IMG/VR virus record: IMGVR_UViG_3300033388_007730
Span: 62,001-126,000 of that record
Length of the DNA: 64,000 nucleotides
Direction: 5' to 3' (one strand)
The notes under the pieces were generated by a model. That model did no database searches. It had not been told where the DNA came from and saw nothing but the letters and a program-made list of their open reading frames with translations. A program made the translations under genes and the position numbers. Below are positions 1 to 64,000 of this stretch, piece by piece. Within the stretch, counting starts at the first letter, position 1, and the number at the start of each line of letters is the position of its first letter.

Positions 1-94
1 GGCTATAATACGTATATATGATGAAAGATCAATAAGCGTATTGTTAGAAAGTGATTATGATTTTGGTGTGTAATAATATATAAGGAGGCAGAAA

Positions 95-685
95 ATGTCT
101 ATAGAAGAAAAAAAGAAACCATTGGAGTTTATTTTCACTCCAGATAATGTTCCTGGACCTATAGGCTCAGGGGATTATGAAATAGTTTATAATCCAGATT
201 ACCAATCTAGTGGTAGTATTATGGATTTGTATCCACTCAACATAACCAACAGTGGACAAAGTATTTGTTGCCCAATTGAGTTATTTACTGAGGTGATTGA
301 TTTTTTAACAGAGAAAGGAATTATAGAGGGGAAGGTAAAGGAAACGAATCTTGTTCAGACTAAAATTATTTCTACAATTCCATTACCAGTTATAGATGGT
401 GTTGGTGAGACAGTTCTTGGTCAAGAAGGTTCATCTTCTGTACAACCTTTTACATCTTTTGATGAGACTGATACTGAAATGAATGATATATTGACACCTG
501 ATGATGAGTCTGTTAAAGATGTAGCATCTATAAAAGTTGGAGATAAAGAAGCAGCTTCTGAAGAAATTGTTTCTAGACCAGTAATACGAACTAGAGTTGG
601 TGATAGTGAAGATCCTCAACAGGCAGAGAAAGATGCTGCTGTTATGAGGGGTAATGCAGAAAGTAATTTTAGAAGGACTGATTAA
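95..685 (+). CDS. hypothetical acidic protein
   Basis: 196-aa ORF; strong SD AAGGAGG upstream; no motif recognised. Confidence 0.7.
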   Translation: MSIEEKKKPLEFIFTPDNVPGPIGSGDYEIVYNPDYQSSGSIMDLYPLNITNSGQSICCPIELFTEVIDFLTEKGIIEGKVKETNLVQTKIISTIPLPVIDGVGETVLGQEGSSSVQPFTSFDETDTEMNDILTPDDESVKDVASIKVGDKEAASEEIVSRPVIRTRVGDSEDPQQAEKDAAVMRGNAESNFRRTD

Positions 686-900
686 TGGAGTACAAATGTA
701 CGACAGTTCCTATTAATAAACTTATTTCTACGCCATCTGGCTTTGTAATGCCAATGTGTCAAGAATGTAAAACAATTGATTGTGATAATCCAATAGAGTC
801 TAAGAATATTAGTGTACTAGGCGTTAATAAAAATATAAAAGTGTTCGTAAGAGGAACCCAAATTTCTTTTGTTGTTAATTGTAATGGATACACAAAATGA
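685..900 (+). CDS. small Cys-containing hypothetical protein
   Basis: overlaps previous stop (TAATG); CQECKTIDC motif. Confidence 0.55.
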   Translation: MEYKCTTVPINKLISTPSGFVMPMCQECKTIDCDNPIESKNISVLGVNKNIKVFVRGTQISFVVNCNGYTK

Positions 901-1703
901 GTGCAAGAATTAGTAAAGCTAGACAAACAAGTAGAATTGGAAAGCAAAGAGAAAAAAAACAAGATGAATTCTCTAAGCATCAAAAAAGTATGGCTAAAAT
1001 TAAAGCGAGTCCTAATACTCAAAAGATAAGTTATCCCATATATAAGGAGGCTTATGAATATGTGGATAATTTGTTTCCAGGTTCTGAAGTAAAGAAAGTT
1101 GGTATCTATAAAGTGAGTCCTACTTATCTCACTAAATTGGGATATGGTGGTTGCGGTGGTTTTTATTGTAGGTACTCGAAGGTGATTGTAATTTCATCCT
1201 GGTTTCCAGTGGATAAAAGAAGATATCCATCTAGATATAATTTTAGTATCAAAGCTAAAATAACTAAAGATGAAGTGATAGCACATGAATTGCTTCATTA
1301 TTGTTTTGTAGAAGAGGGTGGCAATTCTAATAGTAGAGAAATAAATGAAGAGTTTGCTTATGGTTGGTCAATTGGATATTTAAGATTTAAAGGACATTCA
1401 GACGATTTTATTATAACAAAGAATTTTTATCCATTCTTGGTAGAGATTATGTCTAAACAGGCTTTAGATTATGTTTTACATTTGGATGGTAGTACCAGAG
1501 CTGAATATAATAAATTTTCTAAATTCAAGCAAAGGGAATTTTTTAGAAAATATGGAATAAAATGGCATAATAAAAGAAAAGAATTAGCATATGAATATGG
1601 GGAAGATCTCATTGAGTTATATGATAGAAAAGCATCAGAGGGAACTCACTGCACTAAAGAAGTTACAAAAACTGACCGATTTGATCTAATGGATCTAGAT
1701 TAG
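897..1703 (+). CDS. putative zincin-like metallopeptidase-domain protein with C-terminal tag
   Basis: VIAHELLHY (HExxH) with downstream EEFAY; ends TDRFDLMDLD. Confidence 0.55.
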   Translation: MSARISKARQTSRIGKQREKKQDEFSKHQKSMAKIKASPNTQKISYPIYKEAYEYVDNLFPGSEVKKVGIYKVSPTYLTKLGYGGCGGFYCRYSKVIVISSWFPVDKRRYPSRYNFSIKAKITKDEVIAHELLHYCFVEEGGNSNSREINEEFAYGWSIGYLRFKGHSDDFIITKNFYPFLVEIMSKQALDYVLHLDGSTRAEYNKFSKFKQREFFRKYGIKWHNKRKELAYEYGEDLIELYDRKASEGTHCTKEVTKTDRFDLMDLD

Positions 1704-1727
1704 AAGGTCTTCATATCGGAGACAACT

Positions 1728-2243
1728 ATGAGCTACGAACATAATTTTGATGAAAAAATTGTGGTATTTCCAGATGAAGAAAATTATCTAAAATGTAAAT
1801 TAGCATATTTAGAATATGAAAAGGGATTTGAAGAGAGTGAGACTCATTTTTCTTTTTTGGAATATATACAAGGTTCTTGGCAGAGTAATTTAATGGGTTG
1901 GGTGGTAGAAGAGATTAAAGATAATGATACAGCTTTTCAAACTTACACTTTTTCTGTAGATTGGTCAGATTCAGCAAATGATAGTTGGAGTAGCTCTTCA
2001 TACACAAATACTACTACAGAAAGTTCTCAATCTGTTGTTGGAGATGATGGAACTATTGTTGGATTTAATGGAGAAACTTTATATACTACTTTAGTACTAG
2101 GCTCTACCAACACTACAGATTTACATAATGGATGGATAAGAACAGATTCTACTCATCGTTATTCTACTGATACTCCAGAAGAACAAGAGAAAAAGAGAAA
2201 AAAGAATGAGTTTGATAGGTTTGATATTTTAGATTTTGATTAG
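1728..2243 (+). CDS. hypothetical protein with C-terminal tag
   Basis: SD GGAG; Ser/Thr-rich middle; ends FDRFDILDFD. Confidence 0.65.
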   Translation: MSYEHNFDEKIVVFPDEENYLKCKLAYLEYEKGFEESETHFSFLEYIQGSWQSNLMGWVVEEIKDNDTAFQTYTFSVDWSDSANDSWSSSSYTNTTTESSQSVVGDDGTIVGFNGETLYTTLVLGSTNTTDLHNGWIRTDSTHRYSTDTPEEQEKKRKKNEFDRFDILDFD

Positions 2244-2250
2244 AATTTTA

Positions 2251-2279
2251 TAGAAAAGTGAAAAGCAATATATTATAAT
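2251..2279 (+). promoter_or_regulatory. sigma70-like promoter
   Basis: TAGAAA-17 nt-TATAAT. Confidence 0.55.
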
Positions 2280-2290
2280 GGGGGAATACA

Positions 2291-2578
2291 ATGATTAAAT
2301 TTTTTTGGTATGAACATCCTAAAACAGGAGAAATATTTTCAGATCAAAGAATGGAAGGGTATGAGGAAAAACCGTTAGTCAAAGGGGGAGTTAAGTGTGA
2401 GTTGGTTAGAGATTATGTTCCTCCTGTAGAAGAAAGAGATGATATTAATTTGGCAATTATCAACAAGAATAGAGAAGTTTTTCAGGCTGATGCTGATTGG
2501 GTGAAAAGATGTAAACCGAAATATGTTAAGTTTCAGGATGGTCATAGAGAGCGTTATGACCCAACTAAACATAACTAG
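2291..2578 (+). CDS. hypothetical protein
   Basis: 95-aa ORF directly downstream of the promoter. Confidence 0.6.
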   Translation: MIKFFWYEHPKTGEIFSDQRMEGYEEKPLVKGGVKCELVRDYVPPVEERDDINLAIINKNREVFQADADWVKRCKPKYVKFQDGHRERYDPTKHN

Positions 2579-2599
2579 AACAAAGATGTAGGAGAAAGA

Positions 2600-2809
2600 A
2601 TGGATGAAAAGAAAAAATGTGATTGGAGTGGTCATTCTAATCGCTACACACTAGCTGATAAATTCTTATTCAATAAACTATTACCAACTTTATTGAGTAA
2701 AGTGGCAAGAGATGAACCTTGGGCGAGAAAAGAGCATAAAGAGATGATGAAAAGATTTGAGAACAATTTTGGTGGAGAGCCTCTAGAAATTAGTGAGGAA
2801 AATAAATGA
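2600..2809 (+). CDS. hypothetical protein
   Basis: SD AGGAG; ATGA overlap with next gene. Confidence 0.55.
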   Translation: MDEKKKCDWSGHSNRYTLADKFLFNKLLPTLLSKVARDEPWARKEHKEMMKRFENNFGGEPLEISEENK

Positions 2810-3171
2810 GATATGTTAGAAAAGAACATATTGTAACCACTATATGTAATGAAGATGTGACAGAGGATGATATTATAAGTAGTGTTTTGGCTAGTCTAAA
2901 AAACAATATGATAGAATTTTCTTTAAACACCAAAAAATATTTTCCAAGTTGTTTTGATTATAAATATACTCATTATAATAAAGTTAAAGTTGAAAGTGTG
3001 GGAGAGAATGTCGTTGATTTTATAATTTTTGACAAGTTTTCTACTACTCATTTAAGAGGCATTCATTTCTCTGACATAGTAGAGATTAGTGCCATTACGA
3101 CAGTAGATAAAATTTTAAAAACCAAACCTAATGCTACCAGGTGGGATTTTTTAGATATAAGAGAGGAATAA
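2806..3171 (+). CDS. hypothetical protein with tag variant
   Basis: ends ATRWDFLDIREE. Confidence 0.6.
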   Translation: MRYVRKEHIVTTICNEDVTEDDIISSVLASLKNNMIEFSLNTKKYFPSCFDYKYTHYNKVKVESVGENVVDFIIFDKFSTTHLRGIHFSDIVEISAITTVDKILKTKPNATRWDFLDIREE

Positions 3172-3173
3172 TT

Positions 3174-3374
3174 ATGGCATATTTAATTAGAGCAATAGGC
3201 GAAAAAATTGGCACTACAGAATATGAGAAAATTGATGATGCAAAAAGTTTTGCAACAACTCATATTGAGAATTACAAAGAGGGATTTGAGATAGTGGATA
3301 AAGGGAGTGGAAGAATTGAGTACACGGATAAAAGAGAAGAAGTGAGCAGAACAGATTTAATAGATTGGGATTAA
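3174..3374 (+). CDS. hypothetical protein with tag variant
   Basis: start moved to ATG 3174 (SD GAGG); ends VSRTDLIDWD. Confidence 0.55.
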   Translation: MAYLIRAIGEKIGTTEYEKIDDAKSFATTHIENYKEGFEIVDKGSGRIEYTDKREEVSRTDLIDWD

Positions 3375-3375
3375 T

Positions 3376-3957
3376 ATGACAGAATGTTATTATATAGGAA
3401 GTAGAAAGTGCAGAGTTCGTACAATAACCCCTAAACAATTGGCAGAAGCAACAGAAGCAGGGATTACAAGAAGAGATTATCATCGTAGTGTCGGCTCTAC
3501 AGGACATTATTATGATCCGGAACAAGGAGAATATAAAAATGAAATATATGGATGTTTGGGAGAGATAGTATTTAGAGATATCGTAAAAAAAAATGGTCTT
3601 GGATCTGTTTCTCATTTTTATCCGTTTTATTCAATTGGCAGGGAAGAGATAGCAAAAAAGGCAAATCATGATGCGGAGATATGTTCAAAGACAATAGAAG
3701 TAAAAACAGTTATTCCTCCAAGCGGGCATAAAAAAAGAATATTAGTTAAATTAAGAGAGTATAAAAAAGGAATTAATTTTTATGTTGTTGTTAAATTTAT
3801 TAATGATAATGAATATGTCTTTGCTGGATTTTGTACTGATGAAGAGTTGAAAATAAATACACCACGTAGTTTTGGGCAGGGAGGAAAATGTTATTGGAGA
3901 TTGTTGGAAGATTTGCATCACATGAAAAAAGATTGGTGGGAATTTGAGGAGAAGTAA
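3376..3957 (+). CDS. putative PD-(D/E)XK restriction-endonuclease-fold protein
   Basis: GCLGE...HDAEI...IEVKT pattern. Confidence 0.45.
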   Translation: MTECYYIGSRKCRVRTITPKQLAEATEAGITRRDYHRSVGSTGHYYDPEQGEYKNEIYGCLGEIVFRDIVKKNGLGSVSHFYPFYSIGREEIAKKANHDAEICSKTIEVKTVIPPSGHKKRILVKLREYKKGINFYVVVKFINDNEYVFAGFCTDEELKINTPRSFGQGGKCYWRLLEDLHHMKKDWWEFEEK

Positions 3958-3958
3958 A

Positions 3959-4255
3959 ATGGAAGAACACAGTCCATATTTTAATTATATTACATGGAAA
4001 CAAATGGCAGAGATTTCAACTTCTGTGACAGAGAATGGTGTAGTAGATGACATGTTATTTGCATTAAAGTTGCTCTCTATAATATATTGTATCGAAGAAG
4101 ATATATTAAAGGATATGAAGATGAGTGACATTATGAGATTGAAAAATGCTGTTGAGAAAGGAACACCAGAGGATGTTAAAAGAGAGAAAAAATGGGTGAT
4201 AAGTTATATTAAAGATAAATATGAAGTTGATAGATTTGAGTTGATGGACTTGTAA
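3959..4255 (+). CDS. hypothetical protein with C-terminal tag
   Basis: SD GAGGAG before ATG 3959; ends VDRFELMDL. Confidence 0.6.
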   Translation: MEEHSPYFNYITWKQMAEISTSVTENGVVDDMLFALKLLSIIYCIEEDILKDMKMSDIMRLKNAVEKGTPEDVKREKKWVISYIKDKYEVDRFELMDL

Positions 4256-4317
4256 GATGGATATTGATATTAGTTTTTTGTCGAAAGAACAATTAAGAAA
4301 ATAAATTAATTCCTATT

Positions 4318-4500
4318 ATGGGTAAGCTAAAAGCTAAAGAGTTTCAGTATGAAGAATTATTTTCGGAAGTTAAAGAGATAAAAGAGAAAAACAAGGAAAA
4401 TGAATCTAAAATTGAAGAATTAGAAAAAAGCAATAAAGAGTTAGAAGAAAGCAATAAGAAGTTGAATAAATATACCAAATTTGAGGCGATGGACATTTGA
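4318..4500 (+). CDS. small coiled-coil protein with C-terminal tag
   Basis: heptad-like ELEKSNKELEESNK; ends YTKFEAMDI. Confidence 0.55.
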   Translation: MGKLKAKEFQYEELFSEVKEIKEKNKENESKIEELEKSNKELEESNKKLNKYTKFEAMDI

Positions 4501-4516
4501 AAAGACTTGAAGCCAC

Positions 4517-4611
4517 ATTCTACTATATTAATTCTACTATATTATAAATATACTATATTAAAAAATATTGTCACTGGCATTGTCACAAATGTCATCCTTG
4601 TGGAGAAGGAT
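4517..4611. repeat. intergenic direct repeats and hairpin upstream of dnaE
   Basis: ATTCTACTATATTA at 4517 and 4531, variant at 4547; TGTCA at 4569, 4581, 4590; ATCCTT-6 nt-AAGGAT inverted repeat at 4594-4611. Confidence 0.7.
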
Positions 4612-4665
4612 TGGAAAAGTTGTTCAAAATGGTAGATAAAATGAAAAAAAAGGAATCAAAAAAAG

Positions 4666-6066
4666 ATGAAATTCAGTAATAAAGAGTTTGTGCATTGGCA
4701 TGTTCATAGCGAAAATTCGAAATTTGACGGATTGGCGAAATTAGATGAGTTAGTAATGAGAGCAAGAGAGATGGGGTTCCCAGCTCTTGCACTTACTGAC
4801 CATGGAAATATTCAGGGCTGGATTCAGTTCTTGAAATTAGCGAGAGCTACTAAAGATAAAAAAGGTAATGATATTCCTTATGCTCCTATTAAACCTATTC
4901 TTGGTTGCGAGTTTTATCTTTCCCGAAAAATGGATATAGGTCAATATGATGAAAAGATGAAGAAGAAGGGTGAGCCTGTAAGACAACAACCGGATAAGAG
5001 GAAAGGAAATAGACATTTAAATCTTTACGCAATGAACTTTAAGGGATATAAGAATATTTGCAGATTATCTCAAGCTTCATTCACAAGAGGATTTTACTCA
5101 GATCCAAGAATTGATATAACTACTTTAGCGGAGCATAGTGAAGGTGTTATGATAGGTTCTGCTTGCTTATCTAGTCTGATTAATGTTAATCTTATGTATG
5201 GAAGATACAATGAAGCTAAACAAGTTTGCACTACTTTAAAAGATATATTTGGAGAGAATTTTTTCCTAGAAATAATGTATCATGGAATTCCTGAAGAAAG
5301 AGAAATATTACCTTACATATTTCAACTATCAAAAGAATTAGAGATACCAGTAGTCGCTACTAATGATTCTCATTATATACATAAGGAACAAGGAAGATCA
5401 CAAGAGTTATTAATGTGCATGTCTCAGCAGAGGTGTATAAAAGATTCTAAAAGATTAAACTTTAGACATATGGAATTTTATTTGAAAAGTGCTGATGAGA
5501 TGTACAAATTATTTAAGGGTCATCCAGAAGCTCTTGTAAATTCAAGAGTATTGGCAGAGAGAATTAATACAAAAGATATTGAAGAGAATTTGTTTGGAGG
5601 TATGAGACTTCCTATTTTTGATATCCCATCAGAGCATAAAGATCCATTTGAGTATATGGAAAAATTAGCCTGGGAAGGAATGAAAAAGATTGGATGGGAT
5701 AAGAGTCAACCACACATAGACGCATTGAAAATGGAGATAAATGATGTGTTAGTGGCAAGAGATAATAATAATTATGATTTTGCTACATATTTCTTAATAG
5801 TAAAAGATTATATTGAGAATGCAAGAGATAATGGTGTGTTAGTAGGTTGCGGAAGAGGAAGTGGATATGCCAGTGTGTTGTTAAGGTGTCTTGGAATTAC
5901 TTATGGAGCTGATCCTTTAGAGTATGGACTTTTATGGGAAAGATTTTTAGGGTTCTCAGATTCTAGGTTCATTAAAGAAAATGATTTTGGCTTTGAAACG
6001 GATATAATTCAACAAACATTAGATATGGATGTTGGTGGTGATGTAGAGGAAGATTTTAATGGATGA
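4666..6066 (+). CDS. dnaE: DNA polymerase III alpha, piece 1 (PHP domain plus start of palm)
   Basis: HWHVHSENSKFDG, ALALTDHGN, GCEFY, VVATNDSHY, GCGRGSG, LGITYGADPLEYGLLWERFL. Confidence 0.9.
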   Translation: MKFSNKEFVHWHVHSENSKFDGLAKLDELVMRAREMGFPALALTDHGNIQGWIQFLKLARATKDKKGNDIPYAPIKPILGCEFYLSRKMDIGQYDEKMKKKGEPVRQQPDKRKGNRHLNLYAMNFKGYKNICRLSQASFTRGFYSDPRIDITTLAEHSEGVMIGSACLSSLINVNLMYGRYNEAKQVCTTLKDIFGENFFLEIMYHGIPEEREILPYIFQLSKELEIPVVATNDSHYIHKEQGRSQELLMCMSQQRCIKDSKRLNFRHMEFYLKSADEMYKLFKGHPEALVNSRVLAERINTKDIEENLFGGMRLPIFDIPSEHKDPFEYMEKLAWEGMKKIGWDKSQPHIDALKMEINDVLVARDNNNYDFATYFLIVKDYIENARDNGVLVGCGRGSGYASVLLRCLGITYGADPLEYGLLWERFLGFSDSRFIKENDFGFETDIIQQTLDMDVGGDVEEDFNG

Positions 6067-6244
6067 ACAGAAAGAATTACTATGTAGATTTTGGGAAAAG
6101 AAATTGGGTCTAGAGTATATGTAATATCTTAGAGATCGAAAAAATGATTACCTTATGAGTATTTTAGAAGAAGATTAGAATAAATTTGATATTATAGACA
6201 TAGATAAAGAAGAAGAAAAAGAAGATGATATATGTTCCACTTAG
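6059..6244 (+). pseudogene. small tagged ORF interrupted by two in-frame stops
   Basis: SD GAGGA, ATG 6059; TAA 6122 and TAG 6176 in frame; readthrough gives ...NKFDIIDIDKEEE. Confidence 0.4.
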
Positions 6245-6404
6245 TGATGAAGAAAAAGGACAATTAAAACAGTACTGGCTGACAATGCGTCCAAAAGAAT
6301 ATGTTGATGTTCTATTTGATGATCTTCCTGTCCCTCATTATTGTTGTGATTATATGGTAAATATTACAGAGACACAAAAAAGATTTGAGTTAATGGATAT
6401 ATGA
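6225..6404 (+). CDS. 59-aa hypothetical protein with C-terminal tag (absent from ORF track)
   Basis: hand translation MIYVPLSDEEKG...TETQKRFELMDI*. Confidence 0.65.
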   Translation: MIYVPLSDEEKGQLKQYWLTMRPKEYVDVLFDDLPVPHYCCDYMVNITETQKRFELMDI

Positions 6405-6422
6405 GTATAAGAATAAAGAAAC

Positions 6423-6662
6423 TTGATGATAGAGGTAATTTATTTTAAATATGATAATGGATACGAGGTCTGGAGAGATTTTGATGAGGAAAATAATTGT
6501 ATTCATTGGAAAGATTTTAGTGGAGTAGAACATTGGTGGGAGCATAGAGTAGAAACTTCAGTGATGTGTATAAAAATTACAAAAGAAGAATTTGAGGAAA
6601 TAGAAGCAAAGAAAAAAGGAAAGAAAAATATTTATACAAGATTTGAGATAATGGATATGTGA
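6423..6662 (+). CDS. short aromatic-repeat protein with C-terminal tag; true start probably 6401 with a frameshift near 6440
   Basis: repeat units YFKYDNGYEVWRDF / IHWKDFSGVEHWWEH; ends YTRFEIMDM; upstream frame MSIRIKKLDDRGNL fits the repeat. Confidence 0.55.
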   Translation: MMIEVIYFKYDNGYEVWRDFDEENNCIHWKDFSGVEHWWEHRVETSVMCIKITKEEFEEIEAKKKGKKNIYTRFEIMDM

Positions 6663-6673
6663 AAGAAGATTAA

Positions 6674-7723
6674 ATGCCTGATTTAGAAATAATTAGAAAA
6701 GAAATTATAGAGGAAATAAGCAATAGATTGAAAGGTGATCCTAGATTGCCAAAAGCTGTTTCTAAAGCAAATGAAGAGTTAGATGTTATGAGCAATACTA
6801 ACGGATTAGAACAGAAAAACAATTTAGAAACATTTTATTCTATATGGAAGAAGAATCAAGGGAAAGTTGGACATAAAAATGAGATAAACAGTTGGACAGC
6901 TTTCTTTTTAGGAATGACAGAAACTAAACCTGAAAAAGGTAGTGAGTTCGTTCCCATAAGAAGGTGTTTCGCAAGAGCTGGGTTCCCAGACATAGATACA
7001 GATTTTGATGATGAGAAGAGAGATAGTGTTTATGACTACATCATTGCAAAATATGGAAGAGAAAATGTTGGTAATATTGGTACTCATGGAAAGCTGAAAT
7101 TTAAGAGCTGTGTGACAAGAGTTGTTAAGGCATTAGATGTGGCAGGATCTTTCCTTAAAAGTCCAGAGGCTTATATTTCTGATAATGCTCAAAAGGTTAC
7201 AGAGATATTAGAGCCATTTCCTAAAAAGGGATTAATGAAAGTTACTGATGAAGATGGCAATGAGCATTTGATAAAGAATTTTAAAGATGCTTATAGATAT
7301 TGTCCTGATTTTGCTAAGTCTATAGACAAACATCCAGAGATAAAAATACACGCCGAACATATAGAAGGAACATTTGCAAATTTTGGTTGTTTAGCAGCTA
7401 ATACTCCGATTTTAACTGAAAAAGGTTGGATAAGAATAGATCAATTAACTACTAAATATAAAATAGCTTATGTTGATAAAGATGAAAAAATTAAATATAC
7501 TGATGAGTTCAAGAAGTTTAAAACAGGTATAAAAAAGACATACCGAATGAGATTATCTAGCGGTTCATTCATTGATGTGACAGATGAACATTTAATTTTT
7601 ACAGATAAGGGATGTGTTAAGTTTGAAGAAATTAGAAAAAATCAAAAAAAATATAAAATATATGAAGTTAAAGAATATATCAAAGAACGACGAGCCAAGC
7701 TTTGTGATATATTAGATAATTAA
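6674..7723 (+). CDS. dnaE: DNA polymerase III alpha, piece 2, fused to N-terminal half of a split intein
   Basis: FPDIDTDFDD catalytic motif, YIIAKYGRENV, IEGTFANFG then intein block A CLAANTPILT. Confidence 0.88.
   Translation: MPDLEIIRKEIIEEISNRLKGDPRLPKAVSKANEELDVMSNTNGLEQKNNLETFYSIWKKNQGKVGHKNEINSWTAFFLGMTETKPEKGSEFVPIRRCFARAGFPDIDTDFDDEKRDSVYDYIIAKYGRENVGNIGTHGKLKFKSCVTRVVKALDVAGSFLKSPEAYISDNAQKVTEILEPFPKKGLMKVTDEDGNEHLIKNFKDAYRYCPDFAKSIDKHPEIKIHAEHIEGTFANFGCLAANTPILTEKGWIRIDQLTTKYKIAYVDKDEKIKYTDEFKKFKTGIKKTYRMRLSSGSFIDVTDEHLIFTDKGCVKFEEIRKNQKKYKIYEVKEYIKERRAKLCDILDN
7388..7723 (+). mobile_element. split intein N-fragment (IntN, 111 aa)
   Basis: starts Cys CLAANTPILTEKG; block B IDVTDEHLIFT; stop follows with no endonuclease. 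Confidence 0.85.
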
Positions 7724-7751
7724 TTACCTAATCATAAGGTTATGGAGGGAA

Positions 7752-7895
7752 ATGATGAATAATTGTGAGTTATTTGAAATAGTATCAATAGAAGAATTAG
7801 ATTTTGAAGATGTTTATGATATCTCTATGAATGAGGGTCCAGAATTTTTTCAAAATGAGCATAATTATGTGGCTAGCAATATAGTTGTTCATAAT
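7752..7895 (+). mobile_element. split intein C-fragment (IntC, about 48 aa)
   Basis: block F VYDISM...HNYVASNI and block G VVHN followed by +1 Cys. Confidence 0.85.
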
Positions 7896-9152
7896 TGTCA
7901 CGCTGCTGGAGTTGTGGTATCGGATGTCCCACTTGATGAGATTGCTCCGTTGAGAACAGCAAGGAAAGGTATGTTAGCAACTCAGTTCCCTAATGAAGAT
8001 TTAGAGACTTTGGGTTTGATAAAATTTGATATATTAGCTATCGCTACTTTGTCTGTTATAAAAAATACTGTGGAAATGATTAGAAAGAATTATGATATAA
8101 CAATAGATATAGAGAATTTACCGTTAGATGATCAAATGACTTTTGAGATGTATAGAACCGGAAATCTTGGAGGTGTCTTCCAATGTGAGAATTGGGGTAT
8201 GCAAAGGACAATGAGAGATATTAAGGTTGACAGTTTTGGAGATATAGTTGCTGGTTTAGCATTATACAGACCTGGACCTATGGATTCTATCCCTAAATAT
8301 TGTGCTAGAAAAAATGGAGAAGAGGACGTTAGTTATTTTCATCCTTCAATTGAACCTCACGTTAAGAAGTATCTTGAAAAAACTTATGGAATTTTATGTT
8401 ATCAAGAACAGGTTATGCAGATTTGTAATTCATTAGCTGGATTTACTATTACTGATGGTTATATTATGATTAAAGCTATTGGTAAGAAAAAAGATTATTT
8501 GATGAATAAATTTAAAGAACAATTCATAGGTGGATGTGTTAAGAATGGTGTAGATGAGTATGTCGCTATAGAATACTGGACTAAATTTATAACTCCATTT
8601 GCAAGTTATGGGTTTAATTTGGCGCACAGTGCTTGTTACGGTTATAATTCTTATACTACTGCTTATTTAAAAGCACATTATCCTGAAGAGTTTATGTGTT
8701 CATTCTTAAATGTTATAACTCATGGATCTGGAGATAAATATGATAAGATAGAAGCATTTGAGAGAGAATTTAAGAGGAAAATGAATGTTAAGTTTCTTCC
8801 AAGAGATATTAATCGGTCGAAGGTGGAGTATATCGTTGAAAAGCCTGGAGATAGATGCGGAGTAACAAAGATAGAGATGAGACCTAGTTTAATATGCAAA
8901 GGAGTTGGATTTAAAGCTGCTGAGGACATAGAGCAAAATCAACCATTCAAAGATTTGGAAGAGTTTGTTGAGAAGATAAATACTTCTACTGTAGATACTA
9001 GAGTTATTGAAGCATTGGCAATAGGCGGATATTGGGGCAAGAAATATGTCAAGGATCCACTTAGTTTAGTCAAAAAGTTCACTATGATACGCGATGATAG
9101 AAAAAAATCTTTTCAAAAAGGATATGAACCAGGAGCAGATATTTTTGGATAA
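7752..9152 (+). CDS. dnaE: split intein C-fragment fused to DNA polymerase III alpha piece 3
   Basis: own SD GGAGG at 7744; ...NIVVHN|CHAAGVVVSD, KFDIL, GVFQCE, ALYRPGPMD, FASYGFNLAHSACY, YLKAHYP; no OB-fold or tau-binding tail. Confidence 0.9.
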   Translation: MMNNCELFEIVSIEELDFEDVYDISMNEGPEFFQNEHNYVASNIVVHNCHAAGVVVSDVPLDEIAPLRTARKGMLATQFPNEDLETLGLIKFDILAIATLSVIKNTVEMIRKNYDITIDIENLPLDDQMTFEMYRTGNLGGVFQCENWGMQRTMRDIKVDSFGDIVAGLALYRPGPMDSIPKYCARKNGEEDVSYFHPSIEPHVKKYLEKTYGILCYQEQVMQICNSLAGFTITDGYIMIKAIGKKKDYLMNKFKEQFIGGCVKNGVDEYVAIEYWTKFITPFASYGFNLAHSACYGYNSYTTAYLKAHYPEEFMCSFLNVITHGSGDKYDKIEAFEREFKRKMNVKFLPRDINRSKVEYIVEKPGDRCGVTKIEMRPSLICKGVGFKAAEDIEQNQPFKDLEEFVEKINTSTVDTRVIEALAIGGYWGKKYVKDPLSLVKKFTMIRDDRKKSFQKGYEPGADIFG

Positions 9153-9158
9153 TTTTCT

Positions 9159-9186
9159 TTCAAAGTGATTAATAATATCATATAAT
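9159..9186 (+). promoter_or_regulatory. sigma70-like promoter
   Basis: TTCAAA-16 nt (starting GTGA)-TATAAT. Confidence 0.45.
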
Positions 9187-9212
9187 GTCGATATATTGAT
9201 GGAGAAATAGTT

Positions 9213-9386
9213 GTGATTGATGTAAGATGCCCCCAGTGTAATAGCAATGATTTGGAGATCATTGATACCCAAGGTCATATCAAAGATGCCTATATTTCAG
9301 AGAAAACTGGATGTTTGAAATGTGGTCATGTATTTGATGTAGAAGCAAAAATATTTTATAAAAAAATAGGAGAAAAAAATGGCTAA
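9213..9386 (+). CDS. 57-aa zinc-ribbon protein (absent from ORF track)
   Basis: GTG start after SD GGAG; CPQCNSNDLEIIDT...CLKCGHVF. Confidence 0.6.
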   Translation: MIDVRCPQCNSNDLEIIDTQGHIKDAYISEKTGCLKCGHVFDVEAKIFYKKIGEKNG

Positions 9387-9663
9387 ATCTATTGTGAAAA
9401 AGACTATTAGAAGAAAAATCCAAACTGCAAAATTCGAGGCTCTTGATATTGAATTAGAAGTGGAAGAGCAGATTATATGGGATACAGAAGAAGAAAGAAT
9501 AGCGGCTACTGCTAAACTTTCTAAGAGATTGTTGGATGATTTTACTAAGACCTACAATGAAGTAGTCGAGAGAACTGGTGTTGATAGATGTATTGGTGTT
9601 GTTACTGTTAAGAAAGACAACAATAAATCTAATGGATCTGAAGTTGATTTTGATTTTAGTTAA
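9379..9663 (+). CDS. hypothetical protein
   Basis: SD AGGAG; acidic-aromatic end EVDFDFS. Confidence 0.65.
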   Translation: MAKSIVKKTIRRKIQTAKFEALDIELEVEEQIIWDTEEERIAATAKLSKRLLDDFTKTYNEVVERTGVDRCIGVVTVKKDNNKSNGSEVDFDFS

Positions 9664-9674
9664 GAGAGTGAAAT

Positions 9675-10733
9675 ATGACAGATAGAAGTGATGCTTTAGT
9701 AGCTTTTGAAGAAATGTTCAATGGCGTGTCTGAGGGTAGAGGTAAAGACAACACTGATCAGGCAGAAGAGTATGGTGATAGTTCTTTATCGGAAGAATCA
9801 TTTAACGATGTAGCAAAAAAAGTTGTTAATGATTTAAATGAGTGTGAGAGTGGGCATTCTTTGACAGATGTGAATAAGGTTCTTGGAGATATGGAGGAAG
9901 AAGAAATTCTTAAAGAAGCTCCTAGAGTAGAAATTGTAGAAGTTGTAAAAGATGATTCTGATGATGATTTTGATGCTTTGCCAGAGGAACCTAAAGATCT
10001 TCCAGAGCCTAGTGCAAGATTTGAGGAGATTGTAGAAAAGGCTACAAAAGAATTGGCTGAAGTAACAGAAGTTGTAGAGCATAAGGGTGGTTGTGTCGTT
10101 ATTTCGAATGAAAAAATTAAATGGAATTTAGATAGTCCGACAGCTCTATATAATAATTTTTACAGGAAGAAAAAAGAGTTGGTAGAAATTTATACTGGTA
10201 AACAACTTGATTTTTATGCTCTTAATATAGAACTTCGCAATGCATCAGTAGATATATCTTATGTTGTTTTTGATCAGGAAGTAGTTCTTCAACAGATGCA
10301 GGAAATTCAACAGCATAGAGAAAGAATAAAGAACATATCTTTAGAATGTAATATTCAGTATTTTGTGTGGAAAAGATGGATAGAAAAAGATATGATGAAG
10401 GGTTATCTTGCTATGGTAGAATATATTAAACCAGCTATTAAACAAGAAGGACTCGTTTTAGAACATATGAGAGATTTAGAATATTATTATGCACAGTTAG
10501 AAGCTCTTCATAATAATTGTCAAAAAGTAGAGAAGACTTTAGAAGCAGCATATGATACTTTGAGTAGAAGAGTTTCTATTTGTATGGAACTAAAAACTGG
10601 TATCAGGTATGCCAGGAGCGATAGTAGAGAAACTCCTTCAAAACAAGAGATTGTGAGAGAAGATGATTTTGATGATGTTCCAATGGGAGAAACTGCTACA
10701 AAAAAGAAAAGTGGTTTTATTGGATGGGCTTAA
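9675..10733 (+). CDS. hypothetical protein, acidic N-terminus plus helical/coiled-coil domain
   Basis: 352-aa ORF in the replication module immediately before SSB. Confidence 0.6.
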   Translation: MTDRSDALVAFEEMFNGVSEGRGKDNTDQAEEYGDSSLSEESFNDVAKKVVNDLNECESGHSLTDVNKVLGDMEEEEILKEAPRVEIVEVVKDDSDDDFDALPEEPKDLPEPSARFEEIVEKATKELAEVTEVVEHKGGCVVISNEKIKWNLDSPTALYNNFYRKKKELVEIYTGKQLDFYALNIELRNASVDISYVVFDQEVVLQQMQEIQQHRERIKNISLECNIQYFVWKRWIEKDMMKGYLAMVEYIKPAIKQEGLVLEHMRDLEYYYAQLEALHNNCQKVEKTLEAAYDTLSRRVSICMELKTGIRYARSDSRETPSKQEIVREDDFDDVPMGETATKKKSGFIGWA

Positions 10734-10742
10734 AATATTATG

Positions 10743-10771
10743 TTGAAAAGTGATTGTTAAAATTGTATAAT
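10743..10771 (+). promoter_or_regulatory. sigma70-like promoter for SSB-recA operon
   Basis: TTGAAA-17 nt-TATAAT. Confidence 0.65.
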
Positions 10772-10819
10772 TATATGAAGTAAAAATTTTTATTAACCCA
10801 CTTTTATAGGAGAAATATC

Positions 10820-11497
10820 ATGAGTGGATTTGTACAGTGGAATGAAGTACCAAGTGGTGGAGAAAGAACGAATTTTTTGGCTTTGAAGAGTGGTAATACT
10901 TATAAAATAAGACCTCTTCTTCAACCCCTTAATTTTCACAAGTATTTCCACAAAGTAGATGGCAAAATGAGAACTGCTGTCGTGTCGGAAGAAGTAGTAG
11001 CTCAAATGGCAGCTAAATATCCTGACTTAGGCAAACCAGCTAATCGTTATGCTATGTATGTTTTAGATAGAAATGACAATAACCAAATTAAAGTTATGGA
11101 ATTTCCTATCTCTGTTTACAAGCAATTTAGTAATAGTTTCCAGGCGACTAATAATGAGCCAGGAAGCAAGGTGAATGGTAGCGACTGGATGATTAAGATT
11201 TCAGGAACTGGTTTCAATACTACTTATGAAACAACATTTATCGCCAACACTCCTTTGACGGAAGAAGAAATTAATGTTGTGAAAACTGAGCTTGCTGGAG
11301 ACTCAGAAAAGTTAGCAACAATATTCCCTTTTAATGAGGTTCCTCAGGCGGAGAAAAGATTGTTTAATCCAGATGAGAAGGGTAATGGTGGTCAGGCTAG
11401 TTCGCCTGCTGTTAGTGCGCCTGCTGTTAGTTCGCCTGCTGTTAGCGGGATTGTTCCTTCAACTGGTTCAGATGAGGATTTTAATCCAGATTGGTAA
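10820..11497 (+). CDS. phage gp32-like single-stranded DNA-binding protein
   Basis: FLALKSGNTYKIRPL, YVLDRND..IKVMEF, DWMIKISGTGFNTTY; flexible linker and acidic tail DEDFNPDW; adjacent to recA. Confidence 0.7.
   Translation: MSGFVQWNEVPSGGERTNFLALKSGNTYKIRPLLQPLNFHKYFHKVDGKMRTAVVSEEVVAQMAAKYPDLGKPANRYAMYVLDRNDNNQIKVMEFPISVYKQFSNSFQATNNEPGSKVNGSDWMIKISGTGFNTTYETTFIANTPLTEEEINVVKTELAGDSEKLATIFPFNEVPQAEKRLFNPDEKGNGGQASSPAVSAPAVSSPAVSGIVPSTGSDEDFNPDW
11401..11445 (+). repeat. 15-bp tandem repeat x3 in the SSB linker
   Basis: (T/G)CGCCTGCTGTTAG units encoding SPAVS/APAVS. Confidence 0.75.
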
Positions 11498-11509
11498 TAG
11501 GAGATTGAT

Positions 11510-12712
11510 ATGGCTAAGTCTAAAAAAAGTAGTGACGACAAGGGCAAGGGCAAGAAAAAGAAAAGATCAGATATCGAAGTAGCTTTTGATAATTTGAAAG
11601 GTTTTTGTCAAATAGGGGCTAGAGTTTCAAGCCCTGGTAATGTTCCAACTGGTCATTTTAAGTTAGATTTTGCAATTCAATATGGAATGGATATCACTAA
11701 AACTGATTTGAGCAAAGTTGAAAAGAATGGGAACCAATACGATCCAAGTAAAACTCTTGGCATACCTCTTGGTAAGTTAGTCGAAATATACGGTGAAGAG
11801 GGAAGCGGGAAATCTTCCCTCGCCTACCGTATAATCGGTTATGCTCAAAAGTTAGGATATTTGACAGCTTGGATTGATGCAGAGCATTCTTATCAGGAAA
11901 ATTTAGCGAAACTGAATGGATGCGATACTAATAATTTGCTTTATGCTAATATGGTTAATCATGAAGATGCGGAAAAGGTTTTTTACGCAGAAGATATCAT
12001 GGATAAAATGATCATAATGATGAAGAACAAAGTAAAAGTAATAGTATTAGATTCAGTAGCAGCTATGGTTCCTGAGACTTTATATGAAGCAAAATCCAAG
12101 CAGCAGTTTATGGGTTTATTGCCAAGATTCTTAAGCAATAATTTGGGTAAACTTGTAGCTCATGCCGAACAGAATGGCACTCTTCTAATTTTTATTAATC
12201 AGCTTAGAGAAAAGATTGGTCAAATGTATGGAGATCCTAAAACTAGTCCTGGTGGGCACTGTCTACATCACAATGCGTCTCTTAGATTGCGCATGATGAA
12301 GAAAAATAGTAAAGATGCGGAACTTATTGTCCCGAATCCTGATACAGGAGAGGATATGTTGATAGGAAAGCATTCTATTGTTAGATTAATTAAGAATAGA
12401 TTTGCTCAACCTTATACCGAGTCTCTAGATATTCCTATTTATTATCAATCCTATTTTCCGGATATAGAAGAAATAGCTTTTGACACCGGAAGACAGATTA
12501 AATTGATTTCAGTTAGAAAAGGTATTTTTAATTGGGATGGATTAAAGATAGAAGGAAGAGCAGAGTTTATAGATCATGTTAAGAGTAAGGATTTGATTGA
12601 TGATCTTATTGAAGCGATTAAACTCAAGGCAGAGGAAAATAATGTTCTGCTTCCACCAGAAATTATTCAGTATTCTGGTATTAGTAGCGAGTGCTCCACG
12701 CAGGCGGAATAA
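11510..12712 (+). CDS. recA: RecA recombinase
   Basis: Walker A GEEGSGKS, WIDAEHS, Walker B VIVLDSVAAM, FINQLREKIGQMYGDPKTSPGG. Confidence 0.92.
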   Translation: MAKSKKSSDDKGKGKKKKRSDIEVAFDNLKGFCQIGARVSSPGNVPTGHFKLDFAIQYGMDITKTDLSKVEKNGNQYDPSKTLGIPLGKLVEIYGEEGSGKSSLAYRIIGYAQKLGYLTAWIDAEHSYQENLAKLNGCDTNNLLYANMVNHEDAEKVFYAEDIMDKMIIMMKNKVKVIVLDSVAAMVPETLYEAKSKQQFMGLLPRFLSNNLGKLVAHAEQNGTLLIFINQLREKIGQMYGDPKTSPGGHCLHHNASLRLRMMKKNSKDAELIVPNPDTGEDMLIGKHSIVRLIKNRFAQPYTESLDIPIYYQSYFPDIEEIAFDTGRQIKLISVRKGIFNWDGLKIEGRAEFIDHVKSKDLIDDLIEAIKLKAEENNVLLPPEIIQYSGISSECSTQAE

Positions 12713-12714
12713 GG

Positions 12715-13425
12715 ATGTATTATGAAAAATGGGTCGATAGGTTTCCTGAATCAGAAAGAAAATCTATAGTCAAAGCAGCCAAAATAACAATTGATAAACC
12801 AGAGGGTGCTAAAGCTTTAGATTATTTGATTAATACCAGGAAATTATCGAAGAAGATTATAGACGATTTTGATGTAGGATATTGTCCTAAATCTGTTAAT
12901 CATCAAGTTTGTGGCAGAATAATTACGCCTTTATATGATGCTTATAAAAATTTGGTAATTATATCTACCCGTCTTCCATATGCAGCTCCTCTTCGATTCT
13001 GGCATGAGCAGTTTGATAAAGGTTCTTACTTATATGGTCTTCATCGTGCCAAGAAATCAATAATCAAGAGTAACAAGGTTATTCTAGTTGAAGGAGAATT
13101 TGATGTGCTTGCGATGCATACTAATGGGTTCACTCAAACAGTTGGAATCTGTGGTAGTGCTTTAACTTTATTCCAAGTAGCATTATTATCAAAATATGCC
13201 TCTTTCTTTTATCTTTTATTTGATGGTGATGGACCTGGACAGAATGCAATAAATAGAGCTATGAAAATGTACAAGGAACATTTTTTAAGAGGTTATGGCA
13301 TATATTTTATTCCTGTTAGGGTTCCTAACCAGTTAGATCCAGATGATTTTATAAAACAAAATGGTAGAGTAGAAATGAAAAAAATATTAGTTGATGCATA
13401 TGAAGAGTATAAAATATTAATTTAA
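12715..13425 (+). CDS. dnaG: DnaG-type primase catalytic core (TOPRIM), no zinc-binding domain
   Basis: LYGL, VILVEGEFDVLAM, GSALT, LFDGDGPG, DPDDFI. Confidence 0.82.
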   Translation: MYYEKWVDRFPESERKSIVKAAKITIDKPEGAKALDYLINTRKLSKKIIDDFDVGYCPKSVNHQVCGRIITPLYDAYKNLVIISTRLPYAAPLRFWHEQFDKGSYLYGLHRAKKSIIKSNKVILVEGEFDVLAMHTNGFTQTVGICGSALTLFQVALLSKYASFFYLLFDGDGPGQNAINRAMKMYKEHFLRGYGIYFIPVRVPNQLDPDDFIKQNGRVEMKKILVDAYEEYKILI

Positions 13426-13440
13426 TGAGGTAACATAAGT

Positions 13441-14451
13441 ATGGCATATGAAGATTATACACCAAAGGAAGTTTCATCTTTAATGGGTTTGATTGATACA
13501 TATAGAAGATGGGGACATTATAAAGAAAGAAATGATAGAAAATATGTACACTATCATCCATCTGAGTGGGGCAAGTGTCTAAGACTACAACAATATAAAC
13601 ATTATGTTGAACTAGGATATATCAAATCAGAGTTTTCTCCATTCAGTAGTAAATTATTGAGGCTCTTTGATAAGGGTCATAATATGCATAATAGATGGAC
13701 TAACTATTTTGATGATATCGGAAATATATTGTTGGGTAGATGGAGATGTAAAAATCCTCTTTGTTCTTTATTCGATTCTAATGGAGAAATGAAGAGTACC
13801 TCTTCAGAAGAATTAAGTGAAGTGTATAAGAATGGCAAGAGAAGGATATATGGCAATAAAAAGCCTATCTTTAAACCAGAAAAATGTGTTTGTGGTTGTA
13901 CTGAATTCAATTATGAAGAAACCATTGTTGAAGACACGACATTGAACTTTAAAGGTCGTGCTGATATGATAATAAACTGTGAGAATTTGGATGTTGAAAG
14001 ATTCAAAGATGTAGACATTACATTTGATACTAGGTTTTTGCCATCTAAAGGAATGAAAGTAGTTGGTGATTTTAAAACTATTAATGCCAGGTCTATGACT
14101 AACCAATTAGATAAGAAGGGACCGCATAAATCATATTTGATTCAGTTGACAATTTATACTCATATTCTTGGTTGTGATTATGGATTATTGATGTATGAGT
14201 GTAAGGATAATTCAGAAATGAGATGGTACATGGTCCCAAGGAATGAAGAGTGGTGGGAGATTATAAAATATCAGGCTAAGAAAATGATTGATATTGCGTC
14301 TTCTAAACAGCTTCCTCCTCCAAGACCGATGAAGAGTGACTGTTATGAATGTATGAATTGTAGCTTCAGAAGTATGTGTAAAAAATCTTCAATTTGGGAA
14401 AAAGAAAATCTAAATGAGATCAGAAGAAAGTTTTATAAAGACCTACTGTAA
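13441..14451 (+). CDS. Cas4-like PD-(D/E)XK exonuclease with probable Fe-S cluster
   Basis: HPSEWGKCLR, GRADMI, DFKT, QLTIY, C-terminal CMNCSFRSMC. Confidence 0.75.
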   Translation: MAYEDYTPKEVSSLMGLIDTYRRWGHYKERNDRKYVHYHPSEWGKCLRLQQYKHYVELGYIKSEFSPFSSKLLRLFDKGHNMHNRWTNYFDDIGNILLGRWRCKNPLCSLFDSNGEMKSTSSEELSEVYKNGKRRIYGNKKPIFKPEKCVCGCTEFNYEETIVEDTTLNFKGRADMIINCENLDVERFKDVDITFDTRFLPSKGMKVVGDFKTINARSMTNQLDKKGPHKSYLIQLTIYTHILGCDYGLLMYECKDNSEMRWYMVPRNEEWWEIIKYQAKKMIDIASSKQLPPPRPMKSDCYECMNCSFRSMCKKSSIWEKENLNEIRRKFYKDLL

Positions 14452-14523
14452 AGATTTTTAACCATATATTCCGATTATATGTTGTTAATGTAATAATATG
14501 TAATCTAATTAGGAGAAAATGTT

Positions 14524-14847
14524 ATGGCAACAGATGGCAACAGAAATGATGAAGCTAGGGACGAAACACTCTTGCTTGTACGTGGCAGTCAAAATGATAA
14601 GATGAAGGATAAGGAATATGTAAAAAAATTAGCGAATGCTATATTGCAGGTTTATTCTAAACATGAATCTGCTAAGTTGAGGTGTGTCGGAGCTGCTGCT
14701 TTAAATAACGCAATAAAATCAATAATTATAGCAAAAGGTGAACTAGATAAAAAAGGAACAGATATTTTAGTAAGTCCTAGTTTCACGACAGTTAATTTTA
14801 AGGGAGAAGATAAGACGGGGATAGTTCTTGAAGTAGTTCAAGGATAA
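14524..14847 (+). CDS. spoVS: SpoVS family (Alba-like) protein
   Basis: LANAI...CVGAAALNNAIKSIIIAKG...SPSFTTV...EDKTGI follows the SpoVS pattern. Confidence 0.75.
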   Translation: MATDGNRNDEARDETLLLVRGSQNDKMKDKEYVKKLANAILQVYSKHESAKLRCVGAAALNNAIKSIIIAKGELDKKGTDILVSPSFTTVNFKGEDKTGIVLEVVQG

Positions 14848-14881
14848 GTTGTAAATAATGTATTTTTAATGAGGTGATATT

Positions 14882-15541
14882 ATGTCTGATTACGAACAAA
14901 TTTTTCACAAACAGGAATTGTATGATATGTTTTCTAAGGGAGAAGTTAAGGCACTTGAAGATCTTTACGGAATTGAAGATGTTGTTTTGAGTTCTAAAGA
15001 AGTAGAAAAAAAGATTGAGTTTTACAAAGGTCTCAAGAGGAAAAAGGTTAAGGATATAAATGATGCTATCAAAGTTCTTGAGAACAAGCTATCTTTCTTT
15101 AAGAGGGTTGTTCTGGTTACTCTTCAAGAGAATAAAGAGAAAAGTGTTGATTTTCCTGGTTCTTGTAGAGCGTCCTCTCGTCGTCAAAGAGCTAATTGGA
15201 CTATAGCCGATGAAGAAGAGTTTATCAAGATTATGGAAAAGGCAGAAGAAGACGGTGAGAAGGTAGATGGAGTTATAGAAGAAGTTAAAGAGTATGTTGT
15301 TAGAAAGAAATTTGCTAATAAACTTCTTGATAATTGGGAAAAGAATGGAAACTTTGAAAAATATATCCTCTTGGATGAAGATGATGATGGTATTCAATGT
15401 GTGGTGAAAGAGCCTGCCAAAACAGGCGTAACATTTACTTACCCTAAGAAAGAAGAAGAGGATGATGAGGTGATAGATGAAACTGTGCCAGTCAAGGAAG
15501 ATATTCCTGAGCCTGTCATTGATGGATTCGACACATTATAA
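14882..15541 (+). CDS. Gam/Gp157-like DNA end-binding or nuclease-inhibitor protein
   Basis: coiled coil, then KSVDFPG..R..RANWTIADEEEF. Confidence 0.45.
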   Translation: MSDYEQIFHKQELYDMFSKGEVKALEDLYGIEDVVLSSKEVEKKIEFYKGLKRKKVKDINDAIKVLENKLSFFKRVVLVTLQENKEKSVDFPGSCRASSRRQRANWTIADEEEFIKIMEKAEEDGEKVDGVIEEVKEYVVRKKFANKLLDNWEKNGNFEKYILLDEDDDGIQCVVKEPAKTGVTFTYPKKEEEDDEVIDETVPVKEDIPEPVIDGFDTL

Positions 15542-15545
15542 CATT

Positions 15546-16307
15546 ATGAAAGATTTTTACCAAAGAATTAGAATAAATAACTCTAAAGTTAAAAAGAATT
15601 TTTCTTCGTTACATAATCTATACAATAAAATTCCTGATACTAAAGGTTGTTTAGAGAATATCGATAAGAATGAATGTTGCGGTGGTTGGTGTTGTAAAAT
15701 ACAAACCCCGCAACTTCTTTATTGTGAGTTCTTATTGATATGGAGATATCTAAGTAAGAATCTTTCAGATGATGAGATGTGTGAATTATTCAGAAAGTGC
15801 ATGCTGAATGCTACTAAAGATATCCCATCTAAAGGATGTGTTTTTTTTGATGGCAAAAAAAAGTTGTGTAAGATACATAAGGTTAGACCTTATAACTGTA
15901 GAATATATGGAATTACACCGGATGAAGAATTTAATAAAAGGTATAAGAAGTTAAAAGAACAATATAAGAATGTTCCAGGTGCGAAGATAGAAAAGCAGTG
16001 CTCATTAGTCTCTGTAGAAGATGGATCTAAGATTACATCTGAAGATACTGATAAATGGTGGAAGGATCTTAGTAAGATAGAGAGATCTATTGGGATCAGG
16101 GAAGTTAATATCTCTGATAAGGCAGGAGGAAGTTATAGATCGCCTCACGACCATGTTTTATTATATAATATGCCAGATAATATCTTATCAGGTATTTCAG
16201 GAATTCGATTATATGATAGCTATGTAGATAAAATAAAAGCTATTGATGAGATTATTAATAATATAAAGAAACATTTTAAAAATGGAAAAGAAACTAATAA
16301 AAGTTAA
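15546..16307 (+). CDS. YkgJ family cysteine-cluster protein
   Basis: CCGGWCC...CVFFD...CKIHKVRPYNCRIYG. Confidence 0.75.
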   Translation: MKDFYQRIRINNSKVKKNFSSLHNLYNKIPDTKGCLENIDKNECCGGWCCKIQTPQLLYCEFLLIWRYLSKNLSDDEMCELFRKCMLNATKDIPSKGCVFFDGKKKLCKIHKVRPYNCRIYGITPDEEFNKRYKKLKEQYKNVPGAKIEKQCSLVSVEDGSKITSEDTDKWWKDLSKIERSIGIREVNISDKAGGSYRSPHDHVLLYNMPDNILSGISGIRLYDSYVDKIKAIDEIINNIKKHFKNGKETNKS

Positions 16308-16647
16308 AATATTAGATATGGAGTATGAGAAAGAAGATTATACTTTGATCATGGATATTTTAGATATAGACAAGAATGAAAAAGTTAGTCTTATTATGAG
16401 AGCAGAAGATTTTAAAATTCCAAGGAAGGTTAAAATGCCTAATGGAGAAATAGGTGACATTCCTATAGATGTGATGGAGAACTTTTGTGAAGAAATGAAG
16501 GGTAAAGAGAAAAATCTTTTTGTAGAGCAAGATATTTATAAAGGATATAGTGATGAACCTTCGGAAACAGAGATGTTAGCACTTCAAGAAGATATGGATA
16601 GGTATCCATATAAGGAGTTAATAAGAAAAAAGCTTAATGAGGGTTAG
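16282..16647 (+). CDS. hypothetical protein
   Basis: 121-aa ORF within operon. Confidence 0.55.
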   Translation: MEKKLIKVKILDMEYEKEDYTLIMDILDIDKNEKVSLIMRAEDFKIPRKVKMPNGEIGDIPIDVMENFCEEMKGKEKNLFVEQDIYKGYSDEPSETEMLALQEDMDRYPYKELIRKKLNEG

Positions 16648-16909
16648 TGTTATGTTTGTCAGATTTTTTGGAGGCTCCAATTGCAGAGAATGTTTGGAGC
16701 TTTTTGTAATTTTAAATAAATTAAATGTAGATTTTGAATATGTAGATGCTTTTGATGATGATACTCAAGATTTTTGTGATGAACATAATGTAGATAAATT
16801 GCCACATATTCAATTTGTAGAAGATGAAGATGTAATAATTGAACATGCGGGATCTATTAACGAGGATGAGTTTACTCAATATCTTATTTCATATTTTCCA
16901 AATTACTAA
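16637..16909 (+). CDS. thioredoxin/glutaredoxin-fold protein
   Basis: CREC motif, YVDA, VDKLPHIQF cis-Pro region. Confidence 0.7.
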   Translation: MRVSVMFVRFFGGSNCRECLELFVILNKLNVDFEYVDAFDDDTQDFCDEHNVDKLPHIQFVEDEDVIIEHAGSINEDEFTQYLISYFPNY

Positions 16910-16920
16910 GATTTTTGTCA

Positions 16921-16948
16921 TTGAAAGTGATTATTTTTGTGGTATAAT
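16921..16948 (+). promoter_or_regulatory. sigma70-like promoter for uvrD
   Basis: TTGAAA-16 nt-TATAAT with extended -10 TG. Confidence 0.6.
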
Positions 16949-16983
16949 CATTTCTGTTAATAAGTTAGATGAGGTGGGAATTT

Positions 16984-19962
16984 ATGAAGACGTTGCAATC
17001 AAATGAGTATCAAAAAGAGGCTATTTCGCATAAAGATGGTCCGTGTCTAGTAACATCATGTCCTGGTTCAGGAAAAACATTCACTTTAGTAGAGAGGATT
17101 GTTGCTCTTATTAAAAGTGGAGTAGAACCAAAAAATCTTCTTTGTATCACATTTACAAATAAAGCTGCTAATGAAATGAGAGAAAGGATTTGCGATAGAC
17201 TTGGAATTAAGAAGCCAGGATTCTTTATTGGAACTTTCCACTCTTTATGCGCTAAGATGTTGAGAAAGATTGGTCCAGGTAGAGGATATATTGCTAATTT
17301 TACAATCTTAGCAGATAGAGAACAAATGGATATGGTGATGCAAGTTTCCAGGCATTTGGGATATGATATAAAAATAGGAGATGCTAGAAGAATAGCTCAT
17401 GCTGTTAACTATTATAGAGATCAGATGGAAGATTTTATCTGGGTAGAAGAAAGATTAAAAACACTACCTATGATTGAAATAGGAAGAACTTATTTAGAGA
17501 GATGTAAAAATAATTCTATGATAGATTTTAGTGGGCTTATCTCAGAAGCTATTAGAATTATTGAAGAGAACCAAGATATTAGAGAAAAAATACAAGATAC
17601 TTTTAAGTATATTTTAGTTGATGAGACTCAAGACACTAATAAATCACAATTCCATTTGGTTAATTTGTTAGGAGCAAAATGGAAAAATATTATGTTGATA
17701 GGCGATATCGATCAATGTCTTGTTGATGGAACAAAAATAGAGACTAGAGATGGTATAAAAAATATAGAAGATGTAATAGAAGGAGAAGAAGTTAGAGTTG
17801 CTACTGGAGGTGATAAAACATTTTTTACTAAGGTGAATAAAAAATATAGAAAAAAAATTAAAAATGATAAAAAAATTGTTAAAATTAAAACACGATTAGG
17901 GAAAGAAATAATAGCAACAAATGAGCATGTATTTTTTGCTGATTTTGTTGTTCCTTCTGAATTAAATAAGTATTTTGTTTATCTAATGTATAAAAAAGAT
18001 ATAGGATATAGAATAGGATTGACTAGCACCTGTGTTAAACGTGAGGGGAAAAGTAAATTTGGATTTTTAGGAAGGTTAAGAGGGGAAAAAGCGGATAGAA
18101 TTTGGATAATAGAAACTTGTAAGACATATCGGGAAGCAGCTTATTATGAACAATATTATTCATCAGAATATGGTTTGCCCACATGGACTTTTGTAGATAG
18201 AGCTTATCTCAGTAAAAATGCGTATACTAAAGAAGATATAACAAAATTATTTGGATCTGTTAACACTACTAAAAAGGCTAAAAAATTGATGGAAGATAAA
18301 AACATTGAATTTCAATACTTTTATCATTTTCCATCTGCTTCTAATAAAAAAATGAGAGATAATTTTACAATTACTATGTGTGGAGATTCTAGATATGCTT
18401 CTTTACATAGATATTGTTATTCTTTTTCGGGGAATAATAAAAAAGAAAAATTAATAGAAGCTGGATTAAATGTTAGAAAATCTAAAAAGAAGTATTGGAG
18501 GATAGAAAGCGCTAATCAAAATTTGAAGAATGTCTATGACATTTATGATAGAATACAAAGTGTAATTCCAGATATAAATATAGTAGAAAAAGCTAATTTT
18601 GCTGGTCATTCTTTGCTTTTGATGCCATCATCACATCTTAAGATGGGTATTAATATTGCTATTTTTCATGATGGGAATATTGTATTGGACGAAGTTGTAG
18701 AAGTGAAAAATGATGTATTAGAAAATGGGTGGGTTAATGATCTAGATATAAATAGGTATCATAATTATATAGCAAATGGTATAGTAAGTCATAACTCAAT
18801 TTATGGTTGGAGAGGAGCTAGGTATCAGAATATTCAGGAATTTATGGATATGTACCCTGAGTGTAATGTAATATCATTATCTAAGAATTACAGATCTACG
18901 CCAGAAATAATTGCTGTTGCTGATAAACTCATTAAGAGGAATAGCAGTCATGTTAAAATAAAATTTGAGACAGATAACAAAAGTGGGCAACCAGTAAAAT
19001 GTTATAGTTTTGGAGATCAAAATAAAGAAGCTGAATGGATTGGTAAAATGGTTAAGAAACTCATGGAAGATGGTGGCTGGGATCCAGAAGATATGGCTGT
19101 TCTATATAGAGTTAATAAGATGTCTGAACCTGTTGAGCAATCTTTGGCGACAGCAGGTATTCCATACGAGGTTGTAGGATCATGGAATTTTTATGATAGA
19201 AAAGAAGCGAGAGATTGTATTGCTATGTTAAAGCTTATAGCCAATAATAAGGATGCTATATCTTTTCATAGAGTTATCAGTATGATGAAAGGCATGGGGA
19301 ATATAACAATAGGAAAAATAGAGATGAAAGCTGCTAATAAGAACATACCTTTGTTGGATGCTGCATTGCTTATAAAAGCTGAGTCTAATTCTGTTTCTAT
19401 AAAGAAAGCATGTCAAGAAATTTATGATAAATATAATCAGAAGTGGGATTTTTCTAATCCTGCTAAGTGTTTATCTATGGTAGTTGATGGATTAGGATAT
19501 CCTGATTATCTTCATAAGAAATATGGAGGAGATGCAGCCGAAAGATTAGAAAATGTAGAACAGATTGTAGATGCTTGTGGAGAGTTCGCAGGTCATGAAA
19601 ATGGTCTTAATCAGTACTTGCAACAGATAGCATTAGTTACTTCTGCTGACAAAGAAGATGAGGGTGGAAAAGTTTCTTTAATGAGTTTACATGCTGCTAA
19701 AGGATTAGAGTTTCCTATTGTATTTATGATAGGTGTTGAGAACGGAATTCTGCCGCATCAGCAAGCTGTGGTTGATGATCCTGCTAGTGGATTGGAAGAA
19801 GAGAGAAGATTATGTTATGTGGGGATGACAAGAGCAAAGAAAGTTTTGTATGTTACTTGGTGTAGAAATAGAAAAAGATTTGGCAAGTTTGGGGTAATGT
19901 CATATAAGGGCACTAAACCAAGTGAATTCTTAAAAGAGTGTGGATTGATGAGGGACGAATAA
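16984..19962 (+). CDS. uvrD: UvrD/PcrA SF1 helicase containing an intein
   Basis: CPGSGKT, ITFTNKAANEM, LVDETQDTN, GDIDQ|intein|SIYGWRGA, NYRS, HAAKGLEF, EERRLCYVGMTRA. Confidence 0.92.
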   Translation: MKTLQSNEYQKEAISHKDGPCLVTSCPGSGKTFTLVERIVALIKSGVEPKNLLCITFTNKAANEMRERICDRLGIKKPGFFIGTFHSLCAKMLRKIGPGRGYIANFTILADREQMDMVMQVSRHLGYDIKIGDARRIAHAVNYYRDQMEDFIWVEERLKTLPMIEIGRTYLERCKNNSMIDFSGLISEAIRIIEENQDIREKIQDTFKYILVDETQDTNKSQFHLVNLLGAKWKNIMLIGDIDQCLVDGTKIETRDGIKNIEDVIEGEEVRVATGGDKTFFTKVNKKYRKKIKNDKKIVKIKTRLGKEIIATNEHVFFADFVVPSELNKYFVYLMYKKDIGYRIGLTSTCVKREGKSKFGFLGRLRGEKADRIWIIETCKTYREAAYYEQYYSSEYGLPTWTFVDRAYLSKNAYTKEDITKLFGSVNTTKKAKKLMEDKNIEFQYFYHFPSASNKKMRDNFTITMCGDSRYASLHRYCYSFSGNNKKEKLIEAGLNVRKSKKKYWRIESANQNLKNVYDIYDRIQSVIPDINIVEKANFAGHSLLLMPSSHLKMGINIAIFHDGNIVLDEVVEVKNDVLENGWVNDLDINRYHNYIANGIVSHNSIYGWRGARYQNIQEFMDMYPECNVISLSKNYRSTPEIIAVADKLIKRNSSHVKIKFETDNKSGQPVKCYSFGDQNKEAEWIGKMVKKLMEDGGWDPEDMAVLYRVNKMSEPVEQSLATAGIPYEVVGSWNFYDRKEARDCIAMLKLIANNKDAISFHRVISMMKGMGNITIGKIEMKAANKNIPLLDAALLIKAESNSVSIKKACQEIYDKYNQKWDFSNPAKCLSMVVDGLGYPDYLHKKYGGDAAERLENVEQIVDACGEFAGHENGLNQYLQQIALVTSADKEDEGGKVSLMSLHAAKGLEFPIVFMIGVENGILPHQQAVVDDPASGLEEERRLCYVGMTRAKKVLYVTWCRNRKRFGKFGVMSYKGTKPSEFLKECGLMRDE
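17716..18795 (+). mobile_element. intein (360 aa) in helicase motif III
   Basis: CLVDGTKI...ATNEHVFF...DLDINRYHNYIANGIVSHN followed by +1 Ser. Confidence 0.9.
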
Positions 19963-19963
19963 G

Positions 19964-20491
19964 ATGAAAAAAGAAATTGAAAGAAAATTTTTAGTTCAGA
20001 AAGAAGATTTAGTTTCTCTGTTAATGTTTATGCCTCATTGCTCTTATGACATCTGGCAATATTATATTAGTGAAGATGTTAGATTAAGAACTGAAACTCA
20101 TAGTGATGGTGTAGAAAAAGCTAATTTTACAATTAAGATTAGTAATGATTCGTTATTGGAGAGAGATGAGTGGGAGTCATCGATTTCTGTATCTGACGCA
20201 GAGAGTCTGAGAAAAAATTTGATAAAAAGCAGGGTAGGGTTGGGGAGTGTTAGAAAAACACGTCATGTTTTGAGGGGGAGAGAAGGTATGAACTGGGAGA
20301 TAGATATATTTCATGGTAGTAATGAAGGTCTTATTATTGCAGAGATAGAATTGCCAAATAAAGATTATAAATTAGAACTTAATAAATGTCCGTGGATTGG
20401 GGAAGAAGTGACAAATAATGAAAAATATTACAATAGTTATTTAGCAGCTAATTCTTATTTGGAGTGGAAAGATGAAGGGCGACAAACATAA
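19964..20491 (+). CDS. CYTH / triphosphate tunnel metalloenzyme
   Basis: EIERKFLV, WEIDIF, AEIEL, WIGEEVT...YYNSYL. Confidence 0.85.
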   Translation: MKKEIERKFLVQKEDLVSLLMFMPHCSYDIWQYYISEDVRLRTETHSDGVEKANFTIKISNDSLLERDEWESSISVSDAESLRKNLIKSRVGLGSVRKTRHVLRGREGMNWEIDIFHGSNEGLIIAEIELPNKDYKLELNKCPWIGEEVTNNEKYYNSYLAANSYLEWKDEGRQT

Positions 20492-20636
20492 GCCACAATC
20501 AAGATTTGGAAGATGGATAGATGTTTTTAATGATGGGTTGAATATCCCTGATGAAGATCATTACAGAGTTCCATCTTTAGTGAATGAAAAGAGGCACGAA
20601 AGGCGATGGAGAAGGCGTGTAAAAAAACAAATTTAA
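20472..20636 (+). CDS. 54-aa basic hypothetical protein (absent from ORF track)
   Basis: SD GGAG; MKGDKHKPQSRFGRW...RRWRRRVKKQI. Confidence 0.4.
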   Translation: MKGDKHKPQSRFGRWIDVFNDGLNIPDEDHYRVPSLVNEKRHERRWRRRVKKQI

Positions 20637-20660
20637 GAAAAGAAATCGAGGAGAATAAAG

Positions 20661-20936
20661 ATGAATAGAGCAGAAGTAGAAACTAAGGTGGTAGAAGTGG
20701 TTGCACTTCAATTCGGAATGAAAATAAAAGATATAGAACCAGAGACAAACTTTTTAACAGATTTGAATGCAGATAGTTTAGATGCTGTAGAAGTTATTAT
20801 GTGTATTGAGGATAGATTTGATTTGGTCATTCCTGATGAGGAGTCTGAAAAAATGGTAACTGTAAAAATGGTTACTGATTATGTAGAAAAAGAACTTAAA
20901 AAAAGAGAGAATGATGCCGACGAGAGTAGTAAATAG
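20661..20936 (+). CDS. acpP: acyl carrier protein
   Basis: DLNADSLDAVEVIM phosphopantetheine site; FDLVIPDEESEK. Confidence 0.9.
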   Translation: MNRAEVETKVVEVVALQFGMKIKDIEPETNFLTDLNADSLDAVEVIMCIEDRFDLVIPDEESEKMVTVKMVTDYVEKELKKRENDADESSK

Positions 20937-20977
20937 ACGTAATTCATCTTTTGATGTATTAGAAAAAGGGAAAGTGA

Positions 20978-21172
20978 ATGAATAAGATACACGAAAAATT
21001 TATTAAAACATATACTATGAATAAGATTGATGATTTGTGTGGAATTTTAGATAATTTGTCAGATGAGAAAAGAGAGGTATTTTTAGATCCGTTGTATATT
21101 CAAATAGTTGGTATGAGTGGAGATTTTTTTAATCCCCAAAATGAGAATAAGACTTTGGGGGAGATAAATTAG
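20978..21172 (+). CDS. hypothetical protein
   Basis: 64-aa ORF. Confidence 0.4.
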   Translation: MNKIHEKFIKTYTMNKIDDLCGILDNLSDEKREVFLDPLYIQIVGMSGDFFNPQNENKTLGEIN

Positions 21173-21223
21173 ATAGATCATACTTATAATAATTTTAAAC
21201 TAAAAATAAATCAAATCCACGAT

Positions 21224-21511
21224 ATGTCTATTTGTGAAATTTTTATAGTAAGATCTTTAGTGGAGTATGCTCTTATATACTATTATTGTTACAGAGATGA
21301 TACCGTAGAGGGATATTATGAATCTCTAGATAAGTATGGAAAATTTCAAGAGGATTGTAGAAAAAAGGGAGATCCAGAGAGGTATAAAGACCTTAAAGAG
21401 ATGATGGATAATTATTTTGATACGAGAAAAGAACAGAAAGAAAAGTACGATATGATATGTGATGAAATAGTTTCACCTTTATTGCAGATAGATCCATTTA
21501 AGAATCTTTAA
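21224..21511 (+). CDS. hypothetical protein
   Basis: 95-aa ORF. Confidence 0.45.
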   Translation: MSICEIFIVRSLVEYALIYYYCYRDDTVEGYYESLDKYGKFQEDCRKKGDPERYKDLKEMMDNYFDTRKEQKEKYDMICDEIVSPLLQIDPFKNL

Positions 21512-21587
21512 AATTTTTTAGAAAAAAGAGGATTTTTGAAAATAATTTGTAATTATAATGTTATGATGTTAAGAATGTGAGGATGTT

Positions 21588-21758
21588 ATGGGAGATACCG
21601 TTCCAATAACTATTAGAATAAGAAAAGAAGTTTTAGAAAAAATTAAAAAGATTGCTAGAGAAAAATCTTTTAATGAAGACAAGGATTATAGTTATAGCGA
21701 TATAGTAAGAGAGTGTTTAGATAAGGTTATTAAGTATGAAAAGAATAGAAATATCTAA
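21588..21758 (+). CDS. ribbon-helix-helix DNA-binding protein (absent from ORF track)
   Basis: MGDTVPITIRIRKEVLEKIKKIAREK...SYSDIVRECLDK; SD GAGG. Confidence 0.65.
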   Translation: MGDTVPITIRIRKEVLEKIKKIAREKSFNEDKDYSYSDIVRECLDKVIKYEKNRNI

Positions 21759-22749
21759 ATCATCATTAGAGCAGTTATACATTATTGATGGAAAAACTAG
21801 AAAAGAAGTTGCTAAGATATATGGATGCTCAGTTGACACAATAAAAGATAGATTATTAAGATTTAATTTAAAGAAAAATATAAAATCTAAAAATCTTTTA
21901 AGAGAAATAATTGATGGATATGTAAAAGAAGGTAAGACTATAAAAGAAATGGCTTTAAGTTATAGATGCTCAATATTTGTAATGAAAAGAAAATTAAAAG
22001 AATATGGTATAAGATTACAGAAGAAATGCGATATTGATGACAAATATTTTTCAAAATGGTCGTCTAATCTGTCTTATTTAGTCGGTGTTATTTTTACAGA
22101 TGGATGTGTTAGGGATAATAGGAATGAGTTAACGCTCGTCTCTAAAGATGAAGAGTTAATAATTTTTTTCAAGAATGAATTAAAGACTAATTATAAGACT
22201 ATTCTTGTAAAATCTAAAGTTAATAATAACATATATAATTTTGTTTATGTTTATTCTAAACATATTATTAAAGATTTGTTAAAGATTGGAATAGTTCCAA
22301 GAAAGAGTAGAATATTATCTTTATCAAAAATTCCTTCTGAGTATATGGATATTTATTTTTGGGATATTATGAGAGGAATCGTAGACGGAGATGGATATAT
22401 ATATCAGCCAAAGAATAGGTCTATTAGATTTGGGATATGCTCTGGTAGCAGAATATTTTTAGAAGAAATATTAGATAATTTAGTTTGTAAGATAAAATGT
22501 CCTAGATATCAAATAGTAAAAGTTAAAAATAAAGAGTCATATTATTTAAATATAAATGGGGAATATGCTTATCTATGTTTAAAAAAAATGTATGACAATA
22601 ATAAATTTTCCATAAAAAGAAAAAGATGTATAGCCTTAGAATCTATGAGGGCGTTTGAAAATAAGAAGAATTGTATTTCTTGTGGAAGTGAAATGAAATT
22701 TTTTAATTTTGCTAGAAAATATTGCGATGATTGTAGAGGTAGATATTAA
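21736..22749 (+). mobile_element. free-standing LAGLIDADG homing endonuclease with N-terminal HTH repeats
   Basis: YLVGVIFTDGCV and IMRGIVDGDGYI; HTH RKEVAKIYGCSVDTI. Confidence 0.8.
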
Positions 22750-23020
22750 GACTAGTGTAATAAATATTAGATCTGATAAGTGTAGAGAAAATTTTGTTTA
22801 CATTGGAAGAGGAAGTAAATGGGGGAATCCTTTCTTTATTGGTAAGGATGGAACTAGGGAAGAAGTAATAGAGAAGTACAGAGACTGGATAAAAACTCAA
22901 CCAGAACTTCTCAATTCTCTACATGAGTTAAAAAATAAGAGGTTGGGATGCTATTGTTATCCCATGCACTGCCACGGTGATGTGTTGATAGAGCTATTAG
23001 AGGAAGAAGATAATGGCTAG
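22727..23020 (+). CDS. DUF4326 family protein
   Basis: VYIGRGSKWGNPF...LGCYCYPMHCHGDVL. Confidence 0.85.
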   Translation: MIVEVDIKTSVINIRSDKCRENFVYIGRGSKWGNPFFIGKDGTREEVIEKYRDWIKTQPELLNSLHELKNKRLGCYCYPMHCHGDVLIELLEEEDNG

Positions 23021-23420
23021 TTTATATGATTATATCCCAAAATACCCTATGTCAATATCTTTTGGAGGGAAAGAGATAAATGTTAGTGGCATTCAAAAAT
23101 TTGAAATAGAAGTGGATAGATGTTTTGCTCACTACTTCGTTTGGGTTGATACTGTTCAAATAGCTCCTCTATTACCATCTGGGAAGAAAAGCACTGTAGT
23201 TTTAACTCCAACCGAGTTAAGTTATGGTAGTCTTTTTAATATATCCAATATAACTTTAGTATGTAAAATTCTGAGTTTAGCATATCAGTCTAGGAGACAT
23301 AGATATATAGTTGAATTAAAATGCATCTTAAATCCAAAATTTTTAACCAAGTTTAAATACATAGAACCAGGAAAAGAAAAAAAAGAAGAAATAGATAAAT
23401 TTGATTTGATGGACTTATGA
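23013..23420 (+). CDS. hypothetical protein with C-terminal tag
   Basis: ends KEKKEEIDKFDLMDL. Confidence 0.6.
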   Translation: MASLYDYIPKYPMSISFGGKEINVSGIQKFEIEVDRCFAHYFVWVDTVQIAPLLPSGKKSTVVLTPTELSYGSLFNISNITLVCKILSLAYQSRRHRYIVELKCILNPKFLTKFKYIEPGKEKKEEIDKFDLMDL

Positions 23421-23635
23421 GTAGAAGAGATTACAGTGAGTATGTTTCAAGAATGAGTTATGGAGATCTTGTTCTACATATAGAAGAAATAGGAAAAGAA
23501 AAATTCAGAGGTCCTTTATCGGATAATTATTTATTGATGTCAGCTCTATGTTGTGAGAAGTACAAAAGAGATCAAGTAGAAAAAGAATTTTTGAGTAGAA
23601 AAAAGATATCAAGATTTAAGTTGATGGAATTATGA
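23417..23635 (+). CDS. hypothetical protein with C-terminal tag
   Basis: ends KKISRFKLMEL. Confidence 0.55.
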   Translation: MSRRDYSEYVSRMSYGDLVLHIEEIGKEKFRGPLSDNYLLMSALCCEKYKRDQVEKEFLSRKKISRFKLMEL

Positions 23636-24345
23636 AATCATATGAAGAATTAATTGGAAAGCACGAAGGAAAAAATGCCTTTATTTTAGGAGCTGGACCA
23701 TCTCTTTGGTTCAATATGCATAATCCATTATTTACATATCTTCCTTTATACGGAATTACTATTACTGTTAATTCTGCTGTGCTAGCAGATCCAGGATTTG
23801 ATTATTGGATTTCTAATGACGCACTTTGCAAGAGATGGAGCTGGTGGAAATTAGTTAAGAAGAATAAAGGAAAAAAAGTTGTAAGAGATAGCTGGTTAAA
23901 ATATAAAGATGAGATAAAAGATTTTTATATTTTTAAGCAAAGACCTACTTCTGAAGATATTATAAATCCAGAGGATAAAGGTTTAGCATATTGTAGTTCC
24001 GTTCCTTCAGCAATAGATCTTGCTCTTCAAATGGGTTGTAAGAATGTATTTGTACTTGGATTAGATCATGCGAAGTGGAAAAGAAAACACCACTTTTGGG
24101 AATATATGAAAAGGAAACCTACTGCTGTTTATCCTGCCCAGGGTCCATTTTCTCAGCAGAAAAAAGTTTTTCCAATCAATGAAAAAGCATTTTCGGCATT
24201 AAAGAAATTTGCAGATCATAAGAAAGCAAAAATATACAATATCAGTTATATGATAGAAGATAAAGAACTAAAATGGATGACTAAGGTTGATAATTTTGAA
24301 ATTATTTATTTGAATCAGATAGAAAAAATATTGGGAAAAGTATAA
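23632..24345 (+). CDS. Maf/MptE-like (DUF115) sialyltransferase-fold protein
   Basis: AFILGAGPSL, ITVN, SSVPSAIDLALQMGCKNVFVLGLDH. Confidence 0.7.
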   Translation: MKSYEELIGKHEGKNAFILGAGPSLWFNMHNPLFTYLPLYGITITVNSAVLADPGFDYWISNDALCKRWSWWKLVKKNKGKKVVRDSWLKYKDEIKDFYIFKQRPTSEDIINPEDKGLAYCSSVPSAIDLALQMGCKNVFVLGLDHAKWKRKHHFWEYMKRKPTAVYPAQGPFSQQKKVFPINEKAFSALKKFADHKKAKIYNISYMIEDKELKWMTKVDNFEIIYLNQIEKILGKV

Positions 24346-24542
24346 TGAAAGCAAGAGAATTAATACAAGAATTGGTAAAATTGATTGATAGGGATGGGGA
24401 TAGTGATGTAGAAATAACTCCAAGAATGGACAAATGGGTTTATGGGAGTAGACCTATTGAAAGTATTGGTGGAGATGGAGAAGGTGACAGAGGCGATGGA
24501 TGTATTTATATTCAATGTGAGATATATGAGGAAGAGAAATGA
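24345..24542 (+). CDS. hypothetical protein
   Basis: translationally coupled small ORF. Confidence 0.5.
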   Translation: MKARELIQELVKLIDRDGDSDVEITPRMDKWVYGSRPIESIGGDGEGDRGDGCIYIQCEIYEEEK

Positions 24543-24772
24543 AGTTCTTAAAAAAATTATTCAAAAGAGAGAAAAAGTATAAGCTCACTCTAACAGAAGA
24601 TGATATATTTTATACTGTAGTCCCTGCTGTTTATACGTGGTATGAAGAAGTAAGAAAGGACGGAGAGGAAAATGATTATAATGACGACAATAAAGAAATT
24701 CTTGAAAAAACAATGAAAAACTGTGTAGAAGTAATTGTTAAAATTAGGAAAGCAAGGGGGATAATTAAGTGA
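24539..24772 (+). CDS. hypothetical protein
   Basis: translationally coupled small ORF. Confidence 0.5.
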   Translation: MKFLKKLFKREKKYKLTLTEDDIFYTVVPAVYTWYEEVRKDGEENDYNDDNKEILEKTMKNCVEVIVKIRKARGIIK

Positions 24773-25152
24773 ATAAAGAAAAGTTGAAAAAAGAACTCGT
24801 TGAAATATCTGAGATGGAAGATAATTGGGATGGTTATGAAGCACCGTCTTTCACAAAAGAAATAATTGATAAAATTGATATTATCATTGATTGTTTAGAT
24901 GATAAATATCCAACGCCAGATCTTGTTCCTAGCCCTATTGGAATACAACTTGAATGGGATAGATCAAAGAAGAAAGGTGAGCTTAATTATTTAGAGATAA
25001 GTGTAGATGATGATAAGATATTATATATACAAGGCTTTGGAATGGGTATACAAGGCTTTGGAATGGGTATGCATGATTTTGATGATAAGAATATATCTGA
25101 TCTTAGTGAGATAAATGAGTTGTTAGAATCTTTTTATGGAGAAGAAAAATGA
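24769..25152 (+). CDS. hypothetical protein (NWDGY motif)
   Basis: EDNWDGYEAP...GIQLEW; 21-bp tandem duplication at 25027-25068. Confidence 0.55.
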   Translation: MNKEKLKKELVEISEMEDNWDGYEAPSFTKEIIDKIDIIIDCLDDKYPTPDLVPSPIGIQLEWDRSKKKGELNYLEISVDDDKILYIQGFGMGIQGFGMGMHDFDDKNISDLSEINELLESFYGEEK

Positions 25153-25556
25153 AGATGGTAGAAAAAATTTGGGGAAGTGAAAAATGGATTGTGAATAATG
25201 ATCTTTATTGTGGTAAAGTACTCACACTAAAAAAGATGTTCAGATGCAGTATCCATCATCACAAAAAGAAGACAGAAACCTTCTATGTCACAAAAGGAGA
25301 AGTATTATTAGAGGTTGATGATAATGCTTATATACTCTTGCCAGGAGATGCTATCGATGTATTTATAGGACAAGATCATAGATTTACAGGATTAGAAAAA
25401 AGTGAGATAATGGAATTTTCTACTCACCATGAAGACGAAGATAGTTATAGAAAGGTAGATAGTGGAGAGGTTAGAACTAACGATATAGATGATGTTAATA
25501 AAAAAATACATTTAACTAGAGATAATAATGAAGCAATAAGGAGAAATGATGATTGA
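25149..25556 (+). CDS. cupin (sugar-isomerase-like)
   Basis: VEKIWGSEKW, SIHHHKKKTETFYV, HRFTG, EFST. Confidence 0.8.
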   Translation: MKMVEKIWGSEKWIVNNDLYCGKVLTLKKMFRCSIHHHKKKTETFYVTKGEVLLEVDDNAYILLPGDAIDVFIGQDHRFTGLEKSEIMEFSTHHEDEDSYRKVDSGEVRTNDIDDVNKKIHLTRDNNEAIRRNDD

Positions 25557-25890
25557 TAGAAGAGAATTGTTTGAGAGCATGACTAGGGTTGATGTTCATC
25601 AGAGAAGTATCGATGATGTTATTAATACATTGGAAGAGTTGAAAAAAGAGTGTAAAAGTGATGAAGAATTGAAAAAATATTATAATACAAGATTATTATT
25701 TGAGTTGGATGGAGAGGATAGAATATGTTTGGAACTCTATGGGTATAGGATGGAAAGTGATGAAGAGTTTGAAACAAGAAAAAAAGAAAGGGAATCATAC
25801 GAAAGAGAGTATTCAGAAGAACTATTGGAAAAAGATAAACAAGATTATGCCAGGTTAATAGAAAAATATCCAGATGGTATTCCAAAATAA
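25546..25890 (+). CDS. hypothetical protein
   Basis: translationally coupled ORF. Confidence 0.55.
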   Translation: MMIDRRELFESMTRVDVHQRSIDDVINTLEELKKECKSDEELKKYYNTRLLFELDGEDRICLELYGYRMESDEEFETRKKERESYEREYSEELLEKDKQDYARLIEKYPDGIPK

Positions 25891-26606
25891 TGAAACAGTT
25901 CAAAGATATTCATAAAGATAAGATGTGTTTTATCTATGGAGCAGGAACTTCATTACATTTCATAGATTGTGAGCCTCTTAAAAAATATGTCACTATTGCT
26001 GTTAATTCTGGAGTAGTAAAAGCAAAATGGTGTGATTACTTCCTTTCAGATGATATAGGAATGAAGAATTGGAGCTATTATACTGAATTACTACCAACAT
26101 TAAATTGCAAAAAATTATTGTATAAAGATAAGTTAAAACATCATCACTCTCATTTAGATGATGTTTTTTTATATGAGCATACCTGGTGGTTCTCGCCAGA
26201 AGGTAGAAAATATAATTATGATGGATTGAAGTTGAATAAGACTGGTCCTATTATCGGTGCTAGAACTTCAATGGCTTCTGCTGTTCATTTCGCATATATT
26301 TTTGGTTGTAATCCGATAATATTATTAGGTAATGATTGTTGTTTCAAAGATGGCAAGAGGTATTTCTGGCAGTATAAGGGAGAGGATGCACCTCACAGAA
26401 CTAATAACCAGAGATTTAACAGTAGAACTCAAAACTTCGGATTTAGCCAAAGTGATTTTGTGGAGTACTGGACTTGCTTTGAGCAGATGAACAGAGATGT
26501 TATTGGGAAAGAGGTTGAGATTATAGATGCTTCTGAAAGTGTATTAGATTGTTTTCCAAAAATGAAAATTAATGAGGTATTAGAGAAATATGGCAGATTG
26601 GTATGA
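25890..26606 (+). CDS. Maf/MptE-like (DUF115) sialyltransferase-fold protein, paralog of 23632
   Basis: CFIYGAGTSL, TIAVN, TSMASAVHFAYIFGCNPIILLGND. Confidence 0.7.
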   Translation: MKQFKDIHKDKMCFIYGAGTSLHFIDCEPLKKYVTIAVNSGVVKAKWCDYFLSDDIGMKNWSYYTELLPTLNCKKLLYKDKLKHHHSHLDDVFLYEHTWWFSPEGRKYNYDGLKLNKTGPIIGARTSMASAVHFAYIFGCNPIILLGNDCCFKDGKRYFWQYKGEDAPHRTNNQRFNSRTQNFGFSQSDFVEYWTCFEQMNRDVIGKEVEIIDASESVLDCFPKMKINEVLEKYGRLV

Positions 26607-26880
26607 AGAAAATATAGAAGAGGGAGTTCGTTTCCCAGTTAAACTCTTAAGGGAGAATGGTATTAATACTGAGTGCTCTTGTGAACATGAAGGATATATT
26701 CAGTGCCAATATATTAATGATGGACATATAAGGCATGTTGATTATACTTTGTTTAATGCTGGCTTTAGGAATTATACTATTGAACTTTATTTAACTAGAG
26801 ATAATGGTCATTTGAGAAGCTTTATAAATATTAAATTTAGAGATTTGGAGGAATATAAAAAAAATGGGATTGAGAAATGA
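26590..26880 (+). CDS. hypothetical protein
   Basis: LRENGINTECSCEH motif. Confidence 0.5.
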   Translation: MADWYEENIEEGVRFPVKLLRENGINTECSCEHEGYIQCQYINDGHIRHVDYTLFNAGFRNYTIELYLTRDNGHLRSFINIKFRDLEEYKKNGIEK

Positions 26881-27046
26881 AGATGCTTTTATTCATCTAG
26901 GGATTCCTTGCAGGGGGATGACATCAGGAGAAATAGATTTTGCGATAGAAAGTAGAACACATGAAATTTGTAAAGATAAATTGAGAAAAAAAGAAATTAT
27001 AGAAATGTTAGATACTCTTAAAAGAGTAATAGAGGAGAATTATTAA
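26864..27046 (+). CDS. hypothetical protein
   Basis: 60-aa coupled ORF. Confidence 0.4.
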   Translation: MGLRNEDAFIHLGIPCRGMTSGEIDFAIESRTHEICKDKLRKKEIIEMLDTLKRVIEENY

Positions 27047-27192
27047 TGGATAAAAAAAAGAAAAAAGGTTTAATGACAATATTGTGGGAGTCGATGCTTG
27101 GGACTGGTGGATGTTGCGGTTCAGGAGGATCATGTTGTTGCGGAGATAAGAAAGAAGAAGAGAAAAAAGAAGAAGATTCAACAAAAGAATAA
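27046..27192 (+). CDS. 48-aa Cys/Gly-rich putative metal-binding microprotein (absent from ORF track)
   Basis: SD GAGGAG; MDKKKKKGLMTILWESMLGTGGCCGSGGSCCCGDKK. Confidence 0.55.
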   Translation: MDKKKKKGLMTILWESMLGTGGCCGSGGSCCCGDKKEEEKKEEDSTKE

Positions 27193-27294
27193 TTTTTTAA
27201 TCTTCTCAAATAATATATCAATCTTTTTTTTAGACATTGGTGCTCCAAATGCTAGTGCCAATAATGCTTCTAATATTTTGTCTTTTTCAGTCAT
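27178..27294 (-). CDS. 38-aa hypothetical protein (absent from ORF track)
   Basis: SD-like GAAAGGG; MTEKDKILEALLALAFGAPMSKKKIDILFEKIKKLFFC. Confidence 0.35.
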   Translation of the reverse strand: MTEKDKILEALLALAFGAPMSKKKIDILFEKIKKLFFC

Positions 27295-27434
27295 AATTTT
27301 CCCTTTCTATATCTATACTCGCATAAAAATGGGATAGGGACCAAAAAAATTTAAAAATAAAAAAGAGGATATTTAAGATAGATATAGAAATAAGTTAATT
27401 AGTAAGTTATTTATTTATTTGGAGAAATTAAAAA

Positions 27435-27773
27435 ATGGCTAAAAAGAAAGAAAAGAAAACACAACAAGTTGTTGTGGGAGATGGAACAAAAGTGGTTGCA
27501 AGAAAGAGAAATGATATCCTCGATACTTCTGCTGGTCCTTTAGTATTAGACCTTACTGTTAAAGATGAAGAGAAGATAGTTGAAGGTGTGCTGAATTTGA
27601 ATGCTCAAGGAACAAGGAATAATATTACAGTGTCTTTTAGAATTAAAGATGATGTTTTTAAGTGGGCTAAGAAAATTGCTCTTGAATTATCTTTAAAGAG
27701 TGATGAAGATATTAATTGGCAGAAATTAATGACATCAACTTTTTTAGAAAAATTTCCAATGGAGAAAAAATAA
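27435..27773 (+). CDS. protein with C-terminal ribbon-helix-helix-like domain
   Basis: ITVSFRIKDDVFKWAKKIALE resembles the 21588 product. Confidence 0.5.
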   Translation: MAKKKEKKTQQVVVGDGTKVVARKRNDILDTSAGPLVLDLTVKDEEKIVEGVLNLNAQGTRNNITVSFRIKDDVFKWAKKIALELSLKSDEDINWQKLMTSTFLEKFPMEKK

Positions 27774-27878
27774 TGATTGATATTAAAAAATCATCACAGT
27801 ATCGAAAAGATGCTTTTGTAAAAGAATATCAGCTCTGTTCTCATTATAATTCAAAACATATGGTTAGAGCAAAATAAT

Positions 27879-28652
27879 ATGATAGATAATAAAAAAATAT
27901 TATGTGTTATTACGGCAAGGGGTGGTTCTAAGGGAATTCCAATGAAAAATGTCAGACATTTAATGAATGAACCTTTGTTTATGTGGTCTGTATATGCTTC
28001 TCTTCAATCTCAGTATATTGATAAAACAGTAATCTCATCTAACTGTCCAGAAGTAGAAAAGATTTATGCAAATCGGATGTGCAAGGACTGTGGGTGGGAT
28101 TCTGTTAATATTTCCAATCTTACATTTATAAAAAGACCTGAAGATATATCGGGTGATTTGTCAAAAAATGAAGAAGCACTGATACACGCTTATAATTGGA
28201 TGAAGGAAATAGATGAAGAATATGATGTAATAATAAATCTTCAACCCACTTCTCCTTGTAGAATTGGTGATCTCTTAGATAGATGTATTGAGGAATGTCA
28301 TAGAGGGGGGTATGATAGTTTGCTCACAGCAAAAAAAGATACCCCCTTTATATGGCAAAAAAAAGATGGAAAATGGGAATATACAGTAGATAAAAATGAT
28401 TGTTGTAATAGGAAAATGAGGCAGGAATTCGACGAGTCTGAGATGTTATTACATGATTGTGGCAATATTTATATTACTAATACAGATATTTTGCTTGACA
28501 GAGACTGTAGAATAGGTTATAATCCATGTGTATTTGAAGTTGATGGAATAAACTCTATTCAAATAGATAAAGAATTTGATTTTCAGATTATTGAGAAGTT
28601 GGCAGAATCAATGGGATTAGAAACTTTAGTAGATTATTGGACAGAGTTATGA
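27879..28652 (+). CDS. neuA: acylneuraminate (nonulosonate) cytidylyltransferase
   Basis: ITARGGSKGIPMKN, LQPTSPCR, GNIY, IDKEFDF. Confidence 0.88.
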   Translation: MIDNKKILCVITARGGSKGIPMKNVRHLMNEPLFMWSVYASLQSQYIDKTVISSNCPEVEKIYANRMCKDCGWDSVNISNLTFIKRPEDISGDLSKNEEALIHAYNWMKEIDEEYDVIINLQPTSPCRIGDLLDRCIEECHRGGYDSLLTAKKDTPFIWQKKDGKWEYTVDKNDCCNRKMRQEFDESEMLLHDCGNIYITNTDILLDRDCRIGYNPCVFEVDGINSIQIDKEFDFQIIEKLAESMGLETLVDYWTEL

Positions 28653-28665
28653 AAGGAATTTTGTA

Positions 28666-28914
28666 ATGAGTGAAGAAAGTGTATCAAGAGTAATGATTTT
28701 GGCTGTTTATATTAGGAATCTCTCTAGGAATCTCTGCAATAGTTCAAAATGGATAGAGGATAGGATAGATGCTTTGATAAGCGAACAAACAGGGACTTCT
28801 AAGACAGATGATGTTAAACTTGGTGTCAAAGTGGCTTTTGAAGCTGCTAAAAAAGATTTATGTAATATAGAAGCGGTGTTAAAAGAGTTAAAGATAATAG
28901 ACCAAGAGGAATAG
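28666..28914 (+). CDS. hypothetical protein
   Basis: SD AAGGA; 82 aa. Confidence 0.5.
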   Translation: MSEESVSRVMILAVYIRNLSRNLCNSSKWIEDRIDALISEQTGTSKTDDVKLGVKVAFEAAKKDLCNIEAVLKELKIIDQEE

Positions 28915-28926
28915 GAAGATGATCCT

Positions 28927-29472
28927 ATGGTTAAAAAGAGAAAATTAGTTTTTTATGGTGATGGACAAAAGAAGAAGAAAAAAGATAAACCTGTTGTAGT
29001 GGTAGGAACAGGTGGAAGCGAAAATATTTGGTATAGTTTAAAATTGCAGCAAGAAATATCTTTTCTCATAATGAATAATGATTTAAGATGTTCTATCATG
29101 CAGTTTGAGTATGTGATTGATTGGAGAACTCTTTGTTCTCAGGGAAGATTTTCTGAAGAATTATTAGATGTATTTTCAGATAAGGTTCATTGGGACATTG
29201 TTTCTTCTCGTAAAAAATTATCAGAAAAGATCATGAATAAACATGCTGATAAATTGAATTGGATGGCTGTCAGTCGTAATCAGAATTTGGGGAAAGAATT
29301 TATTTTTGAACATTTTAATGAGTTAGATATAGATACATTAATTAAGAGAAAACTTATAACGGTTGATGATTTAGATAAAAGAGAAGTAGAATTAAAGGAA
29401 AAGAAGATAGCAGAAAAAAGAGATGAAGAAGATATCGTCAACCGTTTCAATATCATGGAGATGGATGAATGA
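28927..29472 (+). CDS. tryptophan-repeat protein with C-terminal tag
   Basis: repeats IDW..L / VHW..VS / LNW..VS followed by SE-type motifs; ends VNRFNIMEMDE. Confidence 0.6.
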   Translation: MVKKRKLVFYGDGQKKKKKDKPVVVVGTGGSENIWYSLKLQQEISFLIMNNDLRCSIMQFEYVIDWRTLCSQGRFSEELLDVFSDKVHWDIVSSRKKLSEKIMNKHADKLNWMAVSRNQNLGKEFIFEHFNELDIDTLIKRKLITVDDLDKREVELKEKKIAEKRDEEDIVNRFNIMEMDE

Positions 29473-29699
29473 AGTGTGTAGATTGCAAAATGACTTTAAT
29501 GGGTAGCATGCCAGGTTCTTTTTACGCAAATGGAAGATGTTGTAAATGTAATAAAATATATGAAACAAAAATAGCTTTGAAGGAAGAAGCAGACAAACTG
29601 ATAGAAGAAGCAGATAAACTGATAGAAGAAATTAATAAAAAAGAGACAGCAGAAAAAGAAGAAAAAATGGGATGTTTTGATATGATAGATTTTGATTAG
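29469..29699 (+). CDS. small Zn-finger protein with tag variant
   Basis: CVDC...CCKC; EEADKLI twice; ends GCFDMIDFD. Confidence 0.55.
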   Translation: MKCVDCKMTLMGSMPGSFYANGRCCKCNKIYETKIALKEEADKLIEEADKLIEEINKKETAEKEEKMGCFDMIDFD

Positions 29700-29715
29700 A
29701 AGGAGAAGATAGAAT

Positions 29716-30228
29716 ATGAGTAATGATAATTATTATGAGACAGATAAATTCATATTTTTTTATGGTTCGTTTTATTCACAATGGGCTATAAGAGATATGG
29801 AGATAGACGATATTACATTCAATTGTTGTGAGCAGTATATGATGGTTTGTAAGGCTCGTCTTTTTAATGATATAGAAGCTGTGGCAGATATTATGCATCA
29901 TGCCAATCCTAGAAAACAAAAAGAAGTAGGAAGGAAAGTAAAGAATTTTAATAAAGATAAATGGGAAGAAATAGCAAGAGATGTTGTTTATAAAGCTAAC
30001 TATGCTAAATTTACTCAGCATGAAGATTTGAAGGAAAAGTTGTTAGCAACTGGTGACAAAATTATTGTAGAAGCTAGTCCTTGGGATCATATTTGGGGAA
30101 TAGGCATGAGAGTATCTGATCCAGGAATTACAAATCCTAAAAATTGGGAAGGGACTAATTGGCTAGGAGAAGCTATCATGGCGGTAAGAAAAGTTTTAAG
30201 GGAAGAAATAGAAGATGCTGAAAGATAA
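29716..30228 (+). CDS. NADAR (YbiA/RibX) family protein
   Basis: FYSQW, EQYMM..KA.LF, KFTQH, VEASPWDHIWGIG, GTNWLG. Confidence 0.9.
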   Translation: MSNDNYYETDKFIFFYGSFYSQWAIRDMEIDDITFNCCEQYMMVCKARLFNDIEAVADIMHHANPRKQKEVGRKVKNFNKDKWEEIARDVVYKANYAKFTQHEDLKEKLLATGDKIIVEASPWDHIWGIGMRVSDPGITNPKNWEGTNWLGEAIMAVRKVLREEIEDAER

Positions 30229-30306
30229 CTAAAAGAAACTTGTAAAGATTCAAATTATACTTTTGGAAAGTAATGGTGAATAGCAAGAAGAAATAAGGAG
30301 TTAATT

Positions 30307-30597
30307 ATGGCACATAAAGGTTATGAGATATTTATTACTGATCCAAACGCTGCTACTGAAATGACGTGTAAAATTTGTCATACAAATTGCGATGTAATTC
30401 GTGGGACTTATGGTCCAACTAGTTTTGGTGGAGCTATGGTCAAGCATAGTCGTTTACATGATTATTTTAAATGTCCTAATTGTGAAGAAGAGTGGCATAA
30501 GCAAGCTTTAGCACTTTATTTAGATATTGAGAAATGTAATAGTCCATCTCTCAGAGAAATAATGCAAAATGATTTAAGTAATATGATAGGTGAATAG
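30307..30597 (+). CDS. Cys/His-rich hypothetical protein
   Basis: SD AAGGAG; CKICHTNC, HDYFKCPNC. Confidence 0.6.
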   Translation: MAHKGYEIFITDPNAATEMTCKICHTNCDVIRGTYGPTSFGGAMVKHSRLHDYFKCPNCEEEWHKQALALYLDIEKCNSPSLREIMQNDLSNMIGE

Positions 30598-30608
30598 GTA
30601 ATATTTTT

Positions 30609-30824
30609 ATGTCAAAAAAAAATAAAGCAAAGAAGCTAAGAAATAGGATTAAGAAGAGAAGAGAAAAATCTTTGATAGATGTTGATTTGGAAGATGCTCC
30701 TGATCCAGAGAGAAGAAGAGCATATTTAAAAGCATCTATGGAGAGATTAGATGAATATGCTATAAATATTAAAAGAGATAGAGACGACCCATTATGGGAG
30801 TCTTCTTCTCAAGAGGTGTATTAA
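30609..30824 (+). CDS. hypothetical protein
   Basis: 71-aa ORF with basic N-terminus. Confidence 0.5.
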   Translation: MSKKNKAKKLRNRIKKRREKSLIDVDLEDAPDPERRRAYLKASMERLDEYAINIKRDRDDPLWESSSQEVY

Positions 30825-31192
30825 TGAGAATATTAATACTAGAAGATGATAGAGAGAGAAGCAAATGGTTTTTAGAGACATTTGCTGATTGTGATTTAAC
30901 TTTCACAAAGAGAGTTCCCCAGGCTCTATCTTGTATTAGAGGGTCTAGCTATGATATTATATTTTTGGACAGAGATTTGGGTCAGCTAAAAGAGAATGGT
31001 GAAGAAGTAGTCTGGGGAATGAAAGAGGAAAAATTAGCTTCTGATTCAACAGTGGTAATTCATTCTGTTAATACTTGTGGTCAAAGTGCCATGAAAAGGT
31101 ATTTAGAGAGTTATCATTCTGATGTTCATGTTATTCCTTTTCCAAAATTAATGAAAATGAAGAGAGATGATTTTAAATTAATCGGGTCTTAG
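30824..31192 (+). CDS. stand-alone receiver domain (cyclic-phosphate-processing receiver type)
   Basis: MRILILEDD, IFLDRDLG, VIHSVN. Confidence 0.7.
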   Translation: MRILILEDDRERSKWFLETFADCDLTFTKRVPQALSCIRGSSYDIIFLDRDLGQLKENGEEVVWGMKEEKLASDSTVVIHSVNTCGQSAMKRYLESYHSDVHVIPFPKLMKMKRDDFKLIGS

Positions 31193-32020
31193 TTTTCTTC
31201 TCTGTTCCATTTCCATTTCATCACATTGATAAGGTTTAAATTTGAGTGCTAAGGAAACAGCTTTTATGTCTCTTATCATTTTAGATAGACCCTGGAATTC
31301 TAATGATGCGGCAGAATCCGTATGGCGGAAAAGGCGGTCATCTATAACATGTCGCTCAAAATATCTTGCTCCTAAAGCGTAGGCAACTGGTTCTGTGGCA
31401 ATGCCATAACCGTGATTACTATATCCTACTTTTGGGAAGTTCTTTGACAAATTCATAATTTCTTTTAAGTATAACTTATCAAATGGAACTGGGTATCCAC
31501 TGGTACAATGATAAATTACTATTCTGTTTCTTTTGTGTGGTGATAATTTTCTGTATAAATCTTTTCTTTCAGATTCGTTAGTCATGCCAGTTGATATATG
31601 AACTTCTCCATCGTAGTCATTGATTAAAAGATCAAGTATATCTTCATCATCGTTACATGCAGATGGTATTTTAATAAATTTAGGATTTAGATTTATTACT
31701 TCTTTGGCACTTGTCATATCCCAAACAGATGTTGAATATTCTATATTTATTGACTCGCAATATTCTTTTAATTCTTTATGTCGCTCAATGGACATTTCCA
31801 GGTTATTTCTATGATCTAAATATGTTCTTCCATATGAAAACATCTCATTTGGATGAGGCTCATGCCATAATTCTTTTCTCACACACTCTTTGGGATTTCT
31901 TTTTTGAGTTTTTAATACATCTGCTCCAGCTAATTTGGCTAATTTAGCTAATTTTTTTGCTCTACTAATAGATCCGATATGAGTGCCACCTATTTCTGCA
32001 ATTACGGTAAAATTTTTCAT
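31178..32020 (-). CDS. neuB: N-acetylneuraminate(-9-phosphate) synthase family, no SAF domain
   Basis: IAEIGGTH, KTQKR, IKIPSA, ISTGM, YHCTSGYP, GYSNHG, ERH; SD AAGGAG. Confidence 0.88.
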   Translation of the reverse strand: MKNFTVIAEIGGTHIGSISRAKKLAKLAKLAGADVLKTQKRNPKECVRKELWHEPHPNEMFSYGRTYLDHRNNLEMSIERHKELKEYCESINIEYSTSVWDMTSAKEVINLNPKFIKIPSACNDDEDILDLLINDYDGEVHISTGMTNESERKDLYRKLSPHKRNRIVIYHCTSGYPVPFDKLYLKEIMNLSKNFPKVGYSNHGYGIATEPVAYALGARYFERHVIDDRLFRHTDSAASLEFQGLSKMIRDIKAVSLALKFKPYQCDEMEMEQRRKLRPD

Positions 32021-32078
32021 TTATTATCTCCTTAATTGTCGATATTAATATATCGTCAAAAAAATAAAAAAATAATAC

Positions 32079-32107
32079 TTGCAAGTGAAAAAGAATTGTG
32101 GTATAAT
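32079..32107 (+). promoter_or_regulatory. sigma70-like promoter, probably leaderless
   Basis: TTGCAA-17 nt-TATAAT, 6 nt before ATG 32114. Confidence 0.65.
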
Positions 32108-32113
32108 GCGGTT

Positions 32114-32650
32114 ATGATAGATTATGAGAAAATTAAAGTACTGTCTATCGATGTCGATGGGACTCTTACAGATGGTCTTTATCAGATAGATAAAGATGGA
32201 AATGTTGTTAAGAGTTTTTATACAAGAGATTTTTGTGGAATTCAAATGTTACTTGAGGCTGGTATTAGAGTTGTAATAATAACTCAATCTCATGATACGG
32301 TTATTAGAGCACAAGTTAATAGAATAGCTTCTCATTCAAACATATGGAGAGATGCTTTGCTCGCAGAAGAAGTATATTTTGATAATAGAATGATAATTAA
32401 AATTGCTAGTAATAATAAAAAAGAATTTGTAGAGAATTATTTATCGCATTATAATTTGACTCTTGAGAATTTGGCTCATATCGGTGATGCAGAAAATGAT
32501 ATGGAACTTCTTGAGGTAGCAGGATATACAGCTTGTCCAGCAGATGCTATAGAAGATATCACAGATGTTAATTACAGGTGTGAGAATAAAGGTGGGAGAG
32601 GTGCTGTTCACGAATTTTGCAGACATTTATTAGCGAAAAGAGGAAAATAA
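32114..32650 (+). CDS. KdsC-like HAD phosphatase (KDO-8-P or nonulosonate-9-P)
   Basis: IDVDGTLTDG, HIGDAEND, ACPADA, GGRGAVHEF. Confidence 0.85.
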   Translation: MIDYEKIKVLSIDVDGTLTDGLYQIDKDGNVVKSFYTRDFCGIQMLLEAGIRVVIITQSHDTVIRAQVNRIASHSNIWRDALLAEEVYFDNRMIIKIASNNKKEFVENYLSHYNLTLENLAHIGDAENDMELLEVAGYTACPADAIEDITDVNYRCENKGGRGAVHEFCRHLLAKRGK

Positions 32651-33024
32651 TGGTAGAATCAGAATATAATATATTAAGACCTAATACAGGTAATGATACA
32701 CAAGCTATTTATAAGAATCATGTTTTTGTGGCTATTACTGATTATGGGTTAGTATTGTTGTTAAGAGAAATAAGAGTAAAATATGGAGAAGTAAATCCAG
32801 GGTGGATTTGGATTAAGATGAAAGAAAATGATTGTTTAACAATTGGATCTGGAGAAAAAGAATATAATTCTTTTGATCTCGCTATTAATAAATTAGTGAA
32901 TGATCCTTATCTTACTGTATATGACTTTAATTCTTATAATAAAATGATACAAGCTTGGGCAGAAGGAAAATTAAAGTATGAAGACAATATAAAAACTATT
33001 TATGAAGGCAAAATTGAAAGGTAA
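32650..33024 (+). CDS. hypothetical protein
   Basis: TAATG overlap start. Confidence 0.5.
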   Translation: MVESEYNILRPNTGNDTQAIYKNHVFVAITDYGLVLLLREIRVKYGEVNPGWIWIKMKENDCLTIGSGEKEYNSFDLAINKLVNDPYLTVYDFNSYNKMIQAWAEGKLKYEDNIKTIYEGKIER

Positions 33025-33028
33025 TCAA

Positions 33029-33430
33029 ATGGCAGAGTATCATGTAGTAGAGACAGAATTTCAAGATCAGGAGTGTTTATTAGATGCTCTTAAGGAAATG
33101 GGTTATACTCCTACAGTCCATGAAACTACTAAGCAGCTTGAAGGGTATCAAGGGGATCAAAGACAGCAAAAAGCACACATCATCATCCCAAGAAGACAGG
33201 TTGGTGGTTCAAGCAATGATGTTGGATTTGAGAAAGTTAAGGGGAAGTACATATGTCATGCATCTGAATATGATAGAGCTTGGAGAACAGGTAAGAAGAT
33301 AAATAATCTGAAAAAGGGTTATGCAGAAAAAGTGATTATGAAAACTGTTAGAAAGCATTCTAGGTATTCTTTTAAGTCAAGAAAAGTTGATGAAGATGGG
33401 AATATTAAAATAAAAGTGAGAAGATTATAA
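33029..33430 (+). CDS. DUF1257 (Ycf35-like) protein
   Basis: CLLDALKEMG, LEGYQGDQR..AHIII, SNDVGF. Confidence 0.75.
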   Translation: MAEYHVVETEFQDQECLLDALKEMGYTPTVHETTKQLEGYQGDQRQQKAHIIIPRRQVGGSSNDVGFEKVKGKYICHASEYDRAWRTGKKINNLKKGYAEKVIMKTVRKHSRYSFKSRKVDEDGNIKIKVRRL

Positions 33431-33447
33431 AAAAAGATATTTTTTTC

Positions 33448-33476
33448 TTGACATTGGAGAGGTAATGTGTTATAAT
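33448..33476 (+). promoter_or_regulatory. consensus sigma70 promoter
   Basis: TTGACA-17 nt-TATAAT with TG extension. Confidence 0.8.
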
Positions 33477-33537
33477 GCTATTTATCGTTAAGGTAGTAAA
33501 TAATTGTTAATTTGTTAGAAGAATTGAGAGGTGTATT

Positions 33538-33948
33538 ATTTCAGAATTTCATGTTGTAGAAACCGAATTTATCGACGAAGAATGCCTTCTTGGGGCATTG
33601 AAAGAAATGGGCTTTAATGCAGAGGTTCATGAGGAACAGGTTAAGCTCAATGGTTACAGTGGTAGAGGGGCACAACCAAAAGCACATATTGTAGTTCGTA
33701 AGAACCAATTCAATGGTTATGGCGATGCTGGCTTTGAGAGGGTTAAAGAGGGTGGATTTAGACTTCATGTAGATGATTATGATCATGGTCGTAGAAGCGA
33801 CAAGCTTAAGATGGCTAAGATCAAGCAAGTATATTCTGCGAATATCATTGAAAAGACTGTTAGAAAAACGAGTAAGTTTACTCTTCTTTCCCGAAGGAAA
33901 AATAAGAACGGTGAAATCAAAATCCGTGTAAGACGTATGGGGAATTAA
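33538..33948 (+). CDS. DUF1257 paralog, apparent ATT start
   Basis: ATT-SEFHVVETEFIDEECLLGALKEMG aligns with MAEYHVVETEFQDQECLLDALKEMG of 33029; SD GAGGTG. Confidence 0.7.
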   Translation: MSEFHVVETEFIDEECLLGALKEMGFNAEVHEEQVKLNGYSGRGAQPKAHIVVRKNQFNGYGDAGFERVKEGGFRLHVDDYDHGRRSDKLKMAKIKQVYSANIIEKTVRKTSKFTLLSRRKNKNGEIKIRVRRMGN

Positions 33949-33953
33949 TTTAT

Positions 33954-34595
33954 ATGGGTAGATTAAAAGGTAAAAAGAAATCTAAGGCTCGTAATAAAAA
34001 GAGATTAGATTCTCAGAAGAAGAGTGCGAGTTATAGGAAGAAAATTCTTGGTAAGATTTTAAAGTGGGCTGATCCTGCTCTTTCTGAGAAGTGTATAGCT
34101 ATAGAAAAAGATGAAGATATTAAAAGTCTCATAAAAGATATGGGTAGAGTTCTCTTTTTTTCTAAAAACGGTGTAGGATTAGCAGCTTCTCAAATAGGAG
34201 TTGCTAAGAGAGTTATTGCTACTATGTTGGACAAGAAGATAACGATTTTTATTAATCCAGAGATATTGATCTACAATGGAGATGTGATTAAGAGTAGGGA
34301 AATGTGTCTTTCTTATCCAGGATTTGAAGCTGTAGTAGATAGGAACGACACTATCACTATGAGATATGAAGACGAGAGCAGAGTATCTTATACTAAAGAG
34401 TTTAAAGGATTTAGAGCTATAGTTTTACAACATGAAGTTGATCATCTGAGAGAAGGATTATGCGAGATAGGAAAAGAGTGGAAAAGACAAAACACTCCTC
34501 CTCCAGTTGAAGAAGAGGTAGAAGTAGAACCAGAAGAATATGATGAACCTGTGAAAGTGGCTTCTGTGAGTAGTGAGGTTAATAAAGAGGAATGA
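33954..34595 (+). CDS. def: peptide deformylase
   Basis: GVGLAASQIG, EMCLSYPG, QHEVDHL. Confidence 0.88.
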   Translation: MGRLKGKKKSKARNKKRLDSQKKSASYRKKILGKILKWADPALSEKCIAIEKDEDIKSLIKDMGRVLFFSKNGVGLAASQIGVAKRVIATMLDKKITIFINPEILIYNGDVIKSREMCLSYPGFEAVVDRNDTITMRYEDESRVSYTKEFKGFRAIVLQHEVDHLREGLCEIGKEWKRQNTPPPVEEEVEVEPEEYDEPVKVASVSSEVNKEE

Positions 34596-34627
34596 GCCTT
34601 TGTAAAAAGGAGCTATATATTAGCAAT

Positions 34628-34656
34628 AAGAGTGTGAGAAATCACATTCTTTTTTT
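34628..34656 (+). terminator. intrinsic terminator
   Basis: AAGAGTGTGA-GAAA-TCACATTCTT stem followed by T-run. Confidence 0.7.
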
Positions 34657-34695
34657 ATGAAAAAAAGTTTTGATTGCTTTTTTAATAGAAAGTGC

Positions 34696-34723
34696 TTGAC
34701 AAAATGTCATTTTCTGTTATAAT
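34696..34723 (+). promoter_or_regulatory. sigma70 promoter, probably leaderless
   Basis: TTGACA-16 nt-TATAAT, 6 nt before ATG 34730. Confidence 0.7.
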
Positions 34724-34729
34724 ACTCTT

Positions 34730-35554
34730 ATGATTAAATTACAAATGAAATTAAATGACGAGTTGATGTGTTCTCTTTGTCCTAATTTTTGTGTATTGGG
34801 AGAGGGAGAGACAGGAGAATGTGGTGTAAGAACTTGTCGTGATGGTAAAATAGAGCTTGATACTTATGGTATTGTTAGTGCTATGGCGGTCGAACCGATA
34901 GAGAAGAAACCTTTCACTGATTTCCTACCAGGAACAAAAACTCTTTCTTTTGGTGGATTTGGTTGTTCATATTCATGCCATTTTTGTGAAAACAATAAAA
35001 TCTCACAAGAGAAAACATTAAAAGGTAATTTTTATTCTCCTGAAAAAATTATTCAGTTGGCTAAGCAGTATAATTGTGCTTCTATTTGTGCTACATATAA
35101 TGAACCTACCATTTCTTATGAATTCCTTATGGATATTGCAGAAGAGGTTCATTTAAATGGGTTAAAATTTATAATTAAGACAAATGGGTATGTGAATAAA
35201 AAACCATGGAAGAGCATTTGTGATGTAGTTGATGCTATGAATTTAGATTTTAAAGGTAATGCTGATTCTTATTTATCAGTAGCTGGGGCTAAACATTATG
35301 TTATACTTGACAGGATTAAAGAAGCTTATGAAAATGGGGTACATATCGAAATTAGTATTCCATTACACGATCAAATGAGAGATGAGCATTTGGAGGAGTT
35401 TGGACAATTTATTTCTGATATTTCGAGTGATATCCCTTGTCATTTATTAAAAATTCAGTCAGCTTATAAACATTCTAACACTACTTCTGATGACCGTATC
35501 GTTGTTGCTAAAAATATTTTAGAGAAGTATAGTAGTACGATATCGGTTCATTAG
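34730..35554 (+). CDS. radical SAM enzyme, AmmeMemoRadiSam (AmrS)/PflA-like
   Basis: CSLCPNFC, EPIEKKP, GCSYSCHFCEN (CxxxCxxC), TYNEP, TNGY. Confidence 0.8.
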   Translation: MIKLQMKLNDELMCSLCPNFCVLGEGETGECGVRTCRDGKIELDTYGIVSAMAVEPIEKKPFTDFLPGTKTLSFGGFGCSYSCHFCENNKISQEKTLKGNFYSPEKIIQLAKQYNCASICATYNEPTISYEFLMDIAEEVHLNGLKFIIKTNGYVNKKPWKSICDVVDAMNLDFKGNADSYLSVAGAKHYVILDRIKEAYENGVHIEISIPLHDQMRDEHLEEFGQFISDISSDIPCHLLKIQSAYKHSNTTSDDRIVVAKNILEKYSSTISVH

Positions 35555-35666
35555 TTCCCATTTTTACGTTTATTCTAATATAATTATTTTTTAAAAATAA
35601 AAAGGGTATTATTAATATATATTGGAAGTATATGTATAATGTATACATATTTATATAGGTGCTAAA

Positions 35667-35810
35667 ATGATTAGAACTCAAATATATTTCACAAAAAGAC
35701 AAAAAAAGTTTTTCAGGAAAGAGGCTAAACGGCTTCAAACCACAGTATCTTCTTTAATTAGATCTGTTTTGGATAAGCATATGGATCAGGGGAATAAAAA
35801 TGAAAAATAA
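35667..35810 (+). CDS. CopG/RHH DNA-binding protein (absent from ORF track)
   Basis: MIRTQIYFTKRQKKFFRKEAKRLQTTVSSLIRSVLDKH. Confidence 0.7.
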   Translation: MIRTQIYFTKRQKKFFRKEAKRLQTTVSSLIRSVLDKHMDQGNKNEK

Positions 35811-36528
35811 AGAATGTAAAATTTGTGGTGTGGAAAAGTTATTAATAGATTTCTATTACCGTAAGGATAGTGGAAGATATAGGACAGAGTGTAAGGAATG
35901 TTACAATGAAAGAAATAAAAAACAGAAAAAAGAGTATAATGAGGAAAATAAAGAAAAAATTAAAGAATATCATGCACAATATTACATTGAAAACAAAGAG
36001 ATAATAAATAAGAAAAATAAAAAGTGGCAAAAAGATAATAAAAAGATAGTTAATGAAAATAAAAAAGAGTGGAGAAAAAATAATAAAGAAAAAGTAAAAC
36101 AATATTTGAAAAGATGGAAAGAAAATAATGAAGCATATTTTAAACGACCAGAATTTAAAGAAAAAGAAAGAATACGTAATTGCAAAAGAAGAGAAGATCC
36201 AATTTTTAGATTAAATCAAAATATATCAAGAAATATGAATCATTCTTTAAGAAACAATAATTTGAGTAAGAATGGAAGGAGTTGGGAATATTTAGTAGGA
36301 TATACAACACAAGATTTAAAAAAACACATTGAAAAACAATTCCAACCTGGAATGAGTTGGGATAATTACGGAGACTGGCACATCGATCACAGAATTCCCC
36401 GATCTTTTTTTGTATATACAAGTGTCAATGATGTAGAGTTTAAGTATTGTTGGGGTCTGGGCAATCTTCAGCCTCTTTGGGCGTTTGATAATTTAAGTAA
36501 AGCAGATAAAATTGAGAGGTATAAATAA
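35800..36528 (+). mobile_element. HNH homing endonuclease
   Basis: N-terminal CKIC..CKEC, K/E-rich helix, MSWDNYGDWHIDHRIP...NLQPLWAFDNLSK. Confidence 0.8.
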
Positions 36529-36529
36529 T

Positions 36530-38449
36530 ATGGTTACTATTGTGCATGTGATAGATAACGCTAGCATGGGAGGAGCGCAAACCATGATGTGTGAGTTATA
36601 CCTTGCTTTTCAAAGATATTATCCAGAATATGATCAGTCAGTATTAACATTAGCCAATCGTCCAACTGACAAACAACTAATTTCTTCTTATGGTGTCGAA
36701 TATCGAGAAATAAAACAATCCAACACTCTTATCGATAAAATAGCAATTTTCAAAAAGCCAGTGGTAATATTTCATAAATTAGCTTCTTCTAGACTTGATA
36801 TAGTACAGGGTCTTAAAAATAAAAGCATACCAGTAATTGTGTTAAATCATACTCTGTATAATTCCAGGAATTGGGCAAAAGCTGATGGAAGTTGTTGCAA
36901 TGCTATGGTCGCTGTTAGTAATCATATGGAAAAATGTGTTAGGAATTGGTTTCCTAGGATAAAAAGATATACTTATATTCATAATGGTGTAAATCAATTT
37001 AGGTACGAAGACATTAAGGGACAGAAAAGGGAAAAAGATACATTAGTTACTGGACGTATTAACCGAATTTGCGGCTGGAAACATTCTGAGCATTGGATTA
37101 ATTGGGTTAAAGATGTTAATTTGCCTATGAAGATGATTCATGATTATATGGGGGCAGGACTTAATCATCGTCCTGGAGCTAGAGGAAGAGAGAGAGTTAT
37201 TAATGGTAAAAAAAACATAGTAAGAATGATTGGAAATATTAGTGATTTTGATACAAAAGTGTCTATTATAAAAGGATGGGATTTATTTTTGTATGAGACT
37301 AATAGAGAAGAAGGGATAAGTATGGCTATTCTTGAAGCTCTTGCGTGTGGTGTCCCTGTTATTTGTAGTAATCATTTTGGCAACAAAGAGGTTATTGAAC
37401 AGGGTGTGAATGGATATATTTTTAGAGACAGAACAGAAGCAAAAAAGATATTAACCAGGTTGTGTAAGAATCCTGGAGGATTAGCTAAATTGAAAGAATC
37501 AACTAAAGATCATTTCTTAAGAAAATTAGATGCTAGGCATACCGCTAGCAGGTATATAAAAATAATAGATCAAATGTCTTTATCATCATTGAATAATAAT
37601 GTTTCTGAGTTATCTGTTGATACCAATGAAAAGGAAAAAAAAGAAGTGGTTGTTTTAAAGAATAGAGAAATTTCTAAAAAATTCACTATACTTAGTTCTT
37701 GTTTTAATAAAGGGAAATACTTTAATGATTGGGCTAATTCTATTTTAGAGCAAAAGTATAGACCTCTTGAGGTGGTAGTGGCTAATGATGCTTCTACTGA
37801 TAATAGTATGAAACTGTTGGAAGGGTTTGCTGATAAATTTAAATCTGAGGGAATAGAATATAGGTTAATAAATAATTTTGATAGATTGCATTGTGGATCA
37901 TCTTATAGAAATTTAGTTCAATATGTTACTGGTTCTTATGTTGGGGTACTTGACTCTGATGATATGTTGACTAATGATGCTGTGAAATATGTGATGGGAG
38001 TATATGATAGGAATCAAGATATAGATTGGATATATACCCAATTCGAGATATGTGATATGAATATGAAGACTAAGAGAAGGGGATTCTGTAATTATCCTAA
38101 GAATGGTGAATCATTGTTAGAGATGGGTGATAAGAGAATTCATGGATACGGTCATTGGAGAACATTTAGTCATAAAATAAAAAAACCTGCGAAATTATTC
38201 GGTAGGAGTTTAATATGTTCAGTTGATAAGCATATGGGATATAGATTAGAAGAGATGGGACCAGGATTATTTGTTGATAGAGTTTGTTATAGGTATAGGC
38301 AGCATCCAGTGGGATCGCCAGAATCTGTATCTTCTACTAAAAAAGCTATTGAAGTTTGGGCTAAAGTTAGGAAAGATGCTCATAAAAGAAGACATAAAAG
38401 TAAAAAGAAGGGCAACATATCATATTATTCAATTACTAAAGGAAAATAA
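36530..38449 (+). CDS. bifunctional glycosyltransferase, GT4 plus GT2
   Basis: MGGAQ, IHNGV, EGISMAILEALACGVPVI; second half ANDASTD, LDSDD. Confidence 0.85.
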   Translation: MVTIVHVIDNASMGGAQTMMCELYLAFQRYYPEYDQSVLTLANRPTDKQLISSYGVEYREIKQSNTLIDKIAIFKKPVVIFHKLASSRLDIVQGLKNKSIPVIVLNHTLYNSRNWAKADGSCCNAMVAVSNHMEKCVRNWFPRIKRYTYIHNGVNQFRYEDIKGQKREKDTLVTGRINRICGWKHSEHWINWVKDVNLPMKMIHDYMGAGLNHRPGARGRERVINGKKNIVRMIGNISDFDTKVSIIKGWDLFLYETNREEGISMAILEALACGVPVICSNHFGNKEVIEQGVNGYIFRDRTEAKKILTRLCKNPGGLAKLKESTKDHFLRKLDARHTASRYIKIIDQMSLSSLNNNVSELSVDTNEKEKKEVVVLKNREISKKFTILSSCFNKGKYFNDWANSILEQKYRPLEVVVANDASTDNSMKLLEGFADKFKSEGIEYRLINNFDRLHCGSSYRNLVQYVTGSYVGVLDSDDMLTNDAVKYVMGVYDRNQDIDWIYTQFEICDMNMKTKRRGFCNYPKNGESLLEMGDKRIHGYGHWRTFSHKIKKPAKLFGRSLICSVDKHMGYRLEEMGPGLFVDRVCYRYRQHPVGSPESVSSTKKAIEVWAKVRKDAHKRRHKSKKKGNISYYSITKGK

Positions 38450-39129
38450 TGAAAAATATTAATGATATTTTTTTCTTTGTTCAAGCTAGAATGGGATCTA
38501 CCAGAGTTCCTGGTAAGATGTTAAGACCATTTGCTGGAACTACTCTTATGGATATTATAGTTGAAAAGATTTTAAAATCAAAAGTAATTCCAAAAGATAA
38601 TTTCTATTTATCAGTATATGAATCTGAGTTGAAAGAGATCGGAAAGAAGTATGGAGTTAATGTTTTTGATAGGAGTTATAAATCTGCTTATGCCGAAGGA
38701 GTATTGACAGATATATATGAGTGGCACGATAAAGTTGATTATAAATATGCTATAAAAATAAATGGTTGCTCTCCATTTTTATCGATAGAGACTATAGATA
38801 GGTTTGTTAAAAAATATGTTGAAATGGATGGAGATGGTCTATTTGGTGTTATAAAGAAGAATAATTATTTTTGGAACAAAAATCATAAATTAGTAACACC
38901 ATGGCCAGAGGGATATCAATTTATGAATACCAAGATGGTAGAAGAAACATTTGAAGCAGCACATTGCTTATACGGTGGTAGAACAGATATTATTAAGGAT
39001 GGCATATGGATGGGAGATTTTCAAAAGGCAGGTAGTATAGAACTTTTTGAGATGAGTGAAGAAGAAGTTCTTGATATAGATGAAGAATGGCAATTTAAGC
39101 TTTATGAAATTTTGTACAAGGGGATTTAA
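38449..39129 (+). CDS. second nonulosonate cytidylyltransferase (NeuA/PseF/SpsF-like)
   Basis: QARMGSTRVPGKMLRPF, CSPFL, LDIDEEWQF. Confidence 0.82.
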   Translation: MKNINDIFFFVQARMGSTRVPGKMLRPFAGTTLMDIIVEKILKSKVIPKDNFYLSVYESELKEIGKKYGVNVFDRSYKSAYAEGVLTDIYEWHDKVDYKYAIKINGCSPFLSIETIDRFVKKYVEMDGDGLFGVIKKNNYFWNKNHKLVTPWPEGYQFMNTKMVEETFEAAHCLYGGRTDIIKDGIWMGDFQKAGSIELFEMSEEEVLDIDEEWQFKLYEILYKGI

Positions 39130-39131
39130 TT

Positions 39132-40598
39132 ATGTTTTACATATTTGAAATGGCTAATAATCATATGGGGAGTGTTTTTCATGGAAAATTAATAATTGAT
39201 AGATTTTCTGAAATAGCGAGAAGATATGACATAGATGCTGGAATGAAATTTCAGTTCAGACAACTTGACACATTTATTCATAGAGATTTCATAGATTCTG
39301 ATTTAAAATATGTTAAAAGATTTAAAGAAACAGAGTTATCTAAAGACCAATTTAGAGAATTGATTGATTATTCTAAAGAAAAGGGATTAAAAACTGTTGC
39401 CACTCCATTTGACAATGAATCTATTTCTTGGTTAGAAGATTTGGATGTGGAGATAGTTAAGATAGCAAGTTGCTCTGTTGATGATTGGCTATTATTGAAA
39501 GATGTATGTGAGATAAATAAAAAAATTATAATATCTACTGGAGGAGCAGAAATGGATACGCTTCATAAGGTTTATAATATTTTTAAGAGTAGAGATAGAG
39601 ATTTTGCTTTTATGCATTGTGTTGGAGAATATCCCACTAAGTACAAACACGCTAATCTAAACAGGATTAATATATTGAGACAAGAATTTCCTGATATTCA
39701 AATAGGATTTTCTACTCATGAGGTGAATGGATGGGGCAAATTATCATTAGTTCCATATGCTATTGCTATGGGATGTTCTATAGTGGAGAAACATGTCGGA
39801 GTTGTATATAATGATATTAAGTTGAATGATTATTCTTGCTCTCCTAGAGATATGGAAACAATTTTACATAAGGTAAAGGCATATAATAATTGTTGCAACA
39901 CACCATCTGATACAGAAAAAGATACTCTTAATAAATTGAAGAGAGGAATATATGCAAAACGAGATTTGAAGTTTGGAGAGGTAATTAGTAAGAATGATAT
40001 TTATCTAGCTATGCCAGTAGCTGACGGTCAAATGGATGGATCTATGTTGCATGACTGTATTGGCAAATATTTGTTAAATGATGTTAATAAAGATTTTGAA
40101 ATAAGAATAGAAGATTGTGATTTTGATTCTAATAATGATATTATTTCGAAGATTAAAATGAAAGCTTTAGATATATTAGATCAAGCCAACATATCAGTAT
40201 CTAGAGATGATGATATAGAGATATCTTGTCACTATGGCATAGATAATTTTTTTAAAGCTGGCGTTTTGATAATGTCGAGAATAAATAGAGAATATTGTAA
40301 AAAAATATTAATTGTTTTTGATGGTCAAAATCATCCTACTCATAAGCATTTTAAAAAAGAAGAATCGTTTGAGTTGTTATATGGAGATTGTAAATTGATA
40401 GTTTCTGGTATATGTCATCAGATGGTAAAGGGAGAGTCAATTTTGATACCTAGAAATGCAGAACATTCTTTTTCTAGTGAAGATGGTTGTGTGATAGAGG
40501 AAGTATCGACAACGCATTATGTTGGTGATTCTATTTATAATGACTTTAATATAAACAAATTAGACATTTCAGAAAGAAAAATAAATATTAATTTTTAG
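39132..40598 (+). CDS. NeuB-family synthase with SAF domain fused to a C-terminal cupin
   Basis: IFEMANNHMG, KFQFR, KIASCS, MHCVGEYPT, GFSTHE, VEKHV; cupin HPTHKHFKKEESF...HSF..EEVST. Confidence 0.85.
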   Translation: MFYIFEMANNHMGSVFHGKLIIDRFSEIARRYDIDAGMKFQFRQLDTFIHRDFIDSDLKYVKRFKETELSKDQFRELIDYSKEKGLKTVATPFDNESISWLEDLDVEIVKIASCSVDDWLLLKDVCEINKKIIISTGGAEMDTLHKVYNIFKSRDRDFAFMHCVGEYPTKYKHANLNRINILRQEFPDIQIGFSTHEVNGWGKLSLVPYAIAMGCSIVEKHVGVVYNDIKLNDYSCSPRDMETILHKVKAYNNCCNTPSDTEKDTLNKLKRGIYAKRDLKFGEVISKNDIYLAMPVADGQMDGSMLHDCIGKYLLNDVNKDFEIRIEDCDFDSNNDIISKIKMKALDILDQANISVSRDDDIEISCHYGIDNFFKAGVLIMSRINREYCKKILIVFDGQNHPTHKHFKKEESFELLYGDCKLIVSGICHQMVKGESILIPRNAEHSFSSEDGCVIEEVSTTHYVGDSIYNDFNINKLDISERKININF

Positions 40599-40605
40599 GT
40601 AAAAG

Positions 40606-41493
40606 ATGGCTCATAAAATTTCATATCAACCAGGCAGTGTTCCTTTGAACAGAGTATGTTATGATTACAGAGACGACATAGCTTTTAGAATTTATGTTAT
40701 GATGAGTAATGATTGGGATTCTATGAAAAAGTGGAAAAGGTTGAAGCATAGTAGAAAATCAGAAAGACATGGAAGTTACAAGCCTAAATATCTCCAAGAT
40801 TTGCTTCAATTAGTTAAAGACACTCCTGTAGGGGATACTAAATTTGCTTGGAAAAAAGTTCCTAAAAAAGGTAAAATTTTAGATAGGGTTCATTTTGCAT
40901 TTGATAAAAAAACTGATATATATTATCCCGCTGGTGGAGGTAGTAGAGTAGCTATTGCATATTTTTTATGTCATTCTCATGTGCCAGCTTTATTGGTTTC
41001 GACTAAGGAAGGCTCGGCATGGGCAAAAAATTTTGGAGTAGGAACAAGGCATTTTAATGGTATGCCAGATGATATTATTAAAAAAATGTTGTTTAGAAGA
41101 GAAATTAATAATTTGTTTGTTGATGGTATATTGAAGAAAAAAATTAGCAGTGAGTTTCTTTACAAAATTCCAGATCTAGGATTTAGGGGTAAATTTGATG
41201 TAAATAACTTATTAAATGACAAAGAGTTATTAACCCAAATAAGAGGGAAAGAAGTACTTAATACAATACAGGATAATGGTTATTTAGAGGTCAGTATTTC
41301 CGAATACTGTTCATCTGTAACGACTGTAGGCGAATCTTCTCATAGAATTAAAATATCTAATAAGATATCTAACTATTATAAGAAGAGCAATATCAAACAT
41401 ATTAAAAATGTTCTATCATATTCAGAATATGATGTTATTTTGTCTAAAGGTAAAAATGGAAAAGTGTCATTAGATAATTGTAAAAAGGTTTAG
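40606..41493 (+). CDS. hypothetical protein with ParB/Srx-like motif
   Basis: AGGGSRVAIAYFL..HVPALLV. Confidence 0.4.
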   Translation: MAHKISYQPGSVPLNRVCYDYRDDIAFRIYVMMSNDWDSMKKWKRLKHSRKSERHGSYKPKYLQDLLQLVKDTPVGDTKFAWKKVPKKGKILDRVHFAFDKKTDIYYPAGGGSRVAIAYFLCHSHVPALLVSTKEGSAWAKNFGVGTRHFNGMPDDIIKKMLFRREINNLFVDGILKKKISSEFLYKIPDLGFRGKFDVNNLLNDKELLTQIRGKEVLNTIQDNGYLEVSISEYCSSVTTVGESSHRIKISNKISNYYKKSNIKHIKNVLSYSEYDVILSKGKNGKVSLDNCKKV

Positions 41494-41494
41494 G

Positions 41495-42256
41495 ATGAAT
41501 AATAAATTTACAATTTTAACAGCATCATCTAATAAGTATTTATATTTAAAAGACTGGATGGATTCTATTATTGCTCAAAAATATAGACCTTTAGAAGTTG
41601 TTATGGTGGATGATTGCTCTAGTGATGAAACTAAAAAATTCGTAAAAAGATTGAGAAAAAGATTTAAAGAAAATGATATAGAGTTTAAGTATTTGAGAAA
41701 TAATAATAGATTGCATTGTAGTAGCTCTTATAAAGTTGCTATAAAAAATGCGACAGGTGATTTTATGGGGGTATTAGATGCAGATGATATTTTAGTTAAT
41801 GATGCAGTAGAATATATTATGAGCAAATATAATGATCACGAAGATATAGCTTGGATATATACTCAGTTCGCAATTTATAATGTCAATATGAGGTATATAA
41901 AAGATGGGTGGTGCAGGATGCCAACAAAATGGGGATCTATGCTGGCTTCTGGAGAAAGAAGAAAAAGTATTTATTCTCATTGGAGGACTTTCTCGAAAAG
42001 ATGTAATGATTTAAATAATGTATTGCCTGAAGGACTCAAGTGTGCTGTTGATAAATACATGGGGTATAAATTAGAAGAACTTGGTAAAGGAATGTTTATT
42101 AACAGAGTATGTTACAAGTATAGGCAGGGTGTAAAGAGGGGCATAGTTTCAAAAGAAAGTACAAAAGCAACATGGAAGAAATTAGTTCAAGAGCTAGTTA
42201 TAGAGAGAAAAAAGAATGGTATAAAACCATATCCTATTATAGAAGGAGAAGCATGA
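41495..42256 (+). CDS. GT2 glycosyltransferase, paralog of the C-half of 36530
   Basis: QKYRPLEVV, VDDCSSD, LDADD, WIYTQF, HWRTFS. Confidence 0.85.
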   Translation: MNNKFTILTASSNKYLYLKDWMDSIIAQKYRPLEVVMVDDCSSDETKKFVKRLRKRFKENDIEFKYLRNNNRLHCSSSYKVAIKNATGDFMGVLDADDILVNDAVEYIMSKYNDHEDIAWIYTQFAIYNVNMRYIKDGWCRMPTKWGSMLASGERRKSIYSHWRTFSKRCNDLNNVLPEGLKCAVDKYMGYKLEELGKGMFINRVCYKYRQGVKRGIVSKESTKATWKKLVQELVIERKKNGIKPYPIIEGEA

Positions 42257-42933
42257 TGGAAAGAACAAAAAAACAATGGCATAGATATTTTGTTGAAGAA
42301 ATTTCTAATATAGTTGCTAGTCATGTTGATAAGGATAAAGATGTTTTTGTTGAATGTGGAGTTAAGCAGGGATCTTCTTCTGTTAGAATGGGAGTAAGGC
42401 TTGGTATAAGTGGATATTTATTTGATACTTGGCATGGTTTTCCGAATTTCTCTGATTTAGATGTTCATCATGATAAAGATAGGAAACGAATGGAGATGAG
42501 AATAAGAAACTCTAATAGTACTTATAGAGATTGTGTCAATGCTTTAAAGAAGCATGGATTATTTGAAATTTGTAGCATGGTTGAGGGTGATATTCTAAAA
42601 ACAGTCCCATCATTTATGGAGGATATTACAAATGATTTGTCTATTGCTATGATGCATATAGATACTGATTTGTATGAGCCTGCTAAGGTTTCTTTAGAAT
42701 CATTTTGGCCGCACGTTAAAGAAGGTGGAGTAGTTTATTTTCATGATTATGGAGATAAAAAATGGAGAGGTATTAAAAAGGTTGTCGATGATTTAGTAGA
42801 TAATGATGATGATTTATTATTTCATGTTTTTGATAAAAATAAATTATTTTCAGCAGTTATCATAAAAAACAGTAGTGTAATAAGCGAATCTATACTGCAT
42901 AGCATTGCTGAATTAGATACTAGAGTTAGATGA
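42253..42933 (+). CDS. TylF/MycF-type sugar O-methyltransferase
   Basis: VECGVKQGSS, FDTWHGFP, HIDTDLYEP, FHDYG. Confidence 0.85.
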   Translation: MMERTKKQWHRYFVEEISNIVASHVDKDKDVFVECGVKQGSSSVRMGVRLGISGYLFDTWHGFPNFSDLDVHHDKDRKRMEMRIRNSNSTYRDCVNALKKHGLFEICSMVEGDILKTVPSFMEDITNDLSIAMMHIDTDLYEPAKVSLESFWPHVKEGGVVYFHDYGDKKWRGIKKVVDDLVDNDDDLLFHVFDKNKLFSAVIIKNSSVISESILHSIAELDTRVR

Positions 42934-43736
42934 ATAGAAAAAAGATAGTGAAGAAGTTAAGAGGGCAGGAAGTTTTTATTATAACTCATATTCCCAAAAC
43001 TAGTGGGAGTTCTATAGGTCACATATTAAGGGAGTAGAAGTCTAATGTTTTCTGGCCGCACTATGAGAAGACAGATGATGCTCCTAAATATATATCAGGT
43101 CATATATGTTATGGCATTCATAAGTTATGGGGGCTTGATGAGAAAAAGGTAAAATATTTGGTTATCTTAAGAGATCCAATAAGAAGATGGAAGTCAATTT
43201 TTAATTATTCTTTAATGAGATATCATGAAGGAGCTATTCGAAAAGGTGTCCCTATTGAAACGTTTTATAATGATTGCGATGGTAATTTGGAGCGATTTTT
43301 AGATCGATGTATTAAACATGGTGTTAATCAAAATGTTATGACTAAAATTGTGTCAGGAGAAGAGGACGTTAATAATATAGAAGGTTATGAAAAGCACTAT
43401 AAGAAAAAAGGAAGATTGTATTTTAGCCAGGTTTCACAGACAGCATGGGGAGATAGATATGATTCTATATCTGATGATAAAATGGATATCATGTTGAATG
43501 TGGCTAAATCTAATTTGTTAGATAAGTATTATTTTGTTGGTTTTGTGGAAGATGAAAATAATCAGCAAAAAATGTGTGATGCATTAAAGTTGAAATTTAA
43601 TGGCAAAAACCTTGTCAAAAGAAAGTCATTGCAAAGAAAAGGGATTGATTGGGAAAATAGCAATATACACGACATGTTAGTTGAGTTGAATAAATATGAT
43701 ATTAAATTATATAATTTTGCAAAAGGATCACTATGA
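42930..43736 (+). pseudogene. sulfotransferase family protein with in-frame TAG at 43035
   Basis: PAPS-binding HIPKTSGSS upstream of the stop is in frame with SGH, LRDPIRRWKS and LNKYDIKLY. Confidence 0.75.
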
Positions 43737-44677
43737 AATTATTAATAGTAATGAGAAAATTTAGTGGTGGTCCTAAGGTATTTAGAAAAAGACTTTCTGA
43801 TGTTTTAGAAAAAAGAGCAAAAGAAATTGGTATAGAGATAGTTCATGATCCTAATGGGAAATTTGATGCAGAGTTAGTTTTTGTGAGAAATTTAACACAA
43901 CATAAAAAGCCTACTATTTTAAGAGTAGATGGTTGTTATCTAGGAGGTGGCTATGAGGGTAAGAATCTTCTCTACAAAGAGTCAGCTAAAAAATCTAAAT
44001 TTATAATTTATCAATCAGAATTCTCTCGAATAATGTGCGAAAGTATCTGGGGAATTAAGAAACAAAGTACAGTTATCAGTAATGGTATTAGTTTTGATAA
44101 AATAAGACACATAGAGAAGGATGCTACTGTTCCAGAAGGATCTTTTGTTGCTTCAGCGATATGGAGGAAAAATAAAAGACCTGTTTCTATGATTCAAGGT
44201 TTTATAGATGCTGGGATAAAAAATCATTTTTATGTTATAGGTGATACGTGGGGGATACCTGATAAATTTTTAAGCAGATTTAAAAAGCATAAAAATATTC
44301 ATTTTCTTGGTTTTTGTGATTTTGAAAGATTGATATCTATTTTTAAAGCATGTGATTATCAATTACATCTTTCTCAAATAGAATCTTGTCCTAATGCAGT
44401 TATTGAGGGTTTAGCATGTGGTCTCAAAATTTTATATAGTAATTTACAGGGGACTAAAGAAATAGTACCTCCTGGTAGTGGTATAAAAATTAAAACAGAT
44501 AAATGGGATTTTAACCCAATAAGTCTTAGTCAGCATGATAGAATAAAACCAGAGTTAGTAGCCGATGGTATTCATAGATTAATGGCGTTAAAAGGAGAGA
44601 GAAAAATGTATCCTCCAGAAATTGATATTAATTTAGTTGTAGATAAATATATAAAGGTAATAAAAGAACATGCCTAA
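43733..44677 (+). CDS. GT4 glycosyltransferase
   Basis: GGPKVF, LRVDG, YQSEFS, ESCPNAVIEGLACG. Confidence 0.82.
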   Translation: MKLLIVMRKFSGGPKVFRKRLSDVLEKRAKEIGIEIVHDPNGKFDAELVFVRNLTQHKKPTILRVDGCYLGGGYEGKNLLYKESAKKSKFIIYQSEFSRIMCESIWGIKKQSTVISNGISFDKIRHIEKDATVPEGSFVASAIWRKNKRPVSMIQGFIDAGIKNHFYVIGDTWGIPDKFLSRFKKHKNIHFLGFCDFERLISIFKACDYQLHLSQIESCPNAVIEGLACGLKILYSNLQGTKEIVPPGSGIKIKTDKWDFNPISLSQHDRIKPELVADGIHRLMALKGERKMYPPEIDINLVVDKYIKVIKEHA

Positions 44678-45401
44678 GGTATCGGTAATAACAACTTTAT
44701 ATAATTATAAGGACTATATAGTAGACTGTATCGAATCATTTCTCAATCAAAATTTTAAAGATTCAGAGATGATTATAGTTGATGACGCTTCAAATGATAA
44801 TCCTTATGAAGTTATAAAGAAATATTTATCTGATAGAGTTAAGTATATTAAACTTAATAAAAACATGGGGTATTCTCATGCTAAGAATGTTGGCATTAAA
44901 GCGGCAAGTTCAGATATTTTAGTAATGTTAGATGCTGATGATATGACTACAGAGAATGGTATATTATTAAGATATGAGAAGTTAAAAGAAGGTTTTGATT
45001 TTGTTCATGGTCCTGTTTTAGATTTTACAGTTAAGAGCGGAGAGATGAGAACGAAAGAATCTCGATTATGGGCAAAGTGGAAAAAGAGCAAGAAAGATGT
45101 TTCTTGTTATAAATTAATTCATGCTCAAAGTGTGATGTTGAGGAAAGATATACATAAGAAGATTGGTTTATATGATGAGTCTTTGAGAAGTAAGAGTGAT
45201 AGAGAGATGTGGGCAAGAATTTTAAATCATGGTTATAAAACGTCTTATGTGGAAGACTATGTAGGTCTATATAGAAGACATAGCAAACAAATGCATAGAT
45301 CTCCTGAAAAATTAAAAATTAATAATAAATTACAAAAGATAGTTTTATCTTTAATAGAGAAAAGAAAGAAAGATCTTACAGGTCTTATTATGTTAAAATA
45401 G
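44670..45401 (+). CDS. GT2 glycosyltransferase
   Basis: VSVITTLYNY, VDDASND, AKNVG, LDADD, DREMW. Confidence 0.88.
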   Translation: MPKVSVITTLYNYKDYIVDCIESFLNQNFKDSEMIIVDDASNDNPYEVIKKYLSDRVKYIKLNKNMGYSHAKNVGIKAASSDILVMLDADDMTTENGILLRYEKLKEGFDFVHGPVLDFTVKSGEMRTKESRLWAKWKKSKKDVSCYKLIHAQSVMLRKDIHKKIGLYDESLRSKSDREMWARILNHGYKTSYVEDYVGLYRRHSKQMHRSPEKLKINNKLQKIVLSLIEKRKKDLTGLIMLK

Positions 45402-45410
45402 GATTTTATT

Positions 45411-45761
45411 ATGGACAAGCAAGGAAAAATCTGGGGTTTTACTTCGACAATATTTAGTAAGAATAATGTCGAAGTTCATCGAATAGAGGGTAATGCTAAT
45501 AGTCATTGCTCTAAGCATAAGCATGAGCATAAGTATAATATGTTTTTTGTTGAAAGTGGGATGATGATTATTAGGAGATGGAAGAATGATTATGATCTTG
45601 TTGATACTACTGTTTTAAATGCTGGTCAATCATGTGTAGTTCCTCCAGGAGAATTTCATCAATTTTTAGTTCAAAATAATTGTGTTGCTTATGAATTTTA
45701 TTGGGTTGAAATAAGTTCAAAAGACATTGTTAGAGAAAGTGTGGGTGGCGTAGATGAGTAA
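45411..45761 (+). CDS. cupin (sugar-isomerase-like)
   Basis: GKIWG, CSKHKHEHKYNMFFVESG, PGEFHQF. Confidence 0.75.
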   Translation: MDKQGKIWGFTSTIFSKNNVEVHRIEGNANSHCSKHKHEHKYNMFFVESGMMIIRRWKNDYDLVDTTVLNAGQSCVVPPGEFHQFLVQNNCVAYEFYWVEISSKDIVRESVGGVDE

Positions 45762-46495
45762 AAAAGTTGTTTTAGTTCAAACTTCAGCATTTTTTTTTGA
45801 AGTAGTTCCAATGTTTTATAAAGAGGCAAAAAAGTTGGGATTTTTTGATAAGTTTTATGTAGTCAGTGATTATGATGGAGACATTTCTTTTGCGGGAGAT
45901 GATTTTCAATTGATAAAATTGAAAAAGATTTGCAGTTTGCTTCCAATATAGCATATGCATTAGATTTTGTGGAGGAGGACATATTAACTTTGTGTTGTGA
46001 AGATAGTATATTGAATGATAAAAATGATTTAAATAGATGGAATGACTATTTCGATTATTTTTTATCTCATCCTGATATGGGTTTTTTGAGACTATCCAAT
46101 ACTAAAAAGAAAGTTATGGTTCAAGAAGGTAATAAATATGAAGATATCTTTCCAATATCTACTAGATATAGATATCATATATCTTTGCAGGTAGCTTTTT
46201 GGAGAAAAGAATATTTAAAGATAGCTTTAAGTCCAGGAAATGATGCGGCAGATTTTGAAAGAAGGGGTGCTAAATTAACTAGAAGAGCTTTAGGGATGGT
46301 AGAACTTCCATGAGATCTTATAGCGTTAAGGACTGTGTTGCTCGCAGAACTAATTTTTATAAAGATGGCAGATATTATCGTGGTCAGTTTGTAGATTATG
46401 CTTTACGAAATAACATGGAATTTAATAAAAATAAAAAAATAAAAACTAGGAGTGGTGTTCTATCATTAGAAGAATATCTAAAAAGCAAAGGGTAA
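45754..46495 (+). pseudogene. GT-A-like protein broken by two apparent 1-nt deletions
   Basis: ORFs 45754, 45930 and 46310 join at A5 (45922-45926) and CC (46308-46309) into one GT-A-like frame with CCEDS and ISLQVAFWRKEYL. Confidence 0.55.
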
Positions 46496-46499
46496 GTTA

Positions 46500-47036
46500 A
46501 TGTCATTAAAGTTGCATCTTGGTTGTGGTAATAAACATATTGAGGGTTATGTTAATATTGATATTAGACCAATGGAAGAAGTTGACAAGGTAGATAATAT
46601 AAAATATTTACGTTCTTTTAAAGAAAATAGTGTTGATGTTATTTATTCAGCGTCTGTCTTAGAACATTTTATAAGATGGGAATATAAAAACGCTTTAAGA
46701 AGGTGGTATGAAATATTGAAACCTGGAGGAGTATTAAGAGTTAGAGTTCCTGATTTTGAAGCTATTGTAAAATACTATCAAAAGACAAATGATATAGATG
46801 CAGTAATGGGACTATTGTATGGCGGTTAAGATTATGAGCAAAATTTTCATTATGTTTGTTGGGATTTTAAAAGAATGGAAAAAGATTTAAAAGAAGTCGG
46901 TTTTAAAGATATAAGAAGATACGATTGGAGAGAAACTGAGCATTCGGATATAGATGATTTTAGTCAATGCTACCTTCCTCATATGGATAAAGAAAATGGT
47001 ATGTTAATGCATCTTAATATTGAGGCAATTAAATAA
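46500..47036 (+). pseudogene. class I SAM methyltransferase with in-frame TAA at 46827
   Basis: LHLGCG, VLEHF, LKPGG.LRVRVPDF; frame continues LYGG*DYEQNFHY...YLPHMDKENG..LNIEAIK to a TAATG overlap. Confidence 0.75.
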
Positions 47037-48034
47037 TGAATATTCCTCCTGATAAGTTTAAAAATTTAATGGCTATTACAAAGAAAAATAAGTTGATAAG
47101 AATACCAAATAAAGTAATGAGAAAACAGAAATGGATAAAAGAACAGGATATTAGCTTAACTCCTAATTCTATTTGTATCGTTTGTAATTTTTCTTATTAT
47201 TATAAAGATAGAGGTTGGTCTAATAACGTAAAAGCAATTTGTCATCCTTTTAGAGAATATCAACAGTCAGTAAGAAATAGGAAGTTACATTTGTTTTCTG
47301 AATCAGATTATTGCGATACGATGTGGATGGAAGATATCTCGTTATTATCTGCTAAATCTAAGTACAAGTATGATTTCTTTTGTTATACTATAGATTCATC
47401 TCAAGGTGTAAGGTGTAAGGGATCATATTCTTTGCCATTAATTGCAGAAGTTGCTAAAGAGCTTGGGATGACAGGTTTAATATTAGATTATTATCCAAAA
47501 CGAAGACCTGCTTGTGATTCTGGTGAGGGGTGGGACATACTAGTTCAGGAAGTTAGAAAAGGTTTGCAAAAAGCTAATAATATAAAAATTCATAGAGGTC
47601 GTGTTAGCCAGAGTAAAATTAATCAATTAATGCAAGATTGTAAATTCGTCATTTTTCCTAATACTAGAGACGCTAGTCCGAGAACTATACCTGAAACTTT
47701 GTTAAGAGGAAAATCTATCATGGTTAATCAGAATATTCTTGGAGGGTGGAAATACGTTAATGATGTTAATGGTATTTTATATGATGGAGCGTTTAATGCG
47801 GAAGAGTTGAATAATAACAAATCATATTATCGAGAAAAGATTAAAGAAGCGTTAATAAAAATGAGTCAAAGAAAAGATAATTTCAAGAGTATAAAAAAAG
47901 ATTTTTTAAGTAAATATGGTTTTATTAATACCGCAAAAAGAATGGCATCTATTATTAATGAGATAGAAGGTCATAAGAAATATAAATATGTGGCATACAC
48001 TGATTTTAAGAGATATCTGGGAGTCATAAAATAG
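47036..48034 (+). CDS. GT-B fold glycosyltransferase-like protein
   Basis: FPNTRDASPRTIPETL...ILGGWKYV. Confidence 0.6.
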   Translation: MNIPPDKFKNLMAITKKNKLIRIPNKVMRKQKWIKEQDISLTPNSICIVCNFSYYYKDRGWSNNVKAICHPFREYQQSVRNRKLHLFSESDYCDTMWMEDISLLSAKSKYKYDFFCYTIDSSQGVRCKGSYSLPLIAEVAKELGMTGLILDYYPKRRPACDSGEGWDILVQEVRKGLQKANNIKIHRGRVSQSKINQLMQDCKFVIFPNTRDASPRTIPETLLRGKSIMVNQNILGGWKYVNDVNGILYDGAFNAEELNNNKSYYREKIKEALIKMSQRKDNFKSIKKDFLSKYGFINTAKRMASIINEIEGHKKYKYVAYTDFKRYLGVIK

Positions 48035-48043
48035 GAGATAATT

Positions 48044-48547
48044 ATGGGGAAAGGTTTTAATTGTTGTGATGAAATAATAGAATGGATTAAAAATAATATT
48101 CCTAAAGGAAGTACAATTTTAGAACTTGGTAGCGGGAAGGGGAGCACTCAGTATCTATGTGATGACTATGATCTCTATTCTATTGAGCATGAGAAAAGAT
48201 GGTTAAATAAATTTGATTCTACTTACATCTATGCTCCTATCAAAGATGGATTCTACAATACTGATATTCTGAAAAAAGAACTTCCAGAAGAATATGCCCT
48301 GATATTAGTTGATGGTCCTCCTAGAAAAATAGACGGGAAGAAGGTCGGCAGAAAAGGTTTCGGTGAGAACTTAGATTTGTTTAATACAAATTGTGTAATA
48401 ATGTTTGATGATAGTGACAGGGGGAGAGAGAAGAAATTGATAGCTTCTGTGTGCGAGCAGCTTGGAAGGGAAGTTGTCCAATATAAGGGTCACGACCATA
48501 GAGGTAAGGGAACTTATTTTGCAGTAATGGTTAAAGAAGAGGAGTAG
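48044..48547 (+). CDS. class I SAM methyltransferase
   Basis: ILELGSG, SIEH, LVDGPP, FDD. Confidence 0.75.
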   Translation: MGKGFNCCDEIIEWIKNNIPKGSTILELGSGKGSTQYLCDDYDLYSIEHEKRWLNKFDSTYIYAPIKDGFYNTDILKKELPEEYALILVDGPPRKIDGKKVGRKGFGENLDLFNTNCVIMFDDSDRGREKKLIASVCEQLGREVVQYKGHDHRGKGTYFAVMVKEEE

Positions 48548-48548
48548 A

Positions 48549-49355
48549 ATGGAATATAAATTAGAATTTAATGAGTTGTTTGATTTGTGTTCAAAAAAGA
48601 TAATGTCCAAAGTTCCAACAAAACCAGGTCCTGTAAAAGGAGCTTTCAATGGAGGAGATTATTTGGGTAGACCAGGGAAGGATGTTTTTTTCGCTCTTCC
48701 TGATTTAACTGATGAGCAGATGGAAAAATTAGCGGATGTACTTAGTGACCAATACCCATTTATATCTCCTAATAATCATGTTGGGTATGCTGGATGTATT
48801 CGTTATATATATGGGCAGTTTGAAAAACAAGGAATACTTAGATCAGATGAAGATTTGAAAAGAATGAAAAAAGAAGGTGTAGAATGGGATATTTCAAGAA
48901 AATTTATGCTAATTTTAAAAGATAAATTTCATGAGAAGAAAAATTATTATGGGTTATGTTTATATTATGAAATGGAAGCACATAGGTTAGGTGATGAGGG
49001 GTTCTTGAATAGAGATAAGGATAAGATAAAAGAGATGGAAAAGTATTATCAAGAATCAGTTAGATATGCCATAAAATGTAAAAGTATTAAGCAGATGTTC
49101 ACGCCATATTATTGGGCGTGTATGTATTTTGCAAAGCTTAAAGATCATGAAAAGGGAGAGTACTATGGTGAAAAAACAATGATACAAATGGATCAATTTT
49201 GTCCAAGTGCTAAACAAGGATATTTAGTTAAGGCTGTTGATACTGCTAAGTATTTGAAAAAATCACATCCTTCGAGCTGGAAACCATTGAGAAATTGGCT
49301 TGTTCAGAATAGTGAAAATGATTGTATCAGAAAAATGTTAAAGAAAGTGAAATAA
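48549..49355 (+). CDS. helical (TPR-like) hypothetical protein
   Basis: 268-aa ORF with helical-repeat character. Confidence 0.45.
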   Translation: MEYKLEFNELFDLCSKKIMSKVPTKPGPVKGAFNGGDYLGRPGKDVFFALPDLTDEQMEKLADVLSDQYPFISPNNHVGYAGCIRYIYGQFEKQGILRSDEDLKRMKKEGVEWDISRKFMLILKDKFHEKKNYYGLCLYYEMEAHRLGDEGFLNRDKDKIKEMEKYYQESVRYAIKCKSIKQMFTPYYWACMYFAKLKDHEKGEYYGEKTMIQMDQFCPSAKQGYLVKAVDTAKYLKKSHPSSWKPLRNWLVQNSENDCIRKMLKKVK

Positions 49356-49357
49356 TT

Positions 49358-49969
49358 ATGGAAAGATTCAATATAGATAAAAATATGAAAGATGAACTTA
49401 TAAAGAATACTCATTTCGGTAGAGTTAAAAATCAACCTTATCAAACTATTGGAGAGTTACATGGTTCCAGAGATATGAAGTATAGGTATGAATTTATGGG
49501 TTTGCCCAAGAGCATGGAAGGAAAAACTATTCTAGATATAGGTTGTAATATGGGGATGATTTGCATGGAGTCTAAAAATAGAGGAGCATCTAGAGTGGTT
49601 GGTATAGATTATAATGGGAAAATTATTAATACAGCAAAAAAGTTTTTTAAAGAAAATAATTGCGATGGTGAATTGTATCAATTTAATGTTAACGATGGGC
49701 TTCAAGCTCTTCAAAAGTTAATAGGAGATGATCAGTTCGATTATGTTTTTGCTCTTGCTATATGGGGCACTGTTAAAAAGTTTATTCTATGGAGTATGAT
49801 TAATTATTATTGTACAGACATATGTTGGATGGAAGGACATAATAAAGAAAAGGGCAAAGAAGAAAAGATAAAGAAAGAATTAACTGAAAATTTGATATTT
49901 TCTGATTTATCTTTTTTAGGCAATACTAAAGATAGGGGTATCAGACCCACATTTAGAATGGTAAAGTAA
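49358..49969 (+). CDS. class I SAM methyltransferase
   Basis: GKTILDIGCNMG, VVGID, FDYVF. Confidence 0.8.
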   Translation: MERFNIDKNMKDELIKNTHFGRVKNQPYQTIGELHGSRDMKYRYEFMGLPKSMEGKTILDIGCNMGMICMESKNRGASRVVGIDYNGKIINTAKKFFKENNCDGELYQFNVNDGLQALQKLIGDDQFDYVFALAIWGTVKKFILWSMINYYCTDICWMEGHNKEKGKEEKIKKELTENLIFSDLSFLGNTKDRGIRPTFRMVK

Positions 49970-50610
49970 TGAAAAATTATGATCTAAATCTTACTTCAAA
50001 TAAATATTATAGGGACAGGAAGCATGTAGTGAAAGATTTCGCTAATGTTCTGCCTATAGATTTTAACGGGGAAATTTATAATGGAGATAGGAACAATAAT
50101 AATTATGTAAAAGGAAGATTTTCGTTATTTTTAAAGCCTATTATCGGGGATAAGGGATATAAAATTTTCGTAGGATTTAGAGATAAAGATAGAAAAGATG
50201 ATTTCGTTAAAGCGTTTTCTGAAGACGATATTTTAGTTATTAAAAAAGTTTACGATATTTTGAGTAAGTATGACTTGTGTCCAAAAGTTTATAGTATTTT
50301 CTCAGTCAATGTTAACGTGTATGGATGTTCGTATACTTCTTATGGATTAGAAATGCAGAATATAATAAAAAATGGGAAAGGTTCTAAAAGTCAATTTAAA
50401 GATTTTAAGAGTAAATTGAAAAGAGCTTGTGAAGCAAATGGATTGAAGAGGCTTGATAGGAGAGATAGGAGGACTATACTTCAAGGAGGAGAGGTATCGG
50501 GGTCAATAGAGAATATCATGTATGAGTCATCTATTAAAGCAGATAATGTTGTTTTTGATGGGAAGAATTATATATTATTGGATATAGATCCAATGTGGGT
50601 GATGTTATGA
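49969..50610 (+). CDS. kinase-like fold protein (possible sugar kinase)
   Basis: GYKIF, LCPKVY, GLEM, IKADNV, LLDID; degenerate motifs. Confidence 0.4.
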   Translation: MKNYDLNLTSNKYYRDRKHVVKDFANVLPIDFNGEIYNGDRNNNNYVKGRFSLFLKPIIGDKGYKIFVGFRDKDRKDDFVKAFSEDDILVIKKVYDILSKYDLCPKVYSIFSVNVNVYGCSYTSYGLEMQNIIKNGKGSKSQFKDFKSKLKRACEANGLKRLDRRDRRTILQGGEVSGSIENIMYESSIKADNVVFDGKNYILLDIDPMWVML

Positions 50611-51512
50611 AAATATGTATCTCTGAAGACATAAATAGAGTTGATTCCGGTAAGCATAAATTTCTGAACAGATTATCTACAGAGTTAAAAAAGAGTGGTT
50701 GTGAGTTCGTAGATAATGATGCTGATATATTGCTTCATATAGGAAGAAATATAACTGGGAAAAGAGCGAAAAAGATTATAATGAGGGTTGATGGTTTAAT
50801 ACTTAATAAATCCCAGCCCTATGAGAAAAATAATAGGAAGATATTAAAATATATTAATAAAAGTGATGCTGTTATTTATCAAGGTGATTTTTGCAAGCAA
50901 GCATATGAAAAATTCCTAGGGGTTAATAAGAAGAATATATGCATCAATAACGGAGCAGATCCTTCAGAGTTCTTAAAAAGAGATGTGAAGAATTATTTTT
51001 TTACTTATTGTAGATGGAGACCTCATAAGAGGCATAGAAATATATGTGAAGGTTTTGCGAAGTCTGTAGAGAGGGGGCTAGATTCGGTTCTTTATATAGG
51101 AGGCGAGGTAGATCAGAAAGAAAGAATAGATCATCCTAAGATAAACTATTTGGGGTGGATGCCTCTTGATGAGATAAAAGCATGTCTGGGTCATGCTATA
51201 GCTACTATTCATTTATCATGGTTAGATTGGTGTCCTAATTCTATGGTCGAATCAATTACGGCAGGATGTCCTATTATATACTCTGATTCGGGAGGATCTA
51301 AAGAGATAGGCAAATTTGGAGGTATTTCTATTCGTGATACGCAGTGGGATTTTACTCCCACGTTTTTATATGATCCTCCATGGATTAACTCAAATACTAT
51401 AGCTGATGCTTTGATTAAGATAAAAGGTAAAAAAATCAATGTGAATAGAGAAGCATTAAACATTAAAAAAATTTCAGAAGAGTATCTTAATTTTTTCAGA
51501 AAGGTTTTATAG
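50607..51512 (+). CDS. GT4 glycosyltransferase, paralog of 43733
   Basis: MRVDG, INNGAD, DWCPNSMVESITAG. Confidence 0.8.
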   Translation: MKICISEDINRVDSGKHKFLNRLSTELKKSGCEFVDNDADILLHIGRNITGKRAKKIIMRVDGLILNKSQPYEKNNRKILKYINKSDAVIYQGDFCKQAYEKFLGVNKKNICINNGADPSEFLKRDVKNYFFTYCRWRPHKRHRNICEGFAKSVERGLDSVLYIGGEVDQKERIDHPKINYLGWMPLDEIKACLGHAIATIHLSWLDWCPNSMVESITAGCPIIYSDSGGSKEIGKFGGISIRDTQWDFTPTFLYDPPWINSNTIADALIKIKGKKINVNREALNIKKISEEYLNFFRKVL

Positions 51513-51991
51513 TGTCAAAAATTATTACAATATCAACAAGTGATTTGTTTTTTCCGTATCTAGAGTACTTGGAACATTTTTATCAAAATTATTGGAGAAA
51601 AGATGGTAATTATTTATGGTTCGGAAATCATCCTCTTGCCCAATTTGCAGAGGACTATATTAAATATGGCAAAAAAGTTTTAGACGATTTAGATAATCAT
51701 ATATTTATTAAATATGAGTACGATAGATACTCCGAGTCTCCTACTGTTATTAATGATACTCACAAATATAAAGCTTCTCAAAGAATAATGACTATGGTTG
51801 ATTCTATTAGAAAATATGGCTACTGTCAGAATAAGTATGATAAATCAAAATATTTGATAAGGGTATTTAGAGCTACTGACTATAGATATATTCCAGGAAA
51901 AGAAGTTTATGTTTTAAAGAGTAGAAAACATAGGGCATCAGCTTGTTGTAGCTTGGGGATAAAAGAAATTAAAGTGAAGGTTATAAATTAA
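51512..51991 (+). CDS. ParB/Srx-like protein
   Basis: VDSIRKYGY...SRKHRASAC.SLGIKEIKV. Confidence 0.45.
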   Translation: MSKIITISTSDLFFPYLEYLEHFYQNYWRKDGNYLWFGNHPLAQFAEDYIKYGKKVLDDLDNHIFIKYEYDRYSESPTVINDTHKYKASQRIMTMVDSIRKYGYCQNKYDKSKYLIRVFRATDYRYIPGKEVYVLKSRKHRASACCSLGIKEIKVKVIN

Positions 51992-52635
51992 TGAAAAAGA
52001 GAACATTAATAACTGTTCTGACTTGGAATAGATTAAATCTTACTAGAGATACTATTAAGTCATTGTATAAACATAACACTGATGATTTTGATTTATTATT
52101 TATAGACAATGGATCAACAGATGGGACTATTGAGTATCTGGAGAAAAGATACGAAGTGATAAAAAACAAAACAAATGAGGGTATTTTCAATGCTTCTGTA
52201 AAGGTGTGGAAAGAAGGAGTTAAGAGAGGATATGATTTTATTCTCAATCTACAGAATGATTTTCCATGTGTTCGTAAAATACCTTTTAAAGAGTTGGAAG
52301 CATATATGGATAAGAATAAGAATGTTTGTTACATAAGATTGAATAAAAAGAAGGACAAAAAAATTAACTTAGTAACTAAAAAACCGATTAGATATGGAGT
52401 TCCAGAACTATTAGGAAATTATAATATAAAGAAGTGTAATTATCACATTGGTTTTAATCCCGCATTAATTAGATCATCTATTATTGATGAATTTTCTAAT
52501 TATGATGGAGATAATCCTAGAGAGAGAATTCTTATGAATAATTTTGAAAGAATTGGTAAACAATGTGCTAAGTTATTTCCTGATGTTTTTGATACTCTTA
52601 AACAGGGAAGCCATAAAGGAGATTGGAAACATTAA
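51991..52635 (+). CDS. GT2 glycosyltransferase
   Basis: LTWNR, IDNGSTDGT, LQND. Confidence 0.8.
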   Translation: MKKRTLITVLTWNRLNLTRDTIKSLYKHNTDDFDLLFIDNGSTDGTIEYLEKRYEVIKNKTNEGIFNASVKVWKEGVKRGYDFILNLQNDFPCVRKIPFKELEAYMDKNKNVCYIRLNKKKDKKINLVTKKPIRYGVPELLGNYNIKKCNYHIGFNPALIRSSIIDEFSNYDGDNPRERILMNNFERIGKQCAKLFPDVFDTLKQGSHKGDWKH

Positions 52636-52682
52636 TGAATTTAAAAAAAAGTATATATGGATTTTTGCATGAGGAATTATAA

Positions 52683-53423
52683 ATGAGTCTTATATCAGAA
52701 CAAGAGATGAAAGATCTAAAAAAATCTAATACAGTTGTTATATGGGGCTGTGGCTCTTCTCTTAACGATTTTCCAGATTGGAGTTTTGATAATTTGAAAA
52801 AATTTGACAGTATTTCTTTCAATTGGTTCTGTTTCTCTTGTCACTCAATTACTTATTATTTAGTTAGGGAACAGGCTAATTTAGAAAAAAGAACTAACGG
52901 AGAGGAAAACATAGATAACTTTTATGATATAATGAATTATTCTTATATAAATAGTTGTTTAGTCGTGCATGACCTGTCATTACATTCTCCACATGCATAT
53001 GATTATTCTTCAGAAAAAAATATAGCAAAATTTAATAGCAAGTATGTAGTGGTAAAAGATACTAAGTTGAAAGATAATGATCCAGGTGTTAAATTGTGGA
53101 GAGATAAAAGTATTTTTAAAAGTGGGATATATCATGGAAAAACAACTTTGACAAATGCTTTGCATCTTGCTGTGTGGCTGGGATATAAGAAAATAATTTT
53201 TGCGGGAGTTGATTTATATGATTCAAGATACTTTTGGTTGAATAACAATGATACGAGATATTCTGTTTCTGATAAGAAGAAAGACAGAACTGCTAAACAT
53301 GCCACAGTTAGTGCTGTAATGAAATTAGTAAAAGATGTAAAGAAGTATTATCCAAAAATAAAGATGTATACCTATAATCCTAAGTCATTATTAAAAAATG
53401 TTATTCCGGTGTGGAAGAAATGA
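52683..53423 (+). CDS. Maf/sialyltransferase-fold protein
   Basis: VVIWGCGSSL, ISFN, ALHLAVWLGYKKIIFAGVD. Confidence 0.65.
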   Translation: MSLISEQEMKDLKKSNTVVIWGCGSSLNDFPDWSFDNLKKFDSISFNWFCFSCHSITYYLVREQANLEKRTNGEENIDNFYDIMNYSYINSCLVVHDLSLHSPHAYDYSSEKNIAKFNSKYVVVKDTKLKDNDPGVKLWRDKSIFKSGIYHGKTTLTNALHLAVWLGYKKIIFAGVDLYDSRYFWLNNNDTRYSVSDKKKDRTAKHATVSAVMKLVKDVKKYYPKIKMYTYNPKSLLKNVIPVWKK

Positions 53424-54292
53424 AAAGCATATTATGTGTAACTGACAAGAAGGGTTGGTGTTTGTATAATATTATGAACATCTTAAAGGGATATATGCCT
53501 CAATATAACATAGATGTAATATCTTTGAAAGATAAATTCAAACCTGATAAATATGATTTGGTCTATTATACTCACTTTGCTCTGTATAAAAAAAGATCAT
53601 ATAGCGGTAAAAAAATAGCAACTGTAACAAGTCATAAATGTCTCAATGATATGAAAAAAACTCTCAAGATACTGAGAGAGTTTGATGCTGTATCTGTCAA
53701 TAGTATGATATTGCATGATATATTCAAAGATCATATCAAAAATCTATCTTACACTCCAAGCGGAGTTGATACAAAAAATTTTAGATTTAAGGATAAAACT
53801 AGAAATGATAAAATAGTTTTAGGTTGGGTTGGTAACAGAGATAGAAGTGTTAAAAATTATGACACTATATTCAAACCTCTGAAGAAGGTTATTCGACATG
53901 TAGAGTTTAAGGAAATAGCTACAAGAAAAGGAGATACTCATAAAAAGTTTCTTAACGCTAAGGGAATGGCTGAGTTCTACCATCAGTTAGACTTTTTTAT
54001 CATAACAAGTGATGCTGAGGGGACACCAAATCCTGGCTTGGAAGCTATGTCTTGTGGTGTTCCAATCATATCTACTAGAGTGGGCAATATGGTGGAGATA
54101 GTGGAGGATAAAGTTGACGGATTCTTTTGTGACAATGATATAAGGTCATTCGCTAAGAGGATAGAGAGAGAAAAAAGTATCTCTCATAATGATTATTACC
54201 TAATGAGCAGTAATATCAGAATTAAGATGGTTGAGTGGGATTGGTCGATAATATATAAGAAGTATGAAGATTTTTTTGGAAGTGTAATTTAG
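53420..54292 (+). CDS. GT4 glycosyltransferase
   Basis: SGVDT, GWVGN, EGTPNPGLEAMSCGVPIISTRVG. Confidence 0.85.
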   Translation: MKSILCVTDKKGWCLYNIMNILKGYMPQYNIDVISLKDKFKPDKYDLVYYTHFALYKKRSYSGKKIATVTSHKCLNDMKKTLKILREFDAVSVNSMILHDIFKDHIKNLSYTPSGVDTKNFRFKDKTRNDKIVLGWVGNRDRSVKNYDTIFKPLKKVIRHVEFKEIATRKGDTHKKFLNAKGMAEFYHQLDFFIITSDAEGTPNPGLEAMSCGVPIISTRVGNMVEIVEDKVDGFFCDNDIRSFAKRIEREKSISHNDYYLMSSNIRIKMVEWDWSIIYKKYEDFFGSVI

Positions 54293-54789
54293 TGAGAATT
54301 AAGATACCAGCGATAGGGATCCCACATTATTGGTGGAATAAGAGGGCGTGTAAATATGCTAAGAAATATCCTAATTTAGTTAAGATGGCTGTGTCAGATT
54401 TAGTATTTGGATGTAATCCTCATATTAACTTTTTAAAATATATAGACGATCTTTCAAAAAATGTTAAGGAATCAGAATATTGGGAATACCAGAAGAGGAA
54501 TAAAAAAGAAGAAGTAATTTGGAATAAAATAAAAAAATATAAACAAACTTATAGAAGCATTAAAGATAATGGATTCAATGCTTTAGGTGATAAATATAAT
54601 TCTTCTATTATTGTGACAGATGATGGGTGTAGATTAGATGGGTCTCATAGAGTAGCTATATTGTTTCATCTGGGTATTTTAGAAGTTGATGTTAATGTGG
54701 TAGTTTATGAAAAAGTTTTTTCAAAAAAAGAATCTGAAAAGATTAGAAAAGAAAATTTAGAATATCGAAAAGAGACATATGGATTGTGA
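54292..54789 (+). CDS. ParB/Srx-like protein
   Basis: YRSIKDNGF...IIV...LDGSHRVAIL..LG. Confidence 0.6.
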   Translation: MRIKIPAIGIPHYWWNKRACKYAKKYPNLVKMAVSDLVFGCNPHINFLKYIDDLSKNVKESEYWEYQKRNKKEEVIWNKIKKYKQTYRSIKDNGFNALGDKYNSSIIVTDDGCRLDGSHRVAILFHLGILEVDVNVVVYEKVFSKKESEKIRKENLEYRKETYGL

Positions 54790-55528
54790 AATAGAAAAGA
54801 AAATATTGATATCTGTTTTAATGACATCGAGAAATAGGTTTAATATGTTGTATAAAAATTGCAAGCAGATGTTTTCTTTAGCTGCTAATTCAGAAAATAT
54901 AGAATTAATTTTATATATTGATAGAGATGACTATGAGACTATTTCTATTTATGAAAAAATGAGAAATGAGAATAGTAATGTTAGGGCTATAATAGGAAAA
55001 AAATTATCGCATTATGGTCATGCTTATAACATATTATGTAAAGAAGCAGGTGGAGATATATATTTTTTTATAGCAGATGATTGTTTGATTAGCAATGAAA
55101 ATTGGGACGAAATTGTTTTGAATGAATTTAATAAAGTAAATGATAAAATATTATTAGTTTACGGGGATGATGGTAATCAAGGTAAAAAAACTGCGACAAT
55201 TGGTTTTGTTCACAAAAACTGGGTAGAAACGATAGGATATTTATTTCCTTTAGATATGATGGTTAAGGTTGGGGATAGCTGGTTAACAAAAGTTGCTCGA
55301 ATTATAGGAAGAGATGTTTTTATAGATGACTTAAAAATTAAACATCTTATAGAAGAAACAAAAAGAAATCCTGTTAAAGATGAGGAGTGGAATAAGAATA
55401 GAGATATTCGTAAAAAAATTAAAAAGTTATTTAGAGAAAGTAAAAAAGTAAAAAATTTGATAAATATGGATGCTATTAAATTGGAACAATTTATAGAAAA
55501 AAATAAAAAAGGAAGCAAAAATGAGTAA
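54779..55528 (+). CDS. GT2-like glycosyltransferase
   Basis: ISVLMTSRNR, YIDRDD, IADD, VYGDD. Confidence 0.7.
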   Translation: MDCEIEKKILISVLMTSRNRFNMLYKNCKQMFSLAANSENIELILYIDRDDYETISIYEKMRNENSNVRAIIGKKLSHYGHAYNILCKEAGGDIYFFIADDCLISNENWDEIVLNEFNKVNDKILLVYGDDGNQGKKTATIGFVHKNWVETIGYLFPLDMMVKVGDSWLTKVARIIGRDVFIDDLKIKHLIEETKRNPVKDEEWNKNRDIRKKIKKLFRESKKVKNLINMDAIKLEQFIEKNKKGSKNE

Positions 55529-56282
55529 ACCATTATTTAGTTTAATAGCTCCTGCTATTAGACCTAAATTTTATGAGAGAGTATATAATTCCATTTCTTT
55601 TGATAACAATATTCCATTTGAAATTATTTTTGTTGGACATAAAAAGCCAGATAAAAAAATGCCAGATAATTTTCATTATATATTCACAAAAGTTAAACCA
55701 TCTCAAAGTCTAGAAATAGCTGCTAGGAATGCTAGTGGGGATTATTTAATACCTGTATCAGATGATCTGCTTTTTTCTGATGGGTTTTTAAAAAACACTC
55801 TTAAATATATAGAAGAGAAAGGAAAGGATGTATTTATTACTTATCGTTTGGCAATTGATGGAGAAATGAAGGATGACTGGATATATCTTTTGTCAGTTAA
55901 AAAACATAAAAAATCACCGATAAGATATACCCGATTAGGAGCATCGGGGGCTTTTGATAGAAAAATATGGCATGAACTTGGTGGAGTAGATAAAAGATTT
56001 TATTATGCTTTCACTGATAGTGATATACAGTTTAGATATAGGGAGACGAGAGACTTTTTCATAACTCCAGATTGTTGGATTAATGAAAGCAGAGATGCCC
56101 ATAAAGGGAGCGCGAGGGCTAGTAAGATTATTAATATTCAGCATGAAAGAAGTTTATTTAATAAATTATGGGTTAAAGATGATAAGTTTGTGGGGAAAAG
56201 ATTGGAAAAAGTTATTCCTTTTGATGATAAAGATATTTTGATAAAGAATCAAGGAAGGAATTCTAAAGGTGGGTGGGACTGA
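55521..56282 (+). CDS. GT2-like glycosyltransferase
   Basis: FEIIFVG, ASGDY..VSDD, LGGVDKRF. Confidence 0.7.
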   Translation: MSKPLFSLIAPAIRPKFYERVYNSISFDNNIPFEIIFVGHKKPDKKMPDNFHYIFTKVKPSQSLEIAARNASGDYLIPVSDDLLFSDGFLKNTLKYIEEKGKDVFITYRLAIDGEMKDDWIYLLSVKKHKKSPIRYTRLGASGAFDRKIWHELGGVDKRFYYAFTDSDIQFRYRETRDFFITPDCWINESRDAHKGSARASKIINIQHERSLFNKLWVKDDKFVGKRLEKVIPFDDKDILIKNQGRNSKGGWD

Positions 56283-56283
56283 A

Positions 56284-57192
56284 ATGAAGATTCTTCTTTT
56301 AATCGATAAGCCTAACTGGGCATATCATCATATAGCAAAAGGTTTGATAAAGTATAATAATAGCGGTATAGAATTTGTTTGTCAGCCAATAAAAAAACAA
56401 GATAAGTATATAAAAAAAATATATAAAAAATATGATTTATTTTATGTATTTGGGTACAAGACGTATGGGAAGATTAATTTTTTACCAAAAAATAAAACAA
56501 TGGTTGGAGTTCATTCTTGTAAAGAGTGGGATGATGATAAAACAACACCAACAAATGTGGCCACACCTCAAAAGGATACAATTAAATATCTTAATTCTTT
56601 TTTGAGAGTCGGTGTAGTTTCTCAATATATTTATGATGTGTTAAAAAAATCGGGAGTAAATAATTTATATTATACTCCTAATGGTGTTGATTCTAATTTA
56701 TTTGTTCCACAAAATAAAATTCATAAAGAGTTTACTATAGGATATGCAGGAGTAAAGTCTCATGACTGGTTGAAGGGTATAACGGAGTTTATTATTCCAG
56801 CTTCTAAAAGATCTAAGGTTCAAACTCATTTAGCGCTAAGATTAACGAAATCTCAATTAATGTATGATCAGATGCCTAATTTCTATAATATGTTAGATGC
56901 CTATGTGTGTGCATCTACATCAGAGGGATTTTCATTAAGTGTCCTTGAGGCTGCTTCATGTGGTATTCCCATTATATCCACAAGAGTATCTGGATGTAAG
57001 GAGTTGATAAGACATGGTGAAAATGGTTTTTTTGTCGATAGAAGTGTAGAAGATATTTCTAGAAAAATAGATATCATGAAAGACCTGGAATTTAGAAAAT
57101 TTATGAGTGAGAATATGAGAAAAGATATTGTAGAAAATCATTGTTGGAGTGTTAAAATTGATAAATGGATAGATTTTTTTAAAGGTAAATAA
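56284..57192 (+). CDS. GT4 glycosyltransferase, paralog of 53420
   Basis: PNGVD, EGFSLSVLEAASCGIPIISTRV. Confidence 0.85.
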   Translation: MKILLLIDKPNWAYHHIAKGLIKYNNSGIEFVCQPIKKQDKYIKKIYKKYDLFYVFGYKTYGKINFLPKNKTMVGVHSCKEWDDDKTTPTNVATPQKDTIKYLNSFLRVGVVSQYIYDVLKKSGVNNLYYTPNGVDSNLFVPQNKIHKEFTIGYAGVKSHDWLKGITEFIIPASKRSKVQTHLALRLTKSQLMYDQMPNFYNMLDAYVCASTSEGFSLSVLEAASCGIPIISTRVSGCKELIRHGENGFFVDRSVEDISRKIDIMKDLEFRKFMSENMRKDIVENHCWSVKIDKWIDFFKGK

Positions 57193-57194
57193 TT

Positions 57195-57899
57195 TTGGGA
57201 ATAACACTTAATAAATATAATTGTTGCGATTTCGGGAAAGTTGATAGTATAGGAGTTCTATGCAGAGGAAAATCTCTTGGTAGCATAGGTAAATATAAAG
57301 AGAATTTTAAAAATATTTTTCTTGTTGGACAACATTATAGATCTCTTAAATTAATAGGTGAGCATATAGATGGTAGCAACATAGTAAAAATTTGGGGCAG
57401 TACTTTTAATAAACCTAGCAATGGTTATAAGAAACAATATGCAAAATATAATATAAGAGATATGCAAACATATCTTGATCCAAATTTGAGTGATCGTAAA
57501 GCATATAAGTTTAAAAAGATTACAAAAACAAATCATGGTTTGTTAGAAGTCTTTCCAAAACCTACTGATTTTAATGAAAGAAATAAAAGGTTTATTTTAA
57601 AGAGAGATCACAGAAGAGGAGAGAGACTTCATCATCCAACAATAGGGTTATTTGCTGTGGATATGGCTTGTGCTTACAAGCCTAAGCAGGTGAATATAAT
57701 TGGACTGGATTTTTATTGTGCTTCTGATTTTGTAGAAGAAAAGAGACATATTAGTACAAAGAAGAATTTTTGTAGAGGACCTTCGATGATAGAATATTTT
57801 GTATTACTTTGTAAGGAAGAGCCAGATATTCAATTTAATTTGTATACATGCTGTAGGAAAATTAAATCTAACAGAAATTTAAATATTATAAGAGTATAG
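57195..57899 (+). CDS. sialyltransferase-like (GT29/Maf fold) protein
   Basis: IGVLCRGKSL, PTIGLFA, VNIIGLDFY. Confidence 0.5.
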   Translation: MGITLNKYNCCDFGKVDSIGVLCRGKSLGSIGKYKENFKNIFLVGQHYRSLKLIGEHIDGSNIVKIWGSTFNKPSNGYKKQYAKYNIRDMQTYLDPNLSDRKAYKFKKITKTNHGLLEVFPKPTDFNERNKRFILKRDHRRGERLHHPTIGLFAVDMACAYKPKQVNIIGLDFYCASDFVEEKRHISTKKNFCRGPSMIEYFVLLCKEEPDIQFNLYTCCRKIKSNRNLNIIRV

Positions 57900-57900
57900 C

Positions 57901-58329
57901 ATGGTTGATGGTATATATAATTATGTAGTAGATTGTTTGCATAATCTTAATATATATGATGGAGATATAGTCAATCTAAGCGATTCAAATAGGAATGATA
58001 TATTATCAGAAAGAGGTTTTGATAATATATTAAAATTTAAAAATAATAATACAAAATTATCTTTTAAAGATAGTTCTGTTGATATTATTATCTGTTTAGG
58101 GGTGTTAGAAAATTTGAATAGAAAAAAATCTGGCATTCTTGCTATGGAAATAAAAAGAGTTTGCCAGCAAGATGGTTGTATTGTAATTATTGTGCCAAAG
58201 AAAAAGGAGAAAGACAATATTCAATATTTATCTAGCGATGATATATTAGATCATTTTTTTCCTCTTGATATAGCTTTTGATGGATCCTTCAATGATAATT
58301 TAATATTGATGTTTATAAATGAAAAATAG
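57901..58329 (+). CDS. degenerate methyltransferase type 11
   Basis: LSFKDSSVDIIICLGVLE...EIKRV; SAM-binding loop degraded. Confidence 0.5.
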   Translation: MVDGIYNYVVDCLHNLNIYDGDIVNLSDSNRNDILSERGFDNILKFKNNNTKLSFKDSSVDIIICLGVLENLNRKKSGILAMEIKRVCQQDGCIVIIVPKKKEKDNIQYLSSDDILDHFFPLDIAFDGSFNDNLILMFINEK

Positions 58330-58996
58330 TATGATAGATCTTAGAGGAACGATAGAAGTTTTTATTATAACTAATGGACGTTCTACTTATAAATATTGTA
58401 AAAAGTCTGTTGATAACCAGAAGGAAGTAAAGTTTGAAACTATTGTTATTCAGGACATGGGATGGCAGGAGGCTCATGAGGAGATCCTTAATACTTGCAA
58501 ATCCAAATTCGTATTAAGAGTAGATGATGATATGTTATTGCATCCTATGGCTTTAAAATTTATGTATCAATGTGTTAAAAAACAAAAGGATAATATAGCG
58601 TTGAGAGGTTGGAGACTATGGGAGCCATGGAGTAATAAAGTTTGTAAGGGGATAAAAGTTTATAACGTTAAGATAGCTAAAAAAATAGGATTTAAATTAG
58701 ATCATCTTGGCAAAATTGATAAGCCATTTACTAAGAATGCCGAAAAAGCAGGTTATAAAATAAAATATACTAGGGATGTAGTTGCTATTCATTCATGTGG
58801 GGATTTTAGTGAGCATTTAAAATATTGGGAGATGAGGGGAGAGGCAAAAAATGGGAAATTTACTAAAAAGAAGATATGGGCAGAGGGGTTGATAAGGTCT
58901 TGCACAATGAATCTTCAAGAACAGTGTGATCTTAATAAAAAATTTATTAGAGATTATAATATAAAGAAAGGAACTGATTTTGGTAAGTTCATCTAA
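58319..58996 (+). CDS. GT-A fold glycosyltransferase-like protein
   Basis: RVDDDMLLHP (DXD motif). Confidence 0.6.
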   Translation: MKNSMIDLRGTIEVFIITNGRSTYKYCKKSVDNQKEVKFETIVIQDMGWQEAHEEILNTCKSKFVLRVDDDMLLHPMALKFMYQCVKKQKDNIALRGWRLWEPWSNKVCKGIKVYNVKIAKKIGFKLDHLGKIDKPFTKNAEKAGYKIKYTRDVVAIHSCGDFSEHLKYWEMRGEAKNGKFTKKKIWAEGLIRSCTMNLQEQCDLNKKFIRDYNIKKGTDFGKFI

Positions 58997-59888
58997 AAAA
59001 ATATTATTCACTATTTTGACCTGTAATAGATTCCACTATTTTAAAAATTGTATAGAGTCTATTATCCAGTGTGTTGATATGAATCGTATTGATATACTAA
59101 TTATGGATAATAATACGATAGAGAAAGGATTTGATGAATATGTTCACAGTTTGTGTGAGAAGTATGGCAACATTATGGTGAAGAAGTTTATAGATCGGAC
59201 AAGAGGTGAGTTGTACAGGGCTATGAATTGGGCTATCGACTACGCTAAGACGAATAGTTATGAGATTATAGACTTTATTCAGGATGATCGACAATATCTA
59301 TATAAGAAGGAAGATCATTTGGACGATATTTTTGATATATTTAACAATTATAGCAATATAGTTCAGATCAATTGCAATCTAGCTTGGCGTAGAAAAATAA
59401 AAGGTATTGGTAAAGTTAAAAATATAAGTATTAATAAAAGTAAGTACGGTATTTTATTAGACAAAAGAGCGTGTGATAATGGATTTACGAGGGTATCTAT
59501 TTATGATCAGATAGGAGAATATCCTACAGATGCTATAAGTTGGGGCATGGAAAAGAATAGATATGTTGGGAAAATTAATGGAGAGATATGGTTCGGTAGA
59601 AGATGTCAGAAAAGAGGGTATAGCAGAGCGTTAGCTTACCAAGCCAATATGGGTATGATTTTTGATTGTGCTTATGTTAGGGGAGAGGAAAGGTATGGCG
59701 ACTACTTCCCTTCTTCAGGGGAGTTTTATTTTAAAATGCTCGATAATATACATATAGATAAAATTAAAAAAAGAGCTAAGAAAAACAAATTTTCTTATAT
59801 GGAAGATTTTTGTATTCCAGATGGATGGACTCCTAAAACCTATGGCAAACATGGTGATATAAATATAAGGAAAAAGATAGATGGGTAA
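58980..59888 (+). CDS. GT2-like glycosyltransferase
   Basis: LTCNRFHYFKNCIESI, MDNN, AMNWA, IQDD. Confidence 0.7.
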   Translation: MVSSSKKILFTILTCNRFHYFKNCIESIIQCVDMNRIDILIMDNNTIEKGFDEYVHSLCEKYGNIMVKKFIDRTRGELYRAMNWAIDYAKTNSYEIIDFIQDDRQYLYKKEDHLDDIFDIFNNYSNIVQINCNLAWRRKIKGIGKVKNISINKSKYGILLDKRACDNGFTRVSIYDQIGEYPTDAISWGMEKNRYVGKINGEIWFGRRCQKRGYSRALAYQANMGMIFDCAYVRGEERYGDYFPSSGEFYFKMLDNIHIDKIKKRAKKNKFSYMEDFCIPDGWTPKTYGKHGDINIRKKIDG

Positions 59889-60702
59889 ATATTATTATTT
59901 CACAGCCGCTTCGGGTGAGAAATTTATTAATAAATATACGAAGTATTCTGTCAAGTCATTAATTAAAGCTGGGATATCTCTTGACGATATACATTTGGCT
60001 GTTAATACAAAAAAAGATAGAAAACTGGTGAAGCAAGTTTTGCCAGAAATAATAAATATATATCTTATCAAAGAGGATCTTAGTACTGTAGTTTGGAAAT
60101 ATTCTAAGGGTAAAAGAAAATACTCTTTGTTTAAAAGTGCTGCTTTGTATAGATCTTTTCCTAAACCTATTGAAGGTAGGTATATGATTTATTTTGATGG
60201 AGATGTTTTGTGGTATAAAGATCCTGCTCCGTTTTTTGATACTAAGTGTGAAAAGACTTGGTTTCATCACGGCAAGTCCTTAAGAGAAAGATGTCCAGCA
60301 GGAAAAGCGGGCAGGACAGTAGATCAGATAGATGTAACTAGTTATGAAGATCTTTCTCAATGGGTTAGTGACCCTCAAGCTCATTTAATGGTTAAATTCG
60401 GAGCTAAGGTAGTGCCAGAGTATGAGGCTGTTGCAGGATTATATTTGCTTCATCCAAGAGATCATGAAGCATTCTTAGAAATGACTTACAAGGGTTGTCT
60501 TGAAAATGCCGATAAATTTAGAGGTCATGAAGGTGGTGGAGATCAAAAACCGACTAATGCATCTTTAAGTATTCTTGAGATAGACTGGCATGGAGGGTCT
60601 CGTTTCTTCTGTCCTGAGCATACAAAGTATTTTGATCATTATTTTGGTAAAGATGATATGAAACAGAAATTTTGGAATAGAGCTAGAAAGTTAGGATTAT
60701 AA
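59881..60702 (+). CDS. GT-A (GT8-like) nucleotide-sugar transferase
   Basis: IYFDGDVLW, AGLY, GDQ. Confidence 0.6.
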   Translation: MGKYYYFTAASGEKFINKYTKYSVKSLIKAGISLDDIHLAVNTKKDRKLVKQVLPEIINIYLIKEDLSTVVWKYSKGKRKYSLFKSAALYRSFPKPIEGRYMIYFDGDVLWYKDPAPFFDTKCEKTWFHHGKSLRERCPAGKAGRTVDQIDVTSYEDLSQWVSDPQAHLMVKFGAKVVPEYEAVAGLYLLHPRDHEAFLEMTYKGCLENADKFRGHEGGGDQKPTNASLSILEIDWHGGSRFFCPEHTKYFDHYFGKDDMKQKFWNRARKLGL

Positions 60703-60703
60703 T

Positions 60704-61342
60704 ATGGATATTAATGAGATTCAAGAAGGTATTAAAAATAAGCACTGGTATTACTATTATAATTTTGATGGTGTAGAAGTTAATAAAAAGAAGAAGAAAG
60801 ATAAAACGCTAGGTATGTATAATTGGGATAGAATCAGACCAGTCATAAAAGAAATTTTTGCTAAGGTTGAGAATCCTCATGTGTTGAATGTAGGATGTAA
60901 TATGGGACTGTATGATCATGAGATGACGAAGATGGGAGCAAAAGTTACGGCTATTGATATTAATACTGATAATATCGAGTTTTATAGAAGATTTGTAGTT
61001 GAAAATAAACAGGAGGATTGGTGTGTCGATGTTAGAAAAATAGATATAACTAAAGAGAGGTTGAAAGATGATTCTATCAACATTATTTTAATGTGTTGTG
61101 TGATATATCATTTAGATCTTTATCAAAATATGGTTATTAAAAATTTAATAGAAGATTGTCCTAATCATAAATTCTTAATTTTACAGGGTAATTTACCAAG
61201 AGTAACAAAAAAGAATCAGACAGAAGCTGGAGTTAATGGTATGAGAAATATTTTGAAGAATAATTCTTATTCTGTTCCAGAAGATTATATTTATGAGTGG
61301 GAAGGATATCAAAAGCCTGTAGTTATAGGAGAAAGAAAATGA
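60704..61342 (+). CDS. class I SAM methyltransferase
   Basis: VLNVGCNMG, VTAID, VIYHL. Confidence 0.75.
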   Translation: MDINEIQEGIKNKHWYYYYNFDGVEVNKKKKKDKTLGMYNWDRIRPVIKEIFAKVENPHVLNVGCNMGLYDHEMTKMGAKVTAIDINTDNIEFYRRFVVENKQEDWCVDVRKIDITKERLKDDSINIILMCCVIYHLDLYQNMVIKNLIEDCPNHKFLILQGNLPRVTKKNQTEAGVNGMRNILKNNSYSVPEDYIYEWEGYQKPVVIGERK

Positions 61343-61938
61343 AAAACAAGAAAAAGAAGTATGGGAAGTGGACTCCAGGACATGAATTAAAATATTGGAA
61401 TAAAAATGGGATACGTGTAGGAACAGATATCTATGATAGATATGCTAAAGCTTTTAAAATGGATCAATATAATTTTGAGGGAAAATTAGTTGCAGATATT
61501 GGATGTGGTCCATTTGGGGGAGTATTTTATAATGATATGAAAGAAAATATATTTCCCATAGATATCTTGGCAGATGATTATAATAAGATGGGTAATTGTG
61601 ATAAAAAAATCATTATGGGAGATCTCTACAGGGGTTTATCGTTTGAAGATAATTATTTTGATTATGTGATATGTACTAATGCTATAGATCATATCCCAGA
61701 TGTCCAATCAGGTTTTAATGAAATTTTCAGAATTCTTAAGTGTGGAGGTATTTCATTTATACATGTCCATTTAAGAAGAGAAGATCAATTAAGTAAAGCT
61801 CATATTCACTCTTTGAGATTAGAGACTGTGAAAAAGATGTGTGAGGAGTTTGAAAGCATATCTATCGTAGAAGATATCGATTGGGTTAATAACATACCAG
61901 ATAGACAGACAGCTTATTTAACTTTGAGAAAGAATTAA
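61339..61938 (+). CDS. methyltransferase type 11
   Basis: ADIGCGP, FDYVICTNAIDH, EIFRILKCGG. Confidence 0.82.
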   Translation: MKNKKKKYGKWTPGHELKYWNKNGIRVGTDIYDRYAKAFKMDQYNFEGKLVADIGCGPFGGVFYNDMKENIFPIDILADDYNKMGNCDKKIIMGDLYRGLSFEDNYFDYVICTNAIDHIPDVQSGFNEIFRILKCGGISFIHVHLRREDQLSKAHIHSLRLETVKKMCEEFESISIVEDIDWVNNIPDRQTAYLTLRKN

Positions 61939-61943
61939 TTTTT

Positions 61944-62498
61944 ATGTTAAAAATAGACATGTATCTTAAAAGATATGGTTTGAAAATTGAAGAAATTAAA
62001 AAAGTAGATTTAACAAAAGTCTATTACCAATATAGACCTGGTGTCGATTATGATAGAATTCTTACTAACTCTCCTCACTTTGAATTAGCTCAACATTACT
62101 ATAATAAGGGATTGAAATGGTTGAATGCAAATTTTAAAAATACAAAATATTTTATATTTCAAAAAGATATACTAAAAATCACTCCCTACGTTCCTGTGAA
62201 GAAAATGAGGTTGTTTGACTCTTTAAAAAAGGGTTATTTAGGGAAGGGATATGAGAATGACCGTATAGTTATTTTAAATGATCCATTTATTTGTACTAGA
62301 TATGCATTAAATTTGTCACTGCCTTCTCCAGAGGTTTTTATGGGGCATCATAGAGCAGGAGCGATGTTGGCTTTAGGGCAAAAAAATGTAGAAGTTATTG
62401 TGGCTGTTGACGATATGATAGGAACTAAGAATTGTTATGGTAGACTCCATGATATTTATAGTTTGGAGAAGGTTCAAAAAATGAGGTATAACTTATGA
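61944..62498 (+). CDS. ParB/Srx-like protein
   Basis: LFDSLKKGY...EVFMGHHRAGAMLALG..VEV. Confidence 0.55.
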   Translation: MLKIDMYLKRYGLKIEEIKKVDLTKVYYQYRPGVDYDRILTNSPHFELAQHYYNKGLKWLNANFKNTKYFIFQKDILKITPYVPVKKMRLFDSLKKGYLGKGYENDRIVILNDPFICTRYALNLSLPSPEVFMGHHRAGAMLALGQKNVEVIVAVDDMIGTKNCYGRLHDIYSLEKVQKMRYNL

Positions 62499-64000
62499 GT
62501 ATTTTGATTACAGGTATAACTGGTTTTGTGGGAAGTCATTTAGCAGATTATCTTTTGGAAGAAACAGATGATATCATTCATGGGTTAACAAGGTGGAGAT
62601 CTCCAAAAGAAAATGTTTTACATCTTATAGATGATAGCTCAATTCGTTTTGAATATGGTGATTTAACAGATTTTTCATCTTTGTATAATATTATTAATCT
62701 TAATCGTCCAAGAGTTATATTTCATTTAGCTGCTCAATCTTATGTTCCATATAGTTTTGATGTACCTGCTGCTACTCTTGATTCTAATGTAATAGGAACT
62801 TGTAATCTACTGGAGGCTGTTAAACTTTTGAAAGACGATAAAGGATATGATCCTATTGTTCATATTTGTTCTTCATCAGAAGTTTACGGACAGGTTTCAG
62901 AAGACAATGTTCCAATCACAGAAGATTGTCCTTTTGCTCCAGCTTCTCCATATGCTGTTTCTAAAGTTGGTGAGGATATGCTGGGGTTTCAGTATTGGAC
63001 ATCTTGGGGTGTAAAAACTATTAGGACTAGAATGTTTACTCATAGTGTAAGTAAATGGACTCCTGTTATTTTAAAAGATACATTAAGTGAATTGATAGAT
63101 ATAAAATATATTTCAGAAATAAGAAAAAAAGGGAAAGAAGGGGGATATTTTTCGGGAAAAATGTTAGAAGATAATACTCAAATATGGGATATGAATAGAT
63201 CTAATTTAGAAGTGTGGAATGATGAAAAATGGACAAAAATAAAACATATATCTTGTCACTCTATTAATAATTGTAAAATGTTAGAAATAATTAGTAGAGG
63301 TGGGGTTATCTGTGCTACAGATAATCATTCTATAATTGATGAAAAATCAAAAGAAATTTTAGCTTCAGATTTAAAATGTGGAGATAAGATAAAGATAACT
63401 TCTTTGCCAAATATTGAGATTACTGATATTTCAGAAGATTTAGCTTGGTTATATGGATTTTTTGTAGCTGAAGGGACAGTAACTGGAGGAAGATTAAAAA
63501 TTTCTAACAAGAATATTGATTTGTTAGAAAAATCAAAAGTTATTTTTTTAAAATATTTGGCAATTGATGGAACTATAGACCAGTATAAAGACATTTATAC
63601 TTTAAGATTAAGAAAGCCATTTTGTATAGCAAAAAGATTTTATGAAGATTGTTATGCAACTGACAAAAATAAAAAAATACCAAAAATTATTTTAAACGCT
63701 AATAAAAAATCAAAAATTTCTTTTTTACGGGGGTATAATTGTGGAGATGGAAACTTAAAAAATAATGTAAAAAGTGATTTTTATAGATTTAAAACAAAAT
63801 CTCCTATTTTAGCTATGGGATTATGTTATTTTATAGAAAGTGTTTTAAATGTAAAGTATAAAATTAATGTTGAACATAGAGATGATAAAAGATATTTTGA
63901 AATAAGATGTTTGTCTCAAAAAAATACAAAAAATGGGGAGTGGTTAAAAAAAGATAACAATGTTATTTTAAAAATAATGAAAATGGAATATGAAGATGAA
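62495..64000 (+). CDS. GDP-mannose 4,6-dehydratase/Rmd-type extended SDR with an intein; runs off window (absent from ORF track)
   Basis: hand translation MSILITGITGFVGSHLADYL, GDLTD, FHLAAQSYV, SSSEVYG, SPYAVSK, RMFTH; frame open to 64000. Confidence 0.88.
   Translation, partial: MSILITGITGFVGSHLADYLLEETDDIIHGLTRWRSPKENVLHLIDDSSIRFEYGDLTDFSSLYNIINLNRPRVIFHLAAQSYVPYSFDVPAATLDSNVIGTCNLLEAVKLLKDDKGYDPIVHICSSSEVYGQVSEDNVPITEDCPFAPASPYAVSKVGEDMLGFQYWTSWGVKTIRTRMFTHSVSKWTPVILKDTLSELIDIKYISEIRKKGKEGGYFSGKMLEDNTQIWDMNRSNLEVWNDEKWTKIKHISCHSINNCKMLEIISRGGVICATDNHSIIDEKSKEILASDLKCGDKIKITSLPNIEITDISEDLAWLYGFFVAEGTVTGGRLKISNKNIDLLEKSKVIFLKYLAIDGTIDQYKDIYTLRLRKPFCIAKRFYEDCYATDKNKKIPKIILNANKKSKISFLRGYNCGDGNLKNNVKSDFYRFKTKSPILAMGLCYFIESVLNVKYKINVEHRDDKRYFEIRCLSQKNTKNGEWLKKDNNVILKIMKMEYEDE
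63044..64000 (+). mobile_element. LAGLIDADG intein, truncated by window end
   Basis: starts Ser SVSKWTPVILK; block B ATDNHSII; LYGFFVAEG and FLRGYNCGDG. Confidence 0.82.

Follow-up and report, generated by a model that had tools for sequence, protein, structure and literature searches.

We asked whether a locus in the IMG/VR record IMGVR_UViG_3300033388_007730 could equip its carrier to make two different CMP-activated acidic keto-sugars (sialic-acid-like) by itself. The window, which is the whole stretch of DNA analyzed here, comprises 64,000 nucleotides (positions 62,001 to 126,000 of the 219-kb record), and the record belongs to a roughly half-megabase marine phage-like element that is classified as viral by IMG/VR. 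An initial annotation, made from the sequence alone, had proposed two nonulosonic-acid pathways accompanied by four Maf/sialyltransferase-fold genes. As described below, the results confirm the gene content and support most of this interpretation, and suggest that the element can probably build its own acidic glycan from host central metabolites.

Gene content of the locus

We first determined whether the nine genes named in the initial annotation are present. All nine are intact ORFs, and together with their neighbors they are arranged as follows.

23632-24345 (+), a putative CMP-ulosonate transferase of 237 aa, a mini-Maf of the DUF115/PF01973 type consisting of the catalytic domain only
25149-25556 (+), a small cupin of the PMI type II/lyxose-isomerase type
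25890-26606 (+), a mini-Maf paralog
27879-28652 (+), NeuA1, a CMP-nonulosonate synthetase-type cytidylyltransferase
31178-32020 (-), NeuB1, a SAF-less NeuB-family ulosonate(-phosphate) synthase of 280 aa
32114-32650 (+), a cap-less (C0) HAD phosphatase of the KdsC/KDN-9-P phosphatase family
36512-38449 (+), a GT4-GT2 fused glycosyltransferase
38449-39129 (+), NeuA2, a cytidylyltransferase ending two bases before the start of the next gene
39132-40598 (+), a fusion of NeuB2, a SAF domain and a D-lyxose/D-mannose-isomerase-like cupin
40606-41493 (+), an unknown protein of 295 aa
41495-52635 (+), a block of glycosyltransferases and methyltransferases: GT2 at 41495, 44670 and 51991; GT4 at 43733 and 50595; a TylF-like methyltransferase at 42172; a methyltransferase at 49322; a cupin at 45411; and several unknowns
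52683-53423 (+), an MptE-like/Maf-superfamily putative CMP-sugar transferase
53411-57192 (+), GT4 at 53411 and 56269, and GT2 at 54779 and 55521
57195-57899 (+), a putative CMP-ulosonate transferase with a predicted GT42 (CstII/Cst-I) fold
57901-64000 (+), a continuation of the island: methyltransferases at 57901, 60704 and 61297; GT2-like genes at 58319 and 58980; and a GDP-mannose 4,6-dehydratase with an intein from 62495, which runs off the window

The glycosyltransferase and methyltransferase assignments rest on Pfam searches. NeuB1 is the only large minus-strand gene in the 219-kb record. The record holds exactly two NeuB and two CTP_transf_3 genes; the two NeuBs share 23% identity and the two NeuAs 24%, so they are not recent duplicates. 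In addition to the genes named in the initial annotation, a fifth MptE-like gene lies about 11 kb beyond the window (G000:136834-137655), and the window holds three PMI/lyxose-isomerase-type cupins (25149, 45411 and the fusion). The 295-aa protein had no Pfam or NCBIfam hit, and an atlas search gave no lead; however, it also follows the fusion in the closest relative (71% identity to L006:11475-12401, L006 being one of the marine virus-like contigs discussed below).

The two candidate CMP-ulosonic-acid modules

We next investigated the enzymes of the first set (Module 1), to which the initial annotation had attributed the synthase, phosphatase and CMP-transferase logic of a 9-phosphate route. 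NeuA1 matched CTP_transf_3 at 46.7 bits (cut-off 22.6); its closest PDB entries were mouse CMP-Neu5Ac synthetase 1QWJ (67.7 bits) and 9T4Z, labelled 'PpNeuA' (53.5 bits), and its P-loop reads ARGGSKG. NeuB1 matched NeuB at 191.7 bits and has no SAF domain; its closest PDB entry was PseI 8H2C (85.8 bits), and the conserved His203/His224, Glu9 and Glu222, which include putative metal ligands and catalytic residues, are invariant across the family. The HAD (32036/32114-32650) best matched KdsC TIGR01670 (84 bits) and the KDN-9-P phosphatase model NF058599 (76 bits), both below their cut-offs, and its PDB matches included 3N1U, several KdsC entries and BT1713 3E81. The DVDGT and GDxxND motifs are present in the HAD, and a promoter-like TTGCAA-N17-TATAAT lies at 32079-32107.

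Consistent with a shared pathway, Module 1 derives from a compact operon, Maf-NeuA-NeuB-HAD, of related IMG/VR contigs of up to 494 kb. In 15 loci with NeuB1 orthologs (47-71% identity), the HAD was present in 13, where it lies next to the NeuB1 ortholog, a NeuA1-type gene in 14 and a mini-Maf in 15. Eight of these loci show a co-directional operon with one to three Maf copies, most with overlapping stops and starts, and three further large contigs show the same set. The results support a synthase-phosphatase-cytidylyltransferase-transferase route through a phosphorylated intermediate, in which NeuB1 would condense PEP with a sugar phosphate, the HAD would remove the phosphate, NeuA1 would make the CMP-sugar and the two mini-Maf enzymes (23632 and 25890) would transfer it.

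The most likely sugar, although inferred, is KDN made from mannose-6-phosphate, perhaps supplied by cupin 25149 (Cupin_2 at 39.4 bits and MannoseP_isomer at 25.1 bits; 30% identical to the cupin end of the fusion), which lies inside the module but is not conserved in the Module 1 operon of relatives. A different product, such as Neu5Ac through ManNAc-6-phosphate (the animal-type route) or an 8-carbon Kdo-like acid, is possible but less likely. NeuB1 scored higher against the NeuB_NnaB model than against the PseI model (155 against 122 bits), the HAD is as close to KdsC as to KDN-9-P phosphatase, and NeuA1 is closest to the mouse CMP-Neu5Ac synthetase. However, the 219 kb, which is only about 44% complete so that absences are provisional, holds no NeuC-type epimerase and no DegT aminotransferase, and hence no gene for ManNAc or ManNAc-6-P supply, and Kdo-8-P synthases are generally assigned to a different family, KdsA. 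Together with the absence of an NDP-hexose pyrophosphorylase from this incomplete record, this argues against Pse, Leg and de novo Neu5Ac and for a non-amino acid made from central metabolites. No protein reached an NCBIfam equivalog cut-off, so specificities are not assigned.

We then examined the second set (Module 2). NeuA2 matched CTP_transf_3 at 59.7 bits and scored about equally against PseF (36.6 bits) and a KdsB model (33.6 bits). The fusion carries NeuB (150.9 bits), a weak SAF match and Lyx_isomer/Cupin_2, and matched PDB 3G8R at 243 bits, with 7NZO and 2Y0O matching the cupin. In line with the suggestion of the initial annotation that the cupin could isomerize the precursor sugar, the cupin resembles D-lyxose/D-mannose isomerases and keeps conserved His/Glu residues at the positions expected for metal ligands; catalytic and putative metal-binding residues in both domains are invariant in 108 homologs. 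In our favored model, the cupin domain isomerizes a ketose to an aldose, the NeuB-SAF part condenses that aldose with PEP to a free 3-deoxy-2-ulosonic acid, NeuA2 activates the acid, and 52683, 57195 or the paralog outside the window transfers it. The length of this acid is unproven: it could be KDN (C9) or an octulosonic acid (C8), and the term 'nonulosonic' used in the initial annotation is therefore not shown for Module 2.

The genomic context of the fusion in bacteria suggests an alternative. In 55 of 80 bacterial loci, including that of M. gastri, the fusion sits with an NDP-sugar nucleotidyltransferase, a 4,6-dehydratase, a DegT/E1-like enzyme and an ALS/YerE-like ThDP enzyme. The bacterial homologs lack an adjacent NeuA and sit beside a ThDP carboligase, in branched-sugar clusters where a C8 acid would fit, so the product of the fusion need not be CMP-activated or nine carbons long. 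In such a scheme (PMC9306805), the fusion would make a polyhydroxylated alpha-keto acid that a ThDP enzyme decarboxylates and adds to a 4-keto-deoxyhexose, giving an acyl-branched sugar of the gastriose/caryophyllose type. Indeed, the element has a ThDP E1 alpha/beta pair next to a GDP-mannose 4,6-dehydratase just past the window. We nevertheless consider this unlikely. A cytidylyltransferase directly precedes the fusion in the element and in all four marine virus-like contigs examined (L003, L006, L089 and L090); NeuA2 is 53-92% identical to its counterpart in L003, L006 and L090, so it appears to co-evolve with the fusion, and in L089 a GT29-like gene lies directly upstream of the NeuA gene. 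Further, the 219 kb of this incomplete record holds no DegT/E1-like gene, and no ALS-type ThDP enzyme was seen among the ORFs scanned in and just past the island.

Each module alone is common in IMG/VR, so only their co-occurrence, which the initial annotation had considered unusual, is rare: both modules occur together only here and in one 386-kb relative.

Putative transferases and the site of glycosylation

To determine whether the MptE-like proteins could be CMP-sugar transferases, we compared their sequences and predicted folds with those of known proteins. Proteins 23632, 25890 and 52683 matched MptE-like PF01973 at 28.7, 26.2 and 30.9 bits (the last over profile positions 13-167), each below the cut-off of 34.6, although 52 of 61 members of the 23632 family hit PF01973. 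Protein 25890 is 29% identical to 23632 and 41% identical to the MptE-like gene of the 386-kb relative. Alignment of 52683 with the 23632 family using hhalign gave a probability of 96% and E 4e-9, and 52683 also had a weak WaaZ Kdo-transferase hit. The AF2 model of 23632 (pLDDT 96.6) best matched the Maf catalytic domain, with a VIA-align Z of 16.8 to Maf 5MU5 residues 261-514. Protein 57195 had no Pfam match; however, Foldseek searches with its AF2 model (pLDDT 88) returned CstII and Cst-I as top hits at probability 1.0, VIA-align gave Z 12.6 to 9C08, 12.0 to Cst-I and 11.7 to CstII, and the PTxG...IIGLDFY motif is present.

Because the MptE pterin kinase shares the fold, we considered whether these proteins are instead pyrophosphokinases of the pterin (MptE) or thiamine type. 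The Pfam family is named MptE-like, Foldseek ranked M. jannaschii HPPK 8SD5 first for 23632, and VIA-align gave Z 12.8 to HPPK and about 9 to thiamine pyrophosphokinase. However, Maf 5MU5 scored higher and over more residues (193 aligned, against 156 for HPPK), and the 23632 family profile matched CstII over its full length at E 3e-5 but HPPK only over the first 40 residues or so at E 5e-3. Moreover, 57195 is closest to GT42, the mini-Maf family accompanies NeuB/NeuA in 64 of 80 viral loci, and we saw no folate or pterin gene among the scanned ORFs. A pyrophosphokinase role is thus very unlikely.

We next asked where the glycan might be assembled. The 219 kb of this incomplete record holds no Bac_transf, WecA-type transferase, Wzx flippase or polymerase-like protein, and none of 78 island ORFs is a multi-pass membrane protein. 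This favors glycosylation of proteins in the cytoplasm, consistent with Maf-type enzymes being cytoplasmic protein O-glycosyltransferases (10.1101/2020.06.03.131540). Remodeling of the host cell envelope (capsule/LPS-type conversion, or blocking of receptors) is a doubtful alternative; in its favor, temperate phages use glycosyltransferases for serotype conversion (PMC12619734), one relative is flagged as a provirus by IMG/VR, and host enzymes could still supply the missing steps. Overall, we interpret the region, with moderate confidence, as the core of a glycan-biosynthesis island of at least 55 kb, in which about twenty soluble GT2/GT4 enzymes, methyltransferases and NDP-sugar modifiers build the rest of the glycan in the cytoplasm, most likely on proteins of the element itself, although no virion acceptor was identified.

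Nature of the element and comparison with known systems

The viral label of the record rests on IMG/VR. Seven Pfam hallmark models (four for terminase, two for major capsid and one for tail sheath) gave no hit in 8 related records, two of them about complete, and twenty large ORFs gave no structural PHROG hit. It is therefore conceivable, but in our view unlikely, that the record is another kind of giant extrachromosomal element or a mis-binned cellular fragment. IMG/VR and CheckV classify the clade as viral, complete relatives are about 490 kb, and one relative is 488 kb with direct terminal repeats. Further, the record has phage-style features, namely uniform gene orientation, inteins, homing endonucleases and its own replication set of DnaE, DnaB, primase, clamp loader, RecA and UvrD, and structural genes of huge phages may often be too diverged for Pfam.

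Module 1 resembles the KDN pathway of Bacteroides thetaiotaomicron (KDN-9-P synthase BT1714, KDN-9-P phosphatase BT1713 and CMP-KDN synthetase; the initial annotation had invoked KDN synthesis in Bacteroides) and the animal Neu5Ac-9-P route, in using a NeuB-family synthase, a cap-less KdsC-type HAD phosphatase and a CTP_transf_3 cytidylyltransferase; in relatives, the synthase and phosphatase genes are directly coupled. It differs in that NeuB1 lacks the SAF domain, no protein reaches the KDN-specific NCBIfam cut-off, and the genes are carried by a phage-like element and are fused into an operon with mini-Maf transferases. The mini-Mafs share the predicted catalytic-domain fold, PF01973 signatures and NeuA/NeuB linkage with Maf flagellin nonulosonic-acid glycosyltransferases such as Magnetospirillum Maf (PDB 5MU5), but at only about 237 aa they lack the N- and C-terminal domains that make up the rest of the 630-aa or longer flagellin Mafs, and the acceptor therefore cannot be assumed to be flagellin. 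Similarly, 57195 shares the predicted fold (Z 11-12.6 over 184-204 residues) and the GxGxSL-like and IIGLDFY motifs with the GT42 sialyltransferases CstII/Cst-I of Campylobacter jejuni and the P. multocida enzyme (PDB 9C08). However, it has no Pfam PF06002 hit, identity is 12-19%, and its family has no invariant His after the flexible lid, where CstII has its catalytic His188.

The fusion has the same three-domain architecture as the bacterial NeuB-SAF-cupin proteins of acyl-branched 3,6-dideoxyhexose clusters (family of PDB 3G8R; M. gastri, Chromobacterium), with 37-41% identity over the full length and the same invariant residues, but the bacterial genes sit beside a ThDP carboligase and CDP-sugar genes, whereas the copies in the element and in the marine virus-like contigs sit beside a cytidylyltransferase. 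Finally, we found no paper describing CMP-ulosonic acids made by NeuB-family synthases in phages, but virus-encoded glycosylation machineries are known, including giant-virus fibril glycans, the Kdo genes of Cafeteria roenbergensis virus and mycobacteriophage virion glycosylation (PMC12619734 for the last). As in these systems, a virus-borne set of sugar-nucleotide enzymes plus soluble glycosyltransferases would act without a lipid carrier; here, the element has bacterial-type replication genes, and the inferred donors are CMP-ulosonic acids made by NeuB-family synthases.

Gene content and family assignments

To determine whether the island indeed carries two pathways for nonulosonic acids and four genes of the Maf/sialyltransferase fold, as proposed in the initial annotation, we first examined its setting and each of the genes concerned. 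The record of 219,188 bp is rated 44% complete by CheckV, has about 31% G+C with a strong, constant GC skew and carries nearly all of its genes on the + strand. Upstream of the sugar genes lie RecA, a DnaG-type primase, a DnaE split into three consecutive ORFs (4666-9152: PHP plus the N-terminal NTPase part, the rest of the NTPase domain, and fingers plus HhH) and a UvrD interrupted by an intein (16969-19962), and a free-standing LAGLIDADG/HTH ORF at 21736-22749 has two paralogs elsewhere in the record. DnaB, a clamp loader and a tRNA nucleotidyltransferase are found elsewhere in the record. All of the genes named in the initial annotation are intact ORFs:

23632, 25890 and 52683 (starts): sub-threshold MptE-like hits
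27879 and 38449 (starts): CTP_transf_3 cytidylyltransferases, NeuA1 and NeuA2
31178-32020, minus strand: NeuB1, a 280-aa NeuB domain without SAF
32114-32650: cap-less HAD with best matches to KdsC and the Bacteroides KDN-9-P phosphatase model
39132-40598: NeuB2, a fusion of NeuB, SAF and a cupin that matches D-lyxose isomerase
57195 (start): no MptE-like hit

The two NeuBs are 23% identical and the two NeuAs 24% identical, and they therefore represent two distinct gene sets and not a duplication. The record contains exactly two NeuB genes and two CTP_transf_3 genes, together with three small cupins of the PMI/lyxose-isomerase type, and a fifth MptE-like gene lies just outside the window.

We next asked how firmly these proteins belong to their families. 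NeuB1 and NeuB2 score 191.7 and 150.9 bits against the NeuB model PF03102 (cut-off 22.1). In the NeuB1 family E9, H203, E222 and H224 are invariant in 31 sequences, and in the fusion H196, E197, E219 and H221 are at least 97% conserved in 108 sequences (the roles of these residues are taken from N. meningitidis NeuB as summarized in PMC8208679). NeuB1 ends at residue 280 without a SAF domain, and SAF-less NeuBs are known from environmental bacteria, whereas the SAF domain of the fusion scores 19.7 bits, below the Pfam cut-off of 21, although its alignment to NmNeuB runs to residue 347 of 349. However, neither synthase reaches the equivalog cut-offs for N-acetylneuraminate synthase or pseudaminic acid synthase (TIGR03569 and TIGR03586): NeuB1 scores 154.9 against 399.65 and 122.1 against 340.25, and NeuB2 scores 148.2 and 129.1. 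Similarly, the HAD contains the DVDGT and GDAENDM motifs and, at 178 aa from the ATG at 32114, has the cap-less size of the C0 HAD (YrbI) family, but remains below the cut-offs of TIGR01670 (84.1 against 106.95), KdsC NF007019 (83 against 208) and KDN-9-PPhBT (75.9 against 180). The two cytidylyltransferases score 46.7 and 59.7 bits against PF02348 (cut-off 22.6), with PDB matches to CMP-sialic acid synthetases and to 9T4Z, labeled 'PpNeuA'.

Two predicted CMP-ulosonate modules

The first module comprises the Maf-like 23632 and 25890, NeuA1, NeuB1 and the HAD. NeuB1 is the largest minus-strand gene of the record and is divergent from the HAD gene. A sigma-70-like TTGCAA-N17-TATAAT site at 32079-32107 lies in the spacer between them and ends 7 bases before the HAD ATG, which would give a nearly leaderless transcript. 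The HAD resembles KdsC enzymes, the KdsC-like domain of mouse CMP-Neu5Ac synthetase and BT1713. Between the sugar genes, at 29716-31192 and 33002-35554, lie a NADAR domain protein, a cREC_REC receiver-like protein, two DUF1257 paralogs, a peptide deformylase and a radical-SAM enzyme, all of which are syntenic in a 386-kb relative.

The decisive evidence for this module is comparative. A profile of NeuB1 relatives found 169 IMG/VR contigs, and 15 loci, on contigs of up to 494 kb, have orthologs at 47-71% identity. Within 8 kb of NeuB, the HAD is present in 13 of these loci, a NeuA1-type gene in 14 and a member of the 23632 family in all 15. In eight loci the genes form a compact co-directional operon, Maf(1-3 copies)-NeuA-NeuB-HAD, in most of which the NeuA/NeuB and NeuB/HAD genes overlap, whereas in the nearer relatives of the window NeuB has been inverted. 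Three further contigs of 216-386 kb show the same set beside UvrD, DUF1257, deformylase and radical-SAM genes, as in the window. Interestingly, a second type of SAF-less NeuB, 34-38% identical to NeuB1, occurs in 65 smaller viral contigs, none of which has the HAD phosphatase, whereas a NeuA2-type cytidylyltransferase is present in 50 of 65 and a mini-Maf in 49 of 65.

By analogy with KDN-9-P and Neu5Ac-9-P synthesis, a synthase translationally coupled to a KdsC-type phosphatase is the signature of a route through a phosphorylated ulosonate. The 219 kb contains no DegT aminotransferase, no NeuC-type epimerase and no NDP-hexose pyrophosphorylase, although these absences are provisional because the record is incomplete, and a PMI-type cupin lies inside the module. 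Therefore, KDN from mannose-6-phosphate is the most economical reading, but it is an inference. No protein reaches an equivalog cut-off.

In the second module, NeuA2 ends two bases before the fusion gene starts. The NeuB part of the fusion is most similar to PDB 3G8R (243 bits), and the C-terminal 150 residues or so are most similar to the D-lyxose/D-mannose isomerases 7NZO (E 2.9e-7) and 2Y0O. The Lyx_isomer model (PF07385) scores 26.1 bits against a cut-off of 20.8, albeit over profile positions 83-110 only. In the 108 homologs the cupin residues H406, E410, E411, H445 and H462, inferred to be metal ligands, are at least 97% conserved, as are the NeuB catalytic and metal residues, and both domains are therefore under selection. 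The architecture is not unique, as more than 5,000 proteins share it. In four marine, virus-like contigs a cytidylyltransferase directly precedes the fusion, and in one of them a GT29-like gene lies directly upstream of that cytidylyltransferase. NeuA2 is 53-92% identical to three of these cytidylyltransferases. The unknown protein at 40606 yielded only weak, inconsistent leads in a protein-atlas search (ParB, methyltransferase), and its atlas model has low confidence, so no function is assigned.

Interestingly, the fusion also occurs in 236 GTDB genomes of many phyla, and its bacterial surroundings suggest a different use. In 55 of 80 loci it sits between a DegT/E1-like enzyme and an ALS/YerE-like ThDP enzyme, next to an NDP-hexose 4,6-dehydratase and a nucleotidyltransferase, and C-methyltransferase, NUDIX, rSAM-SPASM or HAD_2 genes often accompany it. 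This is the gene set for acyl-branched 3,6-dideoxyhexoses, in which ThDP enzymes use long polyhydroxylated alpha-keto acids as donors (PMC9306805), and it suggests that the family, including PDB 3G8R, makes the long alpha-keto-acid donor for acyl-branched sugars. The locus is found, for example, in Chromobacterium piscinae and in M. gastri, whose 'gastriose' carries a C7 branch, which is what decarboxylation of a 3-deoxy-octulosonate would give. We therefore conclude that the fusion makes a free 3-deoxy-2-ulosonic acid from a ketose and PEP and that in this element the acid appears to be CMP-activated, although the product is inferred and could have eight or nine carbons. NeuA2 scores about equally against PseF and KdsB models, and its P-loop appears KdsB-like.

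Putative transferases and candidate acceptors

Because the MptE-like family name would also be compatible with a pterin kinase, we next investigated whether the small proteins beside NeuA and NeuB are more likely to be CMP-sugar transferases. The hits of 23632, 25890 and 52683 to PF01973 (DUF115), at 28.7, 26.2 and 30.9 bits, are below the gathering score of 34.6, 57195 has no hit, and the out-of-window paralog reaches 34.1-36.3 bits. For 23632, a search of 1.84 billion representatives found only 135 relatives. Of 61 aligned members, 52 hit PF01973 at E up to 1e-3 and one hit CST-I. The family profile hits CstII at E 3e-5 over its full length, aligning GxGPSL, the N31-equivalent Asn, the S132-equivalent Ser and the G-x-D of GIDFY. 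In contrast, it hits the MptE kinase 8SD5 only at positions 5-42, with E 5e-3, and Maf at E 0.07. The AlphaFold model of 23632 (pLDDT 96.6) matches the Maf catalytic domain (5MU5 residues 261-514, rmsd 3.5) better than the kinase.

Structural matches of the AlphaFold model of 23632 (structure; Z; aligned residues)
Maf catalytic domain, 5MU5; 16.8; 193
MptE HPPK; 12.8; 156
CstII / Cst-I; 11-11.7; 181-196
GT29 sialyltransferases; 8-9; 166-182

For 57195, a 27-sequence alignment gave a model with pLDDT 88, whose best matches are GT42 sialyltransferases (Z 11.3-12.6), ahead of Maf (10.4) and HPPK (9.1). A scan of IMG/VR for close relatives of 52683 found none, but 52683 and the out-of-window paralog align to the 23632 family with hhalign probabilities of 96% and 98%, and all five proteins share the GxGxSL and A-x-x-LA...G-x-D motifs. 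These are 'mini' enzymes of 234-273 aa, which align only to the central domain of 5MU5 and lack the N- and C-terminal domains that flank the core in flagellin Mafs (total length about 600 aa or more). Together with the presence of the family beside NeuA/NeuB in 64 of 80 viral loci, the results make CMP-ulosonate transfer far more likely than pterin phosphorylation.

From 36.5 kb to beyond the window, the island contains at least five GT4 and seven GT2 enzymes, six or more methyltransferases and a GDP-mannose 4,6-dehydratase interrupted by an intein with a LAGLIDADG domain (62495-64000, continuing to G000:126504, where G000 denotes the full record). Just past the window, at G000:126497-137655, lie a ThDP E1 alpha/beta pair, two SDR epimerases, a B12-binding radical-SAM enzyme, an FkbM methyltransferase, a cytidylyltransferase-like/APS-kinase fusion and the fifth MptE-like gene, which together hint at branched, C-methylated and possibly sulfated sugars. 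No Bac_transf or WecA-type priming transferase and no Wzx flippase was found in the 219 kb of this incomplete record, and none of 78 island ORFs has more than one hydrophobic segment. This is consistent with cytoplasmic glycosylation of soluble acceptors, as with flagellin Mafs and virus-encoded systems. DNA hypermodification by the glycosyltransferases appears unlikely, given about twenty glycosyltransferases and the CMP-ulosonate logic, but is not excluded. The acceptor is inferred: upstream of the window, at G000:3354-44758, a run of giant ORFs of 1059-2006 aa, with smaller ones between them, is Ser/Thr-rich (16-24% against a median of 10%) and has no PHROG hit, and the one compared with the phage collection (1941 aa) found no match. 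These ORFs may be structural proteins or glycosylation acceptors, but they are candidates and nothing more.

Distribution and relation to known systems

To determine how unusual the combination is, we compared the distribution of the two modules. Each module alone is frequent in metagenomic viral contigs. However, among the 15 records with the first operon, including two essentially complete genomes, none has an ortholog of the fusion, and both modules occur together only in this record and in a contig of 386,529 bp, with 88-89% identity for both NeuBs. A tblastn search of 50,697 deposited phage records found only 2-3 distant NeuB hits and nothing for 23632 or the 1941-aa ORF, and RecA gave only matches of about 30% identity, indicating that no described relative exists in that collection. 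Within the literature searched, we found no paper on phage-encoded nonulosonic, sialic or other ulosonic acid synthesis, and the paper on the 'moraphage' lineage (PMC12619734) describes smaller genomes of up to 307 kb and does not mention these genes.

We also searched for genes that would confirm the viral nature of the element. No capsid, terminase or sheath gene was found among 20 large ORFs compared with PHROGs or with seven Pfam models for terminase, major capsid or tail sheath in 8 related records, including one of 488,051 bp, which has direct terminal repeats and is rated 100% complete, and one of 494,120 bp. The viral label therefore rests on IMG/VR and CheckV, on the terminal repeats of a relative and on the genome style.

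Overall, the results confirm the gene content proposed in the initial annotation and support its interpretation, with the qualifications that the products and the acceptor are inferred. A further reading, which is not excluded but remains doubtful, is that a clade of roughly 0.5-Mb marine phage-like elements carries an ancestral four-gene operon (mini-Maf, NeuA, SAF-less NeuB and a KdsC-type phosphatase), makes a CMP-nonulosonate through a phosphorylated intermediate and attaches it to its own proteins, and that this sub-lineage added a second CMP-ulosonate module built on a NeuB-isomerase fusion. The particle would then carry a self-made, sialic-acid-like acidic glycan coat with two different ulosonic acids, which would be the first phage counterpart of giant-virus glycan coats and would give the first functional assignment for SAF-less NeuB, for mini-Maf and for the NeuB-SAF-cupin family.

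The comparative data also provide testable functions for three uncharacterized but very abundant protein families: SAF-less NeuB coupled to a phosphatase, 'mini-Maf' transferases of about 240 aa, and the NeuB-SAF-cupin fusion, which appears to feed ThDP-dependent branched-sugar synthesis in bacteria and a cytidylyltransferase in the marine virus-like contigs. The small soluble transferases could also be useful glyco-engineering tools. Sialic-acid-like sugars shape recognition, charge and immune or predator evasion on cell surfaces and are known from animals, bacteria, archaea and some algae, and Kdo genes are known from one giant virus. A phage-borne, self-contained CMP-ulosonate system would extend this chemistry to bacterial viruses and would suggest that huge marine phages cloak their particles or their infected cells. 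The enzyme families themselves are known, and what differs from the known systems is their combination on a giant phage-like element.

What the first reader, a model, noticed from the sequence alone, without database searches (positions are those of the whole stretch)
36530..64000. Glycan synthesis and decoration island of more than 27 kb in a phage-like genome, with no export or polymerase genes
About 35 tightly coupled genes include over a dozen glycosyltransferase domains, about seven methyltransferases, a sulfotransferase, cupins, a kinase-like protein and nucleotide-sugar enzymes. I see no multi-pass membrane protein (no Wzx, Wzy, ABC transporter or initiating phosphoglycosyl transferase), unlike bacterial O-antigen or capsule loci. 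Internal paralog pairs (36530/41495, 43733/50607, 53420/56284) indicate expansion in place. Inference: a cytoplasmic pathway that glycosylates virion proteins, as in giant viruses and some actinophages, or DNA.
Basis: partly seen in the sequence, partly recalled or inferred. Interest (0 to 1): 0.75.

Follow-up and report, generated by a model that had tools for sequence, protein, structure and literature searches.

The report
Megaphage glycan-building island, probably coating virions
A half-megabase-class phage devotes about 40 kb to roughly 50 soluble enzymes that make rare sugars and attach them to something. It encodes no way to export a polysaccharide, so the most likely target is its own particle proteins, as in giant viruses. 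That target has not been shown.

Summary
The window is part of a 219-kb IMG/VR virus contig, collinear with a complete 548-kb relative (G001).

**Extent**
- 52 co-oriented, tightly packed ORFs run from 36,512 to about 75,655, which is 11.7 kb past the window end.
- A satellite nonulosonic-acid module lies at 23.6–32.7 kb.

**Content**
- At least 13 GT2/GT4 domains.
- Four short MptE-like (WaaZ/Maf-type) transferases and one sialyltransferase-like lead.
- About 8 methyltransferases.
- One sulfotransferase, broken by a TAG codon.
- Two NeuB plus CMP-synthetase pathways.
- A 6-deoxyhexose branch and an APS kinase.

**What is absent**
- Neither this contig nor G001 has a Wzx, a Wzy-sized membrane protein or a Bac_transf initiating transferase.
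- No ThyA-family hydroxymethylase was found, which argues against DNA glycosylation.

**Origin:** the island sits at the same place in G001. Its genes are better conserved than the backbone (58% against 50% identity), so it is not a misjoin.

**Best reading (about 0.5):** cytoplasmic O-glycosylation of virion proteins.
- The lineage has poly-serine virion proteins.
- G001 has a TibC-like protein serine glycosyltransferase beside them.
- Glycosyltransferases are interspersed with giant FN3-rich ORFs.

**Main rival (about 0.28):** LOS-type remodelling of the host envelope.

The parts
23632..24345 (+). MptE-like (ulosonic-acid transferase-like) protein, satellite module
   Evidence: Pfam PF01973, E 1.3e-6, below the cut-off. 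Paralog of 74834.
25149..25556 (+). Stand-alone cupin, mannose-6-P-isomerase type
   Evidence: Cupin_2 E 4.9e-10; MannoseP_isomer E 2e-5.
25890..26606 (+). MptE-like protein
   Evidence: PF01973 E 8e-6, sub-threshold. Paralog of 23632.
27879..28652 (+). CMP-ulosonic-acid synthetase-like cytidylyltransferase (second copy)
   Evidence: CTP_transf_3 E 4.4e-12. PseF model E 6e-18, far below its cut-off.
31178..32020 (-). NeuB-family nonulosonic acid synthase (second copy)
   Evidence: NeuB E 1.8e-56.
32036..32650 (+). HAD phosphatase of KdsC / KDN-9-P phosphatase type
   Evidence: TIGR01670 E 9e-24; NF058599 E 3.7e-21. Both are below their cut-offs.
36512..38449 (+). GT4 + GT2 fusion glycosyltransferase; first gene of the main island
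   Evidence: Glycos_transf_1 E 1.3e-15 and Glycos_transf_2 E 4e-15. G001 ortholog 48% identical.
38449..39129 (+). CMP-ulosonic-acid synthetase-like cytidylyltransferase
   Evidence: CTP_transf_3 E 4.7e-16.
39132..40598 (+). NeuB-SAF-cupin fusion (nonulosonic acid synthase with a sugar-isomerase-like domain)
   Evidence: NeuB E 5e-44; Lyx_isomer and Cupin_2 at the C-terminus. Full-length relatives on 23 viral contigs. More than 5,000 metagenomic homologs.
40606..41493 (+). Conserved protein of unknown function
   Evidence: No Pfam hit. G001 ortholog 48% identical.
41495..42256 (+). GT2 glycosyltransferase; paralog of the C-terminal half of 36512
   Evidence: PF00535 E 6.7e-22. 42% identity to 36512 residues 387-645.
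42172..42933 (+). TylF-like sugar O-methyltransferase
   Evidence: Methyltransf_24 E 3.8e-11; TylF E 5e-9.
42930..43736 (+). Sulfotransferase gene interrupted by an in-frame TAG at 43035
   Evidence: PAPS-binding 5' and 3' motifs are present and the frame carries a stop. The G001 ortholog is intact at 248 aa. There is no general stop-codon recoding.
43733..44677 (+). GT1/GT4 glycosyltransferase
   Evidence: PF00534 E 5e-9. Paralog of 50595.
44670..45401 (+). GT2 glycosyltransferase
   Evidence: PF00535 E 3e-30.
45411..45761 (+). Cupin
   Evidence: Cupin_2 E 1.7e-5.
45754..46495 (+). One gene split over three frames (two frameshifts)
   Evidence: Three ORFs match a single 257-aa G001 protein. 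The gene is intact (244 aa) in a third relative.
46500..47036 (+). Methyltransferase interrupted by an in-frame TAA at 46827
   Evidence: Methyltransf_11 E 1.8e-8. The stop aligns with Q of the intact 179-aa G001 ortholog.
47036..48034 (+). Conserved unknown; possible GT-B glycosyltransferase
   Evidence: No Pfam or PDB hit. The G001 ortholog has a sub-threshold GT1 match, E 0.0055.
48044..48547 (+). Small protein with a class-I SAM-binding motif
   Evidence: Sequence motif only. No Pfam hit.
49322..49969 (+). Methyltransferase
   Evidence: Methyltransf_25 E 5.7e-8.
50595..51512 (+). GT1/GT4 glycosyltransferase
   Evidence: PF00534 E 1.2e-8.
51991..52635 (+). GT2 glycosyltransferase
   Evidence: PF00535 E 1.1e-9.
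52683..53423 (+). Short MptE-like transferase (WaaZ/Maf-type fold)
   Evidence: PF01973 E 2.7e-7, sub-threshold. Atlas structural neighbours are WaaZ_KDO_III and Maf; the family is mostly viral.
53411..54292 (+). GT1/GT4 glycosyltransferase
   Evidence: Glyco_trans_1_4 E 8e-17. Paralog of 56269.
54779..56282 (+). Two GT2 glycosyltransferases (54779-55528 and 55521-56282)
   Evidence: PF00535 E 1e-8 and 2.6e-8.
56269..57192 (+). GT1/GT4 glycosyltransferase
   Evidence: PF00534 E 2.2e-21.
57195..57899 (+). Sialyltransferase-like protein (lead only)
   Evidence: Atlas feature search: viral clusters carrying GT29, score 0.92 with 187 shared features; CST-I at 0.86. No Pfam hit.
57901..58329 (+). 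Methyltransferase
   Evidence: Methyltransf_11 E 1.3e-5.
58319..59888 (+). Two GT2-like proteins (58319-58996, sub-threshold; 58980-59888)
   Evidence: PF00535 E 0.004 and 8e-6.
60704..61938 (+). Two methyltransferases (60704-61342 and 61297-61938)
   Evidence: Methyltransf_11 E 3e-8 and 3e-11.
62495..64000 (+). NDP-hexose 4,6-dehydratase carrying an intein with a LAGLIDADG endonuclease; the gene runs to 64,504, past the window end
   Evidence: GDP_Man_Dehyd E 4.7e-72 in two stretches, plus Intein_splicing and LAGLIDADG_3. The G001 ortholog is 326 aa and has no intein.

Best explanation
The region is the core of a vertically inherited glycan-biosynthesis island in a megaphage lineage of about 0.5 Mb.

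**What the soluble enzymes make (activated rare sugars)**
- Two CMP-nonulosonic acids.
- A modified 6-deoxyhexose, built by a 4,6-dehydratase, a 3,5-epimerase, reductases, a TPP-dependent E1 pair and a B12-radical-SAM enzyme.
- PAPS, from an APS kinase fusion.

**What attaches and decorates them**
- About 20 glycosyltransferase-like proteins assemble the glycans.
- About 8 methyltransferases and a sulfotransferase then modify them.

**Proposed mechanism (inferred):** the phage encodes no membrane-embedded initiation, flipping, polymerisation or export step. I therefore propose that the sugars are added one by one in the cytoplasm to phage proteins before assembly. The most likely acceptors are the poly-serine stalks of virion fibre or decoration proteins.

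**Shown**
- The gene content.
- The absence of transport genes.
- The shared position and conservation in the relative G001.
- The poly-Ser proteins.
- The TibC-like enzyme in G001.

**Inferred**
- That the island's enzymes act on those proteins.
- The identities of the sugars.
For: **Gene content:**

**No export or initiation genes**
- No ORF has more than 3 TM segments in the 219-kb contig.
- G001 has only small membrane proteins. One is an ion channel, and none lies in the island.
- PF01943 (Wzx) and PF02397 (Bac_transf) are absent from both genomes, while the controls rang.

**The island is native to the lineage**
- It sits between the same backbone genes in G001.
- 43 island orthologs average 57.7% identity, against 49.7% for 122 backbone genes.
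- GC content and GC skew are uniform across it.

**Candidate acceptors**
- Poly-Ser tracts of 45-95 residues use mixed Ser codons. They occur in G000 ORFs at contig 34007-35557 and at window coordinate 99736-101403.
- In G001 they occur in two proteins that match PHROG 8510, 'virion structural protein'.
- These proteins share a C-terminal domain.

**Protein glycosyltransferase in the lineage**
- G001 ORF 539314-541635 matches TibC (PDB 4RB4) at E 1.5e-59 over nearly its whole length.
- The four iron-finger cysteines are kept, and no LPS heptosyltransferase chain matched.
- TibC glycosylates serines of TibA (PMC4358343).
- The ORF lies within 6 kb of the poly-Ser structural genes. Beside them is a paralog of window ORF 57195.

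**Glycosyltransferases among putative virion genes**
- GT1 and GT2 genes are interspersed with the giant ORFs at the start of the contig and are conserved in G001.
- A 523-aa member of that block models as an FN3-domain array, like phage tail and fibre proteins.
Against: - Nothing ties the island's enzymes to the poly-Ser proteins.
- The TibC-like gene is seen only in G001, in a region this contig does not reach. The contig itself has no GT9 match.
- The island is embedded among replication genes (DnaE, RecA, UvrD, topoisomerase, DnaX), about 70 kb from the giant ORFs and not in the structural module.
- The MptE-like proteins are short (237-273 aa). They resemble the LPS Kdo transferase WaaZ at least as much as the roughly 600-aa flagellin transferase Maf.
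- Poly-Ser linkers may simply be flexible spacers.
- Other viral contigs with TibC-like genes show no clear poly-Ser neighbours.
- Three island genes in this contig are broken.
- No capsid, terminase, sheath or baseplate Pfam model matched G001, so the structural assignments rest on PHROG hits and fold resemblance.
Confidence: 0.5

Rival explanations
1. **Host-envelope remodelling.** The phage enzymes build a new oligosaccharide either directly on lipid A-core at the inner face of the membrane or on the host's undecaprenyl-phosphate carrier. The first route is lipooligosaccharide-type and is flipped by the host's MsbA. The second is exported by host Wzx/Wzy or ABC machinery. Either would change the cell surface during a long infection, for example to block superinfection or to stop progeny re-adsorbing.
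For: - LOS-type assembly needs no Wzx, Wzy, ABC transporter or initiating transferase. The absences therefore fit it equally well (own knowledge of Campylobacter and Neisseria LOS loci, which also carry neuB, a CMP-sialic acid synthetase and sialyltransferases).
- The short MptE-like proteins have WaaZ_KDO_III neighbours by structure.
- The island sits among early or middle-type replication genes.
- Similar but smaller sugar clusters in jumbo cyanophages have been interpreted this way (PMC7824862).
Against: - No lipid A-core-specific enzyme was found. The only GT9 domains in the lineage are of the protein-glycosylating TibC type.
- The island is more conserved than the backbone, unlike typical fast-turnover surface-antigen loci.
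- Host specificity of flippases and ligases would limit a glycan built by about 20 foreign transferases.
- The host is unknown, so even an outer membrane is unproven.
Confidence: 0.28
2. **Other soluble product.** The enzymes make a soluble or lipid-linked glycoside or secondary metabolite, or they redirect host sugar metabolism, with no macromolecular acceptor encoded by the phage.
For: TylF-like O-methyltransferase, B12-radical-SAM enzyme, TPP-dependent E1 pair, FkbM methyltransferase and deoxysugar enzymes are also typical of natural-product sugar tailoring.
Against: - No aglycone-forming genes (PKS, NRPS, terpene) were seen among the ORFs scanned.
- About 20 transferases are far more than a glycoside needs.
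- Nonulosonic acids are typical of surface glycoconjugates.
Confidence: 0.07
3. **DNA hypermodification.** The glycans are attached to phage DNA bases, as in T-even phages.
For: Phage glycosyltransferases can place varied glycans on 5-hydroxymethyl-pyrimidines (Pyle et al. 2024, cited in PMC12619734).
Against: - No ThyA-family hydroxymethylase is present in this contig or in the complete relative, and the control rang.
- No TET/JBP match was found, but that control rang nowhere, so the result is weak.
- Nonulosonic acids, sulfation and about 20 transferases have no precedent on DNA.
Confidence: 0.03
4. **Not a phage trait.** The island is a misjoined host locus, or the whole element is a cellular or plasmid genome rather than a phage.
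For: No Pfam terminase, sheath, baseplate or similar hallmark matched G001. The 219-kb contig has no tRNA.
Against: - The same island lies between the same flanking genes in an independently assembled 548-kb record rated 100% complete, and in a 386-kb ENA scaffold.
- Composition is uniform.
- Inteins with LAGLIDADG endonucleases occur both inside and outside the island.
- G001 has a 27-gene tRNA array and PHROG matches to virion structural and tail-fibre families.
Confidence: 0.03

Closest known systems
Giant-virus glycosylation gene clusters (Mimivirus fibril glycans, chlorovirus capsid glycans, the 38-kb sugar region of Cafeteria roenbergensis virus) - from own knowledge
   Same: - Virus-encoded nucleotide-sugar pathways for rare, bacterial-type sugars, plus many soluble glycosyltransferases.
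- Tens of kilobases in size.
- No export machinery.
- The products decorate particle proteins.
   Different: - Here the virus is a tailed-phage-like element of bacteria.
- The sugars include two nonulosonic-acid routes and probably sulfate.
- The target is not known.
Mycobacteriophage virion glycosylation (Freeman et al. 2023, cited in PMC12619734)
   Same: Phage-encoded cytoplasmic glycosyltransferases that O-glycosylate capsid and tail proteins.
   Different: - Those systems use a handful of transferases and host-supplied sugars.
- This island has about 52 genes, including complete sugar-synthesis branches.
Sugar / 'LPS' clusters of jumbo cyanophages such as P-SSM2 (PMC7824862)
   Same: - Epimerase/dehydratase paralogs, cupins, nucleotidyltransferases and several glycosyltransferase families in one phage cluster.
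- No experimental target.
   Different: - Those clusters have about 15 genes, against about 52 here (about 75 in G001).
- They lack NeuB, CMP-synthetase, MptE-like and sulfation genes.
- They were proposed to alter host surface polysaccharide.
Bacterial autotransporter heptosyltransferases TibC/AAH (PMC4358343)
   Same: The G001 ORF matches TibC at E 1.5e-59 and keeps the iron-finger cysteines. TibC is a cytoplasmic enzyme that glycosylates serines of a surface protein before export.
   Different: - The ORF is fused to a GT2 domain.
- It sits beside poly-Ser virion proteins rather than an autotransporter.
- It is not present in the contig under study.
Campylobacter lipooligosaccharide and flagellin glycosylation loci (own knowledge)
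   Same: - NeuB, a CMP-synthetase and MptE/sialyltransferase-type transferases together with methyltransferases.
- All cytoplasmic, with no Wzx or Wzy.
   Different: - There are no full-length Maf proteins, no flagellin and no heptosyltransferases of LPS type.
- The cluster is carried by a virus.

Membership tests
Wzx/Wzy- or ABC-dependent O-antigen / capsule locus | Wzx flippase (Polysacc_synt family, about 10-14 TM) | tested here: not met
   PF01943 is absent from G000 and G001, and the control rang in 13 of 14 genomes. No ORF has more than 3 TM segments in G000 or more than 6 in G001.
Wzx/Wzy- or ABC-dependent O-antigen / capsule locus | Wzy polymerase or ABC-2 permease (multi-pass membrane proteins) | tested here: not met
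   Hydropathy scan of all ORFs. Of the four small G001 membrane proteins scanned by Pfam, one is an ion channel and the rest have no match. One of the four overlaps a repeat region that matches a tail-fibre PHROG.
Wzx/Wzy- or ABC-dependent O-antigen / capsule locus | Initiating phosphoglycosyl transferase (Bac_transf or WecA type) | tested here: not met
   PF02397 is absent from G000. No WecA-sized membrane protein exists. PF00953 itself was not searched.
Maf-type flagellin glycosylation island | Full-length Maf (about 600 aa; MptE-like core plus flagellin-binding domains) | tested here: not met
   The four MptE-like proteins are 237-273 aa and score below the Pfam cut-off. Maf appears only as a partial structural neighbour.
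Maf-type flagellin glycosylation island | Nonulosonic acid synthase plus CMP-activating enzyme | tested here: met
   NeuB at 39132 and 31178; CTP_transf_3 at 38449 and 27879. All score below the NCBIfam equivalog cut-offs, so the sugar is not identified.
BAHT (TibC/AAH) protein O-heptosylation | TibC-like catalytic domain with four iron-finger cysteines | tested here: inconclusive
   Met in relative G001 (E 1.5e-59, cysteines aligned). Absent from the 219-kb contig, which does not cover that region.
BAHT (TibC/AAH) protein O-heptosylation | Adjacent autotransporter substrate | tested here: not met
   The neighbours are poly-Ser proteins that match a virion-structural PHROG, not autotransporters.
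T-even-type DNA glycosylation | Enzyme that makes hydroxymethyl-pyrimidine (ThyA-family hydroxymethylase, or TET/JBP) | tested here: not met
   PF00303 is absent from both genomes, and the control rang. PF12851 is absent, but its control rang nowhere, so that half is inconclusive.
Lipooligosaccharide-type core assembly | Lipid A-core-specific transferases (WaaA, or WaaC/WaaF heptosyltransferases) | tested here: inconclusive
   The GT9 matches in G001 are TibC-like, not WaaC/WaaF-like. WaaA (PF04413) was not searched. WaaZ-like structural neighbours exist for the MptE-like proteins.
Virus-encoded virion glycosylation (giant viruses, mycobacteriophages) | Glycans present on particle proteins | not testable with these tools
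   This needs purified particles and mass spectrometry.
Virus-encoded virion glycosylation (giant viruses, mycobacteriophages) | Viral genome encodes soluble glycosyltransferases and sugar-nucleotide enzymes without export genes | tested here: met

The most novel reading that the evidence does not exclude
A lineage of roughly 0.5-Mb phages builds a mucin-like coat on its own particles. Long poly-serine stalks of fibre or decoration proteins would be O-glycosylated in the cytoplasm. A phage TibC-like enzyme would start the process, and a self-encoded pathway of 50-75 genes would extend it. The resulting glycans would carry nonulosonic acids, branched or methylated deoxyhexoses and sulfate. This would be a bacterial-virus counterpart of Mimivirus fibril glycosylation, and the most complex glycosylation system known in any phage.
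Probability: 0.35. Interest if true: 0.85.

Novelty: new variant of a known kind. Interest (0 to 1): 0.7.

Why it matters
Phage-encoded glycosylation is known only in small forms: a few transferases acting on DNA, on host O-antigen or on mycobacteriophage capsids. Large self-sufficient glycan factories have so far been a hallmark of giant eukaryotic viruses.

This island takes about 7-11% of a half-megabase phage genome and is better conserved than the backbone. It suggests that the largest phages have converged on the same strategy.

If the target is the particle, that would affect how such phages stick to surfaces, resist proteases and are recognised. If the target is the host envelope, it would be an unusually elaborate case of surface reprogramming.

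NeuB-cupin genes of this type have thousands of homologs in metagenomes, many of them marine. The phenomenon may therefore be widespread and overlooked.

Tried and rejected
**Stop-codon recoding.** One TAG in the sulfotransferase aligns with Q of its ortholog. A genome-wide comparison with G001 found only a handful of aligned stops of all three kinds, mostly at gene ends. Rejected.

**Hallmark phage genes**
- Pfam Terminase_6N, Terminase_6C, TerL_ATPase, Phage_sheath_1 and Baseplate_J gave no match in G001.
- PHROGs gave nothing for eight giant ORFs.
- PDB sequence searches of two giant ORFs gave nothing useful.
- An Atlas search of a 1082-aa ORF scored only 0.63.

**Placing the lineage**
- GenBank phages hold no relative of that giant ORF.
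- They hold only three weak NeuB matches.

**Sequencing runs:** none was listed for the island, so no read mapping or expression data were possible.

**Unknown ORFs**
- An hhalign all-against-all of island proteins timed out and was replaced by phmmer.
- ORFs 49969 and 47036 remain unassigned.
- The Maf-like protein 52683 has no PDB sequence match.

**Generality of the TibC link**
- The 386-kb relative could not be searched for a TibC-like gene because the record is not held.
- TibC-like genes on six other viral loci showed no clear poly-Ser neighbours, so the TibC/poly-Ser link does not generalise yet.

**Literature:** searches found no description of such an island.

Full report
**Where the window lies.** The window is bases 62,001-126,000 of a 219,188-bp IMG/VR virus record, which CheckV rates 44% complete.
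- GC content is about 31%, with a strong positive GC skew throughout and no break at the island.
- Nearly all genes are on the + strand.
- The standard genetic code fits.

I took the whole contig and called 283 ORFs.

**What the island contains.** Pfam and NCBIfam scans show an uninterrupted run of 52 + strand ORFs from 36,512 to about 75,655. That is 11.7 kb beyond the window end. 46 of 51 junctions overlap or are 15 nt or less apart.

The window part holds:
- A GT4-GT2 fusion (36512).
- Eleven further GT1/GT2 proteins. One of them (58319) scores below the cut-off.
- Six Pfam-supported methyltransferases.
- Two cupins.
- A CTP_transf_3 cytidylyltransferase (38449).
- A NeuB-SAF-cupin fusion (39132).
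- A short MptE-like protein (52683).
- An NDP-hexose 4,6-dehydratase split by an intein with a LAGLIDADG endonuclease (62495-64504).

Past the window end come:
- A TPP-dependent E1 alpha/beta pair and an SDR.
- Two epimerase/reductases closest to GDP-fucose synthase.
- A B12-binding radical-SAM enzyme.
- An RmlC-like 3,5-epimerase.
- An FkbM methyltransferase.
- An APS kinase fused to a small HIGH-type nucleotidyltransferase domain.
- Another MptE-like protein.

An RlaP gene and a topoisomerase mark the return to backbone.

A satellite module lies upstream at 23,632-32,650. It has two MptE-like paralogs, a cupin, a second cytidylyltransferase, a second NeuB on the minus strand, and a KdsC/KDN-9-phosphate-phosphatase-like HAD enzyme.

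All NeuB and cytidylyltransferase scores are far below the NCBIfam equivalog cut-offs. The nonulosonic acids therefore cannot be named.

An Atlas search gives a lead that ORF 57195 is sialyltransferase-like (GT29/CST-I).

**Corrections to the observation**
It has both PAPS-binding motifs but an in-frame TAG at 43,035, and its G001 ortholog is intact.
- A methyltransferase (46,500-47,036) has an in-frame TAA.
- One gene (45,754-46,495) is split by two frameshifts. Both are intact in relatives.
- There is no general recoding. These three lesions are either decay or assembly errors.
- The 'kinase-like' protein could not be confirmed.
- The three paralog pairs are real.

**No export or initiation machinery**
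- A hydropathy scan finds no protein with more than three TM segments in the whole contig.
- The Bac_transf family is absent.
- The NeuB-cupin protein led to a 547,943-bp IMG/VR record (G001) rated 100% complete, which I fetched whole.
- G001 also lacks Wzx.
- G001 has only a few small membrane proteins. One is a GluR0-type ion channel, another overlaps a repeat region, and none lies in the island.
- Twenty-two other viral loci that carry the NeuB-cupin gene have no ORF with four or more TM segments within 10 kb.

**The island belongs to the phage**
- The contig is collinear, in reverse, with G001 from 482 kb to 222 kb. 191 of 283 ORFs match, at a mean of 51% identity.
- The island corresponds to G001 312,195-371,244, which is about 59 kb and 75 ORFs. 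That region adds a third NeuB and a third cytidylyltransferase, an aldo-keto reductase and two 2-hydroxyacid dehydrogenases.
- The flanking genes are the same on both sides.
- Island orthologs average 57.7% identity (n = 43), against 49.7% for the backbone (n = 122).
- A third relative, a 386,529-bp ENA scaffold, carries the same gene order and an 88% identical NeuB-cupin.
- Each paralog has its own ortholog in G001, so the duplications are old. The 36512/41495 pair is tandem in G001.
- G001 has 29 tRNAs, 27 of them in one array.
- G001 also has PHROG matches to virion structural and tail-fibre families near its ends.
- No Pfam terminase, sheath or baseplate model matched.

**What is the acceptor?**

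*DNA is unlikely.* Neither genome has a ThyA-family hydroxymethylase. The TET/JBP search was uninformative.

*The MptE-like proteins do not decide between protein and lipid.* Their family is mostly viral. Their structural neighbours include both the LPS Kdo transferase WaaZ and the flagellin transferase Maf.

*Three observations favour phage proteins.*
1. Two ORFs of this contig carry poly-serine tracts of 45-95 residues, written with mixed codons. One (contig 34,007-35,557) lies between ORFs of 1,957 and 2,006 aa. The other is at window coordinate 99,736-101,403.
   - G001 has more of them, including two proteins that match PHROG 8510 'virion structural protein'.
   - These proteins share a short C-terminal domain.
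2. Within 6 kb of those G001 genes lies a 773-aa protein whose residues 94-456 match TibC at E 1.5e-59.
   - The four iron-finger cysteines are aligned, and no LPS heptosyltransferase chain matched.
   - TibC glycosylates serines of a surface protein (PMC4358343).
   - A paralog of island ORF 57195 and a 1,126-aa GT1/GT9/methyltransferase protein sit there too.
3. GT1 and GT2 genes are interspersed with the block of giant, Ser/Thr-enriched ORFs at the start of this contig and are conserved in G001.
   - One of them has a chlorovirus glycosyltransferase as its best PDB match, at a weak E of 7e-5.
   - A 523-aa member of the block was modelled from 39 homologs at mean pLDDT 85. It is an FN3-domain array resembling phage minor tail and fibre proteins, although TM-scores are low, as expected for flexible multi-domain chains.

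*Caveats.*
- The TibC-like gene lies in a part of G001 with no counterpart in this contig.
- The island sits among replication genes, not structural ones.
- TibC-like genes on other viral contigs lack obvious poly-Ser neighbours.
- Nothing connects the island's enzymes to these proteins.

*The rival.* Lipooligosaccharide-type assembly on lipid A-core also needs none of the missing genes. It fits the WaaZ-like fold and the position of the island. Iyer et al. read smaller cyanophage sugar clusters as host-surface modifiers (PMC7824862).

I give protein (virion) glycosylation about 0.5 and envelope remodelling about 0.28.

**Comparison and novelty.** The system works like the glycosylation clusters of giant viruses and, on a far larger scale, like mycobacteriophage virion glycosylation.
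- It is not a member of the Wzx/Wzy or ABC-dependent polysaccharide loci, of Maf-type flagellin islands or of T-even DNA glycosylation. In each case a defining feature was tested and not met.
- Literature searches found no description of a comparable phage island.
- GenBank phages hold only three weak NeuB matches.
- The NeuB-cupin fusion has more than 5,000 metagenomic homologs, many from marine samples.

I rate it a new variant of a known kind, with interest 0.7.

Noticed in passing
window 62495-64504; 16969-19962; window-coordinate 84942-87647 and 119196-121568 (outside the window): Four genes carry inteins or LAGLIDADG insertions: the sugar 4,6-dehydratase, UvrD helicase, DnaX clamp loader and a papain-like protease. 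Their G001 orthologs are much shorter (326, 631, 371 and 286 aa). The insertions therefore differ between the two genomes.
   Followed up: partly
window 42930-47036: Three neighbouring island genes are broken. The lesions are a TAG at 43035 (sulfotransferase), two frameshifts in 45754-46495, and a TAA at 46827 (methyltransferase). All three genes are intact in relatives. I could not tell decay from assembly error because no reads were available.
   Followed up: partly
window 4666-9152: DNA polymerase III alpha is split into a PHP/N-terminal gene (4666-6066) and a finger/HhH gene (7752-9152), with a 349-aa ORF between them. In G001 the second part is one 660-aa gene that also matches the intervening ORF.
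   Followed up: no
contig 34007-35557 and window-coordinate 99736-101403 (outside the window): Poly-serine tracts of about 45 and 95 residues, written with mixed AGT/TCT/AGC/TCA codons. The second protein has a Cys-rich head and a short C-terminal domain shared with G001 proteins that match a virion-structural PHROG.
   Followed up: yes
contig 139-44758 (upstream of the window): A block of giant ORFs (978 to 2,006 aa) with no PHROG or PDB sequence match. Ser+Thr content is 16-19%, against a genome median of 10%. G001 additionally has a 5,139-aa ORF at 486,468-501,887.
   Followed up: partly
window 22709-23020 and 29716-30228: DUF4326 and NADAR domain proteins sit between the sugar genes of the satellite module. 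Both families are linked to ADP-ribose processing.
   Followed up: no
window 33954-34595 and 34730-35554: A peptide deformylase and a radical-SAM/4Fe-4S protein lie directly upstream of the island.
   Followed up: no
window-coordinate 75900-76367 (outside the window): A 155-aa protein with an extremely lysine-rich, repetitive N-terminal half lies at the island's downstream edge. It is conserved in G001.
   Followed up: no
window-coordinate 94922-97588, 103395-104861 and 143248-144987 (outside the window): The contig also encodes a CCA-adding/poly(A)-polymerase-HD protein, a PAS histidine kinase and a Ro60/TROVE-vWA protein.
   Followed up: no
G001 171.7-183.6 kb; G001 249552-250637: The complete relative has a 27-gene tRNA array and a GluR0-type ligand-gated ion channel. 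The 219-kb contig has no tRNA at all.
   Followed up: no
L071 (GCA_002721255.1 contig PBJY01000003.1, 86 kb): A contig binned as a Flavobacteriaceae MAG carries three NeuB genes, a DegT aminotransferase, a formyltransferase and the NeuB-cupin fusion. These are followed by many small ORFs and an ORF of more than 2,660 aa, all on one strand. It looks like a phage contig rather than a bacterial one.
   Followed up: no

What the first reader, a model, noticed from the sequence alone, without database searches (positions are those of the whole stretch)
40606..62498. Four ParB/sulfiredoxin-fold proteins embedded among glycosyltransferases
40606 (GGGSRVAIA), 51512 (SRKHRASAC), 54292 (DGSHRVAIL) and 61944 (MGHHRAGAM) share a GxHR-like motif followed by a hydrophobic helix, three of them with an upstream S[I/L]xxxG[Y/F]-type motif, and show no ParB HTH. 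The ParB/Srx fold includes NTP-dependent small-molecule kinases (SerK, SbnI). Repeated placement in a glycan operon suggests an unrecognised sugar or glycan phosphotransfer or activation step.
Basis: partly seen in the sequence, partly recalled or inferred. Interest (0 to 1): 0.6.

Follow-up and report, generated by a model that had tools for sequence, protein, structure and literature searches.

The report
ParB/Srx-fold family in glycan loci
Three small genes in the sugar-chain gene cluster of a huge phage belong to an unannotated protein family with the nucleotide-binding ParB/sulfiredoxin fold; the family sits beside, or is fused to, sugar-modifying enzymes in phages and bacteria, so it probably adds an unrecognised nucleotide-dependent step to glycan synthesis.

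Summary
The window is part of a 219-kb huge-phage record. From about 36.5 kb to past 64 kb it is one large glycan locus (GT2, GT4, methyltransferases, NeuB, CMP-sugar synthetase).

H119 and R120 are invariant and G117 is 98% conserved. This matches the ParB-fold Box II phosphate motif GxxR.

The family has 384 cluster representatives. It sits next to GT4 or methyltransferase genes in every usable context, and occurs fused to GT4, SAM methyltransferase and B12-radical-SAM domains.

The fourth gene (40606) is not a detectable member. Its model failed, and a profile-profile match (61% probability) leaves it only plausible.

Kinase or phosphotransfer activity is inferred, not shown. A non-catalytic nucleotide-binding partner role is a serious rival. 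I found no published link between this fold and glycan loci.

The parts
54292..54789 (+). Family member 'P3' (165 aa). This is the best-supported ParB/Srx-fold protein. Box I-like SIKDNGF lies at 54556-54576 and Box II DGSHRVAIL at 54637-54663.
   Evidence: AF2 pLDDT 92.4, pTM 0.86. ParB/Srx hits in PDB, BFVD and Atlas. Leave-out HMM E = 7e-37. phrog_498 N-terminal region E = 1e-5.
61944..62498 (+). Family member 'P4' (184 aa). SLKKGY lies at 62220-62237 and MGHHRAGAM at 62340-62366. It lacks the Asp before the Gly.
   Evidence: Leave-out HMM E = 2e-18. The 54292-family profile hits it at E = 0.0035. Its homolog P0023 sits between a methyltransferase and a B12-radical-SAM gene.
51512..51991 (+). 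Family member 'P2' (159 aa), the most divergent of the three. SIRKYGY lies at 51803-51823 and SRKHRASAC at 51920-51946. The Gly of GxHR is replaced by Arg, and the C-terminal helix is absent.
   Evidence: Leave-out HMM E = 1.5e-10. BLASTP to 61944 E = 1e-5. Jackhmmer joins it to 61944.
40606..41493 (+). 'P1' (295 aa), a separate five-member family. It may have a very divergent ParB/Srx-like N-terminal domain (residues 8-135) with a GGSR Box II (GGGSRVAIA at 40933-40959), plus a C-terminal extension of about 160 aa with no assignment.
   Evidence: YYPxGGGxRVxxAY is invariant in its own family. hhalign against the 125-sequence family: probability 61%, E = 8e-5. HMMER only E 0.03-0.06. AF2 failed. 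Atlas leads to ParB_N.
50595..51512 (+). GT4-type glycosyltransferase directly upstream of 51512. Its stop overlaps the 51512 start by one base (TAGTG).
   Evidence: Pfam Glycos_transf_1; junction sequence.
53411..54292 (+). GT4-type glycosyltransferase directly upstream of 54292, with the same one-base TAGTG overlap.
   Evidence: Pfam Glyco_trans_1_4 / Glycos_transf_1; junction. The same gene order is seen in L002 and L009.
51991..52635 (+). GT2 glycosyltransferase directly downstream of 51512 (TAATG overlap).
   Evidence: Pfam Glycos_transf_2; junction.
54779..55528 (+). GT2 glycosyltransferase overlapping the 3' end of 54292 by 11 bases.
   Evidence: Pfam Glycos_transf_2; ORF coordinates.
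61297..61938 (+). Class-I SAM methyltransferase directly upstream of 61944.
   Evidence: Pfam Methyltransf_11. The same order (methyltransferase, then family member) is seen in L004 and L005.
62495..64000 (+). GDP-mannose-4,6-dehydratase-like gene interrupted by a LAGLIDADG intein. It overlaps the stop of 61944 (ATGA) and runs off the window.
   Evidence: Pfam GDP_Man_Dehyd and LAGLIDADG_3; junction.
39132..40598 (+). NeuB-family nonulosonic-acid synthase with a C-terminal cupin-like extension, directly upstream of 40606.
   Evidence: Pfam NeuB, SAF, Cupin_2. In the related 386-kb phage a bona fide family member (P0034) follows NeuB.
36512..39129 (+). Start of the glycan locus: a GT4+GT2 fusion protein (36512-38449) and a CMP-sugar cytidylyltransferase (38449-39129).
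   Evidence: Pfam.
52683..53423 (+). MptE-like (Maf-type) protein, possibly a nonulosonic-acid transferase, lying between the 51512 and 54292 modules.
   Evidence: Pfam PF01973 E = 2.7e-7, below the cut-off. MptE-like genes recur in the homologs' loci.

Best explanation
51512, 54292 and 61944 are three paralogues of a previously unannotated, glycan-locus-specific family of the ParB/sulfiredoxin fold.

The domain has three parts. A family-specific N-terminal helical extension carries near-invariant H44, T/S61 and Y63. A Box I-like helix and loop follows (K..F..LY.SIK..G[Y/F]). Then comes a Box II P-motif, G-x-H-R, with His and Arg invariant.

Proposed mechanism: the protein binds a nucleoside triphosphate (ATP or CTP) through Box II. 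It works together with the enzyme encoded next to it (GT4 glycosyltransferase, SAM methyltransferase or B12-radical-SAM enzyme). It transfers phosphate to a sugar, sugar precursor or growing glycan, as SerK and SbnI do to free serine. This phosphorylation would be one more tailoring step on the complex nonulosonic-acid-containing glycan that this huge phage makes.

Shown: homology of the three genes, the fold, conservation of the phosphate-binding motif, and the genomic and domain-fusion linkage to glycan enzymes.

Inferred: nucleotide binding, phosphotransfer, the acceptor, and any physical contact with the neighbouring enzyme.

My probabilities:
- about 0.85 that this is a ParB/Srx-fold family functionally dedicated to glycan biosynthesis loci;
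- about 0.7 that it binds a nucleotide;
- about 0.45 that it is a phosphotransferase, as opposed to a non-catalytic partner.

40606 is at best a distant relative (about 0.5).
For: One family:
- Leave-out HMMs recover all three genes.
- They are the only members among the 413 ORFs of the record.

Fold:
- The model has pLDDT 92.4.
- About 35 of the 40 Foldseek PDB rows shown are ParB/Srx-fold proteins, best E = 0.09.
- Most named BFVD hits are ParB/Sulfiredoxin.
- The best Atlas row has TM 0.64 over 127 residues and is named 'ParB/Sulfiredoxin domain-containing protein'.

Sequence links:
- The 125-sequence profile hits only SerK/SbnI-type chains in the PDB: 1vk1 E = 0.004, SbnI 0.03, SerK 0.05, all aligned on the DGxHR..LG..V block.
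- The same profile hits a genuine PF02195+HTH protein at E = 6e-7.
- Fusion protein P0116 touches PF02195 at E = 4e-4.
- 54292 hits the N-terminal part of phrog_498.

Motif:
- H119 and R120 are 100% conserved, G117 98%, Y63 97%, H44 86%.
- Box II GxxR is the phosphate motif, and its R-to-A mutant abolishes NTP binding (PMC12704722).

Linkage to glycan enzymes:
- GT4, Glyco_trans_1_2, methyltransferase, NeuB, YfhO or radical-SAM genes are adjacent in related phages, a Nitrospirota MAG, a contig labelled Patescibacteria and five further contigs.
- Fusions occur to GT4 (P0126), to methyltransferases (P0116, P0154) and to B12-radical-SAM (P0147).
- Both GT4 junctions in the window are one-base TAGTG overlaps.
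Against: - No biochemical evidence exists for this family.
- The proteins fail the PF02195 threshold.
- The Asp of the DGxHR block is present in only 44% of the family and is missing in 61944 and 51512. 51512 has also lost the Gly. From memory, not checked here, that Asp is needed for SbnI kinase activity.
- The two-domain architecture of SerK/SbnI is absent.
- Fusion to three different enzyme classes, and three paralogues each next to a different enzyme, fit a generic partner module as well as a kinase.
- A phage ParB-like protein activates its partner enzyme even when its NTP-site residues are mutated (PMC13229309).
- The complex prediction of 54292 with its upstream GT4 gave no verdict.
- The neighbourhood evidence comes from about a dozen contigs, some phylogenetically related. 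It is not a formal enrichment test.
Confidence: 0.45

Rival explanations
1. The family is a non-catalytic partner module. It is a nucleotide-binding or nucleotide-sugar-binding subunit that activates, scaffolds or gates the adjacent GT4, methyltransferase or radical-SAM enzyme. The nucleotide site serves as a switch or is vestigial. No phosphate is transferred to the glycan.
For: - The same domain is fused to three unrelated enzyme classes.
- Three paralogues each sit next to a different enzyme, with translational-coupling overlaps.
- The Asp of DGxHR is not conserved.
- There is direct precedent. Phage ParB176 is a cognate-specific activator of a T-dioxygenase, and its NTP-site mutants still work (PMC13229309).
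- Most characterised ParB-fold proteins are NTP-dependent switches rather than transferases (PMC12704722).
Against: - Invariant polar residues (H119, R120, Y63, H44, T/S61) persist across 125 sequences that are mostly below 30% identity to 54292. This looks more like an active or ligand site than an interface.
- The closest solved sequences are kinases, not switches.
- Glycan loci often fuse two catalytic domains, such as the GT4+GT2 protein at 36512 and the GT2+methyltransferase in L015. Fusion therefore does not imply a non-catalytic role.
- The complex prediction gave no support, although that is not evidence against binding.
Confidence: 0.3
2. The family is a DNA-directed ParB-like protein: a nuclease, a homing-endonuclease-like selfish insert, or a targeting subunit for DNA hypermodification. 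In this reading the 'glycan' enzymes modify phage DNA, and the ParB-like domains bring them to it.
For: - ParB-like domains in phages are mostly linked to DNA methyltransferases and DNA hypermodification clusters that also contain glycosyltransferases and kinases (PMC12704722; PMC13229309).
- 54292 weakly matches phrog_498 'DNA methyltransferase' and PD-T4-10_B.
- The genome is rich in homing endonucleases and inteins.
- One relative (P0087) carries an Endonuclease_7 domain.
Against: - The loci contain NeuB, CMP-sugar synthetases, GDP-mannose dehydratase, TylF-type O-methyltransferases, MptE/Maf-like transferases, ABC exporters, PMT, YfhO and MBOAT. These are surface-glycan or protein-glycosylation machinery, not DNA-modification machinery.
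- The fused methyltransferases are Methyltransf_11/25-type, not the N6_N4 DNA methyltransferase type.
- There is no HTH or other DNA-binding domain.
- Members occur at conserved positions in a bacterial chromosomal locus. This is unlike mobile homing genes.
Confidence: 0.08
3. The resemblance to ParB/Srx is only a common small alpha/beta arrangement plus a short motif. In this reading the family has an unrelated fold and function.
For: - Pfam PF02195 finds nothing in the record even at E <= 10.
- The bare GxHR motif is at chance frequency.
Against: - Four independent libraries return almost exclusively ParB/Srx proteins at the top.
- Sequence profiles independently reach SerK/SbnI in the PDB, with nothing else at E <= 10.
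- The profile also reaches a true PF02195 protein.
- The invariant residues fall exactly on the Box II GxxR position followed by the conserved helix and strand.
Confidence: 0.05

Closest known systems
Free serine kinases SerK (Thermococcus kodakarensis; PDB 5x0b/e/j, Pyrococcus furiosus 1vk1) and SbnI (Staphylococcus; 5uje, 5ujd, 6nr6)
   Same: - They share the ParB/Srx fold and have no HTH.
- They share the D-G-x-H-R block followed by the A..LG..V helix and strand.
- They act on small molecules with a nucleotide phosphate donor, inside biosynthetic gene clusters.
   Different: - SerK and SbnI are two-domain proteins of about 240-255 aa. The present family is about 160-240 aa and has its own N-terminal helical extension with conserved H44, T/S61 and Y63.
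- The Asp is kept in only 44% of members.
- The context is glycan assembly, not cysteine or siderophore biosynthesis.
- No activity is known for this family.
Sulfiredoxin (Srx; PDB 7lj1, 6ky4, 2rii, 3hy2, 1yzs)
   Same: - It is a single-domain ParB-fold ATP-dependent phosphotransferase with a G-x-H-R type motif (GCHR).
   Different: - Srx has a catalytic Cys inside the motif and acts on peroxiredoxin sulfinic acid. Here the position is Ser or His.
- Srx is eukaryotic or cyanobacterial and has no link to glycans.
Canonical ParB / Noc / KorB CTP-dependent DNA clamps (Pfam PF02195 ParB_N)
   Same: - They share the N-terminal nucleotide-binding fold, with a Box I helix and loop and a Box II GxxR.
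- The family profile cross-hits a true PF02195 protein.
   Different: - The present family has no HTH, no C-terminal dimerisation domain and no GERRxRA box.
- It does not reach the PF02195 threshold.
- It is not in a partition or plasmid context.
ParB-fold fusions to SAM methyltransferases, and phage ParB activators of 5mYOX T-dioxygenases (PMC12704722; PMC13229309)
   Same: - ParB-fold modules are coupled, by fusion or by adjacency, to a modifying enzyme in phages.
- Some methyltransferase fusions bind ATP.
- The activator works as a cognate partner of the neighbouring enzyme.
   Different: - Those proteins are PF02195-positive and are interpreted as DNA- or RNA-directed.
- Neither paper reports any association with glycosyltransferases, radical SAM enzymes or glycan loci.
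- The survey searched with PF02195 at its gathering cut-off, so it would not have sampled this family.
WbdD-type kinase-methyltransferase O-antigen chain terminators (functional analogy only; from my own knowledge, not tested here)
   Same: A kinase domain is coupled to a SAM methyltransferase in a glycan locus, producing a (methyl)phosphate decoration. This parallels the domain-methyltransferase fusions P0116 and P0154 and the methyltransferase-then-61944 gene order.
   Different: The WbdD kinase has a protein-kinase-like fold, not ParB/Srx. No homology is claimed. Nothing shows that the phage glycan carries methyl phosphate.

Membership tests
ParB/Srx fold superfamily | Core fold: a Box I helix and loop, beta strands, then Box II followed by a helix and a strand | tested here: met
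   [not shown]
ParB/Srx fold superfamily | Box II P-motif GxxR with a conserved arginine | tested here: met
   The motif is GSHR in 54292 and GHHR in 61944. In 125 family sequences R is 100% and G is 98% conserved. 51512 has RKHR, so the Arg is kept and the Gly is lost. 40606 has GGSR. The motif definition is from PMC12704722.
Pfam PF02195 (ParB_N) | Score at or above the gathering cut-off of 26.3 bits | tested here: not met
   None of the four proteins hits it. A six-frame search of the whole record finds nothing at E <= 10. Only 1 of 125 family members matches, at E = 0.0066. Fusion protein P0116 scores 20.8 bits.
ParB/Srx fold superfamily | Nucleotide (NTP) binding | not testable with these tools
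   This needs DRaCALA, ITC or a co-crystal.
SerK/SbnI free serine kinases | D-G-(H/V)-H-R block | tested here: inconclusive
   The block is present in 54292 (DGSHR) and aligns to 1vk1, SerK and SbnI. The Asp is absent in 61944 (MGHHR) and 51512 (SRKHR), and is present in 44% of the family.
SerK/SbnI free serine kinases | Two-domain architecture of about 240-255 aa with a C-terminal substrate-binding domain | tested here: not met
   The proteins are 159-184 aa. The extra element is an N-terminal helical extension. VIA aligns only 90-97 residues, spread over chain residues 11-216 of SerK.
SerK/SbnI free serine kinases | Catalytic Glu (E30 in SerK) and kinase activity | not tested
   No residue-level structural alignment or model coordinates were available. 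Activity needs an assay.
Canonical ParB CTPase DNA clamp | Central HTH DNA-binding domain and C-terminal dimerisation domain | tested here: not met
   There is no HTH_ParB or other HTH hit. The model shows a single helix after the core.
Sulfiredoxin | Catalytic Cys within the GCHR motif | tested here: not met
   The position is Ser in 54292, His in 61944 and Lys in 51512.
The new glycan-locus ParB/Srx family (alignment A5) | Signature H44, T/S61, Y63, SIK..G(Y/F), GxHR..A..LG..V, and recovery by a leave-out HMM | tested here: met
   54292 E = 7e-37, 61944 E = 2e-18, 51512 E = 1.5e-10. 40606 does not meet it by HMMER (E 0.03-0.06), and hhalign gives 61% probability.
The new glycan-locus ParB/Srx family (alignment A5) | Adjacency or fusion to glycan-tailoring enzymes | tested here: met
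   Window. Related phages. Nitrospirota MAG. Other contigs. More distant relatives. Fusions. This is a small sample and not a formal enrichment test.

The most novel reading that the evidence does not exclude
A hitherto unrecognised class of ParB/Srx-fold enzymes phosphorylates sugars, or activates them in a nucleotide-dependent way, during assembly of complex surface or virion glycans. Each paralogue would be dedicated to one glycosyltransferase, methyltransferase or radical-SAM step. Members occur in huge phages and in scattered bacterial lineages. This would be the first carbohydrate-directed activity in this fold, and a new tailoring chemistry in phage-encoded glycans.
Probability: 0.35. 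Interest if true: 0.8.

Novelty: new variant of a known kind. Interest (0 to 1): 0.62.

Why it matters
The ParB/Srx fold is known for DNA segregation clamps, sulfiredoxin and two serine kinases. Its wider repertoire is an active question. A December 2025 survey (PMC12704722) found many orphan fusions but nothing glycan-related, because it relied on a Pfam model that this family escapes.

This report defines a family of several hundred sequence clusters that no family library annotates. Its conserved nucleotide-phosphate motif and its consistent coupling to GT4, methyltransferase and radical-SAM enzymes point to a missing step, or a missing subunit, in glycan biosynthesis.

Three things follow:
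- It gives a concrete, cheap experiment: NTP binding and kinase assays on 160-aa proteins, with an R120A control.
- It would improve annotation of polysaccharide and protein-glycosylation loci.
- It adds to the evidence that huge phages carry very large glycan factories of their own, at least 27 kb here.

Tried and rejected
- Pfam, NCBIfam, PHROGs and PADLOC scans of the four proteins gave no family assignment.
- phmmer and small-profile searches of PDB sequences with 54292, its 11-member family, and the 40606 family gave nothing meaningful.
- PF02195 searched over the whole record found nothing at E <= 10.
- The AF2 model of 40606 from its 5-sequence alignment failed (pLDDT 36.7), so no fold search was possible for it.
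- hhalign of the 40606 family against the 16-sequence alignment gave 0.7% probability. Only the 125-sequence profile gave 61%.
- The C-terminal 'SSHR' of 40606, which BLAST paired with DGSHR, was rejected because it is not conserved in its own family.
- Complex prediction of the upstream GT4 (53411) with 54292 scored 0.00 and gave no verdict. This is neither support nor evidence against binding.
- tblastn of 54292 against the INPHARED phage collection found no match.
- A suspected second NeuB, or a duplicated glycan locus elsewhere in the record, was not borne out.
- Model coordinates are not exposed, so spatial clustering of the invariant residues could not be checked.
- The SbnI paper (PMC5912478) is not held. 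The role of the SbnI Asp is therefore quoted from memory only.
- Reads tools were not used.

Full report
**What the window is.** The window is 30% GC, has a strong positive GC skew, and carries almost all of its genes on the + strand. It corresponds to bases 62,001-126,000 of a 219,188-bp IMG/VR virus record that CheckV rates about 44% complete, so it is a fragment of a huge phage. The first half holds phage replication and recombination genes. These include a family-B DNA polymerase in pieces, a UvsX-like recombinase, a Cas4-like exonuclease, a UvrD helicase with an intein, and homing endonucleases. No tRNA or Rfam family was found.

From 36.5 kb to the end of the window there is one uninterrupted glycan locus:
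- a GT4+GT2 fusion protein;
- a CMP-sugar cytidylyltransferase;
- a NeuB-family synthase;
- at least a dozen GT2 and GT4 genes;
- at least eight SAM methyltransferases, one of them TylF-like;
- an MptE/Maf-like gene;
- a GDP-mannose-dehydratase-like gene split by a LAGLIDADG intein.

**Checking the observation.** The four ORFs and the quoted peptides exist exactly as described. The short motif is not significant by itself. G-x-H-R occurs 4 times in the 81,693 ORF residues of the record, against 3.6 expected from composition. Homology is what makes the observation real.

- 51512 and 61944 match by BLASTP at E = 1e-5, and 51512 and 54292 at E = 0.009.
- The profile of the 54292 family ranks 61944 (E = 0.0035) and 51512 (E = 0.081) as its best non-self hits among the 413 ORFs.
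- I removed the three window proteins, and every sequence at least 30% identical to the target, from the 125-sequence family alignment. The rebuilt profiles still find 54292 at 7e-37, 61944 at 2e-18 and 51512 at 1.5e-10.
- These three are the only members in the whole 219-kb record.

40606 is different. It belongs to a separate five-member family in which 'YYPxGGGxRVxxAY' is invariant. HMMER puts it at the noise border (E 0.03-0.06), aligning only R114 and the following helix and strand. Its AlphaFold2 model failed at pLDDT 36.7. A profile-profile comparison with the 125-sequence alignment gives a co-linear match of residues 8-135 to the whole domain, with probability 61% and E = 8e-5. Atlas searches give weak ParB_N leads for the same region. 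I treat 40606 as a possible, very divergent relative that has Ser in place of the family's invariant His. It is not a confirmed fourth member.

**The fold.** No Pfam, NCBIfam or PADLOC model covers the proteins, and PF02195 finds nothing in the record even at E <= 10. The AlphaFold2 model of 54292, built on 11 homologs, is confident: pLDDT 92.4 and pTM 0.86. Four structure libraries give the same answer at modest scores.

| Library | Result |
|---|---|
| Foldseek vs PDB | About 35 of the 40 rows shown are ParB/Srx-fold proteins (pNOB8 ParB-N, Noc, ParB-CTP, SerK, SbnI, Srx, PadC, Atu1540, Spo0J); best E = 0.09 |
| BFVD | Most named hits are 'ParB/Sulfiredoxin', 'ParB protein' or 'ParB-like nuclease'; best E = 0.003 |
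| ESM Atlas | Best row TM 0.64 over 127 residues, automatically named 'ParB/Sulfiredoxin domain-containing protein' |

Sequence evidence points the same way.
- 54292 hits the N-terminal part of phrog_498 at E = 1e-5. From memory, that region is the ParB domain of ParB-methyltransferase fusions.
- The 125-sequence profile reaches only seven PDB sequences at E <= 10. All are free-serine-kinase-type ParB/Srx proteins: 1vk1 at 0.004, SbnI at 0.03-0.12 and SerK at 0.05. All align on 'DG(H/V)HR..LG..V'.
- The same profile hits a bona fide PF02195+HTH protein in a bacterial genome at E = 6e-7.

I conclude that the fold assignment is sound and that the family is very divergent. There is no HTH. The proteins instead carry an N-terminal helical extension and, except 51512, one C-terminal helix.

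**The family and its conserved residues.** The word-based search found only about a dozen close relatives for each gene, none with a Pfam domain. The exhaustive profile search found 384 cluster representatives at E <= 0.001 and 89 at E <= 1e-10. Only 1 of 125 sampled members touches PF02195, at E = 0.0066.

Conservation across the 125 sequences, in 54292 numbering:
- H119 and R120: 100%;
- G117: 98%;
- Y63: 97%;
- T/S61: 90%;
- H44: 86%;
- G94: 81%.

A Box I-like 'K..F..LY.SIK..G(Y/F)' helix and loop, and an 'A..LG..V' helix and strand after the motif, are also conserved. G-x-H-R corresponds to the Box II P-motif GxxR of the ParB-CTPase fold, whose R-to-A mutants lose NTP binding (PMC12704722). 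The Asp before the Gly (DGxHR, as in SerK and SbnI) is present in 54292 but in only 44% of the family. It is absent from 61944 and 51512, and 51512 has also replaced the Gly.

**Genomic and domain-fusion linkage.** In the window, 51512 and 54292 each follow a GT4 gene with the same one-base TAGTG stop/start overlap, and each is overlapped by a GT2 gene downstream. 61944 follows two methyltransferases and overlaps the dehydratase gene. The pattern recurs elsewhere.

| Context | Neighbours of the family member |
|---|---|
| Related 386-kb phage contig (L002) | One member lies between two GT4 genes; a second (P0034) lies directly after NeuB |
| 34-kb and 327-kb contigs (L004; second contig without DNA) | A 61944-like gene lies between a methyltransferase and a B12-radical-SAM gene; a 54292-like gene precedes a GT4 |
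| Nitrospirota MAG (L009) | The member overlaps a Glyco_trans_1_2 gene upstream and precedes a GT4; FkbH, MBOAT, an ABC exporter, B12-radical-SAM and MptE-like genes lie nearby |
| Contig labelled Patescibacteria (L008) | A domain-methyltransferase fusion overlaps a Glyco_trans_1_2 gene, in a locus with a sugar dehydratase and an aminotransferase |
| Five further contigs | GT4, methyltransferase, MptE-like, PMT, YfhO, rhamnose-pathway and, in L015, PEP-mutase/cytidylyltransferase (phosphonate) genes |
| Two still more distant relatives (L012, L013) | One overlaps a methyltransferase gene and the other a GT11 gene |

Four fusion proteins mirror these adjacencies:
- GT4 followed by the domain (P0126);
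- the domain followed by a SAM methyltransferase (P0116 and P0154);
- B12-binding radical SAM followed by the domain (P0147).

The family is rare in cellular genomes, with 1 strong hit in 401 genomes of one phylum. That criterion is not met. My sample is about a dozen contigs, though, and is not a formal enrichment test.

**How it most likely works.** What is shown: one family, the ParB/Srx fold, an intact and invariant phosphate-binding motif, and tight coupling to glycan-tailoring enzymes. What is inferred: that it binds ATP or CTP, and that it transfers phosphate to a sugar, precursor or growing glycan, as SerK and SbnI phosphorylate serine and Srx phosphorylates a sulfinic acid.

The domain-methyltransferase fusions recall the kinase-plus-methyltransferase logic of WbdD-type O-antigen terminators. 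That analogy is from my own knowledge, and no homology is claimed.

The main rival is a non-catalytic, nucleotide-binding partner of the neighbouring enzyme. It is supported by the variety of fusion partners, by the loss of the Asp in many members, and by a fresh precedent. Phage ParB176 is a cognate activator of a T-dioxygenase, and it still works when its NTP-site residues are mutated (PMC13229309). A complex prediction of 54292 with its upstream GT4 returned no verdict, so it counts neither way.

A DNA-directed role (nuclease, homing element or DNA hypermodification) is unlikely. The loci hold surface-glycan and protein-glycosylation machinery, the fused methyltransferases are of the small-molecule type, and there is no DNA-binding domain.

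**Comparison with what is known, and novelty.** The fold is known, and small-molecule kinases within it are known. ParB-fold fusions to SAM methyltransferases were reported in the December 2025 survey, some of them ATP binders. That survey searched with PF02195 at its gathering threshold, which this family never reaches. It contains no mention of glycosyltransferases, radical SAM, glycans or polysaccharides.

Literature searches for ParB-like or sulfiredoxin together with glycosyltransferase or polysaccharide terms, and one recent huge-phage preprint that I read, turned up no description of such a family. Some relatives do carry the automatic name 'ParB/Sulfiredoxin domain-containing protein', so the fold has been seen by automated annotation. 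The functional association has not been described. I rate this a new variant of a known kind.

Noticed in passing
window 16969-19962 (+) and 62495-64000 (+): Two intein-bearing genes. A UvrD-type helicase carries an intein (Intein_splicing hit over residues 263-609). A GDP-mannose-4,6-dehydratase-like gene is interrupted by a LAGLIDADG-type intein and runs off the window.
   Followed up: partly
window 4666-6066, 6674-7723 (and the unscanned 7752-9152), all +: The family-B DNA polymerase appears split across separate ORFs. phrog_405 profile positions 40-435 and 439-556 of 1190 fall in different ORFs. This suggests intervening mobile elements, such as an intron, an intein or a homing endonuclease.
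   Followed up: no
window 36512-64000 and beyond (record about 98.5-135 kb): The phage carries a glycan locus of at least 27 kb, with at least a dozen GT2 and GT4 genes, at least eight methyltransferases, NeuB, a CMP-sugar synthetase and an MptE/Maf-like gene. A GT2 paralogue at record 134,653-135,354 suggests that the locus continues past the window.
   Followed up: partly
window 31178-32020 (-) and 27879-28652 (+): The gene at 31178-32020 is the only sizeable minus-strand gene in the window and is NeuB-like (26% identity to the NeuB at 39132). The ORF at 27879-28652 resembles the CMP-sugar cytidylyltransferase at 24% identity. So there is a second, separate set of nonulosonic- or ulosonic-acid genes upstream of the main locus.
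   Followed up: no
window 39132-40598 (+): The NeuB-family synthase has an unusual C-terminal cupin / lyxose-isomerase-like extension (PF07385 and PF07883 hits at residues 384-450). The NeuB genes in the related phage are only 263-328 aa.
   Followed up: no
L015:7001-7750 and its neighbours: A family member (P0172, from a cluster of 23 sequences) sits between a YfhO gene and a phosphonate cassette. The cassette comprises a cytidylyltransferase+PEP-mutase fusion, a TPP decarboxylase, an Fe-ADH and a sulfatase-family transferase. This links the family to phosphorus-containing glycan decorations.
   Followed up: no
L002:6283-6933 and L002:10001-10489: The related 386-kb phage has two family paralogues that are 37% identical to each other. 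One (P0034) lies directly after NeuB, which is the position 40606 occupies in this window.
   Followed up: partly
window 43158-43736, 47036-49355, 49969-50610, 57195-57899, 59881-60702 (+): Seven ORFs inside the glycan locus have no Pfam match at E <= 0.01. They are further unannotated components of the same pathway.
   Followed up: no
window 54292-54786 (+): 54292 gives a weak match to the PADLOC model PD-T4-10_B (E = 6e-4, residues 27-127). This is probably another ParB-like domain in a candidate defence system.
   Followed up: no
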